Shown: piece by piece, positions 1 through 60,472 of the stretch
Layout of the letters: the number at the start of each line of letters is the position of its first letter
Position numbering within the stretch: the stretch's first letter is position 1
Assembly (NCBI GenBank): GCA_001563915.1
Contig: LKMP01000004.1
Location: 1 to 60,472, forward strand
DNA from: Nanohaloarchaea archaeon B1-Br10_U2g21
GTDB taxonomy: Archaea; Nanohalarchaeota; Nanosalinia; Nanosalinales; Nanosalinaceae
Direction: 5' to 3'
DNA length: 60,472 nucleotides
Translations under genes and position numbers: made by a program
The notes under the pieces: generated by a model
What the model was told of the DNA's origin: nothing
What the model saw: the letters and a program-made list of their open reading frames with translations, nothing else
Databases searched by the model: none

Positions 1-1
1 T

Positions 2-92
2 CGCCTAGGGCAGGGCTCGAACCTGCGACCACCACGTATCTGTATTTTTAGAATTTAACAGCGTGGCGCTCTACCTGCTGAGCTACCTAGGC
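2..92 (-). tRNA. tRNA-Asn(GTT) with 18-nt intron at canonical position 37/38 (intron 38..55)
   Basis: Reverse complement folds as GCCTAGG acceptor stem, GCTC/GAGC D-arm, CCACG-CT-GTT-A[intron]A-CGTGG and GCAGG-TTCGAGC-CCTGC T-arm. Bulge-helix-bulge present (CTGT/ACAG helix, two 3-nt bulges). CCA not encoded. Confidence 0.95.
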
Positions 93-143
93 TTCTGTGT
101 TACTGAATTGTTAGTGAATTTTATAAACTGTAGATTAAACTGA

Positions 144-178
144 AAGGCCTCTAGATCTATAATTTAGCTAGAGGCCTT
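144..178. terminator. 11-bp perfect inverted repeat downstream of top6A; possible terminator or processing hairpin
   Basis: AAGGCCTCTAG (144-154) and CTAGAGGCCTT (168-178), between the top6A stop and a TATA-like TTTATAAA about 30 nt upstream of the tRNA. Confidence 0.45.
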
Positions 179-188
179 ACAGGTTTTT

Positions 189-1319
189 CTAGTCTAGGAA
201 TTCTTCGTTTTTGATTTTTTCTGGGAGGTAGGTGTTTGCTACGAACTCTAGACTGTTTGCTGCTAGAGCTTGTTGCTCTACTCTGACGCCCATATCAAGC
301 ATTTTGTTAAGCTGGTTTTGCCATGCTTCGTTTTGCATCCATTCGTAGTCCATTACGTCATGGATTCGCTTATAGTCTTTAGTCGGTCCTCCGTTGTCCT
401 TTGCTTTACCTTTAAGACCTTCTGTGACGTGATGGAGGTCATAGTCCTCTATATCCTCCATTGTCATGCCGATAAGTTTTGCATCAGGAGTAGCTAGTCG
501 GTCAGATTGGAATGCAAGACTCATGGATCCGGATTTGAGGACTGAGTAGATGTAATATCCCCATGGGTCTCCGTCTGTAAATACATAGACGGGTAGATCT
601 AGTTCATTATGCATCATGTTAATGAGTCTTCTTGCTCCTCTTGCAGGTTGGCCTCCAGTTCCTATAATTATTGCATTGTGATCTGCATGGAAATCTTCCT
701 CTACTAGTCGGTTAACCATTGCGCTGGTCTCAACTACTAGAATGAAGTCTGCATCGCATTCGACGAATTCAAAGTGATCGACAATGGAGTTAATTGCCAT
801 ACCACTGCTTCCCATGCTCATTCCATCTATGATATCGCCGGAATCCTCGATTTTAACTGGTCCGAAAAGCCGTCCTTTAGGCTCTGCAAAAAGATGCAAG
901 TCTTCACGGATGGCTCCTGTAGCAGTCTCAATGTCCACTACAACGTTGTTAGATTCATCTTGGTCCTCAAACGTATTTTCTTCTAGACCTGGAACGCTGT
1001 GCTTTAATTGGTAGTAAACTTCTCTTATTGAAGCAGTTCTTTTACCTTCTACAAGCTCTTTACATTTTGCGGCGACCATTGTGGTCTGCATAAATTTGCG
1101 TGCATGGCTAATGTTGAGGAATTTTCTTGTAGAATAAGAATCTCCTAATTCAAGTTTTTCTTCTTCTTCATCATATTCTACATTCGATTTTGATCTTACT
1201 TGGGTTTCGAAAGTCAGATTGTCTGAATCTTCGCTTTGAAGCTGTCTAAGTAGCTTTTCTCCCAAGTGTGTTAGTCTATCAAGTGTCTTCTCATCGTTTG
1301 CTAAGTCTTTCTTTGGCAT
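189..1319 (-). CDS. top6A: DNA topoisomerase VI subunit A
   Basis: REVYY catalytic Tyr motif, TOPRIM VVE and DGDPWG motifs; adjacent to top6B. Confidence 0.97.
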   Translation of the reverse strand: MPKKDLANDEKTLDRLTHLGEKLLRQLQSEDSDNLTFETQVRSKSNVEYDEEEEKLELGDSYSTRKFLNISHARKFMQTTMVAAKCKELVEGKRTASIREVYYQLKHSVPGLEENTFEDQDESNNVVVDIETATGAIREDLHLFAEPKGRLFGPVKIEDSGDIIDGMSMGSSGMAINSIVDHFEFVECDADFILVVETSAMVNRLVEEDFHADHNAIIIGTGGQPARGARRLINMMHNELDLPVYVFTDGDPWGYYIYSVLKSGSMSLAFQSDRLATPDAKLIGMTMEDIEDYDLHHVTEGLKGKAKDNGGPTKDYKRIHDVMDYEWMQNEAWQNQLNKMLDMGVRVEQQALAANSLEFVANTYLPEKIKNEEFLD

Positions 1320-1333
1320 TTAATTAGTCACCT

Positions 1334-2920
1334 CTAAAGTTGCTCCGGGTTGTAGTCTGCTTGCACCATGGCCTGTATCTTCTTTTCGATTTTGTTAGGA
1401 TCTCCGTCTCCAGCTAACTGTGCAATAGCAGGCCCCATCTCTTTTGCGTAAGCTGATAACTGTCTCTTTTTCTTTTCTTGAATTGCTGCTCTTTCTTTTC
1501 TTCCGATATAGCGGCCTAGTTTCCTTCCTGCTTCCTGTAATGCTAGTTTCATTTCTTTACGGATAGGGTCATAGTTTGCTACAGCTTCTTTACCTTCGGA
1601 TGTGAAAGGCACCCATACGGAGGCAATATGGACTAATACGTAGAGAGGTCCTTGAGGCCGATCTCCCGTCTGAGGGATATTGTAGCGGTTCCAAGATACT
1701 TCTTCTACAGCTTTTGTAGTTACACATGCAGATTTCTTGTAAAGTAGTGGTACTTTATTGGCGAATCTGAGTTCGTTATAACTTCCTTCTTCTTTTATGT
1801 CGCCACCCCATGCGAGACCTACTTCGATTTGGAAAGGATTTCCTTTGTAAACTGTAGGACTTCTAGTGATAGCTGTAGAGAATTCAGGATTTAGTTCTTT
1901 TTTCAAACCTTTCAGGATTAAATCTTCACCTATTGGTGATAGGCAGTTAGTTGGAGGACTCTGGAGTTTTACTCTTTGTGCTGCTTTCAGTAATTGTTCA
2001 ATTTCATCTTTTTCTAGAGTATTAGGTCTTCTGCCGGTTTCTATTCCTGCTTCATCGCATATTTCATCTGCGCTCGTTCTTCCTACGCGAGTGAACTCAT
2101 TTTGCAGGAATGAGGAGATGGTTCTTGCACTACTGTTTTCTATCATCCTCATTAATACTCCGAGTTCTACTCCGTGAGGATGAGGTTTGATTTCTTTTGG
2201 TGCGGGAGGTAGTTCTCTAGAAACTCTTGGGAATTCTACTTTGTTACCATCGGGTTCACGCAGGACTACACGAGCATAAGGGTTCATGATTGCTGTGTGC
2301 TTTAGGTAGTTGTAGACAGAGTGGTGTCCTCCGGTATACTTGGCCTCAATATCCATTTCGATTGTAGTACCGTGGTCAAAGTAGTAGTCTTTGTCTCCAG
2401 GGAACTCGTTGCTTTCAGAGTCAATTACTTCATCTTCTATAATTTCCGGTTCGTTTTTCTCGGTATCAATTCTTACAATGAACTTGTGGCAAGGACGCCC
2501 TTTCTGTTTAGAATAAACAGTGACTGGTTCTCCAGTTGTTAATTGGGCATACATTGCTGATGCTGAGATACCAATTCCTTGTTGTCCTCTACTCTGCTGT
2601 AGTTTATGGAATTTAGATCCGTAGAGTAATTTACCAAATACTTTAGGAATTGTTTCTTTGTCTAATCCTATCGCATTGTCTCTTATCTCTACACGACATT
2701 TTTTGTCTCCTATTTCATCCACTAGTACGTGTATTTCTGGCAATATATCATCTTCCTCGCATGCGTCCAGCGAGTTATCTACTGCCTCTTTTACAACTGT
2801 TATTATAGATTTCTGGGCGTTTTCAAACCCGAGGAGGTGTTTGTTCTTTTCAAAGAACTCTGCCACAGAAATCTCTCTGTGGTCTCCCTCGACTATTTCT
2901 TCTTCTACTCCGTTAGACAT
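1334..2920 (-). CDS. top6B: DNA topoisomerase VI subunit B
   Basis: GHKL motifs KEAVDNSLDA and SRGQQGIG; RFANKVPL; VPFTSEGKEA. Confidence 0.97.
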   Translation of the reverse strand: MSNGVEEEIVEGDHREISVAEFFEKNKHLLGFENAQKSIITVVKEAVDNSLDACEEDDILPEIHVLVDEIGDKKCRVEIRDNAIGLDKETIPKVFGKLLYGSKFHKLQQSRGQQGIGISASAMYAQLTTGEPVTVYSKQKGRPCHKFIVRIDTEKNEPEIIEDEVIDSESNEFPGDKDYYFDHGTTIEMDIEAKYTGGHHSVYNYLKHTAIMNPYARVVLREPDGNKVEFPRVSRELPPAPKEIKPHPHGVELGVLMRMIENSSARTISSFLQNEFTRVGRTSADEICDEAGIETGRRPNTLEKDEIEQLLKAAQRVKLQSPPTNCLSPIGEDLILKGLKKELNPEFSTAITRSPTVYKGNPFQIEVGLAWGGDIKEEGSYNELRFANKVPLLYKKSACVTTKAVEEVSWNRYNIPQTGDRPQGPLYVLVHIASVWVPFTSEGKEAVANYDPIRKEMKLALQEAGRKLGRYIGRKERAAIQEKKKRQLSAYAKEMGPAIAQLAGDGDPNKIEKKIQAMVQADYNPEQL

Positions 2921-2987
2921 TTTGAAATCACTTTTCCAATGTTTTGCATTGTTTTAACATAAAGTTTTTGATCATAGTATTCTTTTT

Positions 2988-3491
2988 TCACCTTTTAACT
3001 CTGTTCTGGTTTCTTTCAAGGAAATCGTAAGCTGTGGCATGCGAGCTCCCATTTAAAAGCATTTTGACTGTCTCCTGAGCTATCTCAATATTCTGGATAT
3101 GGCCTACAAATCCTACGGTTTTTCCATAAACTGAGAGGTCGGTTTTAGTCATTTTTTCAATGTGTTTCCTTGCTTCTCCGTCTTTACCGATTACACGTCC
3201 TTTCAAACGCTCCTGAGACTTCTGTGTGTCCGCAAATCGATTAATATCAATCTGATGGAATTCATAACCTTCCTCTATAAGCTTGAAGGCTTTTTCAGGG
3301 TTAAATCCGCGTCCTATGGCTTTGACAATATTTTCCGCAGTCAGTTCATCAAGAGCGTCACCTTCGATCATCACGTTATTGTCATTGATTGTTACTTTGC
3401 ATTCGCTGAATTCCTCTAACTTATCTTTAGTCTCTCCGCCTTCGCCAATCAGCACTCCTACTCGTTCCTCAGGTACTCTTAACTCTCTCAC
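2988..3491 (-). CDS. KH-domain pre-rRNA processing protein (Dim2/Pno1 family)
   Basis: GVLIGEGG, AIGRGF and KGRVIGKDG KH motifs; conserved RIO1-KH-top6B neighbourhood; GTG start at 3491 preferred. Confidence 0.92.
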   Translation of the reverse strand: MRELRVPEERVGVLIGEGGETKDKLEEFSECKVTINDNNVMIEGDALDELTAENIVKAIGRGFNPEKAFKLIEEGYEFHQIDINRFADTQKSQERLKGRVIGKDGEARKHIEKMTKTDLSVYGKTVGFVGHIQNIEIAQETVKMLLNGSSHATAYDFLERNQNRVKR

Positions 3492-3543
3492 AAATATACT
3501 GACGAGAACAACCTTTTTATAGCTTGGAAGCCGCATACAGGCC

Positions 3544-4305
3544 TTAACTGGCGGAAAAAACAACATTTAAAGCTTTCTCAATATCTCTATTGGCGCCCTG
3601 TGAGTTGAAGAAATTCACTATGTTTTTCACGTCCCTTTTCAGCAGTTGTTCTGCCTCAGGATGGGTTTTATGGACGCCTTGGGAAAAATCAATCCATACA
3701 AGTTTATCGCTTTCAACTAGAATATTGTATTCTGAAAGATCTCCATGGACTAGTTTTTCTTCCTCCCACAAGTTTTTCATCTTGTTCAGAGTCTGATCTA
3801 GCGCAGTTTCAGGATTCTCGATATTTACATCTTTTAGTTTAGGGTAGGGTGAAAAATTTTCTCCTATAAACTCCATAACGAGCACGTTCTCCTGTAAACC
3901 GTATAGTTCAGGACATCTGACGACATTTGAAGCCTTTTTCAAATTTTTAAACTCTTTTTTGGCCCACGCATCTATTATGGCTCGCCTATCATTTTTTACA
4001 TTTCTGAAGCGCTTATCTCCTTTTAGATAGTGATACATCTCTCTAAATGCTCCGGCCCGCTTCATGTATATTTTTACAGCAGCTAGGCCTTCTTTAGTAT
4101 CTGCTAGCAATATTGCGGATTCCTTTCCGGACTCTATTATCCCATACATTTTGTTAATTAAATCTCTATCCGCTGCTTTCAATAGAGCGTCCATAGTGTC
4201 GTCGTCTAGAACATTTTCAACTGCCTTCCTTGCATCAGAAGAGTCAAACATTTGCCTTTTCCTATCGTCCTTACGGCGAGGATATAGGTCATCTTCGTCA
4301 ACCAT
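3544..4305 (-). CDS. rio1: RIO1 family Ser/Thr kinase
   Basis: SGKES, AVKIY, HGDLSEYNIL and IDFSQ motifs. Confidence 0.95.
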   Translation of the reverse strand: MVDEDDLYPRRKDDRKRQMFDSSDARKAVENVLDDDTMDALLKAADRDLINKMYGIIESGKESAILLADTKEGLAAVKIYMKRAGAFREMYHYLKGDKRFRNVKNDRRAIIDAWAKKEFKNLKKASNVVRCPELYGLQENVLVMEFIGENFSPYPKLKDVNIENPETALDQTLNKMKNLWEEEKLVHGDLSEYNILVESDKLVWIDFSQGVHKTHPEAEQLLKRDVKNIVNFFNSQGANRDIEKALNVVFSAS

Positions 4306-4328
4306 AATCCAAGTTGTGTGTATAGTCT

Positions 4329-4628
4329 TTAATTCTTGAAGTTTTCAACTATCTTCCAAATTTTCCCATAATAACCTAAACTTAGAATCAAAGCGATTAC
4401 GGAGGCAGGTAAGATAAAATCGGGATGTATTAGTGCTTTTGAAAAATATTCTGGCATTGTAAGACAAACTGTGGGTGCGGTGTCATAACTATGAAAGTCT
4501 CTATATGATCCACAAAATTCTAATAATCTATAACTGTTTTTATGGAGTATTATTAGAAAAATCATGGCTATATAGGTTACTAGTCCTATAAGCACGGTTT
4601 TGACAGTTTCAGTGTTTCGAAGAGTCAT
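4329..4628 (-). CDS. Hypothetical two-TM membrane protein
   Basis: 99-aa ORF filling the aIF-1A/rio1 gap; two hydrophobic segments and two loop Cys. Confidence 0.6.
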   Translation of the reverse strand: MTLRNTETVKTVLIGLVTYIAMIFLIILHKNSYRLLEFCGSYRDFHSYDTAPTVCLTMPEYFSKALIHPDFILPASVIALILSLGYYGKIWKIVENFKN

Positions 4629-4637
4629 GCTGAAACT

Positions 4638-4946
4638 TTACAGAAACTCTTTAATTTCATCGAGATAGTCGCGTTGTTCAAGCCAATCTTGTTGCGCATT
4701 ACTGTAACTCTCTACAATGTCTCCTTTTTCATCTCCCTGAATATCCCAAGGATCAACTAAGACTACGCTGTCTCTTTTAACCCAGAGGCCTCTTTTCTTA
4801 CTACCTGGAATTCTACAGATTCTTTCTCTACCGTCATTACAATATACTTGATATTTTCCGCCGCCTACTTTTCTAAGTACAATTCCTAAAACTTCATCTC
4901 CGCTAGGAGTCCTTACTCGGCGTACTTGTTCTTCATCTTCTGGCAT
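4638..4946 (-). CDS. eif1a: Translation initiation factor aIF-1A
   Basis: CNDGRERICRIPG and VLVDPWDIQGDEKGDI; ATG at 4946 preferred. Confidence 0.95.
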   Translation of the reverse strand: MPEDEEQVRRVRTPSGDEVLGIVLRKVGGGKYQVYCNDGRERICRIPGSKKRGLWVKRDSVVLVDPWDIQGDEKGDIVESYSNAQQDWLEQRDYLDEIKEFL

Positions 4947-5010
4947 CTGTGTTAAAGGTTTGCTGTCCAAGTTTTTTAAACTGGCAGTCTGGTAAAGTTA
5001 GTTCGAAACA

Positions 5011-5694
5011 TCACTGGGTGTGTTCCAGCCTTACTGAAACCACGTTCCTGTACACTCTTTGCCCGTCTTTCTCGCCCACAAGCTCATAAGATCTCTTAAT
5101 TTCAGGGTCAAAGTTCTCTCTTAATTCTGTAAGTATTTTCTTGTTCATAGCTTCCGTTGATAAATAAAAATCGACACCGTGACTGTTTTCTTCTATGTTT
5201 GAAAGAAAGTCTTTTCTGTTTCTGTTCGTGAGTTCTGCAGCCCTATCAACTATGAAATCCGATGCCTCCTTGGTATTTTCGCCTCGTAACTGTATTTTCG
5301 CCTTATAAAAACCGCCTTCAAACCTTGAGCAGTCGGAACACTGTTTATCGATCCATTCAATTTTCACATCTTCAGAATCGGTTAATGCCTCGTCACGTGT
5401 ATGCACTCGGACGTAAAACTCTTCATCTTCTTCCCAGTACTGTAATTCAAACTCTAGTCCTTCAACCATGTCTGAAAATGTTTCTGCTAGCTGATCCTCA
5501 ATACTGTAGGCCTCTATCCAATTTCTGCCTTTTCTCATTCTGCCGCACACAGTACATTTAACTATCTCAACTTTTCGCGGTAAATCTACTAAGTCGTTTT
5601 TGTCCGTGAAACAGTCAGCGCACAACTTTTTCGAGTCGCCGTAAAGATTACTGGTTTCCTTTCCACATCGAGGACAGAACTTTGAAAGCTCCAT
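5011..5694 (-). CDS. nmd3: NMD3-family large ribosomal subunit biogenesis protein
   Basis: Four CxxC pairs (CPRC, CADC, CTVC, CSDC) and YKAKIQLRG. Confidence 0.9.
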   Translation of the reverse strand: MELSKFCPRCGKETSNLYGDSKKLCADCFTDKNDLVDLPRKVEIVKCTVCGRMRKGRNWIEAYSIEDQLAETFSDMVEGLEFELQYWEEDEEFYVRVHTRDEALTDSEDVKIEWIDKQCSDCSRFEGGFYKAKIQLRGENTKEASDFIVDRAAELTNRNRKDFLSNIEENSHGVDFYLSTEAMNKKILTELRENFDPEIKRSYELVGEKDGQRVYRNVVSVRLEHTQ

Positions 5695-5720
5695 AAAAAT
5701 TAGTTATCGGTAAAGATTCA

Positions 5721-6065
5721 TTAACTTAGAACTAGGTTGTCTCCTTTTTCCAATTCAAGTTCTTCAAAGCTCTCTAAAAGATACTGGTATTTTTCATTAG
5801 GTCTGTAAAGTTTCCAGCTTTTAGGATTCCAGTTCCAAGGAGAGGCTTTTTCTATATGTATTAGCTTTTTTTCTGAGTCAAAAAAGTAGAGATAAAGAGG
5901 TTTAGAGAGCATCATCATGTCTATGGATGCTTTTACAGGGAAAGGGAACTTGAAAAGCATTTTACCTTTTTTTCTGAATGAAAGACCCCATGCACGTCTC
6001 AAAAAATTATCTGCAACTTCGGCCTCAACTGAAAGATCTCCAACAGTAATTTTTGCTTGCTTCAT
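5721..6065 (-). CDS. DUF192 family protein
   Basis: EVADNFLRRAWGLSFR...GKMLF pattern; YLLE. Confidence 0.8.
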   Translation of the reverse strand: MKQAKITVGDLSVEAEVADNFLRRAWGLSFRKKGKMLFKFPFPVKASIDMMMLSKPLYLYFFDSEKKLIHIEKASPWNWNPKSWKLYRPNEKYQYLLESFEELELEKGDNLVLS

Positions 6066-6102
6066 GTATTAGTTGTTTAAGTTTGGATGTTAAATTAGCT
6101 AT

Positions 6103-6591
6103 ATGCTTGTTCGGGCTTATCAGGGTTATCGTTTGAAGATATTATCTGAGCTTAGAAAAGCGTTTCATGAAGAGCATAGCGCTCACCAGATCGCCTTGAG
6201 CTTCTCTATAGGGGTTTTCATTACTGCTTTGCCAACTTTGGGAACAGGGTTCATAGTTTTTGCAGTACTAATGAAAACTTTCGCAGGTATAAGCAAACTA
6301 GCTCTTTTGTCAAGCGTACTAGTTATGAATCCATTGATAAAGCCATTAGTATACCTTGCAAGCATAAATTTTGGTGGTTTGATAATGACTAGGAGGCTGG
6401 CTTATACTACTGATCCTGAATCAATTTTAATGTTTTTGCTGGTAGGTAATTTAGTTATAGCAGGTATTTTATCTATTTTAGCCTATTTTTTCGCTTTTAA
6501 AGCTGTTAAAAGATATAGGAAAACAGATTTAGAAGTAGTTGAAGAGGTAGAGGATGTTGTAGAGGCAGAAATGAATAAAATAGGGGATTAG
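6103..6591 (+). CDS. DUF2062 family membrane protein
   Basis: SAHQIALSFSIGVFITALPTLG and NPL motifs. Confidence 0.8.
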   Translation: MLVRAYQGYRLKILSELRKAFHEEHSAHQIALSFSIGVFITALPTLGTGFIVFAVLMKTFAGISKLALLSSVLVMNPLIKPLVYLASINFGGLIMTRRLAYTTDPESILMFLLVGNLVIAGILSILAYFFAFKAVKRYRKTDLEVVEEVEDVVEAEMNKIGD

Positions 6592-6659
6592 ATTTTTCTT
6601 AGAAAAAAGCCAAATAGCAAGCAGATTTAAAGAAAGAAATTTTTATTCAATCTAACAAT

Positions 6660-7133
6660 TTAGTCTTCTTCTGGATGTTTATAGAATTTTGTTGCTTCTT
6701 CAAATCTGTTAGTCCGAGTAATTTTTTCTACAAAGTCTGAAAATCTTTTATGCCGGGATGTTACAACGCCAAAAGCTGCGAAAAGCCGGACAAATCTTCC
6801 TGAACGAGCCAGTAAGTGGAGAATTTCTTGTGCTAGTTCTCCAAGCCGTATGACGCTATCAAGAAGTCTAAATATCCAGAAAAAAGGCAGTACTGCTATA
6901 ACTTCTAGCCATTCGCGTCTGAGAAAACCCTCCCAACTTTTTGCACGTTTGAACTTAAAAGATAAATCTCCTACAAATATGGACAACACGGCAAGATCAG
7001 CATACAAAAAGTAAATCTCATATTCGTATTTGAAATCAGTAAAGAATACGTCCGCAATTACGATAAATACTAATACGAGTAACGCTGGCAAGATCATTTT
7101 ATCAAAAAATCGCTCAAGCGCACTCCAATTCAT
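6660..7133 (-). CDS. Ion-transport-like protein (voltage-sensor S1-S4 only, no pore domain)
   Basis: S2 IFVGDL, S3 WLEVIAVLP, Arg-containing S4-like segment; no GYG pore loop. Confidence 0.65.
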   Translation of the reverse strand: MNWSALERFFDKMILPALLVLVFIVIADVFFTDFKYEYEIYFLYADLAVLSIFVGDLSFKFKRAKSWEGFLRREWLEVIAVLPFFWIFRLLDSVIRLGELAQEILHLLARSGRFVRLFAAFGVVTSRHKRFSDFVEKITRTNRFEEATKFYKHPEED

Positions 7134-7175
7134 AATCTAGACTTTAGAACGAGAAAATAAAAACTATATGTATAT

Positions 7176-7247
7176 CGCCCTCACGGGGATTTGAACCCCG
7201 GATCTGCACCTCCGCAAGGTGCCGTCTTTCCACTAGACCATGAGGGC
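7176..7247 (-). tRNA. tRNA-Arg(GCG)
   Basis: Cloverleaf: GCCCTCA acceptor, GCACC-TT-GCG-GA-GGTGC anticodon arm, CGGGG-TTCAAAT-CCCCG T-arm. Confidence 0.95.
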
Positions 7248-7482
7248 CTGTATTTATTTTCTTAGATGTTATTGTTTTAACCGGTTTCCTTTCCAAACCT
7301 TTTTTATATAACGGCGCTAAATCCGTTTTTAAGGTGTTTAATATGAAGAATTTAATCAACAAGATAAAGAACAAGCTAGGCCTTAATTAAGTGAGGTCTC
7401 TCAAACTTTCACGGCCTCTGAATAGAGGTCAACATGTTTTAACTTTTTCTTTTGAAATACAGTAGTAGGTGTAAACAGAAAA

Positions 7483-7737
7483 ATGGGAGAAATTGCATGT
7501 GTATACAAGGTAATGCCGGAAGACGCAGAAACTGATCTAGAAGAAATCAAAGAACAAGTTAGAGATTTGCTTGATGTACAAGACATAGGAGAAGAGAACG
7601 TCGCTTTCGGTTTAAAAGCTGTGAAAGTTTCTTGTGTTACAACCGATGAAGAAGGAGGAACTGATGCAGTAGAAGAAAAATTAGAACAGCTTGAAGGAGT
7701 TCAGAGCTACGAATTAGAACACTTTGACAAACTTTAG
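7483..7737 (+). CDS. ef1b: Elongation factor 1-beta (aEF-1B)
   Basis: KVMPE...VAFGLKA...GGTDAVEE pattern; 84 aa. Confidence 0.95.
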   Translation: MGEIACVYKVMPEDAETDLEEIKEQVRDLLDVQDIGEENVAFGLKAVKVSCVTTDEEGGTDAVEEKLEQLEGVQSYELEHFDKL

Positions 7738-7798
7738 CTGCAGACGAATTCTGTTTAAACCAGATTCGGTCTTTTCTTTCTTGATAATATCACAGTTC

Positions 7799-9079
7799 TT
7801 AATCGAATAGTGCTAATCCCTTTCCAGATTCTTTAATGCTAAAGGCCAGTATTTTATTTCCTTCAAGAACCCCTCCTATTATTTCTCTACTCCCTTGCAT
7901 CAAAGAACCTCCAAATACTTCGTTAACACCATTCAAAGATCCATGCCCTACAGAATAAAGTCCATCTTCAAGCCCTCCTTGAATCAACTCAAGACTTCTA
8001 GATTCACAATCATGCTCATCTTTTTCAGCTAAGTAATTTCTTCCCTCTCCATAAGTTTGATTTTCAAATTTTTCGGCCTTACCTTTTAACCATCCAATGG
8101 AATCTGCAGAAGTCCATTTAGGCCTATATGAGAGTTCTTCCATTTTGTTATCAGAACCTGTACCCATAAAAGCAACATCGAAACCTTGATTTCTAGCGTT
8201 CTCCACAAACTCCATTCTATCACAATGGTGATCAAAATCTCTGTCCCATGTAGGAACTATTACATCAATTCCAGCTTCTTCTGCGTTCTCCATAAAAATT
8301 TCCAAGTCGGAAGCATGGTTATTCATCGAACCATCATGTAAGGCAGCAGTGATGGATTCGCCTCCAGATACTTCTTCTATAGTCTCTAGACCTTCAAATT
8401 CACAAATTAAAGGAGCTATCTCTAGAGATACTACATTAGGAATAATTTTATCGCGATAACAATCACTGGGAAAGGATATGAATATAGCGTTCTCCACCAT
8501 TTCGCGTTCTTCAACCATTTCATAAGCCATAGCGGAGCTTTCTGAATTTTCTCGTACAGTAGGCTTAAGATCAACACGAGCCACCATATCCCTTTCTTCA
8601 AAAAAGTCTAATGTTTCAGCATAACTAGGGATTGTGGCATTATCAGCTTTTTCAGCCGACACAGTAGGAGGAGTTTTTGCTCTATTATCAATGTAATTTG
8701 ATGGTGCTGGAGTGCCTACAAGATCTTCTAGCTTATACTCAGCCACAGGTCTTGTCAGACGACCTTCGGTATGATCTTTAGGTGTGCCATCATGGATTAC
8801 AACTAATTCATTATCTGCAGTCTTCCTTATATCAAATTCAGAGGATTTTATACCATGTTCATAACTGTTCTCAAAAGCCATCAAAGTGTTTTCTGGAGCA
8901 GAATCCATGCCGCCTCTATGAGGAGAAAGCAGAATGCCTGAAACCTTACCTGATTCATTTTGGTTGAAGATATCCATATCGGGGGGATTGATAGTCATCT
9001 GAGAAGATTCAGCTGCAAAACTCGGGAGCAAAATTACAATTGTTGAAAAAAACAATAAAGCCTTCAGGCGAGAATCCAT
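7799..9079 (-). CDS. Secreted glycerophosphodiester phosphodiesterase family protein
   Basis: Sec-type signal peptide; HRGG, PENT, EFDI and VIHD catalytic motifs. Confidence 0.85.
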   Translation of the reverse strand: MDSRLKALLFFSTIVILLPSFAAESSQMTINPPDMDIFNQNESGKVSGILLSPHRGGMDSAPENTLMAFENSYEHGIKSSEFDIRKTADNELVVIHDGTPKDHTEGRLTRPVAEYKLEDLVGTPAPSNYIDNRAKTPPTVSAEKADNATIPSYAETLDFFEERDMVARVDLKPTVRENSESSAMAYEMVEEREMVENAIFISFPSDCYRDKIIPNVVSLEIAPLICEFEGLETIEEVSGGESITAALHDGSMNNHASDLEIFMENAEEAGIDVIVPTWDRDFDHHCDRMEFVENARNQGFDVAFMGTGSDNKMEELSYRPKWTSADSIGWLKGKAEKFENQTYGEGRNYLAEKDEHDCESRSLELIQGGLEDGLYSVGHGSLNGVNEVFGGSLMQGSREIIGGVLEGNKILAFSIKESGKGLALFD

Positions 9080-9475
9080 AGGTTAATAGATAGTTAAGAG
9101 AATTATAAAAATTCAATGAAGAAGGACTAATGAGCCCTAGAAAAAATGCAGTAGCTAAGACTTGATTAGGGAATTAAGTCTTTGAATCCGAACAACTAAT
9201 CTTTCTAAGAATCAGAAATCTGAGAATAAGCGGAGAATATTGATCTGCTAGAAGCTACTGTTCAAAAAGTTCTTTCTCCGCCACCACATACTCGGCAACC
9301 TCGTTCCAACTTATCTTCTCTGCATATATTTGAACCGCATACTTCGCAGCTGAGCGCTGCTCTATTTTCTTGACAAAAATCACAGAGTGCTACCATTTCC
9401 ACATTATGATGTGGTGGTAAAATTATTTGTCTTTATTTGTGGTTTATCAAATACCTTGTTGAACAAAGGAACAGA

Positions 9476-9751
9476 CTATTCGCTGAAAGATATGGTAGAA
9501 CAATTTACAGTACTGGAGTCCATACCTTCAACATCTTGAACTTCTGGTATGAGTTCATCTTCCTCTAAACACTCTGAAGGAGTTTCTATAGTGTTATTCC
9601 GGTCAGCACATTCGTTTAATACTGTTGGCTGGCAGCTTGGCATTGGCCCATCATACCGAAAGTTATTGTCATAGTTTATGATAAACGCAGCTCCTAAAAT
9701 AGCCAGTAAAGCTAGAAGGGCTAAAGCAAGAGTCTTGTAACTTTTACCCAT
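9476..9751 (-). CDS. Small membrane-anchored Cys-containing protein
   Basis: N-terminal TM followed by an acidic domain with 4 Cys. Confidence 0.7.
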   Translation of the reverse strand: MGKSYKTLALALLALLAILGAAFIINYDNNFRYDGPMPSCQPTVLNECADRNNTIETPSECLEEDELIPEVQDVEGMDSSTVNCSTISFSE

Positions 9752-9826
9752 GATATCATGTTTATTTTTTAGAATCTTAAATACTGGGTGAAAGAGAGTT
9801 AAAGCTGTAGTTTCTCCTCTTAAGGT

Positions 9827-10846
9827 ATGGGCGTAAATCTCACTGAGCTAATAGAACAAGAAGAAATAGAGTTCCAGGACTTGAATGATAAGGTAATAGC
9901 TATAGATGCGATGAACGCATTATACCAATTTCTCTCAATTATAAGGCAGAGAGACGGTACTCCGTTAAAAGACAGTTCAGGAAACGTGACCTCTCACTTG
10001 TCAGGCCTTTTTTACCGTAATATAAACTTGTTAGAAGATAATATAAGACCTGTATATGTTTTTGACGGCGCAATGCCGGATATGAAAGAGAAAGAAACTT
10101 CTCAGAGAAGGAAGAAGAGGGAAGAAGCCTTGAAGGAGTGGAAAAAACTGAAGGAAGATGGAAAAGTTTCAGAAGCATACAGTAAAGCAACTCAGTCAAG
10201 CAGACTTACTTCTGAAATGGTGAGACAGTCGAAGGATTTGCTTGAAGCTATGGGCATACCTTACATAGAGGCGCCAAGCGAAGGAGAAGCACAGGCAGCA
10301 CATATGGTTTCGCAAGGCAGCGTATATGCAGTCGGAAGTCAGGACTGGGACTGTATGCTGTTTGGAGCCGATGTAATGGTAAGAAATCTGACTTCTAGAA
10401 AAACGAGAAAGACATCTTCTGGAAAAAGAAAGAAAGTATCAACGGAAAGAATCAAACTAGAAAAAGTGCTTGAACAACTTGACGTATCCAGAGAGCAGCT
10501 TATTTGGCTTGGAATGCTTGTAGGAACAGATTTTAACAATGGTGTTCATGGAATAGGGCCAAAAAAAGGCTTGAAACTTGTGAAAAAATATGATAATCTA
10601 GAGGACTTGTTAAAAGATGAGAAAGTAGAATGGAGTTCCGATAATAGTCCTGAAAAAATATTTGACTTCTTTAGGAACCCTCCAGTAGAAAATATAGAAT
10701 TCGAGTTCTCTGACCCCCAGCCCGATGAAATCAGAGAAATTTTAATAGACAGACATGATTTCTCAGAAGATAGAGTGGCTGGAAAAATAAATGATTTAGA
10801 AAAAGCCTTAGAGGCTCGCCAATCAGGCCTAGGATCTTTTATCTAG
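9827..10846 (+). CDS. fen: Flap endonuclease 1
   Basis: MGV start, YQFLSIIRQ, EAPSEGEAQAA, GTDFN and C-terminal PIP box QSGLGSF. Confidence 0.97.
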   Translation: MGVNLTELIEQEEIEFQDLNDKVIAIDAMNALYQFLSIIRQRDGTPLKDSSGNVTSHLSGLFYRNINLLEDNIRPVYVFDGAMPDMKEKETSQRRKKREEALKEWKKLKEDGKVSEAYSKATQSSRLTSEMVRQSKDLLEAMGIPYIEAPSEGEAQAAHMVSQGSVYAVGSQDWDCMLFGADVMVRNLTSRKTRKTSSGKRKKVSTERIKLEKVLEQLDVSREQLIWLGMLVGTDFNNGVHGIGPKKGLKLVKKYDNLEDLLKDEKVEWSSDNSPEKIFDFFRNPPVENIEFEFSDPQPDEIREILIDRHDFSEDRVAGKINDLEKALEARQSGLGSFI

Positions 10847-12188
10847 CTTTTAATTCTTCAAGCACTAGCTCCATCATTTCTCCGAGTTCAACGTATCCCT
10901 CTCGAATCTCTTCTATCTGCTCTTCCTGATGCTCAATTTCCGAAATTAAGGCTTTGAAATCTTCTTCATTGATTGAATCTTCCAGTCTATTGACGCGCAT
11001 CCTCAAATTTTTCAAACCTTTACCTTCAACACGATTGAGTCTTTTCTCTACTCGGTCGAGGCGTTCAGTATCTTTCTCAGTTTCAAGATCGTCAAGTCGC
11101 GCTTGTGTTTCTTCAAATTCTTTGACTTTATCAGATGCTTCTTTTAATTTACTGTATTCGTCTGTAGAAAGCAGCTTTAAATTTGCAAGATCATCAAAAT
11201 CATTGAAAATCCATTTAAAGTCGGATACAATACCTCTGAGATTATTTACTTGTTCTTTAAGATCTTTATAGTTTTCAACTGTTTCTGAAGACTCTAAATC
11301 TTCAACTTTCTTTTCTAGGTTCTCTACATTGATTAGAAGATCTTCAAAACCCCTTTCTTCTACCATTGACAGTCTCTCTTTGAGGTCTTCGACACTTTCT
11401 CGTAAGTCCTTTAGTTCTTCCAAATTTTCAGATTCATCTTGATTTTCAATTGAGTCGATCCTTTTTTCAAGCTCTTCAATATTCGAACTATTTTGTTCAA
11501 GATCCTCACTGTAGTCTTTGACATGGTCTGTCTGCTCTTCTTCAAGCTCCTCAATTTTAGACTCTAAACTTTCAAAGTCATCTTGAAAACTTTCGAACTC
11601 AGGTTCTTCAAAATCTTTAAATTGTTCTTCAAGTTTTCCAATCTGTTCTTCTAATTCTTCAATTACTGAGATTTGTTGTTTAAAACCAGTTATTTTTTCT
11701 TCCAAATCCTCGTTATTTGAGCTATCTAGTTCGCCAACTCTTTCTTCAAGTCTGTCTATTTTTTCATTTAAGCTGTCTAAGTTTTCTATACGAGTTTCTA
11801 AAGTCTCCAATCGCCCTTCTAAATCGTCTGTGTTTTCTGATTCAAGATTATTGACTTCTTTTTTCAAGTTATTAACTAAATCGGTTTTCTCTGCTATCCT
11901 GTCTTTCAACATTTCAATGGGTTTAGAGTAATCTAGATCTTCTATTTCTGATTCTAGCTCAGAAATACGCCTCTCAAATTTTTCTAGTGATTCATCAGGG
12001 GACTGGTCAGACGTTTTTACTACTTCTTCTTTCTCTTCTTGTTTTTCTTCGACAGAAGTATCTTCTACTTCTTCTTTTTCTTCAACTATTGTCTGATTAT
12101 CGCTCTGTTCTTCTTTCTCTTTATCTTTCTTATCGCTTCCCAGTTTAGTTTGGTCGTCCTTTCCACCGAAAATAACATTTTCTGACAT
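10839..12188 (-). CDS. Long acidic coiled-coil protein
   Basis: Continuous heptads (LEERVGEL, LESKIEEL); no catalytic motifs; ATG at 12188 preferred. Confidence 0.8.
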   Translation of the reverse strand: MSENVIFGGKDDQTKLGSDKKDKEKEEQSDNQTIVEEKEEVEDTSVEEKQEEKEEVVKTSDQSPDESLEKFERRISELESEIEDLDYSKPIEMLKDRIAEKTDLVNNLKKEVNNLESENTDDLEGRLETLETRIENLDSLNEKIDRLEERVGELDSSNNEDLEEKITGFKQQISVIEELEEQIGKLEEQFKDFEEPEFESFQDDFESLESKIEELEEEQTDHVKDYSEDLEQNSSNIEELEKRIDSIENQDESENLEELKDLRESVEDLKERLSMVEERGFEDLLINVENLEKKVEDLESSETVENYKDLKEQVNNLRGIVSDFKWIFNDFDDLANLKLLSTDEYSKLKEASDKVKEFEETQARLDDLETEKDTERLDRVEKRLNRVEGKGLKNLRMRVNRLEDSINEEDFKALISEIEHQEEQIEEIREGYVELGEMMELVLEELKAR

Positions 12189-12302
12189 TTTAACCCACTT
12201 CTTGACAAAGAAAAGAATCTCAAACGTTAAAAGCATTTTTCACTAGTCGACAACAACTACTAACAAAAACCAATAAATTCAGCGCTAACGTACAGTAGGA
12301 GT

Positions 12303-13733
12303 ATGAAGAAACTGCTCGTAGTTATAGATGGATTAGGACTTAGAGAAGAAGCGGAAGGAAATGCGTTCAAACAGGCAGATACGCCAAATTTAGATATATT
12401 AATGGAGGAATATGGCTATCAAGAATTGGAAGCATCAGGTCATGCTGTAGGACTGCCTGAAGGCTATACGGGCAATAGTGAAGTAGGGCATTTGCATCTA
12501 GGAGCGGGGCGAAGAATTCCTCAGCGACTCACAAGAATAAATAATGCGATAGAAAATGAAGAGCTAGGCGAGAAAAAGGCATTGAAACAGGCATTTGAAA
12601 GAGCAGAAGAAAATGACTCAACAGTACATATGGCAGGAATTATTAGCGATGGAGGAATTCATGGGCATATAGATCACTTGAAGGCATTACTGAAAATTTC
12701 TAGAGATTATGATGTGGGGGTTGAGATTCATGCTTTTACAGATGGAAGAGATGTTAATCCGAAGTCTGCTAAAAAATATATTCATGATATAGAAAAATGC
12801 GTTGAAGAAGCTAAAGGAAAGATTGCCACAATAATAGGCAGGTTCTACTCAATGGATCGTGATAGTAACTGGGACCGTACGCGTCAAGCGTATAACACTA
12901 TGGCGCAGAGCGAAGGATTTGTGTTTGAAGATCCGAGAGAAGCAGTTGACAAAGCCTACAGTGATGGCGAATACGATTACTTTATCCAGCCTTCATCCAG
13001 GAGTGATTATGATGGAATAAGTTTTGATGATGAATTAATATTTTACAATTACCGTGCTGATAGAGAGCGACAAATAGCAGAGGCATTTCTCAAGCCCGAC
13101 TTCGATCAATTTGAAAATGATGTCAGACCTTCTTTCACCTCAATGTTTCCATACAGACGTGATTTTGATAATCCTGTAATATTTGAAAAAATGGTTGTGG
13201 AAGACACACTTGGCGAGGCTATTGAAGATGCAGGTCTATCCCAATTAAGAGTGGCAGAATCTCAGAAGAAACCTCACGTAACATACTTCTTTAACGGTCA
13301 GCGTGAACTAGAATTTGAAAATGAAGAACGCAAATTTATTGAGAGTGATAAAATCAAGGCCTTTGATGAACGGCCTGAGATGCACGCTGAAGAAATCACA
13401 GATATAGTTTTAGAAGCAGTTGAAAAAGGAGAAAAAGACTTCATTTTGATGAACTATGCTAATTGTGATTTAGTAGGTCATACAGGAGATTTAAAAGCAA
13501 CAATTACTGCTATCGAAACAGTAGATGAAAACATAGGGCGATTAGTAGATACAGTTGAGGCCTCAAAATATTCGATGATTGTTACTGCAGATCACGGTAA
13601 CTGCGAAGACATGGGTTCTGAGAATCGCCCTAATACTTCTCACACGTTAAACAAAGTTCCTCTGATTTGTTCTCAGAAAAATGAAGACAAGATAAGAGAA
13701 ATTGGTCAGCTAAAATCGCTTTTCAGCCTATAA
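12303..13733 (+). CDS. gpmI: 2,3-bisphosphoglycerate-independent phosphoglycerate mutase
   Basis: GNSEVGH, DGRD, DLVGHTG, TADHGN and HT motifs. Confidence 0.96.
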   Translation: MKKLLVVIDGLGLREEAEGNAFKQADTPNLDILMEEYGYQELEASGHAVGLPEGYTGNSEVGHLHLGAGRRIPQRLTRINNAIENEELGEKKALKQAFERAEENDSTVHMAGIISDGGIHGHIDHLKALLKISRDYDVGVEIHAFTDGRDVNPKSAKKYIHDIEKCVEEAKGKIATIIGRFYSMDRDSNWDRTRQAYNTMAQSEGFVFEDPREAVDKAYSDGEYDYFIQPSSRSDYDGISFDDELIFYNYRADRERQIAEAFLKPDFDQFENDVRPSFTSMFPYRRDFDNPVIFEKMVVEDTLGEAIEDAGLSQLRVAESQKKPHVTYFFNGQRELEFENEERKFIESDKIKAFDERPEMHAEEITDIVLEAVEKGEKDFILMNYANCDLVGHTGDLKATITAIETVDENIGRLVDTVEASKYSMIVTADHGNCEDMGSENRPNTSHTLNKVPLICSQKNEDKIREIGQLKSLFSL

Positions 13734-13747
13734 TGGTATTTTTTGAG

Positions 13748-14086
13748 TCAGTGTCGAGGTTCTAGGTTTCCGTCACAACAAGACTGGGTCCCTCCTCCGG
13801 AAGGACAGTCGGCCCCACTTACAATATTTCCATCACATTCTGCTTCTGCTTGATGATAGCATTGATGCCCTAGGTCCTGGCATGATGCGTCTGAAGTATC
13901 GCAGCCTTGCTCATCGGCTTCTTGATAATTGCCTTGTGTTAGGAGAAGCTCGCATTCTGAGTCATCTGTCTGGTTTCCGATGAAGTTTCCGAAGTTACTG
14001 CTTTCTCCTGCGACTAGGAACATTGCTATTGCTGCTGCGAAAACTACTACTACAGCTACTAACACAATCTCAATTGTTTTATCCAT
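13748..14086 (-). CDS. Pilin-like protein, Cys-rich C-terminus, no class III leader
   Basis: N-terminal hydrophobic helix and 8 Cys; directly downstream of a class III pilin. Confidence 0.7.
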   Translation of the reverse strand: MDKTIEIVLVAVVVVFAAAIAMFLVAGESSNFGNFIGNQTDDSECELLLTQGNYQEADEQGCDTSDASCQDLGHQCYHQAEAECDGNIVSGADCPSGGGTQSCCDGNLEPRH

Positions 14087-14104
14087 TTCAAGCTAGTTAT
14101 CTGT

Positions 14105-14419
14105 TTAACATGTTATAGTTTGTTCTTCAGGATTTATTGAAAATCCAGCTTCATTTACGCCGTCTATAGTGTGTCTTTCATTATCTGCGTCTTCAGTTAT
14201 GCAGCTTGAAGGTGCATCTTGGACGGATCCATCTGGTTCGCTCTGGCATATAGACTGTGCTTGGCTTTCGCAGGTCGATGCATCTGCTTGTCCGCCAAAG
14301 TCTACTAGGCCTTCTAGTCCTCCTTGCAGCATGAATACGAGAGATAGTGCTGCTATCATTAGTACTGATGCGGCCACAATGAGCCATAGAATTTGAGATA
14401 GGCCTTTCTTTTGAGTCAT
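14105..14419 (-). CDS. Type IV pilin (class III signal peptide); major pilin candidate
   Basis: MTQKKG|LSQILWL plus hydrophobic helix; 4 Cys; TATA-like element upstream. Confidence 0.8.
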   Translation of the reverse strand: MTQKKGLSQILWLIVAASVLMIAALSLVFMLQGGLEGLVDFGGQADASTCESQAQSICQSEPDGSVQDAPSSCITEDADNERHTIDGVNEAGFSINPEEQTITC

Positions 14420-14507
14420 ATGGTAATTAATTAGGTGGTGCGGTATAAAAAGTCTTTCAAAAAGAAAGATAGGGGAAAATTGTAGTGAACTCGTCCTTGA
14501 GCTTTTC

Positions 14508-14792
14508 TCAAGGTTTGTTGAGGTCGATCTGGATGCTGGATACGTTTAGTTCGTCTCCTTCATCTGTCTCGATTTCATCTGTGCCAATAGTGATATCGTT
14601 TACTTCTGCTTCCTCTACAAACCGATCTCTAACGATTTCTGCAACGTCCACTGCTCTAGAAATTGCTTTTCCTCTAGCTTTTACATGAACTGTTTCGTTT
14701 CCTTCGCTGAACTGCGTGACTACTGCTAGTACATAGCTCATTGCAGGTTTTGATCCTACGTATACTGTATTATCGTCTTCTTGTTCTGACAC
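14508..14792 (-). CDS. albA: DNA/RNA-binding protein Alba
   Basis: [14 protein letters not shown] and [15 protein letters not shown]. Confidence 0.96.
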
Positions 14793-14870
14793 TGTTCATC
14801 ACCTGAGAAACGGTTTAGGCCTCATCTATAAAATACTTTTTTCGGTGCCTCAACACATATGCGGCAAGAG

Positions 14871-15977
14871 TCAATTCCAGTCGAAAGTGTAGTCATCTAT
14901 GTTTAATTCTATACCTCGATACTCTCCGTCAATAAACGGCTCATTATAGTCATCTGTAACATCTAATTCGATTGAGGAGTCTGTAGGAGTTATAGTACCA
15001 TTTGCAGTTTTAGTGTAGTCTCTTTGATCATCCTCGCATTCATCTCCGCAACTACAGTCGTCAACACTTTCTCCATCTTCGTCATCCTTGCAGCTAAGGC
15101 ATTCACAGCTGCATTCACTTTCTCGATAATTTGAAAAATCCTCGTTGGCATTATCAGACTGAGATGTACTTACACTAATGTTGGAGGCTGTATCAATTTC
15201 AGAACTGATGCTTGATGCAGAAGGCGTATCGGACTCATAACTGTTATAGGCGTTTCTTCTTGCCTGCGAAAGCGCCGAAGCTTCAGAACCGCATGAACTG
15301 GCCTCTCCATCGTACTCCTCCTCTAACTCAGTATCTTCAAATTCATCTTCAATTGAGGTATAGAAGCTAGAAGCGTATTTAATTAATTCTCCGTACCGAT
15401 TATCAGATGCGGTGTCATTATGACGGTAGTTTGTTTCTTTGAAAACAATACTTTCAGAATCACTACAAATAAACTCAATAGCGGTGTCATCTGTATGCGC
15501 ATACTCTGAAAGCACCCAGAAATTGGCGTCTTCTAGATTGGTGTCGAAAGTTTCGCTTGTAAGTTTCTCAGGATATATTTGTACATCTAGAGTAGGGTTT
15601 ATACTACAACTAGAACTATCTGATATCATATCATTTAGTCTGTCGCCCGCATCATCTTCCCAAGCTTCTTCCATCTCAGTGTAAAGAGTTTTATTATCGC
15701 CAGGAATATTATCCCATGATACTCCTGCATTATCTTTTCCTAACTCATAAGCTGCATTGTTAACAGTATACACTCCAGAGAAAGGTACGTGATGGTATAA
15801 AGTATGCTCTGCTTTTGAACGAGTTTCTGCAATATTTGTTATGTCTCCTGAGGCCTCTAGCGCCAAATCCTCTATGGCATCCGCTATAGGAATGCCTTGA
15901 ACTGCTAGAGCAGCGGATAGTATAAGTAAAGCTAACATAGGTAATACGCCTTCTAAAGATCCTTTTTCTGTATTCAT
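14871..15977 (-). CDS. Large pilin-like protein with Cys-rich insert
   Basis: EKG|SLEG class III-like leader plus TM; ECSCECLSC...DCSCGDEC cluster. Confidence 0.7.
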   Translation of the reverse strand: MNTEKGSLEGVLPMLALLILSAALAVQGIPIADAIEDLALEASGDITNIAETRSKAEHTLYHHVPFSGVYTVNNAAYELGKDNAGVSWDNIPGDNKTLYTEMEEAWEDDAGDRLNDMISDSSSCSINPTLDVQIYPEKLTSETFDTNLEDANFWVLSEYAHTDDTAIEFICSDSESIVFKETNYRHNDTASDNRYGELIKYASSFYTSIEDEFEDTELEEEYDGEASSCGSEASALSQARRNAYNSYESDTPSASSISSEIDTASNISVSTSQSDNANEDFSNYRESECSCECLSCKDDEDGESVDDCSCGDECEDDQRDYTKTANGTITPTDSSIELDVTDDYNEPFIDGEYRGIELNIDDYTFDWN

Positions 15978-16582
15978 CTTGCTATTGTCGCCTCCAGTCG
16001 TGCATTTTCCTCGTTTGATAATGGAATAGTTCTCACAATAGTTATAGTCGCACTAGTTCCGTCTTGCGTCACATTTATCAGATCGCCATCATGTTCTATA
16101 CGCACATCGTAAGGGCTAGAATCTTCGCTTCCACCTATATGGCTTACTCCTCCTGTTCCTGTTGCGCCCCCAGTACGTCTTCTAGAGGGTGCACGAACCT
16201 CCTCATCACTATCCCAGTATATTTCTGCTTTATACTCTAAATAGGACTGTAAATCTCTGCTGACATTATTTCGAGAATATTTTTCTCCATCTATTACAGG
16301 ATCATCATCGGTAGAGTAGTACAAAGATAAGAGTTCGTAAAAGGTTCTTTCATTGTAATCAGATTCCACTTCGGAAGAATTCTGAATAGGCATATGAAGA
16401 ACAGAATCTATTGAAGAAATGGCTGTAGCGCCTTTAATGCTCATATCAGCCTCTAATTCCATTTCCTCAGTTCTTTCGTCTCCACCTATACTTAAGACTA
16501 CAAAGATAATAAGTGCTAAAAATATTGATACTGCAAAAATCATTATCTCTATTATTATGCCTTGTCCCTTAGTTAATTTCAT
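15974..16582 (-). CDS. Minor pilin-like protein
   Basis: MKLTKG|QGIIIE class III signal; overlaps neighbours. Confidence 0.78.
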   Translation of the reverse strand: MKLTKGQGIIIEIMIFAVSIFLALIIFVVLSIGGDERTEEMELEADMSIKGATAISSIDSVLHMPIQNSSEVESDYNERTFYELLSLYYSTDDDPVIDGEKYSRNNVSRDLQSYLEYKAEIYWDSDEEVRAPSRRRTGGATGTGGVSHIGGSEDSSPYDVRIEHDGDLINVTQDGTSATITIVRTIPLSNEENARLEATIAR

Positions 16583-17075
16583 AGATATGCACCTTTAATG
16601 CGTGTTTCCGGCCATCTTCATCAACTGCAATTACGGGAGATTCTCGATATTCGAGTCTAGAGCTCGTACAGGAAATTTCATCAGGCATACGTTCATCAGG
16701 GTCTGCCTGAGAGACGAAAAAGCCGAAATCTTGTCCATCAAGTCCCGAAACTCTTGGAATGTAACAGTTAGCTCCATCCGTTTCATAGGACAAATCTCCA
16801 TCTTCTGTGAAAAATTCTAGAGGGATAAAGCTCCGGGTTTCTAGTAGTTCAGGGTTTTCAAAGTTCTCTGTATACGCATCTAATTCATTATTATCTAGAG
16901 AGGGATTTAATGTATGTTCCAATACTACTGCTTTGTCGTATTGGCTTTGAGGACCAGTTTCAATATTTGTAGATAAGTTTGTTAGAGCTCCGACGTTTAT
17001 TTGAAGAACTAAAGCTATGCCTACTCCAAGCATAATAAGATAAGGTATTTTAGTAGTTAAGTTGTATAAGTCCAT
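16569..17075 (-). CDS. Pilin-like membrane-anchored protein
   Basis: Hydrophobic N-terminal helix; in pilin operon; ATG at 17075 directly after the upstream stop. Confidence 0.65.
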   Translation of the reverse strand: MDLYNLTTKIPYLIMLGVGIALVLQINVGALTNLSTNIETGPQSQYDKAVVLEHTLNPSLDNNELDAYTENFENPELLETRSFIPLEFFTEDGDLSYETDGANCYIPRVSGLDGQDFGFFVSQADPDERMPDEISCTSSRLEYRESPVIAVDEDGRKHALKVHIYEIN

Positions 17076-17076
17076 T

Positions 17077-17484
17077 TTAGCAATCACTTGAAAATAAGAG
17101 TTGATCAGAAGAATCCGGTCGTACTGATTTTTCAATACAAAGAATGCCGTCATCCCCAACTTCTTCAAATTCGCCAGGTCCGGAGATCTGAGAATAGGTT
17201 TTTTCCGATAATTCGAAACTTTCTTCTGTGTCTCTGAACTTTAGTACGAGTTCAGACCCTTCTATTTTGAATTCATGATCTTCAACCTCTATTTCAAGCT
17301 GTCCCTCTGGATAAGTTTCAAGGCCTGAGGCGGCGTTTACAATTCTTTCGCCTCTCAAATCTACTGTCTGTTCTTTGATAAATTCTAGTATGAATCCTTG
17401 ACTTCCAACTAATACCATCATCACAATTAGGAATGATAGGGCTGCTTCCAGCATTGAGAAAGGATAAGAACTTTGCCCTTTCAT
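17077..17484 (-). CDS. Minor pilin-like protein
   Basis: MKG|QSSYPF class III leader plus hydrophobic helix. Confidence 0.78.
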   Translation of the reverse strand: MKGQSSYPFSMLEAALSFLIVMMVLVGSQGFILEFIKEQTVDLRGERIVNAASGLETYPEGQLEIEVEDHEFKIEGSELVLKFRDTEESFELSEKTYSQISGPGEFEEVGDDGILCIEKSVRPDSSDQLLFSSDC

Positions 17485-17903
17485 TGTTCTGCCTCTATAG
17501 TTACTTCCGCGTTATCGGTGTCAGCTGAAATTAAGGCCTGCCAATGACCGGAATCTATAATATCGTCATTCTGATTTTCTACATCCAGAACTATGAGATA
17601 GCTGCAGTCAAGATCATGTGATTGCTGCTCGTTGCCTTCATCATCTTTTAATAGCATAGTTGAGTCATCTAGCTCGATTTGTTCGCCTTGAAGTTCTCCT
17701 TCTATAGATTCTCCTACTACGTAGCTGTATTGATCCATGTTTCTACACTGATTTTCAACGACGTTTGTTAGGCTCATAAAGAATTCTTCACCAGGTTCTG
17801 AGGAGGATGTCTCTCCGAATTCATTCATGATTCCCATTATAGGCCCTAGTCCTAGAATTACTGTCATTACGCCAAGAATAATGAAAACTACAGAGTGTTC
17901 CAT
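17481..17903 (-). CDS. Pilin-like membrane-anchored protein
   Basis: MEHSVVFIILG hydrophobic N-terminus; ATGA coupling to the next gene. Confidence 0.68.
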   Translation of the reverse strand: MEHSVVFIILGVMTVILGLGPIMGIMNEFGETSSSEPGEEFFMSLTNVVENQCRNMDQYSYVVGESIEGELQGEQIELDDSTMLLKDDEGNEQQSHDLDCSYLIVLDVENQNDDIIDSGHWQALISADTDNAEVTIEAEQ

Positions 17904-17906
17904 AGT

Positions 17907-18116
17907 TCAATCATCTCCGTTACTGCCAAAGATATTGCAGTCTCCGTCTTCTTCTCCTCCTTGAGCTAATTCTCCAAAACAAGAGGCGATTCCGCCGCCC
18001 TCATCTTCGATTTCGTCTCCTCCTTGGCTTATTACTGTGCTTGTGGCTCCATATATGCCTACTAGTGTCATTAAAATGATTACAAATGCGACTAAGACTG
18101 TTATGCTCATCCTCAT
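17907..18116 (-). CDS. Small pilin-like protein
   Basis: MRMSITVLVAFVIIL helix and a Cys pair; GGTGGT SD-like sequence upstream. Confidence 0.65.
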   Translation of the reverse strand: MRMSITVLVAFVIILMTLVGIYGATSTVISQGGDEIEDEGGGIASCFGELAQGGEEDGDCNIFGSNGDD

Positions 18117-18120
18117 TTTT

Positions 18121-18273
18121 CTATAAACCACCTATTGTTAGATCAATGTTTGATAATCCAAATTCTTCTACTGATGTAATATTCCCGCTCAAAAGTATTC
18201 CTAGCAACATTATTATCATTATAGCTACTACAAAAGTGATTACCATCGATAGACTTAGCTCAAGGCCTTTCAC
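18121..18273 (-). CDS. 50-aa mini-pilin (not in ORF track)
   Basis: Hand translation from GTG: MKG|LELSLSMVITFVVAIMIIMLLGILLSGNITSVEEFGLSNIDLTIGGL*. Confidence 0.78.
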   Translation of the reverse strand: MKGLELSLSMVITFVVAIMIIMLLGILLSGNITSVEEFGLSNIDLTIGGL

Positions 18274-18308
18274 ATCGAGTAGTTGTATATCTTCGTTGAA
18301 ATAGGTTT

Positions 18309-18458
18309 TCAGTCTTCAGGCTGGAACACTAGGCCTTCTAAAAATTCATCCATGACGTGTGTGAACCATGACTCAAAACTGACATAGAGTAGCACTACTA
18401 CCATTATACCTAGGGCTATAACTGAAATAGTTTTTACACTGAATTCTATACCTTTCAT
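18309..18458 (-). CDS. 49-aa mini-pilin
   Basis: MKG|IEFSVKTISVIALG; GAGG upstream of ATG 18458. Confidence 0.78.
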   Translation of the reverse strand: MKGIEFSVKTISVIALGIMVVVLLYVSFESWFTHVMDEFLEGLVFQPED

Positions 18459-18478
18459 TGTTTCCTCGTTTTTTAGTA

Positions 18479-20074
18479 TCATCTTGGGGTTGTTTCCCAT
18501 TCGCCTGTACTGGTATCGCAGCTCCAGTTATCTATATGTTGTAAATCCGTATCAAGCTCATCATGACATAAATGCCACTCTGCATAATTTTCATCATTAG
18601 GGTTTGCGCATAGTAGTTCTGCTTCAAGCTCATATTTTAGATTAGATCTATCTCTTAAATCATTATTTGTGAAGTCAGATTCTCCGAATTCATCTTCTAC
18701 TTCTCCTCTTAATTGTATATTAGGTATAAGCTCCTGAAGATGTTCTTGTCCATCATTGCCTCCTCCTTCGCCATGCTCCCAATCTTCAGGTTCTTCTTCT
18801 CCTTCCATAGCATCAAACCATATTCCACTATAGAGCTGGGTATCTGGATCTGTGCCTGCCGCAGCCTCAGTAGGGATATTAGTGTCTAAAGGGTACGCTG
18901 CTGCTTCTCTAATGTGTGTTTGTCCATCATCATACTCTGCAAAAAGCTGGCAACGATCAGGCCCAGGATTATGTCCTCCAGATTCTTCAATATCTTCCAA
19001 GTTTTCATCTCTGAGTTCAAAGGTATGTGCTGTATGAGTGTCTCCGCCACCCGTCAGCGTAGCTCCCCAACCAGTGTACCATTGTGGCCCGGTGAATGGT
19101 CCTCGATAGTCTAAAGGACTTCCAAGATCTACGTCGTCATCACAGGTTTCATGTTCGCTGTCTTGAACAACTATGATTGGATACAAAGGTTCATGATCAT
19201 TGTAGCTTTCGTCATCTATCTGGCCTCTATTGCCTTGAACATAGCCTGAATCTCCTTCGCATAATGTTACCTTCACATCAATCTCTCTACCTTCAGTTGA
19301 AGGATCCATATTTGTCCGATCATAAACATCTTGATTTTCAAAAAATAGGGATACTGGAGCTATATCAGTTTCATCATCAATATAGTTTGCTACAGTTGCT
19401 CCAATTGCGCCAAGGATGGCGCCTGCGGTTGCGCCTGCAGCTGTGCCTCCAGGCCCTACAACGCTGCCAACCATTCCGCCTCCTGCGGCGGTAGTCTGCC
19501 AGTTAACGTCTCCGCCTCCTTCATGTTCTATTTCGTCTGAGTACTGGGAGGGATAGCCTTCTAAAACTATATCTATATTTCCTTCAAAGTCATCGTATCC
19601 TAGTTCTAAGGGAGTTTCTCCTTGTAGCCATCCGATTCGCAGAGTCATGTTTTCTTCAATTATAAATTGTTCTTTTGAGTAAGAGCCTGCCATAAAGTTA
19701 TCATCAGCTCCAAGACCGCCAGGATTAATTCCATCTAAACCTCTCGCAAGCCCGGCTTCGCCTCCGAAACAGTCTGGGTTACTGGTTAAAACAGTTCCTT
19801 CTAGCCCTTCATACCCTCCTTCTTCTTCATTCATTCCTTTTACTGCTTCACAACCGTCATTTATTCCTCTGTCTCTTGTGTAGGCCATTAGATCAGATAA
19901 AGCTTGTTTATCTTCTATTTCTACAGTAGGATCCTCATCTGCTCCTAGGTCATCGAATCCTTGCTGGATTGCTTCTCCTAGAGAGCCTACTGTAGCTGCT
20001 GATATGAAGAGTGAGGCAACTAAGAGACCTATAGCTAGGTGCATTATAGCACCTATGCCCATTCCCTTTAGCAT
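18479..20074 (-). CDS. Large pilin-like adhesin or tip candidate with internal glycine zipper
   Basis: MLKG|MGIG class III-like leader; several Cys; GGGMVGSVVGPGGTAAGATAGAILGAIG segment. Confidence 0.72.
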   Translation of the reverse strand: MLKGMGIGAIMHLAIGLLVASLFISAATVGSLGEAIQQGFDDLGADEDPTVEIEDKQALSDLMAYTRDRGINDGCEAVKGMNEEEGGYEGLEGTVLTSNPDCFGGEAGLARGLDGINPGGLGADDNFMAGSYSKEQFIIEENMTLRIGWLQGETPLELGYDDFEGNIDIVLEGYPSQYSDEIEHEGGGDVNWQTTAAGGGMVGSVVGPGGTAAGATAGAILGAIGATVANYIDDETDIAPVSLFFENQDVYDRTNMDPSTEGREIDVKVTLCEGDSGYVQGNRGQIDDESYNDHEPLYPIIVVQDSEHETCDDDVDLGSPLDYRGPFTGPQWYTGWGATLTGGGDTHTAHTFELRDENLEDIEESGGHNPGPDRCQLFAEYDDGQTHIREAAAYPLDTNIPTEAAAGTDPDTQLYSGIWFDAMEGEEEPEDWEHGEGGGNDGQEHLQELIPNIQLRGEVEDEFGESDFTNNDLRDRSNLKYELEAELLCANPNDENYAEWHLCHDELDTDLQHIDNWSCDTSTGEWETTPR

Positions 20075-20265
20075 AGTGATATATCAGACACATCAGCCAA
20101 GATACTGCCAATATTTCTTAAAAATCCAGTACATCCTGCTGCATCTTCGGTACCTAGTATGGCAGGAAATGCTAGAAGCGCGAATATTGCTGCAATAGTT
20201 ATTGCTATGATAAGGCCTATTATTATTTTAATAGGCATGCTTTCTTGACCTTTCAAGGGTTTCAC
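20068..20265 (-). CDS. Small pilin
   Basis: MKPLKG|QESMP class III leader; TM; Cys pair. Confidence 0.78.
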   Translation of the reverse strand: MKPLKGQESMPIKIIIGLIIAITIAAIFALLAFPAILGTEDAAGCTGFLRNIGSILADVSDISLC

Positions 20266-20299
20266 ATACCATTTGAGGTTTTTACTAGATTTAAAGGTT

Positions 20300-20437
20300 C
20301 TAGTCTAGGGATTGCTCCAATGCAGATATCATTTGCGTTTCCACCATGTTATATACCACAAATACGATTAATGCTGTTGCTATTGCGCCCAGAGCTATTA
20401 AAATCATGTATCTAATTGTTTCATCAATTCCTTTCAT
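20300..20437 (-). CDS. 45-aa mini-pilin (not in ORF track)
   Basis: Hand translation MKG|IDETIRYMILIALGAIATALIVFVVYNMVETQMISALEQSLD*; ATGA overlap with the platform gene stop. Confidence 0.8.
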   Translation of the reverse strand: MKGIDETIRYMILIALGAIATALIVFVVYNMVETQMISALEQSLD

Positions 20438-22599
20438 ATTCCATCTGCAACTCCTGATACTATTCCTCCGAACAGTAGACTAATTATGGCTACTGTCATT
20501 ACGTAGAAAAACATGCCTGATATCATTATTTTGCCTATAAACATGTTTTTGTATGTTGGATCGTTTCCGCGCGTTATTTTCATGTAAAATGTTCCGAGAA
20601 TATAGAGTAGTTGTATGAGGTAAAGTCCTACTACGAATTGTAGTAGTTCTGGAGGAATTGAGGATTCAAAGTCTTGCATGAATGTTCCTCCTTCCATTCC
20701 TGCTTCTTCTTCTGGTAGATCTCCTTCTGCAAGATCAAAAGATTCTGAGAGTTGGAATAGCGCTGTGATAATGGTTTGAGACATTCCTACTGCTACTCCT
20801 GAGACTATGGGCGCAAGCATGTATGCAAGCATCTGGATTGTTGTTGTAGTTTCTTCCATTAAGTCATTGAGTCTTTCTTGGGTCTGATGGATATTTTTTA
20901 GATATCTAGAAATAGTCATCATCGCAGTAGAAGCCATATTTGTGCCTTTCTCTGAAGATTCGAGTATTGCCCTCATAACAGTATCAATCATTTGGCTAGG
21001 GAAGCGTGTCAATGCGCCATATCGTTCATGGAATATGGCATCGTCGAAAGTCATTCCCATTTCTTTAACGTTTCTAGAAGCTAGTCCGAACAAATTAGAA
21101 ATCTCTAGGTCTTTAGTGCTTTCAGCCGCTTGATCTAAAGCAAGCTCTATAGGTGTACCTCCAGAAATTTTGTTGCCTAGTTCAAAAAGAGCTGTAGGGA
21201 ATTCAGATTCTATTTCTCGGAGACGGGCTTCAGCTTTTTGCCTCTCTATATTTCCAAGGATTTTTGTTACGCCGATAGCCATGCCTGCGCCTAAAACTAT
21301 GACCATACTTCTCAAAAGCATGGCAAATGGTGCTACGTCTTCTCCTGAAGTCAAGAGACTTGGCGCAGATTCTATTAGCGAGGAATCGGGAAGAGGGTAG
21401 AAATAAGGGAATGAAATATATCCAATTATTCCATAGAGTCCGATTACAAGAAAAATAACTATGCCTACAGGCCATACAGGCATCTCAAGTTCTTTTTCAC
21501 CGATATTTAGAGTATAACGCCCTCGTTTAGGCAGAGAATCTTCAGAGACCGGAGCAGTATTTACTGTAGGCGGTCTAGAGCTAAGTGTTCGCTGCATAAA
21601 AATCCAGAGGAATGCTGGTAACATTAAATTAAAAGTTATGAATAAGTGTAGCGGGGTTATGAGTCCGCCTAGAAATGCAGAGACAAGAGGAAGCATTATC
21701 ATTCCAAGCACTGGAAGGAGTGCGCCTACAGCGTTTAGTATCATTACTGGAGTTTCTAGGCCTTGGGCGTAATGCTTCATCTTTTCCTGTGTTCCATCAA
21801 GAATATTATCTATAGAGTCTTGGAGAAGTCTTTCACGTCTTGTCGCGTTAGGCTCATTAGTTGCGGCTCTCAAAAGATTCAAAGATTCTAAAAAGTCTTT
21901 GTTATAGTCTTTCCAGCACGAAGTGTAGTTTTCTAGTGCGTCATCAATTTTTTTGTATTCTCCAACTTCTAATGACCATAAAACTCCTTTCAAATCTTTT
22001 GCAATTGGACCTTCTAAGTTTAATGCTGCGAAACGTACTGCTCCTTCTAAATTGGGAGAACTACGCATGTATACAACCATGTAGAGTACGGAAAGAATCA
22101 TTTCGCCACTACTTTCTATTACTTTATCTTTTGCAGCGTATATGGGCTTATAGAATGTGTATGCAGCAGCCATTAGAGGCACAAGACCGGTAATCAATAC
22201 TAAAGATAGAGGAATTAATCCTTCTTCTCTACCTAGAATCGCTCCTATGCCTATGTTTGCTGCAAATAACATTATCCATGCTGCAAAAGATGATAAAAGT
22301 ACGCCTATTGTGGCAGAAAGCACCATTCCGGGAGTGATTTCCCATCCGAGCAGCTTTATCGCAGGATCTAGCTTTCTACGAGTATTTTCATCTGCTTTAA
22401 GGCTAAATACTGATGCCATTTTGTAACAGAGTTTTTCATAACTATTTCGCTCTTCAGAACGGATTTCTTCTTCTTTATAGCGCTGATATCGTCTTGAAAA
22501 ATTGTCGGTATTGTTGCCGGTGTCATAAGGCGGCATTTTAATGTCCTTGTCTATCTCCCCGAGAATTTCTTCTAACCTTTCTTTCTCATCTTCATCCAC
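20434..22599 (-). CDS. Type IV pilus membrane platform protein (TadC/PilC/ArlJ-like, two T2SF domains)
   Basis: Polytopic; SSPNLEGA and EFPTALFELGNKISGGTPIELAL T2SF-type motifs; follows the ATPase. Confidence 0.88.
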   Translation of the reverse strand: MDEDEKERLEEILGEIDKDIKMPPYDTGNNTDNFSRRYQRYKEEEIRSEERNSYEKLCYKMASVFSLKADENTRRKLDPAIKLLGWEITPGMVLSATIGVLLSSFAAWIMLFAANIGIGAILGREEGLIPLSLVLITGLVPLMAAAYTFYKPIYAAKDKVIESSGEMILSVLYMVVYMRSSPNLEGAVRFAALNLEGPIAKDLKGVLWSLEVGEYKKIDDALENYTSCWKDYNKDFLESLNLLRAATNEPNATRRERLLQDSIDNILDGTQEKMKHYAQGLETPVMILNAVGALLPVLGMIMLPLVSAFLGGLITPLHLFITFNLMLPAFLWIFMQRTLSSRPPTVNTAPVSEDSLPKRGRYTLNIGEKELEMPVWPVGIVIFLVIGLYGIIGYISFPYFYPLPDSSLIESAPSLLTSGEDVAPFAMLLRSMVIVLGAGMAIGVTKILGNIERQKAEARLREIESEFPTALFELGNKISGGTPIELALDQAAESTKDLEISNLFGLASRNVKEMGMTFDDAIFHERYGALTRFPSQMIDTVMRAILESSEKGTNMASTAMMTISRYLKNIHQTQERLNDLMEETTTTIQMLAYMLAPIVSGVAVGMSQTIITALFQLSESFDLAEGDLPEEEAGMEGGTFMQDFESSIPPELLQFVVGLYLIQLLYILGTFYMKITRGNDPTYKNMFIGKIMISGMFFYVMTVAIISLLFGGIVSGVADGI

Positions 22600-22661
22600 T
22601 GGAAATCATCTCGATTTCTTGGCTCAAATTAAATCTCTGAATCGGGTTTGCTGCCATTGTA

Positions 22662-24914
22662 TTACACCTGTTGGTCTAGCCATTCGTTCCAGCGGTTAAG
22701 AATTCGTTCAGGCTCTTGAGATCCGTATTCTTCATAAACTCTATTAGAAAGCAAATGGAACTTCTGATTAGCTTTTACGACCGTCTCCGCCTCTAGGAGT
22801 TCTGGACTGTCGTGTTCTTCGGCTTTGTCGGCTAAAGTTTGCTTCATTTCTTCTCTCATCTTAATGTTTTGCCAGACAGCTTCCCAGTCATTTTTCCATT
22901 CTCTTACGTTCTCAGCAATTCTGTTAATTATCAGGGATTCTCCATTAAGAAGTTCATCTGTAGGTACAAGCTGGTCTTTTGAGCTATCATAGCGCATTAA
23001 GTCTACGAATGCATTTTCCTCTAATGGATCATTTTGCCATTCTTTTCGTACTTCTGTTATACCTGTCACTCGCCTGTATGTTTGAAGGCCGTCAGGGCTT
23101 TTGATTTTGTTTACGCTCACAACTATGTCTGTAGCCTTGAAGCTGGTTGTTGGTACTCCTAGATCATTTACTACTCTGTCAAATACTGAATATGCGTCTT
23201 CTCCGTGGATAGTTCCTCCTACAAAGTTGGCTACTGCGCCGACACGCATGGCTTCATATAATGCCTGTGCTTCGTCACTTCTTACTTCTCCGATAACTAG
23301 CGCTGAATCTCCCATACGTAAGGAAGTTCGTATTGCATTGTCGGCGGTCATCTCATTTTCCACCTGAGTTATGACTGATCTAGACTTCATACGTTCTATG
23401 TTGTAGCCTAAATCTTTCATCTGGGGGACAGGAAGTTCTAAAGTATCTTCTACAGTTACTAGACGGTGGTTTTTCATTATTTCAAGCATTGAAGCGCTTA
23501 AGATCGATGTTTTACCTGCTCCACGCGTACCAGCGAACAGTACTGATCGATTACCATCCACAATAAATGAGAGCAGGCCAGCTCCAATCGCATTTATGGT
23601 TCCATTACTCACGAACAAAGGTAGTGTCCAGGCTCTGCTTCTATGGCGTCTAAAAGCAAACGCAAGACCTTCTGGAGAAAGATTTTCTTGTATTACTGCT
23701 ACACGCGCTCGTCCTCCTTTGACTTGTGTTTCTGTGTCAAGCACAGGGTTAGCTTCGTCTAGAGGTCTTCCGCTCTGAATTCTGAACTGTGTGGCCCAGG
23801 ATTCTGCTTCGTCTTTTGTAGGTATTAGGTTAGTCTCACATTCTCCGTAGTGTTCGTGGGTAACATAGATTGGAGAACCTCCTATCGGAGAGTTTATGTA
23901 AACGTCTTGGATTTTAGGATCGGCAAGTAAAAGTTCAAGCACGCCCAGACCTGATGTATATCTATTCAGTATTTCGCCTATACTTTCTATCTCTTCTTTT
24001 GAGAGCTGTATATTCATCTGATTTGCAATATCTCGTAGCATGTCTCTACCAATGCTTTCAAAAACCTCTCGCATCCGGTCTGGCTCTGCGAACTCTCCAG
24101 ATTCTGGTTCGTGTGAGGCCATGAATCTTCTCGCTGCGTCAAGCAAATTGTATTTTTCTTCAGGCAGATTGAACTCGGGAGGGTTAACGTGGTATACTGG
24201 TCTCGTTTTTTCAGGAACGTTGTATATTGATACTTCAACTTCTTTACGGCTATAGCGTTCTATTTCTTCTCCTCGCTCGGGAGGGAGTGCCATGTATTTC
24301 GTAAGCATGAAGTTAGGTCTGACCAGCGGGTGGAAGAATTCTCTATATACTTCTCTATCTCCTATATGATGGCCTGTGATGTAGTCTGAGGCCTTCTTTA
24401 TTATCTGAGTGCTTTCTAGTATGTTTAGGACAGGGTTTAGGACATCCTGTATAAAGTATTTTCTGCAGCGACTCTGCTGAGGATATGTTTTATCTTTTTC
24501 TTGTCTAAGATGACGCTTTTTTCGTTTGAGTTCTACGTATGCTCCTACAGGGTCTTGCTTTAGGTTGTTTAATACAGTATTCTGGACTTCGGGTAGTTGT
24601 TCGCTATATAGCTGTCCGCATTTATCATTTCTTACGTTAGTTGAAAGCAGGCCTTTATTTGATATTTCCTGTATCGCAGTAGCAATTTCTTTCAGCAATT
24701 GTACTTGGTCTTCGCTATACTCATAATCTCTGCTTTCAGAGAGTATTAATGATGATGCGTTAGGAACTTCTTGTAATATGTCAACTACGCGAGCCATTAC
24801 TTCGGGATAGTCTTCGATTGAAGCGCCATATATAGAACCGAGAGTATTGACTCTAACAGTTCGAGTATCCTCCTCAAATTCGTAGTCAAATATGTCCTTT
24901 TCTCGTATACTCAT
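22662..24914 (-). CDS. Type II/IV secretion system (pilus assembly) ATPase, PilB/ArlI/TadA family
   Basis: Walker A GTRGAGKT, Asp box VEDTLEL, Walker B LVIGEVR, His box GTIH. Confidence 0.94.
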   Translation of the reverse strand: MSIREKDIFDYEFEEDTRTVRVNTLGSIYGASIEDYPEVMARVVDILQEVPNASSLILSESRDYEYSEDQVQLLKEIATAIQEISNKGLLSTNVRNDKCGQLYSEQLPEVQNTVLNNLKQDPVGAYVELKRKKRHLRQEKDKTYPQQSRCRKYFIQDVLNPVLNILESTQIIKKASDYITGHHIGDREVYREFFHPLVRPNFMLTKYMALPPERGEEIERYSRKEVEVSIYNVPEKTRPVYHVNPPEFNLPEEKYNLLDAARRFMASHEPESGEFAEPDRMREVFESIGRDMLRDIANQMNIQLSKEEIESIGEILNRYTSGLGVLELLLADPKIQDVYINSPIGGSPIYVTHEHYGECETNLIPTKDEAESWATQFRIQSGRPLDEANPVLDTETQVKGGRARVAVIQENLSPEGLAFAFRRHRSRAWTLPLFVSNGTINAIGAGLLSFIVDGNRSVLFAGTRGAGKTSILSASMLEIMKNHRLVTVEDTLELPVPQMKDLGYNIERMKSRSVITQVENEMTADNAIRTSLRMGDSALVIGEVRSDEAQALYEAMRVGAVANFVGGTIHGEDAYSVFDRVVNDLGVPTTSFKATDIVVSVNKIKSPDGLQTYRRVTGITEVRKEWQNDPLEENAFVDLMRYDSSKDQLVPTDELLNGESLIINRIAENVREWKNDWEAVWQNIKMREEMKQTLADKAEEHDSPELLEAETVVKANQKFHLLSNRVYEEYGSQEPERILNRWNEWLDQQV

Positions 24915-24955
24915 CCTAGCATTATTATTCGCGTTTTGCTAAAATAAAAGATAGG

Positions 24956-25378
24956 ATGGCCGACCAACAAATAATAAACCAGATAATTGACAGGGTAAAC
25001 GACTTCAACCGAAGAGTCAGAGGCCTAGAAGATGAGATAAGAAACTTGAATGCCCGCGTAAACACTCTAGATGATACAGTACTAGAGAAACACGGGACTT
25101 TAGCTAATAATATCCAAAACCTTGAGGATGAGATGACAGAACTAAGAGACAGAGTGGCTAACATGGAAGTAGATATCAAAGAGATTAACAGAGAAAAAAG
25201 AAAATTTGTTAGCTCTCAAGAGCTAGAAGAAATAGAAAACTACATGGAGCTTATGAACCCATTGAATTCGTCTTTTGTAACGGAAAAACAGCTTAGAGAA
25301 GCCACTTCTGAGGGTCTTTCGCGGGAACAAGTCGAAAAAATAGTAGAGAGAAAGTTAAAAAACAAGGAAACAGAATAG
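24956..25378 (+). CDS. Coiled-coil protein divergent from the pilus ATPase
   Basis: Heptad pattern; only 41 bp from the ATPase start. Confidence 0.8.
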   Translation: MADQQIINQIIDRVNDFNRRVRGLEDEIRNLNARVNTLDDTVLEKHGTLANNIQNLEDEMTELRDRVANMEVDIKEINREKRKFVSSQELEEIENYMELMNPLNSSFVTEKQLREATSEGLSREQVEKIVERKLKNKETE

Positions 25379-25402
25379 GTAAGTGTAGAGGCCTAGCAAT
25401 AT

Positions 25403-26293
25403 ATGAAATTCAAGCTTTTTGGACGGCTCAGAGATGAAGAAGGATCTACTCCTACACAGAATCAAGGCCGTTCAGGCCAACAGCCTACAGAAGAACCTGG
25501 TTTTTCTGGGGGCAGTTTGGAGAGAACAGTAGAAAACATGTTTCAGCAAGGTTATTCTGAGGAAGAGATTATGGATGAACTTCAAGGCCAATATTCTCCT
25601 ACAGAGATAAGTAGAGCCGTTAATAACGCGGTTACCTCTACTGCAACTCAGGATTCTTCCAGCCCTCAAGCCATGACTCCTTACAGCCAAGATGCAGATG
25701 ATGAAGCTGTAAGCCCTATGGATGAAGGATATAATAAAAGTTCAGAACAAGAACCGCAGCCTCCACAAGAAGAGGCGCTAAATAATCCTGAAAACGGAGG
25801 TTTTAATCAACAAATGAATCAACAAGAGCAGGTTCAACCTCAGCAACAAATACAAGAACCACAACAAGAACAGCAACAGATGCAGCAAAATCTTGGCACA
25901 GTAGATCAAGCTACTGAAGAACTGATAGAAACTATTGTGGCAGAACAGTTTCAGAGAGTAAGTAAAGAGTTTGAAGGCGTATATGAAGAACTTGATATAA
26001 TAGTAGAAGAAGTCGAAGATCTTGAAGAACGAGTTAAAGAACTTGAGATAAGAGATGATGAAGATCAGCAACAGTTCGTTCAGAAAGTTGATGAAATGGA
26101 AGATCATATAGATGCTTATCAGTCTCGCATAGGAGGGCTTGAAAAAGCATTTCAGCAAGTTCTTCCATCGCTAGTTGAGAATGTAAAAGACTTGACATCT
26201 CTTGTGCAAGAAATCAAGAGTGAGAGAGGTATAGAGACTGAGACTCAACTTGAGTCTGACGATGTGGGAGATATAGATATGAGCGACTGGTAA
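25403..26293 (+). CDS. Gln/Pro-rich and coiled-coil protein
   Basis: Small N-domain (QQGYSEEEI), Q-rich linker and C-terminal coiled coil. Confidence 0.82.
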   Translation: MKFKLFGRLRDEEGSTPTQNQGRSGQQPTEEPGFSGGSLERTVENMFQQGYSEEEIMDELQGQYSPTEISRAVNNAVTSTATQDSSSPQAMTPYSQDADDEAVSPMDEGYNKSSEQEPQPPQEEALNNPENGGFNQQMNQQEQVQPQQQIQEPQQEQQQMQQNLGTVDQATEELIETIVAEQFQRVSKEFEGVYEELDIIVEEVEDLEERVKELEIRDDEDQQQFVQKVDEMEDHIDAYQSRIGGLEKAFQQVLPSLVENVKDLTSLVQEIKSERGIETETQLESDDVGDIDMSDW

Positions 26294-26294
26294 A

Positions 26295-26798
26295 TTAGTT
26301 GGCGGTTATATACACAACAGCTAAAATAAAGCCTAATAATAATACAGGCATTAAAATATCATCTACAATATCAGCATCTATTTCTACGCTTTCTACTACT
26401 CCAGTAAAACCAAAACTAGTTGCTAACACTGCGATAAGGCCTATCCCAAGTATCAATCCTCCTGCAGCCAGAGGCATGTTTCTCTCAAAATCTGTCATTG
26501 AATCTAAATCTATTCCTGCTACCGCCATCACTATCAAGAATCCTAGCGCCACAAATGATGCAAATGCAAGTACAGCAGCAAAGTTGGTGAATAAGGTTTC
26601 AGGTATAGCGAAAGCCACTCCGCCTATAGCTAGGAAAGAGAATGTAACAGCAACTGCGCCATTAATACTTGGCTCATCAAAAACGTCATATTTCTGGAGT
26701 ACTCCATATGTAAACGCTAGTAGCAGCAACCAGGGGAAAAAAAGATGGAATAATCCTGCTTCGGACATAAAGGCGACCATTTCAGCGAAAAAACTCAT
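26295..26798 (-). CDS. Polytopic membrane protein (paralog family A)
   Basis: About 5 TMs; FFPWLLLLAFTYGVLQK...INGAVAVTFSF. Confidence 0.8.
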   Translation of the reverse strand: MSFFAEMVAFMSEAGLFHLFFPWLLLLAFTYGVLQKYDVFDEPSINGAVAVTFSFLAIGGVAFAIPETLFTNFAAVLAFASFVALGFLIVMAVAGIDLDSMTDFERNMPLAAGGLILGIGLIAVLATSFGFTGVVESVEIDADIVDDILMPVLLLGFILAVVYITAN

Positions 26799-26801
26799 TT
26801 T

Positions 26802-27386
26802 TTAACCTCCGCCGCTTCCGCCTCCTCCAAACAGCCATTCTACTCGTTCTCCAACGCTAGGACCACTATTATCGTTGCCGTCATCTTTCAAGGTCCAAGC
26901 TAGGACTCCAGCTATCAATAAAAGCCAGATAAGCCCTGTATCAATTAATATTGGCCATAGATCTGATAAATCGTATTCTCCAACTTCTACAGTTTCAGGG
27001 CCTAGCCCTCCTGCAGTGAAGAATGCGGAAGCCACAATAGATATTATTAATAAGACTCCTAGAGGGCTCCGTAAATCGCCTCTACTCCACCCAAATAGGC
27101 CTACAAGAACCATAAGGCCGACTATTCCAACTATACCAATTGTAAGTCTTCCGAAGTAGTCTATGAAGAACTGCTGGTAGAACGGGTTTACAGCTATAAA
27201 CTGTGCTGTAAAGAAAGCAGATATTATAGCTATTAATGCTGCGTGTTTATCCTCGCTAAATAAATCTACTTGTTTTAATGCCAGGAAGAATACTACATAA
27301 GATAGTACAAAAGGTAGCACCAATGTAAAGAAATCTAGCTGGGCCATAGTTTCAAGGAGGGTTGAAAATCCTTCAGCTTCTGTCAT
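26802..27386 (-). CDS. Polytopic membrane protein (paralog family A)
   Basis: VLPFVLSYVVFFLALKQ...HAALIAIISAF; poly-Gly tail. Confidence 0.8.
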   Translation of the reverse strand: MTEAEGFSTLLETMAQLDFFTLVLPFVLSYVVFFLALKQVDLFSEDKHAALIAIISAFFTAQFIAVNPFYQQFFIDYFGRLTIGIVGIVGLMVLVGLFGWSRGDLRSPLGVLLIISIVASAFFTAGGLGPETVEVGEYDLSDLWPILIDTGLIWLLLIAGVLAWTLKDDGNDNSGPSVGERVEWLFGGGGSGGG

Positions 27387-27392
27387 TAACAG

Positions 27393-27656
27393 TTAATCCC
27401 TCTGATCCCTTTGTTCAAGGTAGTACGAAAGCTTCCTGTTCATTAGCCACAATTCTCGGCCGATTATCATCAATGCAAGCATCGTTATCCAAGGAAAAAT
27501 CACTCTTCCAAAGGATATTATATCCCAATCTGCAGTAGAAACGAATAAGACCCACGCAGTTACCGATATGGCACCCAGTGAGAGTATAATTATAGCAAGT
27601 TCATCTGCAATATTTTCAAGTTCATACATGTAGCGGTGTAGTTTATCTCGATTCAC
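27393..27656 (-). CDS. Small two-TM membrane protein
   Basis: 87 aa; two hydrophobic segments; tight operon spacing. Confidence 0.72.
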   Translation of the reverse strand: MNRDKLHRYMYELENIADELAIIILSLGAISVTAWVLFVSTADWDIISFGRVIFPWITMLALMIIGRELWLMNRKLSYYLEQRDQRD

Positions 27657-27657
27657 G

Positions 27658-27798
27658 TTACATCATCCCCATTCCCATACCGCCTCTTCTCATTTTACGT
27701 TTCATCATAGTTGTTCCAGCCAAGTACCCTATAACAGCACCTGCTATTAATATATCAATATTAGTTACGGCCCGATCAATTATTTGTTCTGCTGGCAT
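27658..27798 (-). CDS. 46-aa single-TM protein with GGMGMGMM tail (not in ORF track)
   Basis: Hand translation MPAEQIIDRAVTNIDILIAGAVIGYLAGTTMMKRKMRRGGMGMGMM*; GAGGG upstream; stop lies 1 nt before the next start. Confidence 0.75.
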   Translation of the reverse strand: MPAEQIIDRAVTNIDILIAGAVIGYLAGTTMMKRKMRRGGMGMGMM

Positions 27799-27875
27799 CT
27801 ATATTTTCCCTCTACAGTTGTAAGTTGATTACTTTCGTTTAAATAATTAGGGCGGCTTTGACAGCTGAGAAAGGG

Positions 27876-29474
27876 TTAGGACAAGCTGTCGATGTATCTT
27901 TTTACCCATTTCTCAAAAGTGTAGTATCTATAGGCCTCCCAAAAGTTCAGCTGATTTTTCTTGAGCTTTGATAAGATTTTATTAGAATCATATAATTTTC
28001 TTGACTGAAATTCGCGGCTTTCAAAAGTAGTCTCCAGTTCTTGAAGGATGGAGGGCGTATAGTATCTGTTATCTGTATGGATAAAACCAGTCTTCTTCTT
28101 TCGCTGATAAATAGGCTGAGGTAAATCTTCTCTAAATATATCTCTCAAAACTTTCTTGTTTCTTCCACTTCCGAAATGCGATAATGGATTAATATTATCT
28201 GTCTTCAACTTAATAGACTTTGATAGAAAAGCTGCTTTAGCCTCATGACTATGTTTCTTAGAATTTTTAGATATGGACCTTAGAATATGGGGGAAAGAAA
28301 AACTTTCCAGATGAGTTTTTCGAGCCTCTTCAAGGCTTTCAGGTCTTTCATAAGACAGGTCTTCAACGCAGTAATGAGAAATTCTCGGATTCTGAGGTTT
28401 ATAGAGTCCACCTGTTACTAATCTAATTACTTCTCGTTTTTGAAAACTATTTAACTGACTTCTATATTTCAAAAAAGCGCTCATACCTTCTATTACGCCT
28501 TTAGCAAGCTTTTCGCGTATGTAATAAGGAATAAATTTAGGATAGCCATAGAAAAATTCGTCTGCTGCAGATCCATGAACTAGGATTGAGTCTCCTTTTT
28601 CTTCTTGCAGTTTTCTGTAGAACTGATCTTGTGCTTGAACTGCTAGCATTCCTGTGGGCTCTTCTTGGTGTTCGAGACTTTCTGATATGCCATGAAAAAG
28701 TCTATCAACCGAAAATTTGAAGATTTCAACGTCTATTCCGTATTTTTCCTCCACTAATCTAAAGAATCTTTCATCTCCCGTTTTCTTATCAAAAGAAACA
28801 TGAACGAACTCAGCATTTTTGTTTGCAGACATTGAAGCTACTATTGAAGAATCAAGTCCGCCGCTTATAGGACATATAAATTTTTCTTCAGGGAGTTTAC
28901 GTCTTATTTCTTCTCTAACTGTTTCATCAATGTTGCGGCTATCTCTAAGAGTGTAATCGGGTCTAAACACTTTCAACTTATTTTTAGAAAATTTTATTGC
29001 TTCTCGTGGTTTTAATCTTTTAATATTCTTGAAAAATGTTTCTCTCCGATGGTCTACACGTCCAGTATGCAGGTAATCCAAAGCTACGTTTCTATTCAAA
29101 TTTGCTTGATTGTAAAATTGGATTAATGGTTTAATACGATCAGAAATGGCTATTTCACCTTTTTTCTCTACGTAATATATCGGGCGAGAGCCAAAAATAT
29201 CTCTATAAAGAGTAATGCCTTTTTTCTCTATGATTAAGGCCATGTAGTTGTCTTCTAAGCGTGTAGTGAAGTCTGAGTCCTTATACTCTGTCAGTTTAGG
29301 GAGAAGAGCTGTATCAAGATCAGTTAAAACTATTTGGTTTTCAAGCTCTATCTTATTAAGGTCCTCGTAGCATATCGTGAAACCATACTGCTCTAATGTT
29401 ATATTGTCATTGTTGAGGCAGATTTCTGCGTTACTAGAATTATTGAAAGAGTTTGAACTTAGTAAAAAGACCAT
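27876..29474 (-). CDS. Asparagine synthetase-like ATP pyrophosphatase/amide ligase lacking the N-terminal catalytic Cys
   Basis: RDIFGSRPIYY, PP-loop SGGLDSS, ADEFFYGY and RKKKTGF. Confidence 0.85.
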   Translation of the reverse strand: MVFLLSSNSFNNSSNAEICLNNDNITLEQYGFTICYEDLNKIELENQIVLTDLDTALLPKLTEYKDSDFTTRLEDNYMALIIEKKGITLYRDIFGSRPIYYVEKKGEIAISDRIKPLIQFYNQANLNRNVALDYLHTGRVDHRRETFFKNIKRLKPREAIKFSKNKLKVFRPDYTLRDSRNIDETVREEIRRKLPEEKFICPISGGLDSSIVASMSANKNAEFVHVSFDKKTGDERFFRLVEEKYGIDVEIFKFSVDRLFHGISESLEHQEEPTGMLAVQAQDQFYRKLQEEKGDSILVHGSAADEFFYGYPKFIPYYIREKLAKGVIEGMSAFLKYRSQLNSFQKREVIRLVTGGLYKPQNPRISHYCVEDLSYERPESLEEARKTHLESFSFPHILRSISKNSKKHSHEAKAAFLSKSIKLKTDNINPLSHFGSGRNKKVLRDIFREDLPQPIYQRKKKTGFIHTDNRYYTPSILQELETTFESREFQSRKLYDSNKILSKLKKNQLNFWEAYRYYTFEKWVKRYIDSLS

Positions 29475-29509
29475 TAATACGGTAAACTAGTCTTTAATAG
29501 TTTATATCT

Positions 29510-30550
29510 CTAGACCTCTGCGGCACTAACGGATTTAGTTTCGGGATGTGGGCTCCCATGGTCACTTTCAATAGATGCTAATACATCGTCTATTAACTCG
29601 CCACTGGACTCGTGGTAATCTGTTCCGCAAGTAGGATTATTTTCATATATGATAACTTCCTCAGGAGTTTTTACGTAGTCAATAGCGGTAAAGTCTAAGC
29701 CTTCTGCTGCACGACTAACTGCTTTAGCTTCGATATCATCTAATTCTGAGCCGTCTACATATTGCCCTCCTTTAGCAAGATTAGTCGCTAATTGCTCATT
29801 ATTTTGGCGAGTAGTTGTTGCAACTACTGAGCCTCCGGCTATGTAGGCTCTTCTATCTTCGTATTCGTCTTTCGTGTCGTGAGGTATATATTCTTCTATA
29901 ATGCCGTCTTCATACTCATCTAGAAATCTGTCAATCTCGTCTTCTGAATGTAGTTTTGTGACGCCATCGCCGCCTGAGCCGTCAACAGGTTTACCGACTA
30001 AGACTCTGTCTTTAGCTATCTCATAAGCTTCATTAGGATTATACTGTTCTACCGTCCTGGCATTATCAAGTCCGGATAGCTGGTGTTCTAATAAATCAAC
30101 TGTTAGGTCTTTTTGGTCATGTAGTGCTGATAGAAGAGGATCGTTCAGTAGCTGAAGGTCATGTTCGTTTTGGAGCCTGTATAGATTATTAAACGCCTCT
30201 AAAACAGGGTCTTCATCATCTATATGAGGTTTTTCGTTATTAAAAAGGCTTCTTATTAATTTATCTAGCTCTGTTCTATTTCTATTGTTTAGAAAATTCT
30301 TATGTCTGTATAAGAACTTCTTACCGTTTATTTTTGCGCCAAGTTCATCTATTTCATCTTCTTCAAGTCCTGTAAGGTCATTAAAGCCTAGAGATTTGAT
30401 GTTAAGATCTTCTTGATCGGCTTTCTTAGTTATTCTTCTTCTTGTTCGCATATCTCTTTCGCCGCCATATATTAGGTCGGCATCTTCTAGAAGTCCTTCT
30501 TCAAGGATTAAGTCGTGGCTATTCTGCATCAGACTTTTGAACATAGTCAT
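29510..30550 (-). CDS. RimK-like ATP-grasp ligase
   Basis: KPVDGSGGDGV, EEYIP, DRR, TNLAKGG, AIDY and ENNPTCG. Confidence 0.85.
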   Translation of the reverse strand: MTMFKSLMQNSHDLILEEGLLEDADLIYGGERDMRTRRRITKKADQEDLNIKSLGFNDLTGLEEDEIDELGAKINGKKFLYRHKNFLNNRNRTELDKLIRSLFNNEKPHIDDEDPVLEAFNNLYRLQNEHDLQLLNDPLLSALHDQKDLTVDLLEHQLSGLDNARTVEQYNPNEAYEIAKDRVLVGKPVDGSGGDGVTKLHSEDEIDRFLDEYEDGIIEEYIPHDTKDEYEDRRAYIAGGSVVATTTRQNNEQLATNLAKGGQYVDGSELDDIEAKAVSRAAEGLDFTAIDYVKTPEEVIIYENNPTCGTDYHESSGELIDDVLASIESDHGSPHPETKSVSAAEV

Positions 30551-30602
30551 TACTTGTGAGTCATAACTTTAAATGTCTTTTTGGACAATGAAGGACAGTA
30601 GA

Positions 30603-32123
30603 TCATGGTAATTTCTTCTCCAAATCTTTTACTTGCTGGTATAATTTGGATTCATATTTCTCAGCGGATGAGATGTGGCTTTCTAATATGTTGATTTCAT
30701 TTTGCATATCATTTATTTGATCTATGCAGCTGTCAATGTAGCTTGACATATTACTACCATTGGCGTAAGCAGTGGAGAGCGTCCCGAGTCTTTCAAGTCG
30801 AGTATGTATTTCGCCTGTTAACTTGAGTAGCTGTGATAGCTTGTTGATCTCCGACTCATCAAGTTTGAAGTCGCGTTTGAGTAAACTTTCCAACCGCTTT
30901 AAGCGATCCTCAAACTTGGGGATATCGCCTCTAATTCCTGCTAAAACATTCCTGAATTCATTTACGTCCGTATTGAGATCTCCTCTAGAGGTATGTACTC
31001 CGCGGTCCGAAGCCTCCTGTATTACTTCCAAAAGCTTTTCATCATCAGAAATCAGATGATCTATGTCATAAGGATTTTCCTTTATGAATGCAATAACTCG
31101 GAGAACGTGAGGTACATCTTCCATTACATGCTTAAAATCATCTCTAGCTCTGAGAGCAGGATCATTACTAATAATACTTTTTAGCTGTGCATTTAGAGTC
31201 CTTAACTCTGGCAAAGGATTTCTATCATTATTTTTGAGATTATTAAAATACTGTTCTAACTCGCTTCCGCTGAAATTTAAGCCCGTATTCTCAGGATCAT
31301 CTCGCTGCTCCGAAACTTGTATAAATGCTCCAAAAACAGTGTTAAGCGATTCTGCCCTATCTTTCACGCCTTGAAAACTATCAAAAGCCTTTTCGTTGTT
31401 CGTGATGTCTTGTTCAGCGTTACGAAGATTGTTATCTATAGATCCTAGATGGCTGTGTGCGGATTCAAGCTCTGATATAAAATCGGAATCAAAGTGTTGT
31501 AATGCGGCGTTTAGGCCTTGAATTTGTCTTTGTTGTTGTCTTTGGCTGTAGCCTTCTCCTATTTCTCTTCCAGTTCTTGCTAGTTCTTCTCCTAGTGCTC
31601 TGTATGGCTCTACGTTTTGCTCTTGTGAGGGTTCAGGTTCAGGCTGAGGTTGAGGCTCTGGTTCAGGCGCTGTTTCTGCCGCAGAAGCCTGTCTTTCGGG
31701 AATTAGTCCTGTGTAAATTATTGTGGCGAGCGCTAGAGCTGCTAAACCTGCTAGTGCCAGAAGACCTGAAGATATTGCTCCTATTGTAAGTACAGTGGTT
31801 GTCGCTGCGACGAGTGAGAAACCTTTCATTCCAGTAGGAATATCATCATCTGTATTATGATAGTCATGTCTGCCTATACGTTCTTCAAATGTCTCATATC
31901 CCATTGAGGTAAAATTTTTGATCAAGAAATAGAACCCTATGATGGGCATGATAATAAATAACAGAACTTCTCCGGCTGTTTCTACTTGAAAAGTAGTTAT
32001 AGTGTTTACAAACTCTACCAAACTTTCTTCGACCGTCATTTGTGCGCCAAAAGTCTGGGCTGTCGCTCCTGAGATATATGCAAGTATTGTTGAGGCGAAA
32101 ACAACGGTTTTACGGCCTGCCAT
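30603..32123 (-). CDS. Membrane protein (family A-like N-terminus) with PE-rich linker and long helical domain
   Basis: Signal/TM segments including IMPIIGFYFLIK; PEPEPQPQPEPEP linker; coiled coil. Confidence 0.8.
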   Translation of the reverse strand: MAGRKTVVFASTILAYISGATAQTFGAQMTVEESLVEFVNTITTFQVETAGEVLLFIIMPIIGFYFLIKNFTSMGYETFEERIGRHDYHNTDDDIPTGMKGFSLVAATTTVLTIGAISSGLLALAGLAALALATIIYTGLIPERQASAAETAPEPEPQPQPEPEPSQEQNVEPYRALGEELARTGREIGEGYSQRQQQRQIQGLNAALQHFDSDFISELESAHSHLGSIDNNLRNAEQDITNNEKAFDSFQGVKDRAESLNTVFGAFIQVSEQRDDPENTGLNFSGSELEQYFNNLKNNDRNPLPELRTLNAQLKSIISNDPALRARDDFKHVMEDVPHVLRVIAFIKENPYDIDHLISDDEKLLEVIQEASDRGVHTSRGDLNTDVNEFRNVLAGIRGDIPKFEDRLKRLESLLKRDFKLDESEINKLSQLLKLTGEIHTRLERLGTLSTAYANGSNMSSYIDSCIDQINDMQNEINILESHISSAEKYESKLYQQVKDLEKKLP

Positions 32124-32162
32124 AAGTTTAAACTGGGGTCAGCCTGTTTTTATGTGCTATCC

Positions 32163-32597
32163 TCACTGAGGCCTCACAAAGAGATAGATCATAAATAAGA
32201 ACAGCAGTATAAGAGCTCCGACAGCGAGTACGCCTATAGAGGCCGCCATCTGTTGTATTAGCTCCCAATATGGAGATACGACGACCATTAGTGCTATAGC
32301 AATTGCCATAATAGTTGCTTCCTTGTTCACATTGGGTCCGTCATCTAAAGGATTATCGCTGTTATCAAAAGTGAATTCGAGCGCTCTTTTTAGAGAGAAC
32401 TGGAGTAGAATTGTTAAGAAGAGGAAAGGGGCCACGAACTTTGCAACTATTTCTTCTTGTGATTCAAATTCAGGCACTACAAACCAGTCGTCTGCAGTAT
32501 GTCGGTCTGTGTAATAGTAATCTGCGGAGGCCAATGAAACGAGTAGAAAAATTGAAATTAGTATGCTGGAGATTTTAGTTGCCGAAGTCAAAGTCAT
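32163..32597 (-). CDS. Membrane protein (paralog family A) with signal peptide
   Basis: VAPFLFLTILLQFSLKR...VNKEATIMAIAIAL; start at 32597 (ATG) or 32591 (TTG). Confidence 0.78.
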   Translation of the reverse strand: MTLTSATKISSILISIFLLVSLASADYYYTDRHTADDWFVVPEFESQEEIVAKFVAPFLFLTILLQFSLKRALEFTFDNSDNPLDDGPNVNKEATIMAIAIALMVVVSPYWELIQQMAASIGVLAVGALILLFLFMIYLFVRPQ

Positions 32598-32862
32598 CTC
32601 CTCCGAAATCATCTCCTCCTCCGAAGTCGCCTCCACCAACGCCTCCGGAAGCGTGGCCTTCTCTTATTTCATGTATGTAAGCAGGAATCACTTCATCTAC
32701 TAGGAAACCTACTACTAACCCTGATAACGCAAGCACGATTACAGTATTCATCCATGGCTCAAGGCCTAGTACATTCTCTGCAATATCTTCAGTAAGCAAG
32801 GCAATAAAATATCCTCCAATAGCTGCTGCAGGATAAGAGGCAATTGTCCAGAGGTTTTTCAT
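32575..32862 (-). CDS. Two-TM protein with Gly/Asp/Phe repeat tail
   Basis: C-terminus GGVGGGDFGGGDDFGGDDFDFGN. Confidence 0.78.
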   Translation of the reverse strand: MKNLWTIASYPAAAIGGYFIALLTEDIAENVLGLEPWMNTVIVLALSGLVVGFLVDEVIPAYIHEIREGHASGGVGGGDFGGGDDFGGDDFDFGN

Positions 32863-32930
32863 ATGTTAGAACTTGTATTCTGTTGTTTAATAAGATAAGG
32901 AAAAAAGAGATGGGAAAGTAATGGAAGAAG

Positions 32931-33413
32931 TTATTGTCTGCCCATTCCCCATTCCATGAACTTGCCGCCGCCTTGTGAAAGCGCTTGAACAATATTGTGT
33001 GTTTCCTCAAGGTCTTTATTCACTACTTGTTCATCTTGTACTGCGGCTCCAATTTTTTGCTCTGCATCTCGTACTTCTTGTTGAGCTACTTCTATTTCCT
33101 CTAATAATCCTTCTACTTTCTCTACTTCTCTGAGAAGTTGATCAACGCCTCCAACCTTGTTGCTTTTGTTAATTATGCTTTGGACTTCAGAGTGAATCTT
33201 TCCGTGAGGCTGATTCAAATCGACGTTTCTAAAGTAAGCCATCATTTCAAGAACTGCGTCTTGTCCTTGAAGGCCTTTCAGAGCATGAGCTAGTTTCTGT
33301 TCTGCATCACGCTGTTCCTTGACTGCTTCTACTTCTAGCTCTTCTTCTTTCTCTAGGTGTTGAATTTCCTCTTTTAAATCCTGTAATAACGTCAGTGCTG
33401 GTTCTTCTGGCAT
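32931..33413 (-). CDS. Soluble helical protein paralogous to the C-terminus of the 676-aa neighbour
   Basis: YFRNVDL...HSEVQ...VEGLLEEIE shared with the 33459 ORF. Confidence 0.82.
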   Translation of the reverse strand: MPEEPALTLLQDLKEEIQHLEKEEELEVEAVKEQRDAEQKLAHALKGLQGQDAVLEMMAYFRNVDLNQPHGKIHSEVQSIINKSNKVGGVDQLLREVEKVEGLLEEIEVAQQEVRDAEQKIGAAVQDEQVVNKDLEETHNIVQALSQGGGKFMEWGMGRQ

Positions 33414-33458
33414 ACTCTAAACTTATAGTTCTCTCTTTTTATTACCTAGGGTTAACTA

Positions 33459-35489
33459 CTATGGAGGATTGTGGTATCCTTGATCTATGCACCGCTCATA
33501 ATTAGAAGCACCTTCACGTATCATTTCGATCACTTTATCCATTTCATCCATTGTGTATTCTTTTTGCCGATCTATCTGTGTAAGTTCTATATCCTTCTCA
33601 AAAGAGTCTTTAACTTCTTGGTGAGCTAACTCTATTTCTTCTAATAAGCCCTCTACCTTTTTCACTTCTTTAAGTAAATGGTCTACATCTCCTACTTCAT
33701 TAAGTTTTTTAATTATATTCTGTACCTCAGAATGAACTTCTCCTGGAGGCCTATCTAAATCAACTTTTCTGAAGTACAACATGGCTTTGAGTACTGCTTT
33801 CTCATCCATTAATGCCTTTAACGCATCTTTCAACCTTCTTACAGCTTCTTGCTTCTCTTCGATACTTGCAGTTTCTATATCTTCACTCGCTTCCAGTTTA
33901 TCAATTAAATCTTGTATGGCCTTTCCTAAAGCACTTGCAGTAGGGTTTCCTCCATCTGGCGGAGTTTTTGGCTGAGTTCTACCTACTTCAATTTGTTCGA
34001 TTCTATTTCTTGAACCTCCTGATTCAGATATTACAGTAAGCCCATAGTTGTGAGTTTCGCCTTCTCCAAATTGAAAGTTTCCGACAATCTGAGCTATCGG
34101 TACTTCTCCTTCATAAGATGAAGAGTCAAGCCCTACAGCTTTTTGCTGGCCATCAAAGTTGAATATTGCTTGCTGTAGAGTGGTGTTTGAACCACATCTT
34201 ACGTATAAAGAAACGTTTTGAGAGGTCATTCCTGCTTGAGGAATAGGTCTAAGTTTTATGTCCTCTATTACTATATTCTCATCTTCCTCTCCGTTTTCAA
34301 TAGTCTTTTCAATTAAAATTATTATTCGTTCTAGAGCCGCTTCGTCTATAATTTGAATGTTTAGGGATGTTAGCTGTTGAACTAGTTGAGTCATTACGAT
34401 ATTTATCCGAGAGCTAGGAATATTTTCGAGTATTTGGATTAGCTGAAGAATGGTTTTGAGATTAAACTCCATTTTATCAAAGTCCACAGGATTTATAACG
34501 ATCATATCTCCTGAAATAGAGTAATGCTTGTGTATTAGGGCTTCAAAGATCTCTACTAGCTGAAGACAAATATTTTGCTGCTGATGCGTAATATTTTGCT
34601 GATTTTCTACTATGGAGATAAAATTCTGAGTTATATTCTGTATCTGTTTTTGGTTGATTTGCTGCTGTATATTTATGTTTTGAGCATTGCTGGTAGAATT
34701 TCCTTCAAAATAATTTATTACTTGATTAATAGTCTGGTTATTGATATGGTCTCCTGAACTATTGTCTATTGCGTTTAGAATATTTCTTACCTCTTCAATA
34801 GAGATATTCTGAGACTGTATGATTGTCAGAAAGGCTTCAACAATAGAAGCATCGATAGTGATATCAGGAGCATCTCTTTCTCCTCTAACATAGATGGTGT
34901 CGCCGCGTCTACCGAAGTTGCCCATAATAATCTGGAAAAACTCCATCATGGCTAACTGATTTTGAAACTGTTGCTGTTGTTGCATCTGTTGAATCTGTGC
35001 GGCAAACCTCTGTTGAGAAGCACTCATGCTTTGATTATCGTTACTATTATCGATGTTCTGATAAAAACTGCCTCCTCCGCCAGGACCTCCTGAACCGCCG
35101 TCTCCTCCATCTCCTCCGTCTCCTCCGTCGCTGCCACCATCTGTAGTGGGCGGATTAGTGGGTGGATTAGGAGGAGGGCTAGGGGGATTGGTTGTAGGAG
35201 AATTGGAATCTGAATTTAGAAGGCCTGATAGTATTCCTGCTCCAAGCCCTGCTAATCCTGCTGCTCCTGCTCCGCTATTACTGCTTCCGCCGCTTCCGCT
35301 TCGCGCTACCCAAGCGATTAGACCTATTATTACTATGGTAGCAGCAAGTATGGGTATGCTGAAGAAAAAGTCTAGTATTGCAAATCCTGCGCCTCCTAAA
35401 GCAGGTAACAGTCCGGTGAGCCATAGACCTGCGAGTGCGAAGAAAAGTATCAGTATTATTATTGCGCCTATACCTTGCAGGATGGCCAT
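33459..35489 (-). CDS. Multi-domain membrane protein (TMs, Gly/Pro linker, Q/N/I-rich region, beta domain, helical domain)
   Basis: Composition blocks visible in the translation. Confidence 0.82.
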   Translation of the reverse strand: MAILQGIGAIIILILFFALAGLWLTGLLPALGGAGFAILDFFFSIPILAATIVIIGLIAWVARSGSGGSSNSGAGAAGLAGLGAGILSGLLNSDSNSPTTNPPSPPPNPPTNPPTTDGGSDGGDGGDGGDGGSGGPGGGGSFYQNIDNSNDNQSMSASQQRFAAQIQQMQQQQQFQNQLAMMEFFQIIMGNFGRRGDTIYVRGERDAPDITIDASIVEAFLTIIQSQNISIEEVRNILNAIDNSSGDHINNQTINQVINYFEGNSTSNAQNINIQQQINQKQIQNITQNFISIVENQQNITHQQQNICLQLVEIFEALIHKHYSISGDMIVINPVDFDKMEFNLKTILQLIQILENIPSSRINIVMTQLVQQLTSLNIQIIDEAALERIIILIEKTIENGEEDENIVIEDIKLRPIPQAGMTSQNVSLYVRCGSNTTLQQAIFNFDGQQKAVGLDSSSYEGEVPIAQIVGNFQFGEGETHNYGLTVISESGGSRNRIEQIEVGRTQPKTPPDGGNPTASALGKAIQDLIDKLEASEDIETASIEEKQEAVRRLKDALKALMDEKAVLKAMLYFRKVDLDRPPGEVHSEVQNIIKKLNEVGDVDHLLKEVKKVEGLLEEIELAHQEVKDSFEKDIELTQIDRQKEYTMDEMDKVIEMIREGASNYERCIDQGYHNPP

Positions 35490-35515
35490 GCTTATTACTT
35501 ACTAAGGGGTATTAA

Positions 35516-35752
35516 TTAATCCTTCTCAAATTTTCCGAGCCTTTCTAGTGTTTCAAGAATGCCCCAAGCATAGATTACAGCTTCCCACGCCCTGATAAAG
35601 TCTTCTTCTGCTAAGAAATGATAAGTATCGTCTCGATAGGCCTCAACATTTTCCATCTGCTCCACGGAAGAATCAAGTTTCTCTATTCTTTCCTCAATCT
35701 TTTCCAGCCATTTTCTAGTTTCTTCTTCCAGCTTCAATTGCGTCTCATTCAT
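35516..35752 (-). CDS. DUF357 family protein
   Basis: AYRDDTYHF...AWEAVIYAWG pattern; usual neighbour of dph5. Confidence 0.82.
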   Translation of the reverse strand: MNETQLKLEEETRKWLEKIEERIEKLDSSVEQMENVEAYRDDTYHFLAEEDFIRAWEAVIYAWGILETLERLGKFEKD

Positions 35753-35904
35753 TTTTAATCTCTTCAGCTCTTCAAGTTTTTTAACAGATATTAACTTCTG
35801 ACATATTTGTCTTTATCGTTAACAGTTTCTATTTTCAAAGTCTTTTTCTAAAGATGTCTTGATAAAAACAGATAAACCAGATTTAGTATTCAAAGGTTTA
35901 TAGC

Positions 35905-36603
35905 CTAACGATGAGATTCTAGGAATTCTTCTTCTTTAAACGATTTCTTTCCTGTCAAGACTAAGCAGTGTGGAGTATCTCCAAACTCCGATTCTGGAGC
36001 ATTTTCTAAAGGCATCAGCGAAATATTCATATCTTCGCTGTTTGCTCGCTCTAAAATTAAAACTTCACGATTTTTTATACCCATTTCTAGCAGTTTTTCT
36101 GCAGCTTCTGAGGCATTGTAGTCTATATCTAGCAATATCAGCGTATGTAGCCCTATAGAGTCGTTTTTCTCTATATATTGTGTTATGGATTCAGGCTTCC
36201 CGTTTCGTGGTAATGTGACTGTTCTACCAAACTTATAGATGCTTAAACCAGTCTCAGCGATTGAAAGAAAAATCGAGGGCGCATGTACTACTTCAACAGC
36301 TAAGCCTTTTTCTTCTGCCCTGTGTTTGATGCCATAATGCGTTGTGGCTGTTAAGGGGTCACCAGATACTAAGAAGGCTATATCGTTAGTCTCAGCTTCT
36401 TTTATCACAGTATCTTCCTGTTCAACGCCTTCTCTGTCTAATTTCTCAATCTCTGTACCTGAAAGCTCTTCTATTTCTGCAAGATTGATGTTTTCAGTAT
36501 TTGTATAGAACTCAGCATATCCTTTATCTGCTTTTTCTAATGATTCAAGACCTTTCAAAGTTAGTTCTTGATTGCCTAGGCCCAAACCTATTATATAGAG
36601 CAT
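35905..36603 (-). CDS. dph5: Diphthine synthase
   Basis: LYIIGLGL, GDPLTATTH, YKFGRTVTL and GLHTLILLDI. Confidence 0.95.
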   Translation of the reverse strand: MLYIIGLGLGNQELTLKGLESLEKADKGYAEFYTNTENINLAEIEELSGTEIEKLDREGVEQEDTVIKEAETNDIAFLVSGDPLTATTHYGIKHRAEEKGLAVEVVHAPSIFLSIAETGLSIYKFGRTVTLPRNGKPESITQYIEKNDSIGLHTLILLDIDYNASEAAEKLLEMGIKNREVLILERANSEDMNISLMPLENAPESEFGDTPHCLVLTGKKSFKEEEFLESHR

Positions 36604-36642
36604 ACCGAGAGTTGATTAAAGAATTGTTTTTAAGTTGTAGGT

Positions 36643-37626
36643 ATGGAGCAGGAAAAGCTTGAGGAAAAAGTACGAGAAGTCTTTGAACGAGAGGGGTTTA
36701 GTTTTAAGAATGGAAAAGCGGTGAAACCCGGTTTAGAACTGGAGATTGGCGTTTATGCATCTGAGAAATATGATGAGGGAGATATTGATTTCTCTATGGA
36801 TAAAGTTTTCTTAGATGAAGGCTTTGATACTGAAGGCGATAATGTCTATATTTTTGAAGAAGAGAAAGAATATGATTTGCCATCTTTTGAAATGATAGGT
36901 AGAGTGGCATTAATCAATGATCTTGCGGGCCGCGATAGGGAGAGTGTTGTGGAGGGAATAATTGCTAATTCGAATGCTGAAACAATATTATTGAAGACTG
37001 GAGAGCTTTCTGGAGAATATAGAGTCGGAGAGTACGAAAAACTTTACGGAGAAGAAACTGAAACAGTTCATCGAGAGCATGGTCACAGGTTAAGAGTAGA
37101 TCCAACAAAAGCATATTATAGTGAACGTTTTTCTACGGAACGAGAAAGAGTTGCAGCACAAGTAAAGGAAGGAGAGGAAGTACTTGTGATGTTTGCGGGT
37201 GTTGGGCCTTTTGCAATACTTTGTGCGGAAAAAGCTGAGAAAGTTATGGCTGTAGAGAAAAATCCTAAGGCTTGCAAATATCTTCGAGAGAACATTGAAC
37301 TAAATAAAATGCAGGATAAAATCCAGGTTTTTTGCGGTGATGTCAACGAGATAGTGCCTGATCTTGACGCTCAATTCGATAGAGTGATTATGCCATTACC
37401 TGAGAAAGCTCTTGGTTTTTTGGGTCTTGCAATAGATGTCTGTAAAAAGAATGGGGTTGTTCATCTGTACGGGTTTGCAGAGGATTTCAATGATTTTGAA
37501 AGTCGCTTGGAGAAAAATATGAGATCAAGAGGTTATAATTATAGAGTTGTAGATAGGCGTGTTTGCGGGGATAAAAGTCCTTCAGAGAGTAGGCTGTGTC
37601 TGGATGTTAAAGTTAAGAAAGAATAA
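36643..37626 (+). CDS. trm5: tRNA methyltransferase, Trm5/Tyw2 (Met-10+) family
   Basis: YYSERFSTER, MFAGVGPF, VEKNP and DRVIMPLP. Confidence 0.85.
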   Translation: MEQEKLEEKVREVFEREGFSFKNGKAVKPGLELEIGVYASEKYDEGDIDFSMDKVFLDEGFDTEGDNVYIFEEEKEYDLPSFEMIGRVALINDLAGRDRESVVEGIIANSNAETILLKTGELSGEYRVGEYEKLYGEETETVHREHGHRLRVDPTKAYYSERFSTERERVAAQVKEGEEVLVMFAGVGPFAILCAEKAEKVMAVEKNPKACKYLRENIELNKMQDKIQVFCGDVNEIVPDLDAQFDRVIMPLPEKALGFLGLAIDVCKKNGVVHLYGFAEDFNDFESRLEKNMRSRGYNYRVVDRRVCGDKSPSESRLCLDVKVKKE

Positions 37627-37645
37627 AGATAAGAGAGGAGGAAGT

Positions 37646-39166
37646 TTATTCCTCTTTGTTTCTATTGTCCCTCATGCCTTCTAGGCCTTTGAAGACGTTT
37701 CTAATGTCGTCTCTTGCAGAGTAATCTGAGCCTAATACTTGGCTCATTTGGTCTTCGAGATATTCTTCAAATCCTTCTCCGTCATAACTCTGGTCGAGCG
37801 TTTCCTGCACTGTAACCGATCTCTCTGCTTCTATTCGGTCAGTTCTTTCGCCTATAACGTCTTCCAGATATCCTAGTTCTTCCACTGCTTTCTGTCCTTG
37901 CGCATACTGCTGCGCGATTTTCACTCCAAGTGCGGAAACCACTTGTATGTGCTGGTTTCTGAGCATTCCTTCTGCATCGCTGTGATGTTTTCCAGAGCCC
38001 TCAAATGGATTATCATGATCTTCAAGATAGTCTGAGAGAAGTTCATCCATTTCTCCAATATTCGCTCTTGTAAGATTTTCTAAGGCATCTGTTAGGTAAT
38101 CGAGTTCTTGTGAAATATTGCTAACTTCTTCTTGAACATCTGATGCGTGCGATTCGTATTCGCTTCTGGCTTCGTCTAAAAGCGCGTTTCCAAGAGATAG
38201 GTGTTGTTCCTTTCTAGGTCTCTTGCGAGATAGCACCTGGTCGATTTCTGATACTTCTCTCTCAAATTCTGCCTGGTCTGCTACGTCTTCACTACCTTTA
38301 ACTTCTTCTGCACGATTTTTCTCGTTTTCAGTAGTGAATCTGCTCCTGCTGGAGTCAAGTTGATCTTCATTTCTAGAACGGAGTTCTTCAAGTTCTTGGC
38401 GCTTCGTTTCCCTGCGGTCGTTAAGTATCTTCATATCTTTCTGAATATCTGAGAAATTTTGCATGGCGTCATCTCCCATTTCAGAAACTTTGGCCAGATA
38501 GCTTGCAAGACCCTCGTCCGAAATATCGAAGTCATACTGTTCTTCCGGAATATCAGTTTCTTGGCCTATAATGTCGTGTAGAGAGAAACCGAGACTTTGG
38601 TCTCCTTGTTCTGGATCAAAGTCATAGGTATGTTCTAGGTCTCTGGAAGCCAAGTCTTCGGCATAAGTCAGTTGTTCTGCAATTCTCTTTACTTCCTCAG
38701 AAATAACTGTTTCATTGGCCTGTATCTGAGCTTGTATGTCTGCTTCAAATTCGGTTCTTTTGGTATCGTAGTTTGAAACGTTATTTTCAAATGTTTCAGT
38801 TTGTTTGGCGAGTTCACGAGATGTCAGAGAGTCAGTCTGGCCGTATCTTGATTTTTGTGCTACTTCTTCTGGTAGAGTATGGTCTTCACCTATTCCAAGA
38901 AAGTCTCTGAACTTGCTTCGAATACCTCTGTTATTTTCATTATCATTTCCATTTTGTGGTAGTTCTTCGCCAGTTTCCGTATCAGTTTCGGCTTCTTGCT
39001 CTTCTTCAGTTATGTCGGATTTAGTGTCTTCTATTGGTTCTTTATCTTCAGGTTCTTCACCGCCATCTGAGAGTAGCATTTCTTCGAGTTGATTGTTGTC
39101 ATTTCTTAACTGGTTTATGGAGCTTACCGAGGCTCCTGGACCCTTTGAACTTCTTTGTTCTGACAT
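37646..39166 (-). CDS. Acidic coiled-coil hypothetical protein
   Basis: 506-aa ORF with AGGTGA SD; disordered N-terminus. Confidence 0.8.
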   Translation of the reverse strand: MSEQRSSKGPGASVSSINQLRNDNNQLEEMLLSDGGEEPEDKEPIEDTKSDITEEEQEAETDTETGEELPQNGNDNENNRGIRSKFRDFLGIGEDHTLPEEVAQKSRYGQTDSLTSRELAKQTETFENNVSNYDTKRTEFEADIQAQIQANETVISEEVKRIAEQLTYAEDLASRDLEHTYDFDPEQGDQSLGFSLHDIIGQETDIPEEQYDFDISDEGLASYLAKVSEMGDDAMQNFSDIQKDMKILNDRRETKRQELEELRSRNEDQLDSSRSRFTTENEKNRAEEVKGSEDVADQAEFEREVSEIDQVLSRKRPRKEQHLSLGNALLDEARSEYESHASDVQEEVSNISQELDYLTDALENLTRANIGEMDELLSDYLEDHDNPFEGSGKHHSDAEGMLRNQHIQVVSALGVKIAQQYAQGQKAVEELGYLEDVIGERTDRIEAERSVTVQETLDQSYDGEGFEEYLEDQMSQVLGSDYSARDDIRNVFKGLEGMRDNRNKEE

Positions 39167-39314
39167 TAGTTATTCACCTTGATAATGTAGATTAGGAGCA
39201 ATCCCTATTTAGAGTATCTATACTTCTTCCATAGCATTTTAGGATATAAGAAAAGAAATATAAAGGTGTTTTACAAGAAATGCAGTATTCAGAATCAGCT
39301 AAAGGTGGTATAAA

Positions 39315-40244
39315 ATGAATAATGATGATATAGATCAAACAAATGTAGGTGTAGGAGTGCAAGAGTTGGAAAACATTAGACAAAGTCTTGGAGAGTCCGA
39401 AGAGTGGGGTGATAGTCTAGAAGATAGGTTCGCCAATGTGAGAGCTGTAGAAAGAGATTTCTTTGATATCCTTGGAACATACGCTAAAGGTGTTGAGGCC
39501 ACCGAACAAGTAGTAAATAATATAGAAGACCTTCCTAACGATATAACGGAACATATGGACTCTATAGCTAGTAAACGTGATAGAGCAATAATAGGAGCTT
39601 ATGAAGAGGAGGAGGGCTACTTTGATCCAGAAACTCAGTCTTGGAACAAAGGAACGTTAATACAGCAGGTTATTGACTGGGGTCCTGAAGAATCAGAGAA
39701 AGCTCTCTATGGTGTTGAAAGAATGGATGCAGAATTGGATCATTTCTTAGATAACTTCTCAGAACTTGAAGGAGTTAGACACAGGCCTGAGGATATAAGG
39801 GAAGAAGCTGCTAGGATGGATCCGGAAGGAATAGAATATGTTGCAGTTCGCCCAGATTCAGAAGATGGAGGTATCTCTCGCAGAGCATTACTGGGGGGAG
39901 CTGGAGTAGTAGTAGCCGGATTGTGGGCTAGAGGAGCTTATTTAGAAGGCAGATCGGATGTCAGAACTGAAGAAGGTCTTGATCCTACAGAATATTCTCT
40001 TGTAGATACGGATTCGTTAAGCGTTCAGTCTTATGTTGCTGAAATGCAAGGCGTTGATGAGTACAGCGATGCGTTTTCAGAGGTTGAGGCAAATGTGAAT
40101 ATGGATGATGCTGAAATGGGTTTCGCTCCAGGAGAAAATAGGATGGATTTCAACACAAATCTGGATAGCACAGTCGATACTAGTGTACTCATGACTGATC
40201 ATGCATACGAACAGGCTAGGGATATGTATGATAATATAGGTTAA
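39315..40244 (+). CDS. Hypothetical protein with internal twin-Arg motif and TM segment
   Basis: GISRRALLGGAGVVVAGLW from residue 186; AGGTGG SD. Confidence 0.8.
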   Translation: MNNDDIDQTNVGVGVQELENIRQSLGESEEWGDSLEDRFANVRAVERDFFDILGTYAKGVEATEQVVNNIEDLPNDITEHMDSIASKRDRAIIGAYEEEEGYFDPETQSWNKGTLIQQVIDWGPEESEKALYGVERMDAELDHFLDNFSELEGVRHRPEDIREEAARMDPEGIEYVAVRPDSEDGGISRRALLGGAGVVVAGLWARGAYLEGRSDVRTEEGLDPTEYSLVDTDSLSVQSYVAEMQGVDEYSDAFSEVEANVNMDDAEMGFAPGENRMDFNTNLDSTVDTSVLMTDHAYEQARDMYDNIG

Positions 40245-40311
40245 AATGATTATTATTGATTATAAAGGAGTATAAAAGGAAAATAGAGGTAATAATGGGT
40301 GTGTGATTCAA

Positions 40312-41433
40312 ATGACGGATGGAGAAGAAATAAATGAAGGGGAAGATGGATTAGCGGACAGAACAAAAGGACAGGCAGAAAGAGCTGCAAATAAAACTAA
40401 GGAAGGTATATCTAGAAGACCTTTCCTTACGGCGCTAGCTGGAGGTGCTGGTCTAGCTTTAGTGGGTGATGCTGCCTTGAACGAAAGCAGAGGTCGAAGA
40501 GCTGCAACAGGGACTGTTTCCCGAGAATATAATAGGTGGCGGGATGGAGAATCAGGTATTACGGCCCAAATGATTAGTGATTTCAACAGCGATGCTAACG
40601 AAGTGCTTACAAACGTTGAAGATGATCTCAATGAAGAGATAGATGAAGCTTTAGATACAGACTTAGGAGAGCTACCAAGACAACCTGCTACGGGAGATAC
40701 GTTTGTTGATGACAAATATTTGTTAATAGGCATTGAAGAGTTAGAAATAGATGCTGGAGAGGCACAAGCTACGCGCACCTTTGCTAAACAAGATGGTAAC
40801 TGGTCTTTACTTTCTGAAGAAGGATATGAGAGCACATTGATAGAGGGAGAAGGACCTTTCTACCTAGCAATTAGCAGTCTCGATAACGAGTTTGATTTTT
40901 CCGAGCTGGAAGGAATAATCACGTCTTATGAATCTGCAGAAGAAGTAACAGAAATTAATGATAGAGAAGTTGATGAGTTGGTGAGCAGAGGAGCGAACTA
41001 TAGGGATCATATCAGACAGCATCAAAATCCTGATGAGTTGGCAGGATATACACAACTGGTTAATAACGTTGAAGATCTTGAAGTAGTTCGAGATCAGGCT
41101 AGTGACGTTGGAGGCATGTTTGGAGGTCATCAAGACTTTTTCAGCCATGTGCTTGAGACAACACCTTATGAGGATGGAGAGTCTGTAGGCCCTTACTCAG
41201 ATGAAACTATAGACGTGGATGACGAGATGGAGCCTGAGGAGATGTATGACACATTAGATGATCTCAACACTGCGCTTGACGAGGTTTATGACTGTGATGA
41301 AACGTTATCTGAAGATGATCTTCCGCCAAGCTTCACAGATGACGATTTAACTTATGAAGTGACGGATGATGGATCTTTTGTTGAAATGTACAGTGGTGAT
41401 GATAACGTAGCCCAAACAAGTACGGGATGTTGA
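40312..41433 (+). CDS. Acidic exported protein with Tat-like signal
   Basis: GISRRPFLTALAGGAGLALVG from residue 32. Confidence 0.78.
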   Translation: MTDGEEINEGEDGLADRTKGQAERAANKTKEGISRRPFLTALAGGAGLALVGDAALNESRGRRAATGTVSREYNRWRDGESGITAQMISDFNSDANEVLTNVEDDLNEEIDEALDTDLGELPRQPATGDTFVDDKYLLIGIEELEIDAGEAQATRTFAKQDGNWSLLSEEGYESTLIEGEGPFYLAISSLDNEFDFSELEGIITSYESAEEVTEINDREVDELVSRGANYRDHIRQHQNPDELAGYTQLVNNVEDLEVVRDQASDVGGMFGGHQDFFSHVLETTPYEDGESVGPYSDETIDVDDEMEPEEMYDTLDDLNTALDEVYDCDETLSEDDLPPSFTDDDLTYEVTDDGSFVEMYSGDDNVAQTSTGC

Positions 41434-41549
41434 AGAAGTCTGGGCTCGTATATTCATTTTTCCTCTATTTTTTATTGTTCTAAATAGTAGGGTTTTTAAA
41501 AACACTGCCATAGTTACTATCTAATAGTAGCTACAATAGGTGGTGCAAA

Positions 41550-42740
41550 ATAACTCTACGAGACCGACTTTACGACTTCGAAGCCCAAACAGCATTTGCA
41601 GCAGCACAAAATAAAGCTAACGCAAGACCTAACTATAGGAAAACTTTTCTCAGAGATAACAATCTACTAAATAGACTTGGACTCCAGCAAAAAGAAGTAG
41701 AAGTAACAGAAAATGGAGTTGAAATTGCAGGAAGCAGTCTCGAAGAATTTAATAAAGAGTTAGCTGAAAAAGATCTGGGAAAACTAACTATTCTTCCTTC
41801 AGCTAAGTTCAGGAAAAACATGGGGGCAGAAGATTTCGAACAACTTTCTAAAGAGGCTAATGTGATTAACCCTCACCCCATTCCTACATTATTTGGAGAC
41901 AAAGCTGAACAAAACTGGACATTCTGGGATGATCCTGGAGCTGTACCTGGATATCAGCCGACAGACTACTATTTACAGTTCGAAGATGTAGAAAAAGCTA
42001 GCGAAGAGGCTTTAGAGGACTTTATAGAGGAAGTGCCTTTAATCATGAAGCCTAGAAGTTCTAGCGGAGGAGGAGGAATATACTTTTACTCTAACGGCGT
42101 TGAGGACATGGTTAGTGATTGGACTGAGGAAGGAATACCTGGAGACTATGTGGCTCAGTATGCTATACCGCACACATATGATCTCAGATCTATAGCTGCT
42201 GAAGATACTCCAGTCAGCGCTATGAAGAGGTACGGCTGTGATGATACTGACAGAGCTAACTTAAGTTTGCTTGAAAGCAAATCTACTGAAGGAAAAGCAA
42301 GACTTGCGTTGCAAAATGGCGCTGCAGAGTCTGTAGATATAGAAGATATAGATCCTGCAGCAGAAAGGTTAATAGAAGACCATATAAACTCAATTTCTGA
42401 AGAATATGGGATTCCCAGAGAAGAACTGAACACATGGATTGGATGGGACTTCTTGGCAGTGGACCCTTATAACTCGGACCTTAATGAGTATCCTGATGAA
42501 GTCATAGAACCTCTAATGAATGACGAGTATAGAACTGAAGAGGGAGAGTATTTATTCCTTTGTGAAGGAAATCTCTCGCCAGGATCTATAATAGATTTCA
42601 TTAATCAGAATCCTGATCAGGATACGGCAGCAAACCTACTAGCCTATGGAGATTCTGTGAGTAGAGGGGAAAGCTTTGAAAGAGGCATTCCTGAACTTAT
42701 GGATGTCGAGATGCTTCAAGACCGTTACCAAAGCCTATAA
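41550..42740 (+). CDS. RimK-like ATP-grasp ligase (probable ATA start)
   Basis: INP...DK, KPRSSSGGGG, DLR, GWDF and EGNLSPG; frame open from 41514; AGGTGGTG SD at 41538-41545. Confidence 0.75.
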   Translation: MTLRDRLYDFEAQTAFAAAQNKANARPNYRKTFLRDNNLLNRLGLQQKEVEVTENGVEIAGSSLEEFNKELAEKDLGKLTILPSAKFRKNMGAEDFEQLSKEANVINPHPIPTLFGDKAEQNWTFWDDPGAVPGYQPTDYYLQFEDVEKASEEALEDFIEEVPLIMKPRSSSGGGGIYFYSNGVEDMVSDWTEEGIPGDYVAQYAIPHTYDLRSIAAEDTPVSAMKRYGCDDTDRANLSLLESKSTEGKARLALQNGAAESVDIEDIDPAAERLIEDHINSISEEYGIPREELNTWIGWDFLAVDPYNSDLNEYPDEVIEPLMNDEYRTEEGEYLFLCEGNLSPGSIIDFINQNPDQDTAANLLAYGDSVSRGESFERGIPELMDVEMLQDRYQSL

Positions 42741-42913
42741 AAAAGTATTGCGTAATTTGTTACCTTACGGTGAACAACATGGACGATAAGTTACCAGGCC
42801 CTCACAAACATCAACCTTTAGATAGCAGCAACTATGGCGAAGAGGGCACCGCCCGTGTATCTGGATCAAAACCGCCTAGAGCGACCGATACAATAAAAGG
42901 AGGTGAATCACAA

Positions 42914-43207
42914 ATGGGAAGAATTGACGACATAAGAGGTAGAGTTGATCATTATGTAGATCAAGGCATGAATACTCATGATGCAGCTGAAGCAGCTTAT
43001 GAAGATATTGTAGACCTCTATGAAGAAGATGCAGTAAAAATGAGCGAAGTACAGACCGCTGTTCAAGAACTAGAGACTTATGTAGAAAATAGAGGAGGAG
43101 ATCTTCAAGCTTCTGCAGCATCTCTTGAAGCTACAGCTGACGCAGCTCTTGATAGAGCTACAGATGCAAGTAGTAGAATGGATGATGTCTATAATGATCT
43201 GCTATAG
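42914..43207 (+). CDS. Small acidic helical protein
   Basis: Perfect GGAGGTGA SD 7 nt before ATG 42914. Confidence 0.8.
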   Translation: MGRIDDIRGRVDHYVDQGMNTHDAAEAAYEDIVDLYEEDAVKMSEVQTAVQELETYVENRGGDLQASAASLEATADAALDRATDASSRMDDVYNDLL

Positions 43208-43334
43208 GTCAGATTTACTTATTCCTTAACTTCTTTTTATTTTTTCTCAACTAGTTGTTTACACACCATACGTTAGATTAGAAGATTAATAGGACAACCT
43301 CAAAACTAATAAATTCTGAACAAAGGACGATTTT

Positions 43335-44717
43335 ATGTCGCAAAAACCAGAAATAACTCTAGGATTTATCGGTCATCTTAATCACGGTAAGTCGTCTACT
43401 ATAATCAGGCTTTTATTGGAAACGGGGAAAATTTCGAATGATGAAGTCGAAGAGATACGTAACAGGGTTGAGAAAGAAGAACTAGATTTTTCACCCTTGT
43501 TCATGTTGGACTCATTAAGAGAAGAAAGAGAAAGAAGGATAACAATTGACCTTTCGCATAAAGAATTTGAATCAGATAACTATCAGTTCAAAATAATTGA
43601 TATGCCAGGGCATAGGGACTTCATCAAAAATACTATCACAGGGTTAGCACAGACTGAAGTAGGAGTAATCACTGTAGCTGCGGACGAAGGCATCCAACCT
43701 CAAACTATAGAACATACCTACCTATCAAAAACTCTGGATGTGAAGCAGTTCGTAGTACTAATTAACAAGATAGATCTAATAGCTTATGAAGAAGACGAAT
43801 TTGAGAGAATCAAGGAAGAAGTAGAGACTATGCTTAACCAAGTGGGTATTGAACAGAGAAATATAGATATTTTGCCAATCTCAGCACTCCAAGGAGACAA
43901 TATCACAGAATCAAGCGAAAACATGGAGTGGTATGAAGGCCCGACACTACTAGACACGTTGAATAGTCTTAATAAACCAATAAAGCCAGTTGAACGTGAT
44001 GCTAGGATGCCGATTCGGAAAACAGAGATTAGAGATGGTGAAACTTTTATCCTTGGAAGAATTGAGACTGGAGAAATTACGCGAGGAGATAAAATTGTAT
44101 TGGAGCCAGCATCTACAAGACAGAATCAGAATATTGGCGGGGAGGTCAAGAAGATTGAACAGCATCGCCAAGAGGTTGAGGAAGCAGAGCCAGGAGACCA
44201 TATTGCTTTGAAAGTTAAAGGAATAAGAGAGGAGGATGTAGAGAAAGGGGATGTAGCAGGTCATGAAGACAGGCCTCCTAAAGCAGATAACAAATTTGAG
44301 GCACAGATAATAGTTCTAAATCATCCAGACAAGCTTAAACCGGGCTATACTGCCATAATCCACGTTAACAATTTACAGACATTATGCACATTCACAGAGA
44401 TTAAAGAGACAAAGAATCCTGAAACAGGGAAACGCAGTGAAAAGCCTGAATATGTTGAACAAGGCCAGGAGGCAATCGTAGAAATCAAAACAAAACAGGA
44501 TATAGTAATTGAAGAGAACGATGATATTCCGCAATTAAGCAGGTTTGCGATTAGAGATGGCGATGGAATTCAAACCATCGGTGCAGGAAAGTGTCTGAAA
44601 ACATTAAAACATTCGACGACTGAGGAGGAAAATAACGTTAATAGAGCTCTTGAGCGATCAGAAAGAAGAGATAATGGTATTTTGAATAAAATTTGCGAAA
44701 GAATACCTTTCTTTTGA
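43335..44717 (+). CDS. Divergent elongation factor 1-alpha paralog (translational GTPase)
   Basis: G1 GHLNHGKSS, ERERRITID, G3 DMPGHRDF, G4 NKID, G5 SAL; domains II and III; extra C-terminal tail. Confidence 0.9.
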   Translation: MSQKPEITLGFIGHLNHGKSSTIIRLLLETGKISNDEVEEIRNRVEKEELDFSPLFMLDSLREERERRITIDLSHKEFESDNYQFKIIDMPGHRDFIKNTITGLAQTEVGVITVAADEGIQPQTIEHTYLSKTLDVKQFVVLINKIDLIAYEEDEFERIKEEVETMLNQVGIEQRNIDILPISALQGDNITESSENMEWYEGPTLLDTLNSLNKPIKPVERDARMPIRKTEIRDGETFILGRIETGEITRGDKIVLEPASTRQNQNIGGEVKKIEQHRQEVEEAEPGDHIALKVKGIREEDVEKGDVAGHEDRPPKADNKFEAQIIVLNHPDKLKPGYTAIIHVNNLQTLCTFTEIKETKNPETGKRSEKPEYVEQGQEAIVEIKTKQDIVIEENDDIPQLSRFAIRDGDGIQTIGAGKCLKTLKHSTTEEENNVNRALERSERRDNGILNKICERIPFF

Positions 44718-44911
44718 TATAAATAATAAGTCAATCTGCCAATTAGGAGTTGTTTGGACAGCATGTAGATTTTGCCTAATTTGATTATTCTCTAGCTATC
44801 TCAACTAATGATTCTTGGCTGTATTGTTCAAAAAGAGTGATTTAAGCAGAGGTTTTTGAATAAGGTCGTTCTTGGCAAAGGTTTAAAAAGATGTTACTAT
44901 ACAATAACAAC

Positions 44912-45277
44912 ATGGGAAGATTGGACGACGATATTCCTGACAGGATAGAAGATATCACTGACGATGTACTTGACGTAATTGATGATGCTAGTGACGGATT
45001 GAATGAGTACGAAGATGCCTGGGATCAGCTGGAGACAAATCTTACAAGAATAAATACTAAAGAAGTAGCCAGACTTTATGCTGATGAAGAAATACCTCCT
45101 GAAACAGCTCGAGAATGGGAGGAGATGGTAGACTTAAAATATAGAATGGCGGGAGAAGAACCATTCTTTGAAAACTTGCCTGACGAACAGAGACCCTCTA
45201 ATATGTATGATTATGATCCTACAAAACCTCAATCGCTATTCGAGAGAATCGGATACACAGTAGATAAGATAATATAG
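44912..45277 (+). CDS. Small acidic hypothetical protein
   Basis: ATG about 23 nt after a TTTAAAAA TATA-like box; starts MGRLDD. Confidence 0.75.
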   Translation: MGRLDDDIPDRIEDITDDVLDVIDDASDGLNEYEDAWDQLETNLTRINTKEVARLYADEEIPPETAREWEEMVDLKYRMAGEEPFFENLPDEQRPSNMYDYDPTKPQSLFERIGYTVDKII

Positions 45278-45285
45278 TGGTAAAA

Positions 45286-45720
45286 ATGGCTCGAAAAGAT
45301 ATTGATGAGGCTAAAAGAACTTCTTGGAAAGCTTTAGGTGTTGCTACAGTCACAGCTTTAGCAGGAGGTACTTTGGGTACGGCAGCATGGGTGGATGCTA
45401 GAAATAGGCCGCATCCAGATTCATCAAAGGAACCAACCAATGACTATATTGACGATGTTGAGAATATAGAAGGACTCTACCGCTTTGAAGATTTCAATGA
45501 ATGTGTTAATTACGATGCAGCAAATGCGGACAGAGATGAAATAGAAGAATTTGCATCAGAATACGACAATCTTGGAATATTAATTGAAGAGGCTTCTTCC
45601 GGAAACTATCATGGAACATTCTATGAACTAGAAAATTCAGATGAATTAGTCAAAGACACAAAACTAAATTATGGTAAAGATAATCTCGAGCTAGATGAAG
45701 GGTGTTTAGAAGGACTATGA
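45286..45720 (+). CDS. Membrane-anchored acidic hypothetical protein
   Basis: Gly/Ala-rich N-terminal TM; Cys pair; ATGA overlap with the next gene. Confidence 0.75.
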   Translation: MARKDIDEAKRTSWKALGVATVTALAGGTLGTAAWVDARNRPHPDSSKEPTNDYIDDVENIEGLYRFEDFNECVNYDAANADRDEIEEFASEYDNLGILIEEASSGNYHGTFYELENSDELVKDTKLNYGKDNLELDEGCLEGL

Positions 45721-48700
45721 GACAAACATTGATTTGGGCAGCATTAATAATTTTGACTTCCTCAGCAACAGCAGGACTCTATGGTGTTGATGAAGTTGAT
45801 TTTGAGACTGATCTACCTTCAGAATATGAAGGGGAAAATCTAGAAATTTCCGGTTTTGCGGAAGGACACAATTTGGATGAGCTTAGAATATATAGGGAAA
45901 CACAAGGTGTAGATGAAATTTTAGGAGACACACATTGCGGAGGCGCTAACAGCTGTAGTATTGAGGTAACAGAATCATTTGATGAAGGCGAAGAAACATT
46001 CTATGTTTGGTCTAGAGCCAAGAGCAGTTCAGGTTCTACTGTTACAGATAGTTCAAACCGACAAACAGTAGATTTTGCTAGAAATGAAGAAGATGAGTCA
46101 CAAATAGATAACGTCGAAATAAGTCCGGATTCAGATACTGTGGTTGATACCGGCGACTGGCAAGAAATAGAAGGTATGGCTGAAGGTAAAGGTCTAGAAA
46201 GTATAGAAATATGGAAGCGTGAGGAAGGACAAGCATGGGAGAAAGATACGGAAGAGATCTGTGATCAGGAAAAAGAGTGTTCTGTTGAGAAATCTTTCAG
46301 ATATGTTGATGAACAATCTGTTGACTTCGAGATTGTAGCAAATATTGAAGATGACTCTGAAGCTTCGGATAGAGTCACGGTCACATGGGAAGACGATATT
46401 GAGGACGAGGTAAATGATGTAAGAATTGAGCCTACATCGGATACAACTGTCAATACTGGCGATTGGCAGAGAATTCAAGGAGAAGCTACGGGCAGCAACC
46501 TAGAGCAGATTCAGATAGAGCGGAGGACTGGAGGTGGCTGGACTGTAGAAGATGAAGAATCATGCAGTGGAAATAACTGTTTGATTACTAAAGAATATAG
46601 AAGAACGTCTGAAACTTCTGAAGATTTCAGGGTTAAAGCTGAATCTGCGGGCGATGAAGGTCTTTCAGATGAAATCACGGTGACTTGGAGCGATGAAAAA
46701 ACATGTGATTTAGATGTTGGGTCGCTTGAACTTGAAGAAAACAGCATTGAAGAAGGAGACTCTACTGAGGCTTCAATAAGAGTCGATAACGATGGAGATG
46801 ATCAAGAAGTCCGTGCAAGATTTTATGTCTCTGGAGAAAGAGTTTCTTCCGAAACTTCTACTTTAGAATCTGGAGATTCTGAAGTCTTTTCTGAAGAAGT
46901 TTCGCCTAGCACAAGTTCAACAATTAGGGCTGAGATCACAGGCATCGGCGAACCCTGTGAAGAAAGAACCTATGAGAGTAGTTCATTTCTTACAGTGACA
47001 ACTAAGGATGCTGATGCAAATTTAGATGTAACTGTTAGAGATGATGATTCAGAAAGATTGAGGAGTGCAAGAGTTACTGCATTGAACCTTGAACCTTCTG
47101 ATTATGCTGTAAAATCTGTGGATGAAAATGTTTATTCAGAAAGAACTGATGCAGACAAAACAGGAGATCGAAAAATAGGTTTCAGACTGGATGGCAGAGA
47201 TCTAGAGACCTATGTTGAGTATCATTCAGGCTACAGTCAAGCTGAATGGAGTAATTTGGCGTTAGAGTCTAGTTCAAATGATGAGCTGGTATATAGATAT
47301 GAGCTTGATGCAAGCGACAGGAGACAGGATTACACTAAATACTCTGCGGAACAAGAATCAAGGATTTCATCTGGAGAAAAAGATGTGACTGTAAGATTTA
47401 TTCTCAATGGGGAAGAAATAGATTCTTTCACTGCAGAAATAGATGCTTCTGATGATCATGAGTTTGCGCAGATTCGAGAGTCTGGTAGAACTACTACAGA
47501 GGGCCGAGATACTACTATTTCGACAGCATCAGACTTGCCAACTTACACTAAATATACTGATCGGAATGGGGAAACTTCTTTTGACTTGCCTGAAGGGCGC
47601 TATAGAGTAACAGGATGGAAATCGGGATATGCTCCCGACTATGAGAATATAAATCTTGATTCAGGAGATAGTAGAACTCTAGACTTAACGCTAGAAAAAG
47701 ATGAAGAAAGAGAGTCTGAGGATAGCGATTCGGAAAGAGGAGATATAACTTTAGAACAAGTATCAATGGATTCGTCTGTGTGTAAAGGAGATAGTACTAG
47801 GGCTCATATAGAATTTAAAAATCAGGGCGATGAAGATAGAGCCTTCAGACTTTCTGCAGAAGGTTTAGGTTCGAGTTTTGACAGAGCTTATGTGGTGGAG
47901 GGGAAAGAAGCTAAAACGGTAACATATACGTTTTCAGATGTTCAAGGATCAGGTAATGAAAAAGTAAGCTTTAACACAGGTTATGATTCTGCGGAGAGGA
48001 CTGTGCAAGTTAGAGACTGTCCGGATCAGGATGGAGTGGATGATGTCAAGTTCAGGTTAAAGCCTTCGGAAGTTCGTGCGGGACAGTCAGTACAAGTATC
48101 TGGGTATGTGGATACTCAGAGGCGCCAACAAGTTGACATAAAAATAGATGGTTTGCAGAGAACGTCTACGCATACAGAGCCTGATGGATTTTTCAGAGGC
48201 AATATCAGGGCTGATACAGTGGGAGATAAAACTGTGGAGGTTAAGAGCGGTGATAAAAGTAGAACTGCTAATTTGCGAGTACTTCCAACGGTTTCGGTAA
48301 ATAGTGTTAATGCTCCTGACAGAGCTTTTGAAGGTGAAACTTTTGAGGTATGTGCAGATGTAGAGTCTCAAACCACACCGCTGGTAGTATTGAAGGAAGA
48401 TGAAGAGATAATAGAATCTAAGAATGCTCGAGGAAATGTCTGCTTTGAAAGAAGAACTTCGCCAGGCCAGTATGATTACGAAATTCAGGCATTTAATCAA
48501 GGCGCTACTGATTCAAAGCAGAGGAGAGTTCGTGTGTTTGAGAGTGATGTTGAGACAAGGAGCTTCCCTGATCAGATTACTTCTGTGCGTTCAGGGTCAG
48601 GTATGGTGAAGGTAGAGCTTTACAATACTCATGATGAGCTTAGAAGGTATGAGCTTGAATTAGAAGGTCTTCCTAGAGATTGGACTTCTCAATCAAGAAA

Positions 48701-48902
48701 AGAGGTTGTGCTTGATACTGGAGAACGGAAAACTGAATATATCTATGTTACTCCAAAGGAAGAAGGGGTTTTTGAGACTACTTTGAACGTTAGAGCTGAT
48801 GGGGATGTGATTTATACTGAGAATGTGGATGTGCGTTCGGGAGGAACATCGGAGAGAGAGTCTATATGGGTGAGGCTCAGGAGATGGTGGAGGTATAGAT
48901 AG
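45717..48902 (+). CDS. Large secreted multi-Ig/CARDB-like surface protein
   Basis: Signal peptide; three roughly 100-aa repeats with C-x4/5-C; CARDB-like VDNDGD and KNQGD motifs; TDRNG...LPEGRYRV...SGY module. Confidence 0.82.
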   Translation: MRQTLIWAALIILTSSATAGLYGVDEVDFETDLPSEYEGENLEISGFAEGHNLDELRIYRETQGVDEILGDTHCGGANSCSIEVTESFDEGEETFYVWSRAKSSSGSTVTDSSNRQTVDFARNEEDESQIDNVEISPDSDTVVDTGDWQEIEGMAEGKGLESIEIWKREEGQAWEKDTEEICDQEKECSVEKSFRYVDEQSVDFEIVANIEDDSEASDRVTVTWEDDIEDEVNDVRIEPTSDTTVNTGDWQRIQGEATGSNLEQIQIERRTGGGWTVEDEESCSGNNCLITKEYRRTSETSEDFRVKAESAGDEGLSDEITVTWSDEKTCDLDVGSLELEENSIEEGDSTEASIRVDNDGDDQEVRARFYVSGERVSSETSTLESGDSEVFSEEVSPSTSSTIRAEITGIGEPCEERTYESSSFLTVTTKDADANLDVTVRDDDSERLRSARVTALNLEPSDYAVKSVDENVYSERTDADKTGDRKIGFRLDGRDLETYVEYHSGYSQAEWSNLALESSSNDELVYRYELDASDRRQDYTKYSAEQESRISSGEKDVTVRFILNGEEIDSFTAEIDASDDHEFAQIRESGRTTTEGRDTTISTASDLPTYTKYTDRNGETSFDLPEGRYRVTGWKSGYAPDYENINLDSGDSRTLDLTLEKDEERESEDSDSERGDITLEQVSMDSSVCKGDSTRAHIEFKNQGDEDRAFRLSAEGLGSSFDRAYVVEGKEAKTVTYTFSDVQGSGNEKVSFNTGYDSAERTVQVRDCPDQDGVDDVKFRLKPSEVRAGQSVQVSGYVDTQRRQQVDIKIDGLQRTSTHTEPDGFFRGNIRADTVGDKTVEVKSGDKSRTANLRVLPTVSVNSVNAPDRAFEGETFEVCADVESQTTPLVVLKEDEEIIESKNARGNVCFERRTSPGQYDYEIQAFNQGATDSKQRRVRVFESDVETRSFPDQITSVRSGSGMVKVELYNTHDELRRYELELEGLPRDWTSQSRKEVVLDTGERKTEYIYVTPKEEGVFETTLNVRADGDVIYTENVDVRSGGTSERESIWVRLRRWWRYR

Positions 48903-49000
48903 GATGATTTCTGTTTTTTACTTACATGCAGTAGCTAAAAACACCCAGTCTGTATTTAAAACTTAAGATATGTGGTTATTGATAGGTGACAATTCACTAA

Positions 49001-50728
49001 ATGAGATTTGTTAAGACTGGCGTCATTACTCTTACAATACTATTATTTGTTGGTTTGGCCGCAGCAAGCCAAGCTGAACTAACTATTTTTCCGGAGGAGT
49101 CGAGTACTGAAGTAAACTCCTTCACGTCCTATGAAGTAGAAGTTGAAAATGTAGGTCCTGTAGATGACGTATATACATTGACGCACTCTCACCCTGGTGA
49201 AATATCAATTGCACCTACAAGAGTAGAGGTCCCTGCAGGCCAGTCGAAAACAGTAAATGTATGGTTCAATCCTAGAACTGATAGAGACGCCGGAACTTAC
49301 AGTTTTAATATAAATGCTCGTTCTAGAGCTGATGGTCAAGAATATTCTACTTCGGCTGACGTTAACGTAATTACTGATCATGATGTTTCAATTGAAACAC
49401 TAGATTCTCAGTCTGTATGTCGAGGAGAAGAAGCAAGATATGACGTAGAAGTCACAAATGATGGCCTCCAGAGCGAAGAATTTGCACTTGAAGCCGAATT
49501 TGGAGAACTCGCAACAGATAGAGTATCTTTAGAACCAGGAGAAACAACAACAGTTACATTAACTGCGTCTTCTGAAGATGAACAAACTGAAACATTCAAT
49601 GTAAAGGCTTCGTCTACAACAAGTTATGCACAAGACGTGCAAACTGTAGAATTTACAGCAGAAACATGTTATCAGTCAGAAGTATCCATAACTCCTGAGT
49701 CACAGGACGTAATGGCATTTAATCCTGCATTATTCGAAGTAACTGTAGACAACCAGGGAACTAGAACGGATCAATTCACAATTTCAACGTCTCAAGGACA
49801 AATCCAAGATACATCCCTAGAAATAGAGCCTGGAGCAACAGAATCTACAGCACTACAAGTTATACCTTCTGAACTAGGCACCAAACAGATAGAGGTGGGG
49901 GCCGAAGGTCTTTCAACAGCATCTGACACAGCACAGTTACAAGTAGATAATCCTATGGACTCGCAAATAGAGCTGACAGGCCCACAATCAGTATGTGAAG
50001 AAGGAGAAGAAGAGTTTGAAGTACTAGTAGAGAATACTGGAGAGGCAGATGAAGTATTTGAATTAGAGACAAAAGAAGGAGAGTTTGAAGATTCAGAATT
50101 AGAAATTGGAGAAGGAAGCTCAGAAACTACAGTAATGATGATTGATGGGACCCAGATGGATAGAGGAGAACACCAGATAGATGTTACTGCAACAGCTTCA
50201 ACATTTGGAGAACCTCAGACAAGCGACAGTATTGAAGTAAATGTAGAAAATTGTTGGAATCTTGAAATGAACGTAGTACCTGAAATAGCCTCAGCAGGAG
50301 AAAATAGATCTACTATTTACGAAATTAAGCTTGAAAATACGGGTACAAGAGAAAACACATATGATTTAGACTATGAAGGCCCAGAATGGATAGAAATAGG
50401 TCCAAGCTCAGTAACAGTAGCTCCAGGAGAAACAGGAAGAAGCTACATGTATGCGGGAGTACCTTTCCAGAAAAGAGGCGAAGTAAAAATCACTGCAGAG
50501 GCGGAAGGAACGGGAGTAACTAAGTCAGAAACAGTAACGCTAGTAATAGACAGAGACATTGAAGAGGCAATACTAAGTCGAGAAGGAGAAGGTATAACAG
50601 CAAGATTTTCAGACTCGGCTTCAAGAATTCATGCTAGTGTGCTGGAATCCACTAACTTCCAGAGAGGAATCGCAGCAATAATCGCAGGGATGTTACTTAC
50701 CCTGCTTATTCTCTATCGTGAGTGGTAA
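49001..50728 (+). CDS. COG1470-like repeated Ig/NEW3-type surface protein with C-terminal TM anchor
   Basis: Five repeats of V-x-N-x-G...(D/E/N)-x-(Y/F); signal peptide; C-terminal TM. Confidence 0.82.
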   Translation: MRFVKTGVITLTILLFVGLAAASQAELTIFPEESSTEVNSFTSYEVEVENVGPVDDVYTLTHSHPGEISIAPTRVEVPAGQSKTVNVWFNPRTDRDAGTYSFNINARSRADGQEYSTSADVNVITDHDVSIETLDSQSVCRGEEARYDVEVTNDGLQSEEFALEAEFGELATDRVSLEPGETTTVTLTASSEDEQTETFNVKASSTTSYAQDVQTVEFTAETCYQSEVSITPESQDVMAFNPALFEVTVDNQGTRTDQFTISTSQGQIQDTSLEIEPGATESTALQVIPSELGTKQIEVGAEGLSTASDTAQLQVDNPMDSQIELTGPQSVCEEGEEEFEVLVENTGEADEVFELETKEGEFEDSELEIGEGSSETTVMMIDGTQMDRGEHQIDVTATASTFGEPQTSDSIEVNVENCWNLEMNVVPEIASAGENRSTIYEIKLENTGTRENTYDLDYEGPEWIEIGPSSVTVAPGETGRSYMYAGVPFQKRGEVKITAEAEGTGVTKSETVTLVIDRDIEEAILSREGEGITARFSDSASRIHASVLESTNFQRGIAAIIAGMLLTLLILYREW

Positions 50729-50782
50729 AGAGCTCTTATCTTTTAATCTTTCTTTTTAACATTTCAGACTCTCAAACCTAAT

Positions 50783-51916
50783 GTGGAAGTCAACACAGAT
50801 CTACATGTTCACAGCAAGTATTCTCAAGGAGTTTCCAATAAAATGGAGATTCCGGTAATCGCGTCAGAGTCTGAAAAGAAAGGTATAGACATAGTAGGCA
50901 CTGGCGACATCCTTCATCCTCAATGGATGAGGCACGTAGAAGAAACTACAACTGGTAAGGGACTGAGAAAGTACGAAAACACTTATTTTGCATTAACTAC
51001 AGAAGTAGAAGATAAGAATAGAGTACACCATGTTCTGATTTTTCCTTCAATGCAGGCTGTCGAAGCAGCATATCATGATTTCAAACAAATAAGCAAGGAT
51101 ATAAGGAGAGAAGGAAGACCTAGAATTAACGCTTCTGGAGCAAAAATAGCGGAAATAGCGGAAAAACATGGTATACTCATCGGTCCTGCCCACATGTTTA
51201 CGCCATATACAGGACTTTATGGGAATCATAAATCCTTACAGGAATGCTATACCAACTGCACAGATGTAGTAAGTTTTGCAGAGTTAGGTCTCTCAGCCGA
51301 TTCACGCATGGCTTCACAGATTTCCGATCACGACAAACTCTCTCTGCTATCAAACAGTGACGCGCATTCGCCTTGGCCTTACCGCCTTGGAAGAGAGTTC
51401 AACAAATTCCAAGTAAAAAACTGGAGTTTCAAACATTTATCAAAAGCAATAAGAAAAGGACCTGAACTGAACCTAGGCCTAGATCCTAGAGAAGGAAAGT
51501 ACTACAGAACAGCATGTAACAAGTGCCACAACATATACACCTTAAAAAAGGCCGAAAAACTTTCTTGGAGATGCAATAACTGCACAGGCCTGATAAAAAA
51601 GGGAGTAAAAGAGAGAGTAAAAGAACTATCTGATCAAGAACCAGACAATCACCTAGAATATCTTTACCTCCCTCCATTGTCAAATATTATCCAAATACTC
51701 GAAGGTCATTCATCTCCTAACACTAAAACAGTACAAAAACGTTGGAATAAACTTCATCGAAAATTAGGTTCAGAAGCCTATATAATTGTAGAAGCAAAAA
51801 TTGGGGAAATAAAAAAAGTGGACGATGAAGTAGCAGAAGCTATAAGAAAGTTTAGAATGCAAGATTACGACTTTAAAGAAGGAGGCGGCGGAAAATATGG
51901 CCAAATAATTCTTTAA
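50783..51916 (+). CDS. PHP-family protein, endonuclease Q / TIGR00375 type
   Basis: DLHVHSKYS, GTGD, PAHMFTP, ELGLSAD, SNSDAHS, GKY...CxxC...CxxC and GGGGKYG. Confidence 0.9.
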   Translation: MEVNTDLHVHSKYSQGVSNKMEIPVIASESEKKGIDIVGTGDILHPQWMRHVEETTTGKGLRKYENTYFALTTEVEDKNRVHHVLIFPSMQAVEAAYHDFKQISKDIRREGRPRINASGAKIAEIAEKHGILIGPAHMFTPYTGLYGNHKSLQECYTNCTDVVSFAELGLSADSRMASQISDHDKLSLLSNSDAHSPWPYRLGREFNKFQVKNWSFKHLSKAIRKGPELNLGLDPREGKYYRTACNKCHNIYTLKKAEKLSWRCNNCTGLIKKGVKERVKELSDQEPDNHLEYLYLPPLSNIIQILEGHSSPNTKTVQKRWNKLHRKLGSEAYIIVEAKIGEIKKVDDEVAEAIRKFRMQDYDFKEGGGGKYGQIIL

Positions 51917-52866
51917 TTAGCTCTTGCTTCCACCATCACGTTTGAAGAAGATTCTTCCATGTAACCATAGCTAGCCTCTACTTGGTAGCTATCAGTCTGC
52001 TCTAAATCAGTTACATCTCCAAGGCCTTCAAGTATCATGTCATAGCAGTGGTGTCCCTCTGAACCTCCTATAATATCAACTTCTACAGTGTTATCTCCAG
52101 TCTCTTGTGACTCAAAGTTAACATTACCAACGTCTTCTATAGTAATCTCAATTTTATCTTCATGTTCACTTTCCACGTCATAACCAATATCTCCGCCTTC
52201 ATATGCATCTTCTAAGAATACGTCTCCACCACCTTCATTAGTTATTGTTAAGCAGAGCTCGTCATCAGCTTCACCTTCATCATAAAATACGTGAGGTGTA
52301 GTTCCCTGTACTTCTATTTGAATAGGAGCAGGAGAATTATCTGCTGTAGGCTGTGTTCTAGCTGCACCTACATCTTGATATCGTTCACCGCTCATAATCT
52401 GGAGATCAAACGTTGCTTCTGTACTGTATTTGTAATAAATTTGAGATCTGAATGTTGTATCTACATCTCGTTCCATCGACGGAGAAGTAAACGTTATACT
52501 ATCTTGTGAAGGTACGGCAGGAGAATTATCTGTTCCTGCTCTTAAAGTCCCTATATCCATTGTCCTGTACTCTCTCGATACAGCATCTCTATCACTTGTT
52601 CTCCAAGTCCTATCGTCTGCTTCAGAACTTGCAAAACTAGGTCCAAAAAGTCTTGCATACGCATCTTCAGCATCTACATTCCCATCGTTAACTAACTGTA
52701 TTTGAGCATTTAGCTGCTGGTCAGCAGGAACTGGATTGGGATCCATTGAGAAAGATTCAACTTGAACGGGGTTTGTATCTACGTCGGAATCCTCTCCTTC
52801 AACACATCCTGAGGTTATAAGTATTAGACCCATAAAAACAGTGAAAAATATTGTTTTCTTTTCCAT
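51913..52866 (-). CDS. Lipoprotein, paralog family B
   Basis: Lipobox ITSG-C; two beta domains; YKYSTEA...SPAPIQI. Confidence 0.8.
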   Translation of the reverse strand: MEKKTIFFTVFMGLILITSGCVEGEDSDVDTNPVQVESFSMDPNPVPADQQLNAQIQLVNDGNVDAEDAYARLFGPSFASSEADDRTWRTSDRDAVSREYRTMDIGTLRAGTDNSPAVPSQDSITFTSPSMERDVDTTFRSQIYYKYSTEATFDLQIMSGERYQDVGAARTQPTADNSPAPIQIEVQGTTPHVFYDEGEADDELCLTITNEGGGDVFLEDAYEGGDIGYDVESEHEDKIEITIEDVGNVNFESQETGDNTVEVDIIGGSEGHHCYDMILEGLGDVTDLEQTDSYQVEASYGYMEESSSNVMVEARAN

Positions 52867-53663
52867 TATCGTCTCACAACTGTGATATCTAAATTTGGCT
52901 CTTTGACGTATTTATAATATATGGTGGGGAACACGTTTTCGACCCCTGTTGTATCAGACTGGATAGTGCAGACAAATCGTGCCTCTGAACCGCTTATAGG
53001 TTCTCGTTCAGTATCACAGTCTTCGAAAAGTTCTGGAGGTTCGTATTCTAGCCAATAACCTTCACTTATTCTACCAGGACCTTCTCCCATTATCTCAAAT
53101 TCCATTGAACTTCCTGACTCAGAAGCTACAGGACTATCAGTAGTCATATGTACTGAAATTTCGTTATTAGAGAATGATTTACTAATAGTCTCAGTATAGT
53201 CTATATCTGCGTTATCCTGGAAATCTATCTGCATAGCATCCATATTAGTTATAGAGGCGTTGTAAGCTAGTCTTAACTGGACAGGCTCAGATCTGCTCTC
53301 AAAACCGCTGGTCATATCTTCTTCGCTTGGAGCTTCTACAGTCCAAGTACACTGCATTGTTGGCACCGAACCATGTTGGGCTCCGTCAAGGTCTTCAGGA
53401 TCAGGAGTACAGCCCTGTTTATCCACATTTAAGTTATCTCCTTCATTAACAATATCTGCGGTCTGTATATCTATCCACTCGTGATAATTTCTAAGAGTAG
53501 CACGAATCACAGCATTCTGATTAGGCCTTAATTCGGAATCAGTTATAGTAAATTCCTCTATTTCTAATCCTCTATTAGGTAGTTCCTCATCGCTGCCGTT
53601 TTCTATACAACCTGATGAGATCACTATTGCCAAAATAATGATAATGAGTATTTTATCTCCCAC
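52866..53663 (-). CDS. Lipoprotein, paralog family B
   Basis: Lipobox ISSG-C; C-terminal YYKY. Confidence 0.8.
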   Translation of the reverse strand: MGDKILIIIILAIVISSGCIENGSDEELPNRGLEIEEFTITDSELRPNQNAVIRATLRNYHEWIDIQTADIVNEGDNLNVDKQGCTPDPEDLDGAQHGSVPTMQCTWTVEAPSEEDMTSGFESRSEPVQLRLAYNASITNMDAMQIDFQDNADIDYTETISKSFSNNEISVHMTTDSPVASESGSSMEFEIMGEGPGRISEGYWLEYEPPELFEDCDTEREPISGSEARFVCTIQSDTTGVENVFPTIYYKYVKEPNLDITVVRR

Positions 53664-54672
53664 GATGTTCTACCTCTATATTATGTGTTCCTAAGCTCTT
53701 CACGTAGTTGTAGTCAGTCTCAGCGTTTATATCTGCTCTGAATGAACCATCTACGTCTTCCCACTCCAGATCACATCTTATTGTTTGTGATTCGCCTTCA
53801 TGCAAAGTCATGTCGTCATCTAATTCCTCAGGACAGTTGTGATCAATACTGCTTGAAGAAGTTATATTAGGAGCATCTACCTCTATAAGACCTGTATACT
53901 GTGTTCCTTCTTGGCCTTGATTACGTATTGTAATACCTATTTCGGCGTTATCGCCGTCAATAAAAGTTGAAGATCCTTGATCTGAAGTTGATCCAATAGT
54001 ATCTATGTCAATCATTAAGGGTCCTTGAGATGATCGGGATTCTAAGTTAGCTATTCCATCTATCTCTCGAGATTCTTTAACTTGTACTTGACGATAAGCA
54101 TTCACAGAATACTCAAAAGGAACTTCGAAACGCAGAGGACACTCATAACCATGTAACGGTATAGTATCATCTGAAGTGCTTAAAGACCAGCTAAACCGTA
54201 CTTCTTCGCCATCATCTAACACATATTTTTCGGAACTGACATCGTTAGGCCCCGTCACATCGAACTGCTCTACATCAAATATGTCTCTGCACCGGTCTGT
54301 TAATATTCGATCTGCATCGTTTTTTAGAGGGCCCTCGTCTTCATCTGCTGCATCATCTATACAGCCGTAATACTCATCTAATTGTGTCGGCGAAGGATGA
54401 TCATAAGGATCGTCAGGGAGTAGATCAGAACAATCTGCGCTCCCATCATATCCGGAATCAAGAGTTAGTTCTGCAGGTATCTCGCCCACATTCTGGATGT
54501 GAAGAATTACTGTAGAACTAGATCCGGCATAAATACTCTGAGGCTGAATACTTAATTCTTGTATCTCTATTGCCTCAGCGCCATCAGAGTCGGTACTTTC
54601 GCCGCCATTTAAACATCCGGAAGTAGCTAATATGAGAGTCAAAAGGATTAATACAGCACGGTGCCTCATCAT
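53653..54672 (-). CDS. Lipoprotein, paralog family B
   Basis: Lipobox ATSG-C; FEYSVNA...SQGPLMI; C-terminal DYNY. Confidence 0.8.
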   Translation of the reverse strand: MMRHRAVLILLTLILATSGCLNGGESTDSDGAEAIEIQELSIQPQSIYAGSSSTVILHIQNVGEIPAELTLDSGYDGSADCSDLLPDDPYDHPSPTQLDEYYGCIDDAADEDEGPLKNDADRILTDRCRDIFDVEQFDVTGPNDVSSEKYVLDDGEEVRFSWSLSTSDDTIPLHGYECPLRFEVPFEYSVNAYRQVQVKESREIDGIANLESRSSQGPLMIDIDTIGSTSDQGSSTFIDGDNAEIGITIRNQGQEGTQYTGLIEVDAPNITSSSSIDHNCPEELDDDMTLHEGESQTIRCDLEWEDVDGSFRADINAETDYNYVKSLGTHNIEVEHRGR

Positions 54673-54683
54673 TGATAGAGATT

Positions 54684-55286
54684 ATGCAGTCCTTGAATAA
54701 AAAACTGTCAGTTGATTATGAGAATTTAATAGAAACGTATGCACTAAGTGTGACAGTATTAACTTTTTCAACCCTTGTAGCTGCTGCAGCAAATATTTAC
54801 GGAGGTCTAAATGAGTTTTACGCTGTGTTAATAACGTTATCTGTATTTATCGCGTCTTTATTCGCTTTTAAAATTTTTAATCGATTACCGGCTGTAATAA
54901 TAGTTTTTTCAGTCGTGATGGCTTATGGAATTACAGGTTTTTACGCTAGTCTGGTGGCGGTACTGTTTATCATAGTATTTAATGCTGGAAAAAGTTATCT
55001 CAATCAAAATGAGGTCTTGTTTGCTCTAGCAATTACTTCGCATATGGGTGATGCTATAACATCTTACATTGGTTTTTTGAGAGGTTTTGATGAAGCAAAT
55101 CCTTTTGCAGATTTTTTTGTTCAGGAAATAGGGTATTATGCTATTTTTGGGGTTAAATTAGCTGTAGTACCATTAACACTTTACATATATCTAAACACGA
55201 AATCAATCCAGAGAAGATTATATTTGAAAATAATATGCTGTATAGGTCTCTATTTGACTCTCCGGAATATTCTTATCGTATTTTAA
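54684..55286 (+). CDS. Polytopic membrane protein with DUF5658-like C-terminal domain
   Basis: GDAITSYIG..RGFDEANP motif; about 7 TMs; start uncertain. Confidence 0.65.
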   Translation: MQSLNKKLSVDYENLIETYALSVTVLTFSTLVAAAANIYGGLNEFYAVLITLSVFIASLFAFKIFNRLPAVIIVFSVVMAYGITGFYASLVAVLFIIVFNAGKSYLNQNEVLFALAITSHMGDAITSYIGFLRGFDEANPFADFFVQEIGYYAIFGVKLAVVPLTLYIYLNTKSIQRRLYLKIICCIGLYLTLRNILIVF

Positions 55287-55290
55287 TCAT

Positions 55291-58101
55291 TTATTCAGTT
55301 GGGCATCCGTCTCCAGACCACCAGCCTAGTAAGGGTAGGCCATCATCACGAGCTTCATTTCCGGATACGGTTTCTGGAGTGAATATAATCACATCATTTC
55401 TTTCGCCGGGTCCGTCTCCTACATAGAAATTGAACCAGTCTTCTGGTTCATTATCGTCACAGAATTCAGCTCTAACATTTTCAAATTCTACCCCGTCATC
55501 AGTTAGAATTAGTGCTGTTCCTTCCGGATTTTCCACTGTATCAGGGTCTACTCCTGCTGCGACTTCTTCAGGATTAACATTTATTGAGTCAAGATTATTA
55601 TAATAATTATTATCTGCGTTTTCTTTGATTTCATCTACTAAATTGCTCAATCGATAGGCTTGTTCATTATTATCAATTTGTCCATCATCAAATGCATTAT
55701 GGCTATCATCGCTCATTATTTGAGGATTTCTCCATGCTTCTTCGCGATCTCCTTCGATAACGGTGCATCCTCTAGAGGCGTCCATACTCCATGAAGAATC
55801 GCAAGTACTCTTAAACATTGGATCTCCATCTTCATCACCATCAATTTGTTCTTCTTGGTCTTCTGTTACTATTAATGGACAATTGAATTCGCTGCGAGCA
55901 CAATCTAGCCTCTCTGTATCAAAACTTTCTCCTCTACTTGAAAGAGTTACAGTATAATTAGCGTCTACGCGCAAGTTTATTGTTTCTCCAGAAGGACTTA
56001 TAGATTCTGGCTCTTCTATCATCATGTCGCACTCAATAGGAGATGGCCCTAAGTCTCTAGTGTATTCTCTATCGGTATCCAGGCGATCTGCTTCATCTTC
56101 TTCAAGTTCATAAGTATTACTTTCTGTATCAAGTGTTAAAGCATCACAGTTAGCATTACCAGCTTCAGAATCCCATCGCTCAGTATTATCTGCGTCAGCT
56201 AAAAGAGAAGAACTTTCTATGACTAAATCTTCAGGTATAACTTGATATCCGACATTGAAGTCTTCCGTTTCAAATCCTATTGATACTGGGAAGATATCAG
56301 GTCTTCTGCTACCATCACTAAACTCTCTATATACTACAGGAGAACGAGTATTTATGAACGTCTTAACAGGAGTATTAGCAGTCTGTGAGCTAGCTGGATC
56401 AGGCCTCATACCTTGATCAAGCATGTGATCTTCCGACATGGCTTGTATTTGGAGTGTCGATTGCGAAGAATAATTATATCTTACTTCAAGTTCAGCGTCA
56501 CTACTTGAGCCTAGCGCAGGCTGCATAAGGCCACAATCTCCTAGATTAAGATCCTCCATGCCTCCAATAGGTTGTGCGAAGTCTCCTGCTAAAATAGTGC
56601 CTCTTGTGTTTTCAGAGCCATCTTCGTCAGAATCAATGCCGGATTCTACTGCAAATTCTCCCCCTAGTGAAGTCCAATCTGTTTGACATTCAGTTCGTTC
56701 ACTATCAATAGTTATGCGATATTCAACGCCATGAGCATCTATTCCTTTAAGACCTCTAATCGGATTGTATACGCTGAAGCCTGCGCGTAAATCGTCATCA
56801 GGAGATCTTCCGCTTACATCTAGGTTGTGTCCATCATTTACATGGAAATTTTCTATTTGTAATCCAAAAGATTGGCCTTCAGATTCAGAGCCAGGTCTTT
56901 GACTATTATTCATTTGATATTCTCTGAGGCAAGCTGGTCCTTCAAGAGCACATGATACTCGCGCTCCTGCTAGTCTTAATGCATTTCGCTCTGCAGTGAA
57001 ATCATAATGAGGTGTGGCAGCGCTAGCTTCAGAGCCAACCCAGCCTCCATAATCTGATGCTAAGTCTCCTGCTCCAGCTATAGGGGCAAAGAGTCCCAAA
57101 AGTCCGGGCAGGTAAAGTTGGACTATAAAATAGGAGAAGCTTATGAATAGCCCTGCTATCAGCAACCAAACTATAACTAGCAAAATCATTCCTATTATAA
57201 GGGCTAATATGACCACTCCTCCTGGGACTCCGGCTATTCCGCTTGCTAATACAGCTCCTACTCCGGGTATCCTGGATATAAGCTTTAGGATGTTTAAAAC
57301 TCCTGGGATTCTGGCTGCTTTCACGTCCGCTGATCTCAGTGAAGTGGCCGCAGTTTTTCCAGCCTTTTTCCCGGTTTTAATGGCTGCTTTTCCGGCCTCG
57401 CTTTCACCAGCTTTTTTTAGAGAATTATAAGTTTTTACCCCTTTTCTGCCTGTTTTAAGCCCTGAAGCAGCCATATTAACAGCATTAGGACCTTCTTCTA
57501 GCTCACGTTCTTGTTCGTCTTCCTGATTTTCTGTTCCTTCGTCTCCAGAATTTCCGAATACTTTAGCTGCGAGTCCACTGACTAATACTGTTAGAATAAC
57601 AGGTATCAAAACTATAATGAAGCCTATGAAGGTTGCTTGGGATAGAAATGTGAAAAGATCTGTTATGTCAGAAGGTCCTAAAAACCAAAAAGAAATTATT
57701 AGAAAAACTAGAAAAACTGCAATATATGGCTTTTTGAAACCTTCTTCGTTTCTAAGATTTTTTTCAGCGTTTTGGAAAAAACTAAAAGTAAATTTGCTGC
57801 TTTGTCCAACAGCATATAGTGGTAAAACTATGAAAAACCATGCAAGAAACCTAAATATGATGTAGGGCACCATCACTCCAATTATCAGACCTGGCTTGAT
57901 CACAATATTCCATAGGAGGAAGTATAATATCAGACCAGGTATTCCAGTAAACCATACAAATGCAAATGATAGTATTAGAGCTGCTAAAAAACCGATACTG
58001 CTCCCTAAGATAGTGTTTGCTAGGAAAAATAGTAGTAAGAAGCCCATAAACCAGTAGCCTAGTACGAAAAATATTATCTTTTTAAGGCCCCATTTAATCA
58101 T
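55291..58101 (-). CDS. Large polytopic membrane protein with extracellular family-B domain
   Basis: Hydrophobic N-terminal third; K/A/G-rich loop; YNYSSQS...NTPVK and DANYTV; many Cys. Confidence 0.82.
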   Translation of the reverse strand: MIKWGLKKIIFFVLGYWFMGFLLLFFLANTILGSSIGFLAALILSFAFVWFTGIPGLILYFLLWNIVIKPGLIIGVMVPYIIFRFLAWFFIVLPLYAVGQSSKFTFSFFQNAEKNLRNEEGFKKPYIAVFLVFLIISFWFLGPSDITDLFTFLSQATFIGFIIVLIPVILTVLVSGLAAKVFGNSGDEGTENQEDEQERELEEGPNAVNMAASGLKTGRKGVKTYNSLKKAGESEAGKAAIKTGKKAGKTAATSLRSADVKAARIPGVLNILKLISRIPGVGAVLASGIAGVPGGVVILALIIGMILLVIVWLLIAGLFISFSYFIVQLYLPGLLGLFAPIAGAGDLASDYGGWVGSEASAATPHYDFTAERNALRLAGARVSCALEGPACLREYQMNNSQRPGSESEGQSFGLQIENFHVNDGHNLDVSGRSPDDDLRAGFSVYNPIRGLKGIDAHGVEYRITIDSERTECQTDWTSLGGEFAVESGIDSDEDGSENTRGTILAGDFAQPIGGMEDLNLGDCGLMQPALGSSSDAELEVRYNYSSQSTLQIQAMSEDHMLDQGMRPDPASSQTANTPVKTFINTRSPVVYREFSDGSRRPDIFPVSIGFETEDFNVGYQVIPEDLVIESSSLLADADNTERWDSEAGNANCDALTLDTESNTYELEEDEADRLDTDREYTRDLGPSPIECDMMIEEPESISPSGETINLRVDANYTVTLSSRGESFDTERLDCARSEFNCPLIVTEDQEEQIDGDEDGDPMFKSTCDSSWSMDASRGCTVIEGDREEAWRNPQIMSDDSHNAFDDGQIDNNEQAYRLSNLVDEIKENADNNYYNNLDSINVNPEEVAAGVDPDTVENPEGTALILTDDGVEFENVRAEFCDDNEPEDWFNFYVGDGPGERNDVIIFTPETVSGNEARDDGLPLLGWWSGDGCPTE

Positions 58102-58111
58102 TTTTTATCAC

Positions 58112-59254
58112 TTATTCTGATGTTTGTCTGCTGATTAGCTGGAGTTTTTCCATTCTGAATGAGCCTTCGCTAGAGAGAGTAAGTATGTTTTCTTCTTCAA
58201 GCACGCCTTCATCTAGCTCTATAGTGTTCTCGCCGTTTGAGGGTTGTAGTTCATATGTTTCGTCGTTTAAGTCTATTTGAAGTTCATTCGGATTATTCAA
58301 ATTCATATAATCGAACTCGAGCGATTCTTCTGTATTTTCTTGATTCACAAAGTCTAGTTCTGATGAGCTGAGCTCTATTTCTTCAGTATGGGTTCCAGTT
58401 TCTCCTGTTATACCGTAGCGTACTTGGGCGTTAACATTCTCTAGCTCATATAGTGATTGTCCAGAGGTGTCAAAATTTAAAGTGTTGTGACCAGTTGTTA
58501 AATCCGCATTTTCAGGAGTGAGAGTAATATTATACTCGCCCTGTCCTACTGTTTCAGAAAACACTTCATTATCATTTACTCTGACTTCTAGAGGCTCTTC
58601 AGGAATTGATGCATCCACAGGTATTCCAAAAGTAAGATCTACTGCTCTAAAGTTCTCAAGTTCATGAGTATACATCTGTAATGATTCGGTTCGGTCATGG
58701 AAAGTTCTATCATTTATTTCTGCAGAAATATCTTCTAATCCGTAACCTGTGGCTCCTAAGAGACTTCCACGAGTAGTACCTATTTCAAAGGTGTTTTCTC
58801 CAACTCGGAGATTTTCCTCAGGTATTTCTACGCTAGCTCCATCCCCAGTAAAGTCAGAAACCATTGGTTCCTCAAAAATTCTATCGCCATTTACTTCGAC
58901 ATAAACTGCGCCTGAACCTTCGCGCCCTATAACTCTAAAGTTTAGCTCTCCATCTTGCGGCTGAGAGGCTTCATATTCGAAATTAACACTTTGGCTGCTA
59001 AATAGTCCTCTATAAAGTTCTGCGGAGTTGCTTCTGTAGGCTTGTACTTCTCCAGGGCCTTCGCCTACTGTAAAGCTGCCGAACTGGGAAGTTCTAAAGT
59101 CTTCGGTAACATCGCCTATAGTCCCTATATTTTTGTCGAGAAATATTTTTTCTTCAGGTTGATCTTCGGGTCCTATATCAGCCTCCATTGCGACGTATAT
59201 TAGTCCAAATACGGTTAGGCCTGCTACAAGTACTACTAGGAAGCTTTCAGACAT
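58112..59254 (-). CDS. Membrane-anchored protein with repeated beta-sandwich modules
   Basis: N-terminal TM; three repeats of V-x-(V/L)-N-(G/D)...L-x-x-(G/E)-x-N-x-(F/L). Confidence 0.78.
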   Translation of the reverse strand: MSESFLVVLVAGLTVFGLIYVAMEADIGPEDQPEEKIFLDKNIGTIGDVTEDFRTSQFGSFTVGEGPGEVQAYRSNSAELYRGLFSSQSVNFEYEASQPQDGELNFRVIGREGSGAVYVEVNGDRIFEEPMVSDFTGDGASVEIPEENLRVGENTFEIGTTRGSLLGATGYGLEDISAEINDRTFHDRTESLQMYTHELENFRAVDLTFGIPVDASIPEEPLEVRVNDNEVFSETVGQGEYNITLTPENADLTTGHNTLNFDTSGQSLYELENVNAQVRYGITGETGTHTEEIELSSSELDFVNQENTEESLEFDYMNLNNPNELQIDLNDETYELQPSNGENTIELDEGVLEEENILTLSSEGSFRMEKLQLISRQTSE

Positions 59255-59325
59255 TCAATTCTTACCTCTATATTGTTCACTATGTTTTCCACGTTTTTAT
59301 TTGTAAGAGGCCTTTAACATATTTC

Positions 59326-60303
59326 ATGAAGCTTCTAAACTGCGATCGATCTGAAGGGTATGCAAAGATAGTAGTTGAGAATCAGGATGACCTATGGTAT
59401 CTTAGCAGAGTCTTCAGGAGTCCTCAAAGAGTAAGGAAAAGAACGCAGAGGACTGTTTTAGAGGGTAGAGAGAAGAAGAGTTGTGTTCTTACTATTGAGG
59501 TTGAGAAAACTGAGTTACAGGATGATAGACTCAGGTTGACAGGAGAGATTGTTGAAGGCGCCGAAGATATAGAGTTAGGATATCACAGCTTTAATATTGA
59601 ATCTGATGAAAATTTGGAGGTATGGGGGTTGAGAGATCAGGATTGGGAGTTGCTTGAAGAGGCAGAATCGAGCGAAAATTATGAGGTATTATTTTGTCTC
59701 TTACAGAGCGGTACTGCAGATTTCTACAAAGTTAAAGAGTCAGGTATAGAGGATATGTCCTCAGTGAACGAAAATATTCCTGGTAAGATGTATGCTGATC
59801 AAGAGTCATCCACTTTTTTGAAAGATGTTAAATCCGTTATAGATAGGACAAGAGATCATTATGATGCTGTTATTCTAGCAGGTCCAGGTTTTGAAAAGAA
59901 GACACTCTTTGATCTATTTGATAATACTGAGCAAGTATTCACTCAAGATACTTCTGTTGTAGGCCAGACAGGTTTGAATGAAGCGATTAAAAGGGGTGCC
60001 CTGAAGAAGGTAGTTGAGGAGTCACGGATTGATGAAGAGTCAGAGATTATGGAGAACTTTTTTGATGAAATGAATACTGAAGGAGCAGTAAGTTATGGAG
60101 ATCCAGTGCGAGACCTAGTTGAGCAAGGAGCAGTTGAAAAACTTGTTTTGACTCCGGAACTATATCGAGAAGAAAGAGAACTTGTAGAAAAAACAGGGCA
60201 TACTGGGGGAGAAGTTCAGGTAGTGCATACTGATCATGAAGCAGGAGAGAGATTAGAAAATCTCGGGGGTATTGCGGCTTTCTTAAGATACAAGCCGAGT
60301 TAA
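59326..60303 (+). CDS. pelA: mRNA surveillance protein pelota
   Basis: DDLWYL, LRLTGEI, GYHS, AGPGFEK and LGGIAAFLRY; ATG at 59326. Confidence 0.95.
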   Translation: MKLLNCDRSEGYAKIVVENQDDLWYLSRVFRSPQRVRKRTQRTVLEGREKKSCVLTIEVEKTELQDDRLRLTGEIVEGAEDIELGYHSFNIESDENLEVWGLRDQDWELLEEAESSENYEVLFCLLQSGTADFYKVKESGIEDMSSVNENIPGKMYADQESSTFLKDVKSVIDRTRDHYDAVILAGPGFEKKTLFDLFDNTEQVFTQDTSVVGQTGLNEAIKRGALKKVVEESRIDEESEIMENFFDEMNTEGAVSYGDPVRDLVEQGAVEKLVLTPELYREERELVEKTGHTGGEVQVVHTDHEAGERLENLGGIAAFLRYKPS

Positions 60304-60472
60304 GGCCTATTTTGAAGTGTCAAATTGAATGTCTGTTTTTCTCCGTCTCTAATAGCTTCTAATTCTATTTCGTCGCCTACATCAGTGTTGAGTGCTAAGT
60401 ATTCGAGTATATCATCTATGCCTCTTGTATTTTCTCCATTTATTCCTGTGATTACGTCGCCCCCTACAAGCA
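60300..60472 (-). CDS. C-terminal PDZ domain of an HtrA/DegP-like protease (partial, runs off the window)
   Basis: Hand translation ...GGDVITGINGE...VGDEIELEAIRDGEKQTFNLTLQNRP*. Confidence 0.75.
   Translation of the reverse strand, partial: LVGGDVITGINGENTRGIDDILEYLALNTDVGDEIELEAIRDGEKQTFNLTLQNRP

Follow-up and report, generated by a model that had tools for sequence, protein, structure and literature searches.

Results

A pilus-like gene run with divergent coiled-coil genes

The window (the whole 60,472-nucleotide stretch analysed, from Nanohaloarchaea archaeon B1-Br10_U2g21, a tiny archaeon of salt lakes) carries a block of genes at positions 13748-35489. A minus-strand run of 13 pilin-like genes, a T2SSF platform and a T2SSE ATPase is followed by two coiled-coil genes on the opposite strand:

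13748..14086, minus: pilin-like ORF, 112 aa; hydrophobic from residue 1, without K-G; syntenic in 6/8 family relatives
14105..14419, minus: pilin-like ORF, 104 aa; K-G before the hydrophobic stretch; syntenic in 8/8 family relatives
14508..14792, minus: Alba (PF01918, 1.1e-22); inside the pilin run, outside the system
14871..15977, minus: large pilin-like ORF, 368 aa; K-G motif; C-terminal part acidic, Cys-containing
15974..16582, minus: pilin-like ORF, 202 aa; K-G motif
16569..17168, minus: pilin-like ORF, 199 aa; TTG start
17077..17484, minus: pilin-like ORF, 135 aa; K-G at residues 2-3
17481..17903, minus: pilin-like ORF, 140 aa; without K-G
17907..18131, minus: pilin-like ORF, 74 aa; without K-G
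18121..18273, minus: small pilin-like ORF, 50 aa; K-G at residues 2-3
18309..18500, minus: pilin-like ORF, 63 aa; K-G at residues 16-17
18479..20074, minus: large pilin-like ORF, 531 aa; K-G motif; acidic
20068..20265, minus: pilin-like ORF, 65 aa; K-G motif
20300..20437, minus: small pilin-like ORF, 45 aa; K-G at residues 2-3; overlaps the platform stop
20434..22599, minus: platform protein (TadC/FlaJ-like), 721 aa, polytopic; T2SSF, 8.7e-8
22662..24914, minus: secretion/pilus ATPase, 750 aa; T2SSE, 1.3e-16
24915..24955, no strand: divergent intergenic region between ATPase and CC140, 41 bp, A/T-rich
24956..25378, plus: CC140, soluble coiled-coil protein; no TM segment; coiled-coil matches sub-threshold only
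25403..26293, plus: CC296, coiled-coil protein (from ortholog alignment)

The initial annotation had counted about 13 pilin-like genes, a platform, an ATPase and two divergently transcribed coiled-coil genes, and all of these are found: each of the 13 minus-strand ORFs between 13748 and 20437 has an N-terminal hydrophobic stretch, and the coiled-coil pair begins 41 bp from the ATPase start codon, an interval that could act as a shared bidirectional promoter. K-G directly precedes the hydrophobic stretch in nine of the 13 pilin-like ORFs, and two (18121-18273 and 20300-20437) are shorter than 60 aa. The ORF at 16569..17168 probably starts at an internal Met near 17075, and the 368-aa ORF is restricted to the genus, with weak partial matches elsewhere. 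A fragment of an A24-like peptidase lies at the end of contig C17.

The motor genes are strongly conserved. Walker A is readable in the ATPase translation, which has an N-terminal extension of about 280 aa relative to the FlaI model, and orthologs exist in 41/41 relatives; full-length identity between the two phyla compared is 49-53% (33-45% for Dph5 and 32-43% for Trm5). The platform is 56-85% identical within the family and 29-32% identical to its counterparts in Aenigmatarchaeota loci. CC140 orthologs adjoin the ATPase in both phyla, and CC296 orthologs of both phyla have one common architecture: a short motif at the N-terminus, a small domain of three helices, a linker rich in Q and P, and a coiled coil whose C-terminal motif is conserved.

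Membrane genes and inserts

The coiled-coil pair is abutted by an operon of small membrane genes (the 46-aa ORF, mem87, mem194 and mem167), beyond which the block continues on the minus strand:

26295..26798, minus: mem167, 5-TM protein, founding member of the mem family
26802..27386, minus: mem194, paralog of mem167
27393..27656, minus: mem87, 2-TM protein; family-level conservation, 13/24 neighbourhoods (tblastn)
27658..27798, minus: 46-aa membrane ORF directly upstream of mem87
27876..29474, minus: AsnB-like amidotransferase, variable insert; Pfam 2.5e-24; pI 9.1
29510..30550, minus: RimK-type ATP-grasp, variable insert; Pfam 3e-8
30603..32123, minus: mem506; signal-peptide-like N-terminus, TM segments, long coiled coil
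32163..32639, minus: mem158; signal-peptide-like N-terminus and TM segments; 11/24 neighbourhoods
32575..32862, minus: mem95, small membrane protein; family-level conservation, 12/24 neighbourhoods
32931..33413, minus: sol160, soluble coiled-coil protein, paralog of the mem676 C-terminus
33459..35489, minus: mem676; N-terminal TM segments, low-complexity G/P/Q/N-rich region, C-terminal sol160-like domain

Eight orphans with internal paralogy had been proposed in this part. Seven membrane proteins and one soluble protein indeed match no Pfam family over cut-off, and a ninth gene, the 46-aa ORF, had been overlooked; it is kept in place within the genus (95, 63 and 55% identity) and is weaker elsewhere. 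Paralogy is proven for mem167 and mem194 at the profile level only (hhalign 99.5%, E 1.6e-22; pairwise BLASTP E 1.4) and is also seen between sol160 and the mem676 C-terminus (BLASTP 4.8e-33). mem158 probably belongs to the mem family as a distant member (hhalign 88.5%), while for mem506 a relationship is not supported (8.5%). The block, described earlier as continuous over 22 kb, is not continuous in function: Alba, the AsnB-like gene and the ATP-grasp gene, all embedded in it, are passengers. The AsnB-like gene occurs in 0/24 neighbourhoods and the ATP-grasp gene at the same spot only in G001 and G023; both are absent from G003, the closest relative.

Three layers can be distinguished: (i), a core of platform, ATPase, CC140, CC296 and the tandem 5-TM array (mem167 and mem194); (ii), a family-level layer of mem87, the 46-aa ORF, mem158 and mem95; (iii), a variable layer of the AsnB-like gene, the ATP-grasp gene, mem506, sol160 and mem676. 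When linkage to the pilus genes is followed across genomes, mem167 and mem194 remain neighbours of the ATPase, platform and coiled-coil genes, both within the window's order and in a second DPANN phylum, and their family matches no transporter family over cut-off. mem87, mem158 and mem95 are linked at the family level only, where the housekeeping flanks are syntenic too; mem506 is found in 5/24 neighbourhoods (the genus and two weak matches), and for sol160 and mem676 none of the 24 neighbourhoods yields a confirmed relative, nor does jackhmmer find one for sol160 or the protein search one for mem676, which is unique to this genome among those examined. The genes of the variable zone (mem158, mem95, mem506, sol160 and mem676) are at most lineage-specific accessory or surface factors.

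The mem family in two phyla

Members of the mem family are proteins of about 170-200 aa in tandem arrays of two to five copies, represented by 2859 clusters at 50% identity (E<=1e-3); 60 of the best 150 are non-acidic. No Pfam or NCBIfam family is matched over cut-off by mem167 or mem194. The AF2 model (pLDDT 83) has an N-terminal helix and then five long helices, and mean K+R per segment alternates (0.67, 3.13, 0.27, 2.83, 0.63, 3.63) in the 30 of 48 non-halophile members to which a crude predictor gave five TM segments. Foldseek returns no match at E<=1e-3, and the best VIA score (Z 6.4) falls on a generic hairpin; in these comparisons the fold matches nothing known and therefore no mechanism can be derived from structure. 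A kinship with Pfam DUF2070, an archaeal predicted membrane protein, is a lead only: weak matches come from 9/48 non-halophile members (best 2.8e-5) and from 0/16 halophile members, the model has 561 positions whereas mem proteins have 160-220 aa, and a genome-level search of five Aenigmatarchaeota genomes gave no DUF2070 match.

The family is near-universal in the sampled genomes. Within the window's phylum it occurs in 61/70 genomes, including 27/28 of the high-quality ones; seven of the nine genomes without it also lack an ATPase ortholog, a co-absence that in incomplete MAGs may just reflect one missing contig, and two have the ATPase at a contig end. In an even sample of 81 Aenigmatarchaeota, 80 have mem and 80 the ATPase ortholog. 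A hand tally of the match listings puts mem no more than 10 kb from the ATPase in at least 58 of the 77 Aenigmatarchaeota genomes with both placed, mostly at a gap of 1.1-2.6 kb, the size of the two coiled-coil genes; in 16/77, among the matches listed, mem is on contigs other than that of the ATPase. Starting from mem, 22 Aenigmatarchaeota loci include the ATPase in 11 and CC296 in 13, that is, in every locus where the sequence upstream of the array exceeds 3.3 kb. A family of small five-helix membrane proteins, apparently unremarked so far, thereby accompanies a pilus-like motor in two phyla of archaea that depend on hosts.

Discussion

We propose that the block is composite, with an ancient and strongly conserved DPANN type IV pilus-like machine at its centre. 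An A24 peptidase from another part of the genome would process the pilin-like proteins, and the ATPase would power their assembly into a filament; CC140 and CC296 would sit on the ATPase-platform motor as a scaffold or regulator in the cytoplasm, in the manner of ArlC/D/E, archaellum FlaX or arCOG07564; and the 5-TM paralogs could surround the motor next to the platform as a hetero-oligomeric membrane collar, with their K/R-rich loops and tail toward the cytoplasm, facing the scaffold, and their conserved N-terminal amphipathic helix toward the outside, facing the pilus base or envelope. Taken jointly, the composite block with its scaffold, collar and filament has, in our estimate, about an even chance of being right. 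The scaffold part is suggested because CC140 and CC296 have neither a signal peptide nor a TM segment, both of which are also missing from the N-terminus of all 20 aligned CC296 orthologs, and because they resemble, if weakly, the FlaC and DUF7310 families: DUF7310 is matched by nine of the 20 and FlaC_arch by eight, but the window's own protein stays below threshold (20.2 bits vs a cut-off of 27.8) and coiled coils cross-match easily. The same observations bear against the idea that the pilus system displays exported coiled-coil proteins as sigma-1-like attachment fibres, an idea that we consider very unlikely. The profile of the 20 orthologs does match reovirus sigma-1 (6gao, E 2e-4), the entry (6GAO) whose structural resemblance to such proteins is pointed out in the available part of Hamm et al., 2024 (PMC11291902). 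However, GCN4, haemagglutinin HA2 and designed helical proteins score similarly in the same PDB search, and the sigma-1 match therefore reflects coiled coils in general.

How tightly the mem array is tied to the machine is a matter of gene order. From synteny alone we infer that the two may be functionally coupled, an adjacency that is not specific and an inference that is weakened because Dph5 (175.6 bits vs a cut-off of 114.3) and Trm5, both translation enzymes, are equally syntenic: they follow the array in 18/22 Aenigmatarchaeota loci and likewise in the window's family, and equal the ATPase in synteny between the two phyla. The array and the other orphans could thus belong to an ancient, frozen gene order, as Dph5, Trm5 and DUF357 do, and have a membrane function unrelated to real pilus-like genes. 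Whole-neighbourhood synteny, iPGM and Alba included, in 8/8 family genomes examined fits this view, as does dispersal of the cluster in three genomes: in G136 the array is 52 kb away from the ATPase, platform and coiled-coil genes, and in G145 and G144 there is no detectable coiled-coil gene near the ATPase and no strong platform match. Yet CC140, CC296 and the mem genes have relocated as a unit away from the ATPase and platform in G029, G037 and G028, leaving Dph5 and Trm5 behind in the first two; the adjacency has outlived an inversion of the array, which shares the strand of the coiled-coil genes in Aenigmatarchaeota but lies on the other strand from them in the window's order; the family is limited in G000 to mem167 and mem194, with no further copy of the array; and the ATPase is also missing from seven of the nine mem-less genomes of the window's phylum. 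We consider mere frozen order unlikely on balance, while giving it appreciable weight. Much less probable is the fullest form of the earlier proposal, in which all eight or nine orphans and the pilus make up one host-contact organelle or material-exchange channel. The genes are contiguous and on one strand, mem158 is probably related to mem, mem506 evolves fast (42% identity to G003 vs 73-96% for neighbouring genes), as a host-facing protein might, and DPANN pilus-like loci are proposed elsewhere as interaction candidates, as stated in the available text of PMC11291902; but the restricted occurrence of sol160, mem676 and mem506 and the two enzyme genes that split the block speak against it. 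The earlier proposal of a pilus-linked membrane complex is partly supported, through the linkage of mem167 and mem194; the remaining orphans fare worse, and a channel or attachment-organelle role of the extra genes would be a further, conjectural step.

Our preferred composite reading has a published core, and the locus had been called undescribed, which is too strong. In the parts available to us, Hamm et al., 2024 (Nat Commun 15:6449, PMC11291902) describe pilus-like ATPase/platform genes with coiled-coil proteins (CCPs) as loci conserved across DPANN, propose them as host-interaction candidates and detect their proteins by proteomics. Shared features are a CpaF-like ATPase and a TadC-like platform adjoining coiled-coil proteins, a nanohaloarchaeon-type genome, occurrence of the locus also in Aenigmatarchaeota and the sigma-1 look-alike; in keeping with their 'locus 2', GroEL, GatE and Mpg are not among the window genes scanned. 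Unlike the present account, the available text says nothing of the 5-TM tandem family, of how nearly universal it is or of its topology, although Supplementary Dataset 13, which covers the ten genes flanking the CCPs in each direction, may list the genes.

Two further systems are similar in part. Subclade 4F type IV pili have, besides an ATPase and TadC, an accessory coiled-coil protein inside the cell, arCOG07564, and DUF7310 is the weak match on the CC296 side; as given in the available part of Makarova, Koonin and Albers, 2016 (PMC4858521), the 4F ATPase has a Cys-rich N-terminal domain, its clade extends to 'nanoarchaea' in which no pilins can be recognised, and, in contrast to the window, no polytopic membrane array is described for 4F. 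The archaellum (FlaI/ArlI, FlaJ/ArlJ, FlaC/D/E, FlaX) differs in that the window's ATPase scores 139.5 bits (1.5e-40) against FlaI, far under the equivalog cut-off of 550, and archaellin (PF01917) was not found in G000. FlaI is nevertheless the best NCBIfam model for this ATPase, which forms a gene pair with its platform and has putative cytoplasmic coiled-coil partners that are weakly FlaC_arch-like.

A pilus-like locus with a run of small membrane genes

The conserved unit of this region is the pilus-like ATPase, its platform protein, the soluble coiled-coil proteins CC140 and CC296, and an array of small proteins with five transmembrane helices (5-TM), referred to here as the mem family. 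It lies in a block (13748-35489) in which the minus strand carries almost all genes, in a genome of 0.82 Mb (24 contigs, 92% complete; the window is the entire contig C19), probably that of a nanohaloarchaeon, whose proteome is very acidic (pI 4.0-5.0 for most proteins). Among sequencing runs, two DNA runs from a salt lake metagenome were listed as its possible source, and no RNA run. The genes concerned are:

20434-22599 (-): platform protein
22662-24914 (-): ATPase
24956-25378 (+): CC140, coiled-coil protein
25403-26293 (+): CC296, coiled-coil protein
26295-26798 (-): mem167, 5-TM protein
26802-27386 (-): mem194, 5-TM protein
27393-27656 (-): mem87, membrane protein
27658-27798 (-): 46-aa membrane ORF
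27876-30550: AsnB-like gene, then RimK-type ATP-grasp gene, between the mem87 run and the distal orphans
30603-32123 (-): mem506, distal orphan
32163-32639 (-): mem158, distal orphan
32575-32862 (-): mem95, distal orphan
32931-33413 (-): sol160, distal orphan
33459-35489 (-): mem676, distal orphan
35516-37626: DUF357, Dph5 and Trm5b-like genes, flanking mem676

The ATPase matches the T2SSE/VirB11 superfamily (PF00437, 1.3e-16, 60.7 bits vs a cut-off of 24.9) with a Walker A motif (G-x-x-G-x-G-K-T) readable in its translation, and the polytopic platform, encoded 62 bp away, matches T2SSF/TadC/FlaJ (PF00482, 8.7e-8, 32.6 bits vs 25.2). An archaellum was rejected as the identity of this system: archaellin (PF01917) had no match in the 92%-complete genome, and the ATPase scored 139.5 bits against the FlaI model, below the equivalog level (cut-off 550). 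Class III signal peptides consist of a short charged leader, a G or A at position -1 and a hydrophobic helix. The "about 13" pilin-like genes of the initial annotation were recovered as 13 ORFs, two of them shorter than 60 aa, all with an N-terminal hydrophobic stretch that is directly preceded by K-G in nine; none matches a pilin Pfam family, and an Alba gene (1.1e-22) sits amid them. The A24 prepilin peptidase model (PF01478) has no match in the same 92%-complete genome and matches weakly in five of five complete relatives; C17:25475-25681 holds the N-terminal fragment of a divergent A24-like peptidase gene, truncated where the contig stops (25686); it adjoins another T2SSE ATPase (C17:22963-23658), and the genome carries further T2SSE and T2SSF genes besides those of the window.

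The 46-aa ORF, mem87, mem194 and mem167 form a tight run with gaps of 1-6 bp, convergent with the coiled-coil genes. The 46-aa ORF, unlisted earlier, stops 1 bp ahead of the mem87 start; within the genus it keeps its position at 95, 63 and 55% identity, and its conservation in other genera is weak. The start codons of the ATPase and CC140 genes are divergent and 41 bp apart (24915-24955), and two A/T-rich boxes lie between them, each about 25 nt from the start of the opposite gene, a spacing that would suit leaderless transcripts from interleaved promoters.

Conserved and lineage-specific genes

A comparison of 32 window proteins with the regions around the ATPase in 24 relatives showed one order in all eight family genomes examined: iPGM, pilins, Alba, variable pilins, platform, ATPase, CC140, CC296, mem167, mem194, mem87, a variable stretch, mem158, mem95, a second variable stretch, DUF357, Dph5 and Trm5. 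Synteny at the family level proves little because the housekeeping flanks are likewise syntenic (Dph5, diphthine synthase, is well identified at 175.6 bits vs a cut-off of 114.3). Platform, ATPase, coiled-coil and mem genes are retained in other families as well (G031, G035, G033, G030 and G013). The ATPase has an ortholog in 41 of 41 relatives, 74-96% identical in those of the family and 54-64% identical in those from outside it. Among the 70 genomes of the phylum in our collection, all from one order, a profile search detected the mem family in 61 (27 of the 28 high-quality ones), in arrays of two to four copies; of the nine genomes without it, seven also have no ATPase ortholog and in two the ATPase lies at a contig end. 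In three genomes (G029, G037, G028), CC140, CC296 and the mem genes stay together on a contig other than that of the ATPase and platform.

The remainder of the block is far less stable. The AsnB-like gene occurs in none of the 24 neighbourhoods and the ATP-grasp gene in two (G001, G023); the closest relative, G003, with an ATPase 96% identical, lacks the pair, and there mem87 directly adjoins mem506. The AsnB-like protein lacks a Cys at residue 2 and has a pI of 9.1 where the proteome is acidic; its gene has the lowest GC content of the region (0.371). Models of a lasso-peptide cyclase and of a NAGGN amidotransferase are among the weak NCBIfam matches of the two genes, which may have been gained recently and may modify peptides or osmolytes. 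Mem506 is a hypervariable gene within a conserved locus: it is 42% identical to its G003 ortholog, vs 73-96% for adjoining genes, and beyond G003 it was found only in G001, G004, G010 and G014 among the 24 neighbourhoods. Its product may be an accessory that evolves fast.

The paralogy of sol160 with the C-terminus of mem676 (BLASTP, 4.8e-33) is the sole pair in an all-against-all comparison of window proteins. A jackhmmer search with sol160 over the relatives' ORFs returned the window's own two genes only, and a homolog search with mem676 (proteins of 371-1183 aa, E<=1e-3) was empty, perhaps with low-complexity words filling the candidates; the tblastn matches in G023 (sol160) and G001 (mem676) are thus unconfirmed, leaving zero confirmed relatives for either protein. 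The distal orphans are lineage-specific, and together with the two enzymes they should therefore not be counted as parts of a conserved machine. The initial annotation had read the whole block as a candidate host-contact machine. Its pilus genes, coiled-coil pair and orphans are all present, and the 5-TM array does stay with the motor in two phyla; the block also holds the AsnB-like and ATP-grasp genes, which had gone unmentioned, and these and the distal orphans drop out as lineage-specific, which narrows the candidate machine.

A family of small 5-TM proteins

The relationship between mem167 and mem194 is invisible to pairwise BLASTP (not significant, E 1.4), so that profiles were needed: profiles of 16 orthologs each match over the first ~100 residues (99.5%, E 1.6e-22). 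Profile matching makes mem158, which has a signal-peptide-like leader, a probable distant member (88.5%). Membership of mem506 was unsupported (hhalign 8.5%), and the genome holds no member beyond mem167 and mem194.

The AlphaFold2 model of mem167 (150 sequences, pLDDT 83) has an N-terminal helix followed by five long helices. Foldseek returned no PDB match at E<=1e-3, and a wide VIA-align search gave generic hairpins (best Z 6.4), all but one of the matches listed being restricted to the first helices (residues 1 to ~94), so that no fold is assigned. The archaeal conjugation pilin 8dfu (Z 5.2, rmsd 8.6) was too weak a match to be retained as the fold, as was kinship with VirB2-type pilins, indicated by single Pfam (1/48) and NCBIfam (1/11) matches. 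According to the positive-inside rule, segments rich in K and R face the cytoplasm; in 30 of the 48 non-halophile members, the mean K+R count alternates from segment to segment (0.67, 3.13, 0.27, 2.83, 0.63, 3.63), which predicts an outward N-terminal helix and a cytoplasmic C-terminal tail. The conserved helix predicted on the outer face would be a usable antibody target.

The mem family belongs to no Pfam or NCBIfam family. The initial annotation had named a match to known transporters as one result that would count against it, and none exceeds its cut-off: mem194 has sub-threshold hits only (DcuA_DcuB, 16.2 bits vs 27; COX15, 15.9 vs 29.9). Across the 16 members of one alignment (A1), no Pfam family comes up repeatedly, and the 48 members of another (A4) give scattered single matches; the only repeated one, DUF2070, is weak (9/48, best 2.8e-5) and matched none of five Aenigmatarchaeota genomes at E<=0.01. 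NCBIfam gave nothing consistent.

CC140 and CC296 are soluble, with sub-threshold matches only to coiled-coil families. The aligned CC296 orthologs of both phyla are built alike: a short N-terminal motif precedes a small three-helix domain, after which a Q/P-rich linker leads to a coiled coil that terminates in a near-invariant motif; FlaC_arch is matched in 8 of 20 and DUF7310 in 9 of 20. A PDB sequence search with CC296 returned generic coiled coils, sigma-1 (6gao) among them. Complex prediction of mem167 and mem194 with CC296 as partner, in runs without controls, scored 0.00, below the mark, a score that speaks neither for nor against association.

The cluster in Aenigmatarchaeota

A mem profile of 29 members retrieved 2859 representatives of 50%-identity clusters at E<=1e-3 (1353 at E<=1e-10). 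Among the best 150, 60 have a pI of at least 5 and are thus not from halophiles. From 11 such members we traced 22 loci; all with a stated phylum belong to Candidatus Aenigmatarchaeota MAGs. In these loci, the platform and a ~750-aa ATPase lie on one strand and CC140, CC296 and three to five tandem mem genes on the other, the mem array being followed by (DUF357,) Dph5 and Trm5. The ATPase is present in 11 of the 22 and CC296 in 13, the latter being every locus in which the sequence upstream of the mem array exceeds 3.3 kb; Dph5 and Trm5 follow the array in 18, and DUF357 was detected in one. Between the two phyla, identity is 49-53% for the ATPase (full length), 29-32% for the platform, 33-45% for Dph5 and 32-43% for Trm5. 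Searches of the atlas returned only unnamed archaeal clusters, which serve as leads for the taxon range.

In 81 genomes sampled evenly from the phylum of G070, which carries one of these loci (L062) and is recorded as Candidatus Aenigmatarchaeota, the mem family and the ATPase ortholog (45-56% identity) were each found in 80. Their distances were tallied by hand among the matches listed.

Position of mem genes relative to the ATPase in 81 genomes of Candidatus Aenigmatarchaeota (hand tally among the matches listed)
At most 10 kb from the ATPase: at least 58 genomes
Same contig, further apart: 3 genomes
Different contigs: 16 genomes
Mem absent from the matches listed: 2 genomes
No mem match: 1 genome
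No ATPase ortholog: 1 genome

The three distant cases on one contig are genuine break-ups of the cluster: platform, ATPase and coiled-coil genes are together in G136 with mem 52 kb off, and the ATPase is alone in G145 and G144.

Synteny of translation genes (Dph5, Trm5) with a pilus-like cluster across phyla is unusual. Aenigmatarchaeota loci (L054-L073) have extra small membrane ORFs between CC296 and the mem array, each with a signal-peptide-like leader and then a mem-like motif, reminiscent of the N-termini of mem158 and mem506; several match the mem profile weakly (1e-9 to 1e-3).

In some relatives the ATPase ortholog is a single stop-free frame of 1249-2013 aa (G001:C13:2636-6364, G004:C3:4771-8511, G009:C48, G016:C2, G039:C11, G028:C8), and the same long frame occurs in the other phylum (G133, G094, G106, G138, G088, G120, G135, G104). 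The match to the window's ATPase, itself without an insert, is broken at residue 487-492, or 545-547 in G104 and G094. Judged from the reading frames, inteins seem to have entered the ATPase at a shared site in both phyla.

Possible roles of the conserved unit

DPANN archaea attach to hosts and take up material from them, and no machine is known to have been assigned to either process; the published candidates for host contact are few, and pilus-like loci that carry coiled-coil proteins belong to them. Passages of Hamm et al., 2024 (PMC11291902) describe two such loci, conserved in Nanohaloarchaeota, Woese-, Pace-, Nano- and Aenigmarchaeota and Undinarchaeota, with proteins that resemble sigma-1 (6GAO), several of them detected by proteomics; a passage of Makarova et al., 2016 (PMC4858521) describes subclade 4F pili, whose coiled-coil protein is intracellular, along with an ATPase clade that also occurs in 'nanoarchaea'. 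As far as these passages go, the pilus-plus-coiled-coil core is thus already known. Coiled-coil genes likewise stand beside the pilus ATPase and platform in the window's order and in Aenigmatarchaeota, and the 6GAO look-alike that CC296 has in common with the published proteins NAR1_03220 and NAR1_01690 (Hamm et al., 2024, as described there) is only an indirect sign of kinship. What is added here is the small 5-TM family, in tandem beside the motor and nearly universal in two phyla. Supplements aside, a full-text search of the literature on nanohaloarchaeal/DPANN type IV pili and coiled-coil proteins gave no mention of it, nor do the passages cited above or those of PMC9563170, PMC6642349, PMC6393860, PMC5898192 and a 2026 bioRxiv preprint.

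We hypothesize that the pilus-like motor could have a cytoplasmic scaffold, formed by the coiled-coil proteins, and a collar in the membrane, formed by the 5-TM paralogs, a reading to which we give an even chance. It is suggested by a synteny that outlasts inversion and translocation, by the joint absence of mem and ATPase genes and by the predicted topology; it is weakened because Dph5 and Trm5 are equally syntenic and dispersed clusters exist. A bolder alternative, which we regard as unlikely, is that the unit is not an adhesion pilus at all and would instead be a core envelope machine of cluster 2 DPANN, building or gating a cell-to-cell conduit to the host, with the 5-TM proteins as pore or collar, the coiled-coil proteins as cytoplasmic gate, and fast-evolving neighbours such as mem506 setting host specificity. 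The near-universal presence of the mem family (61/70 and 80/81), the conservation of the ATPase above that of Dph5 and Trm5, and the apparent recurrent inteins would fit such an essential, lifestyle-defining function.

Other genes of the contig

Just beyond the block, 10839-12236 (-) encodes a 465-aa coiled-coil protein with 32-39% identity across the family; on the other side, 37646-39166 (-) encodes a strongly acidic 506-aa protein without a family. Two large proteins (1066 and 575 aa) encoded at 45702-50728 have Ig-like or CarboxypepD_reg-like domains and may be surface proteins; after them come several ORFs (317-936 aa) that match no Pfam family.
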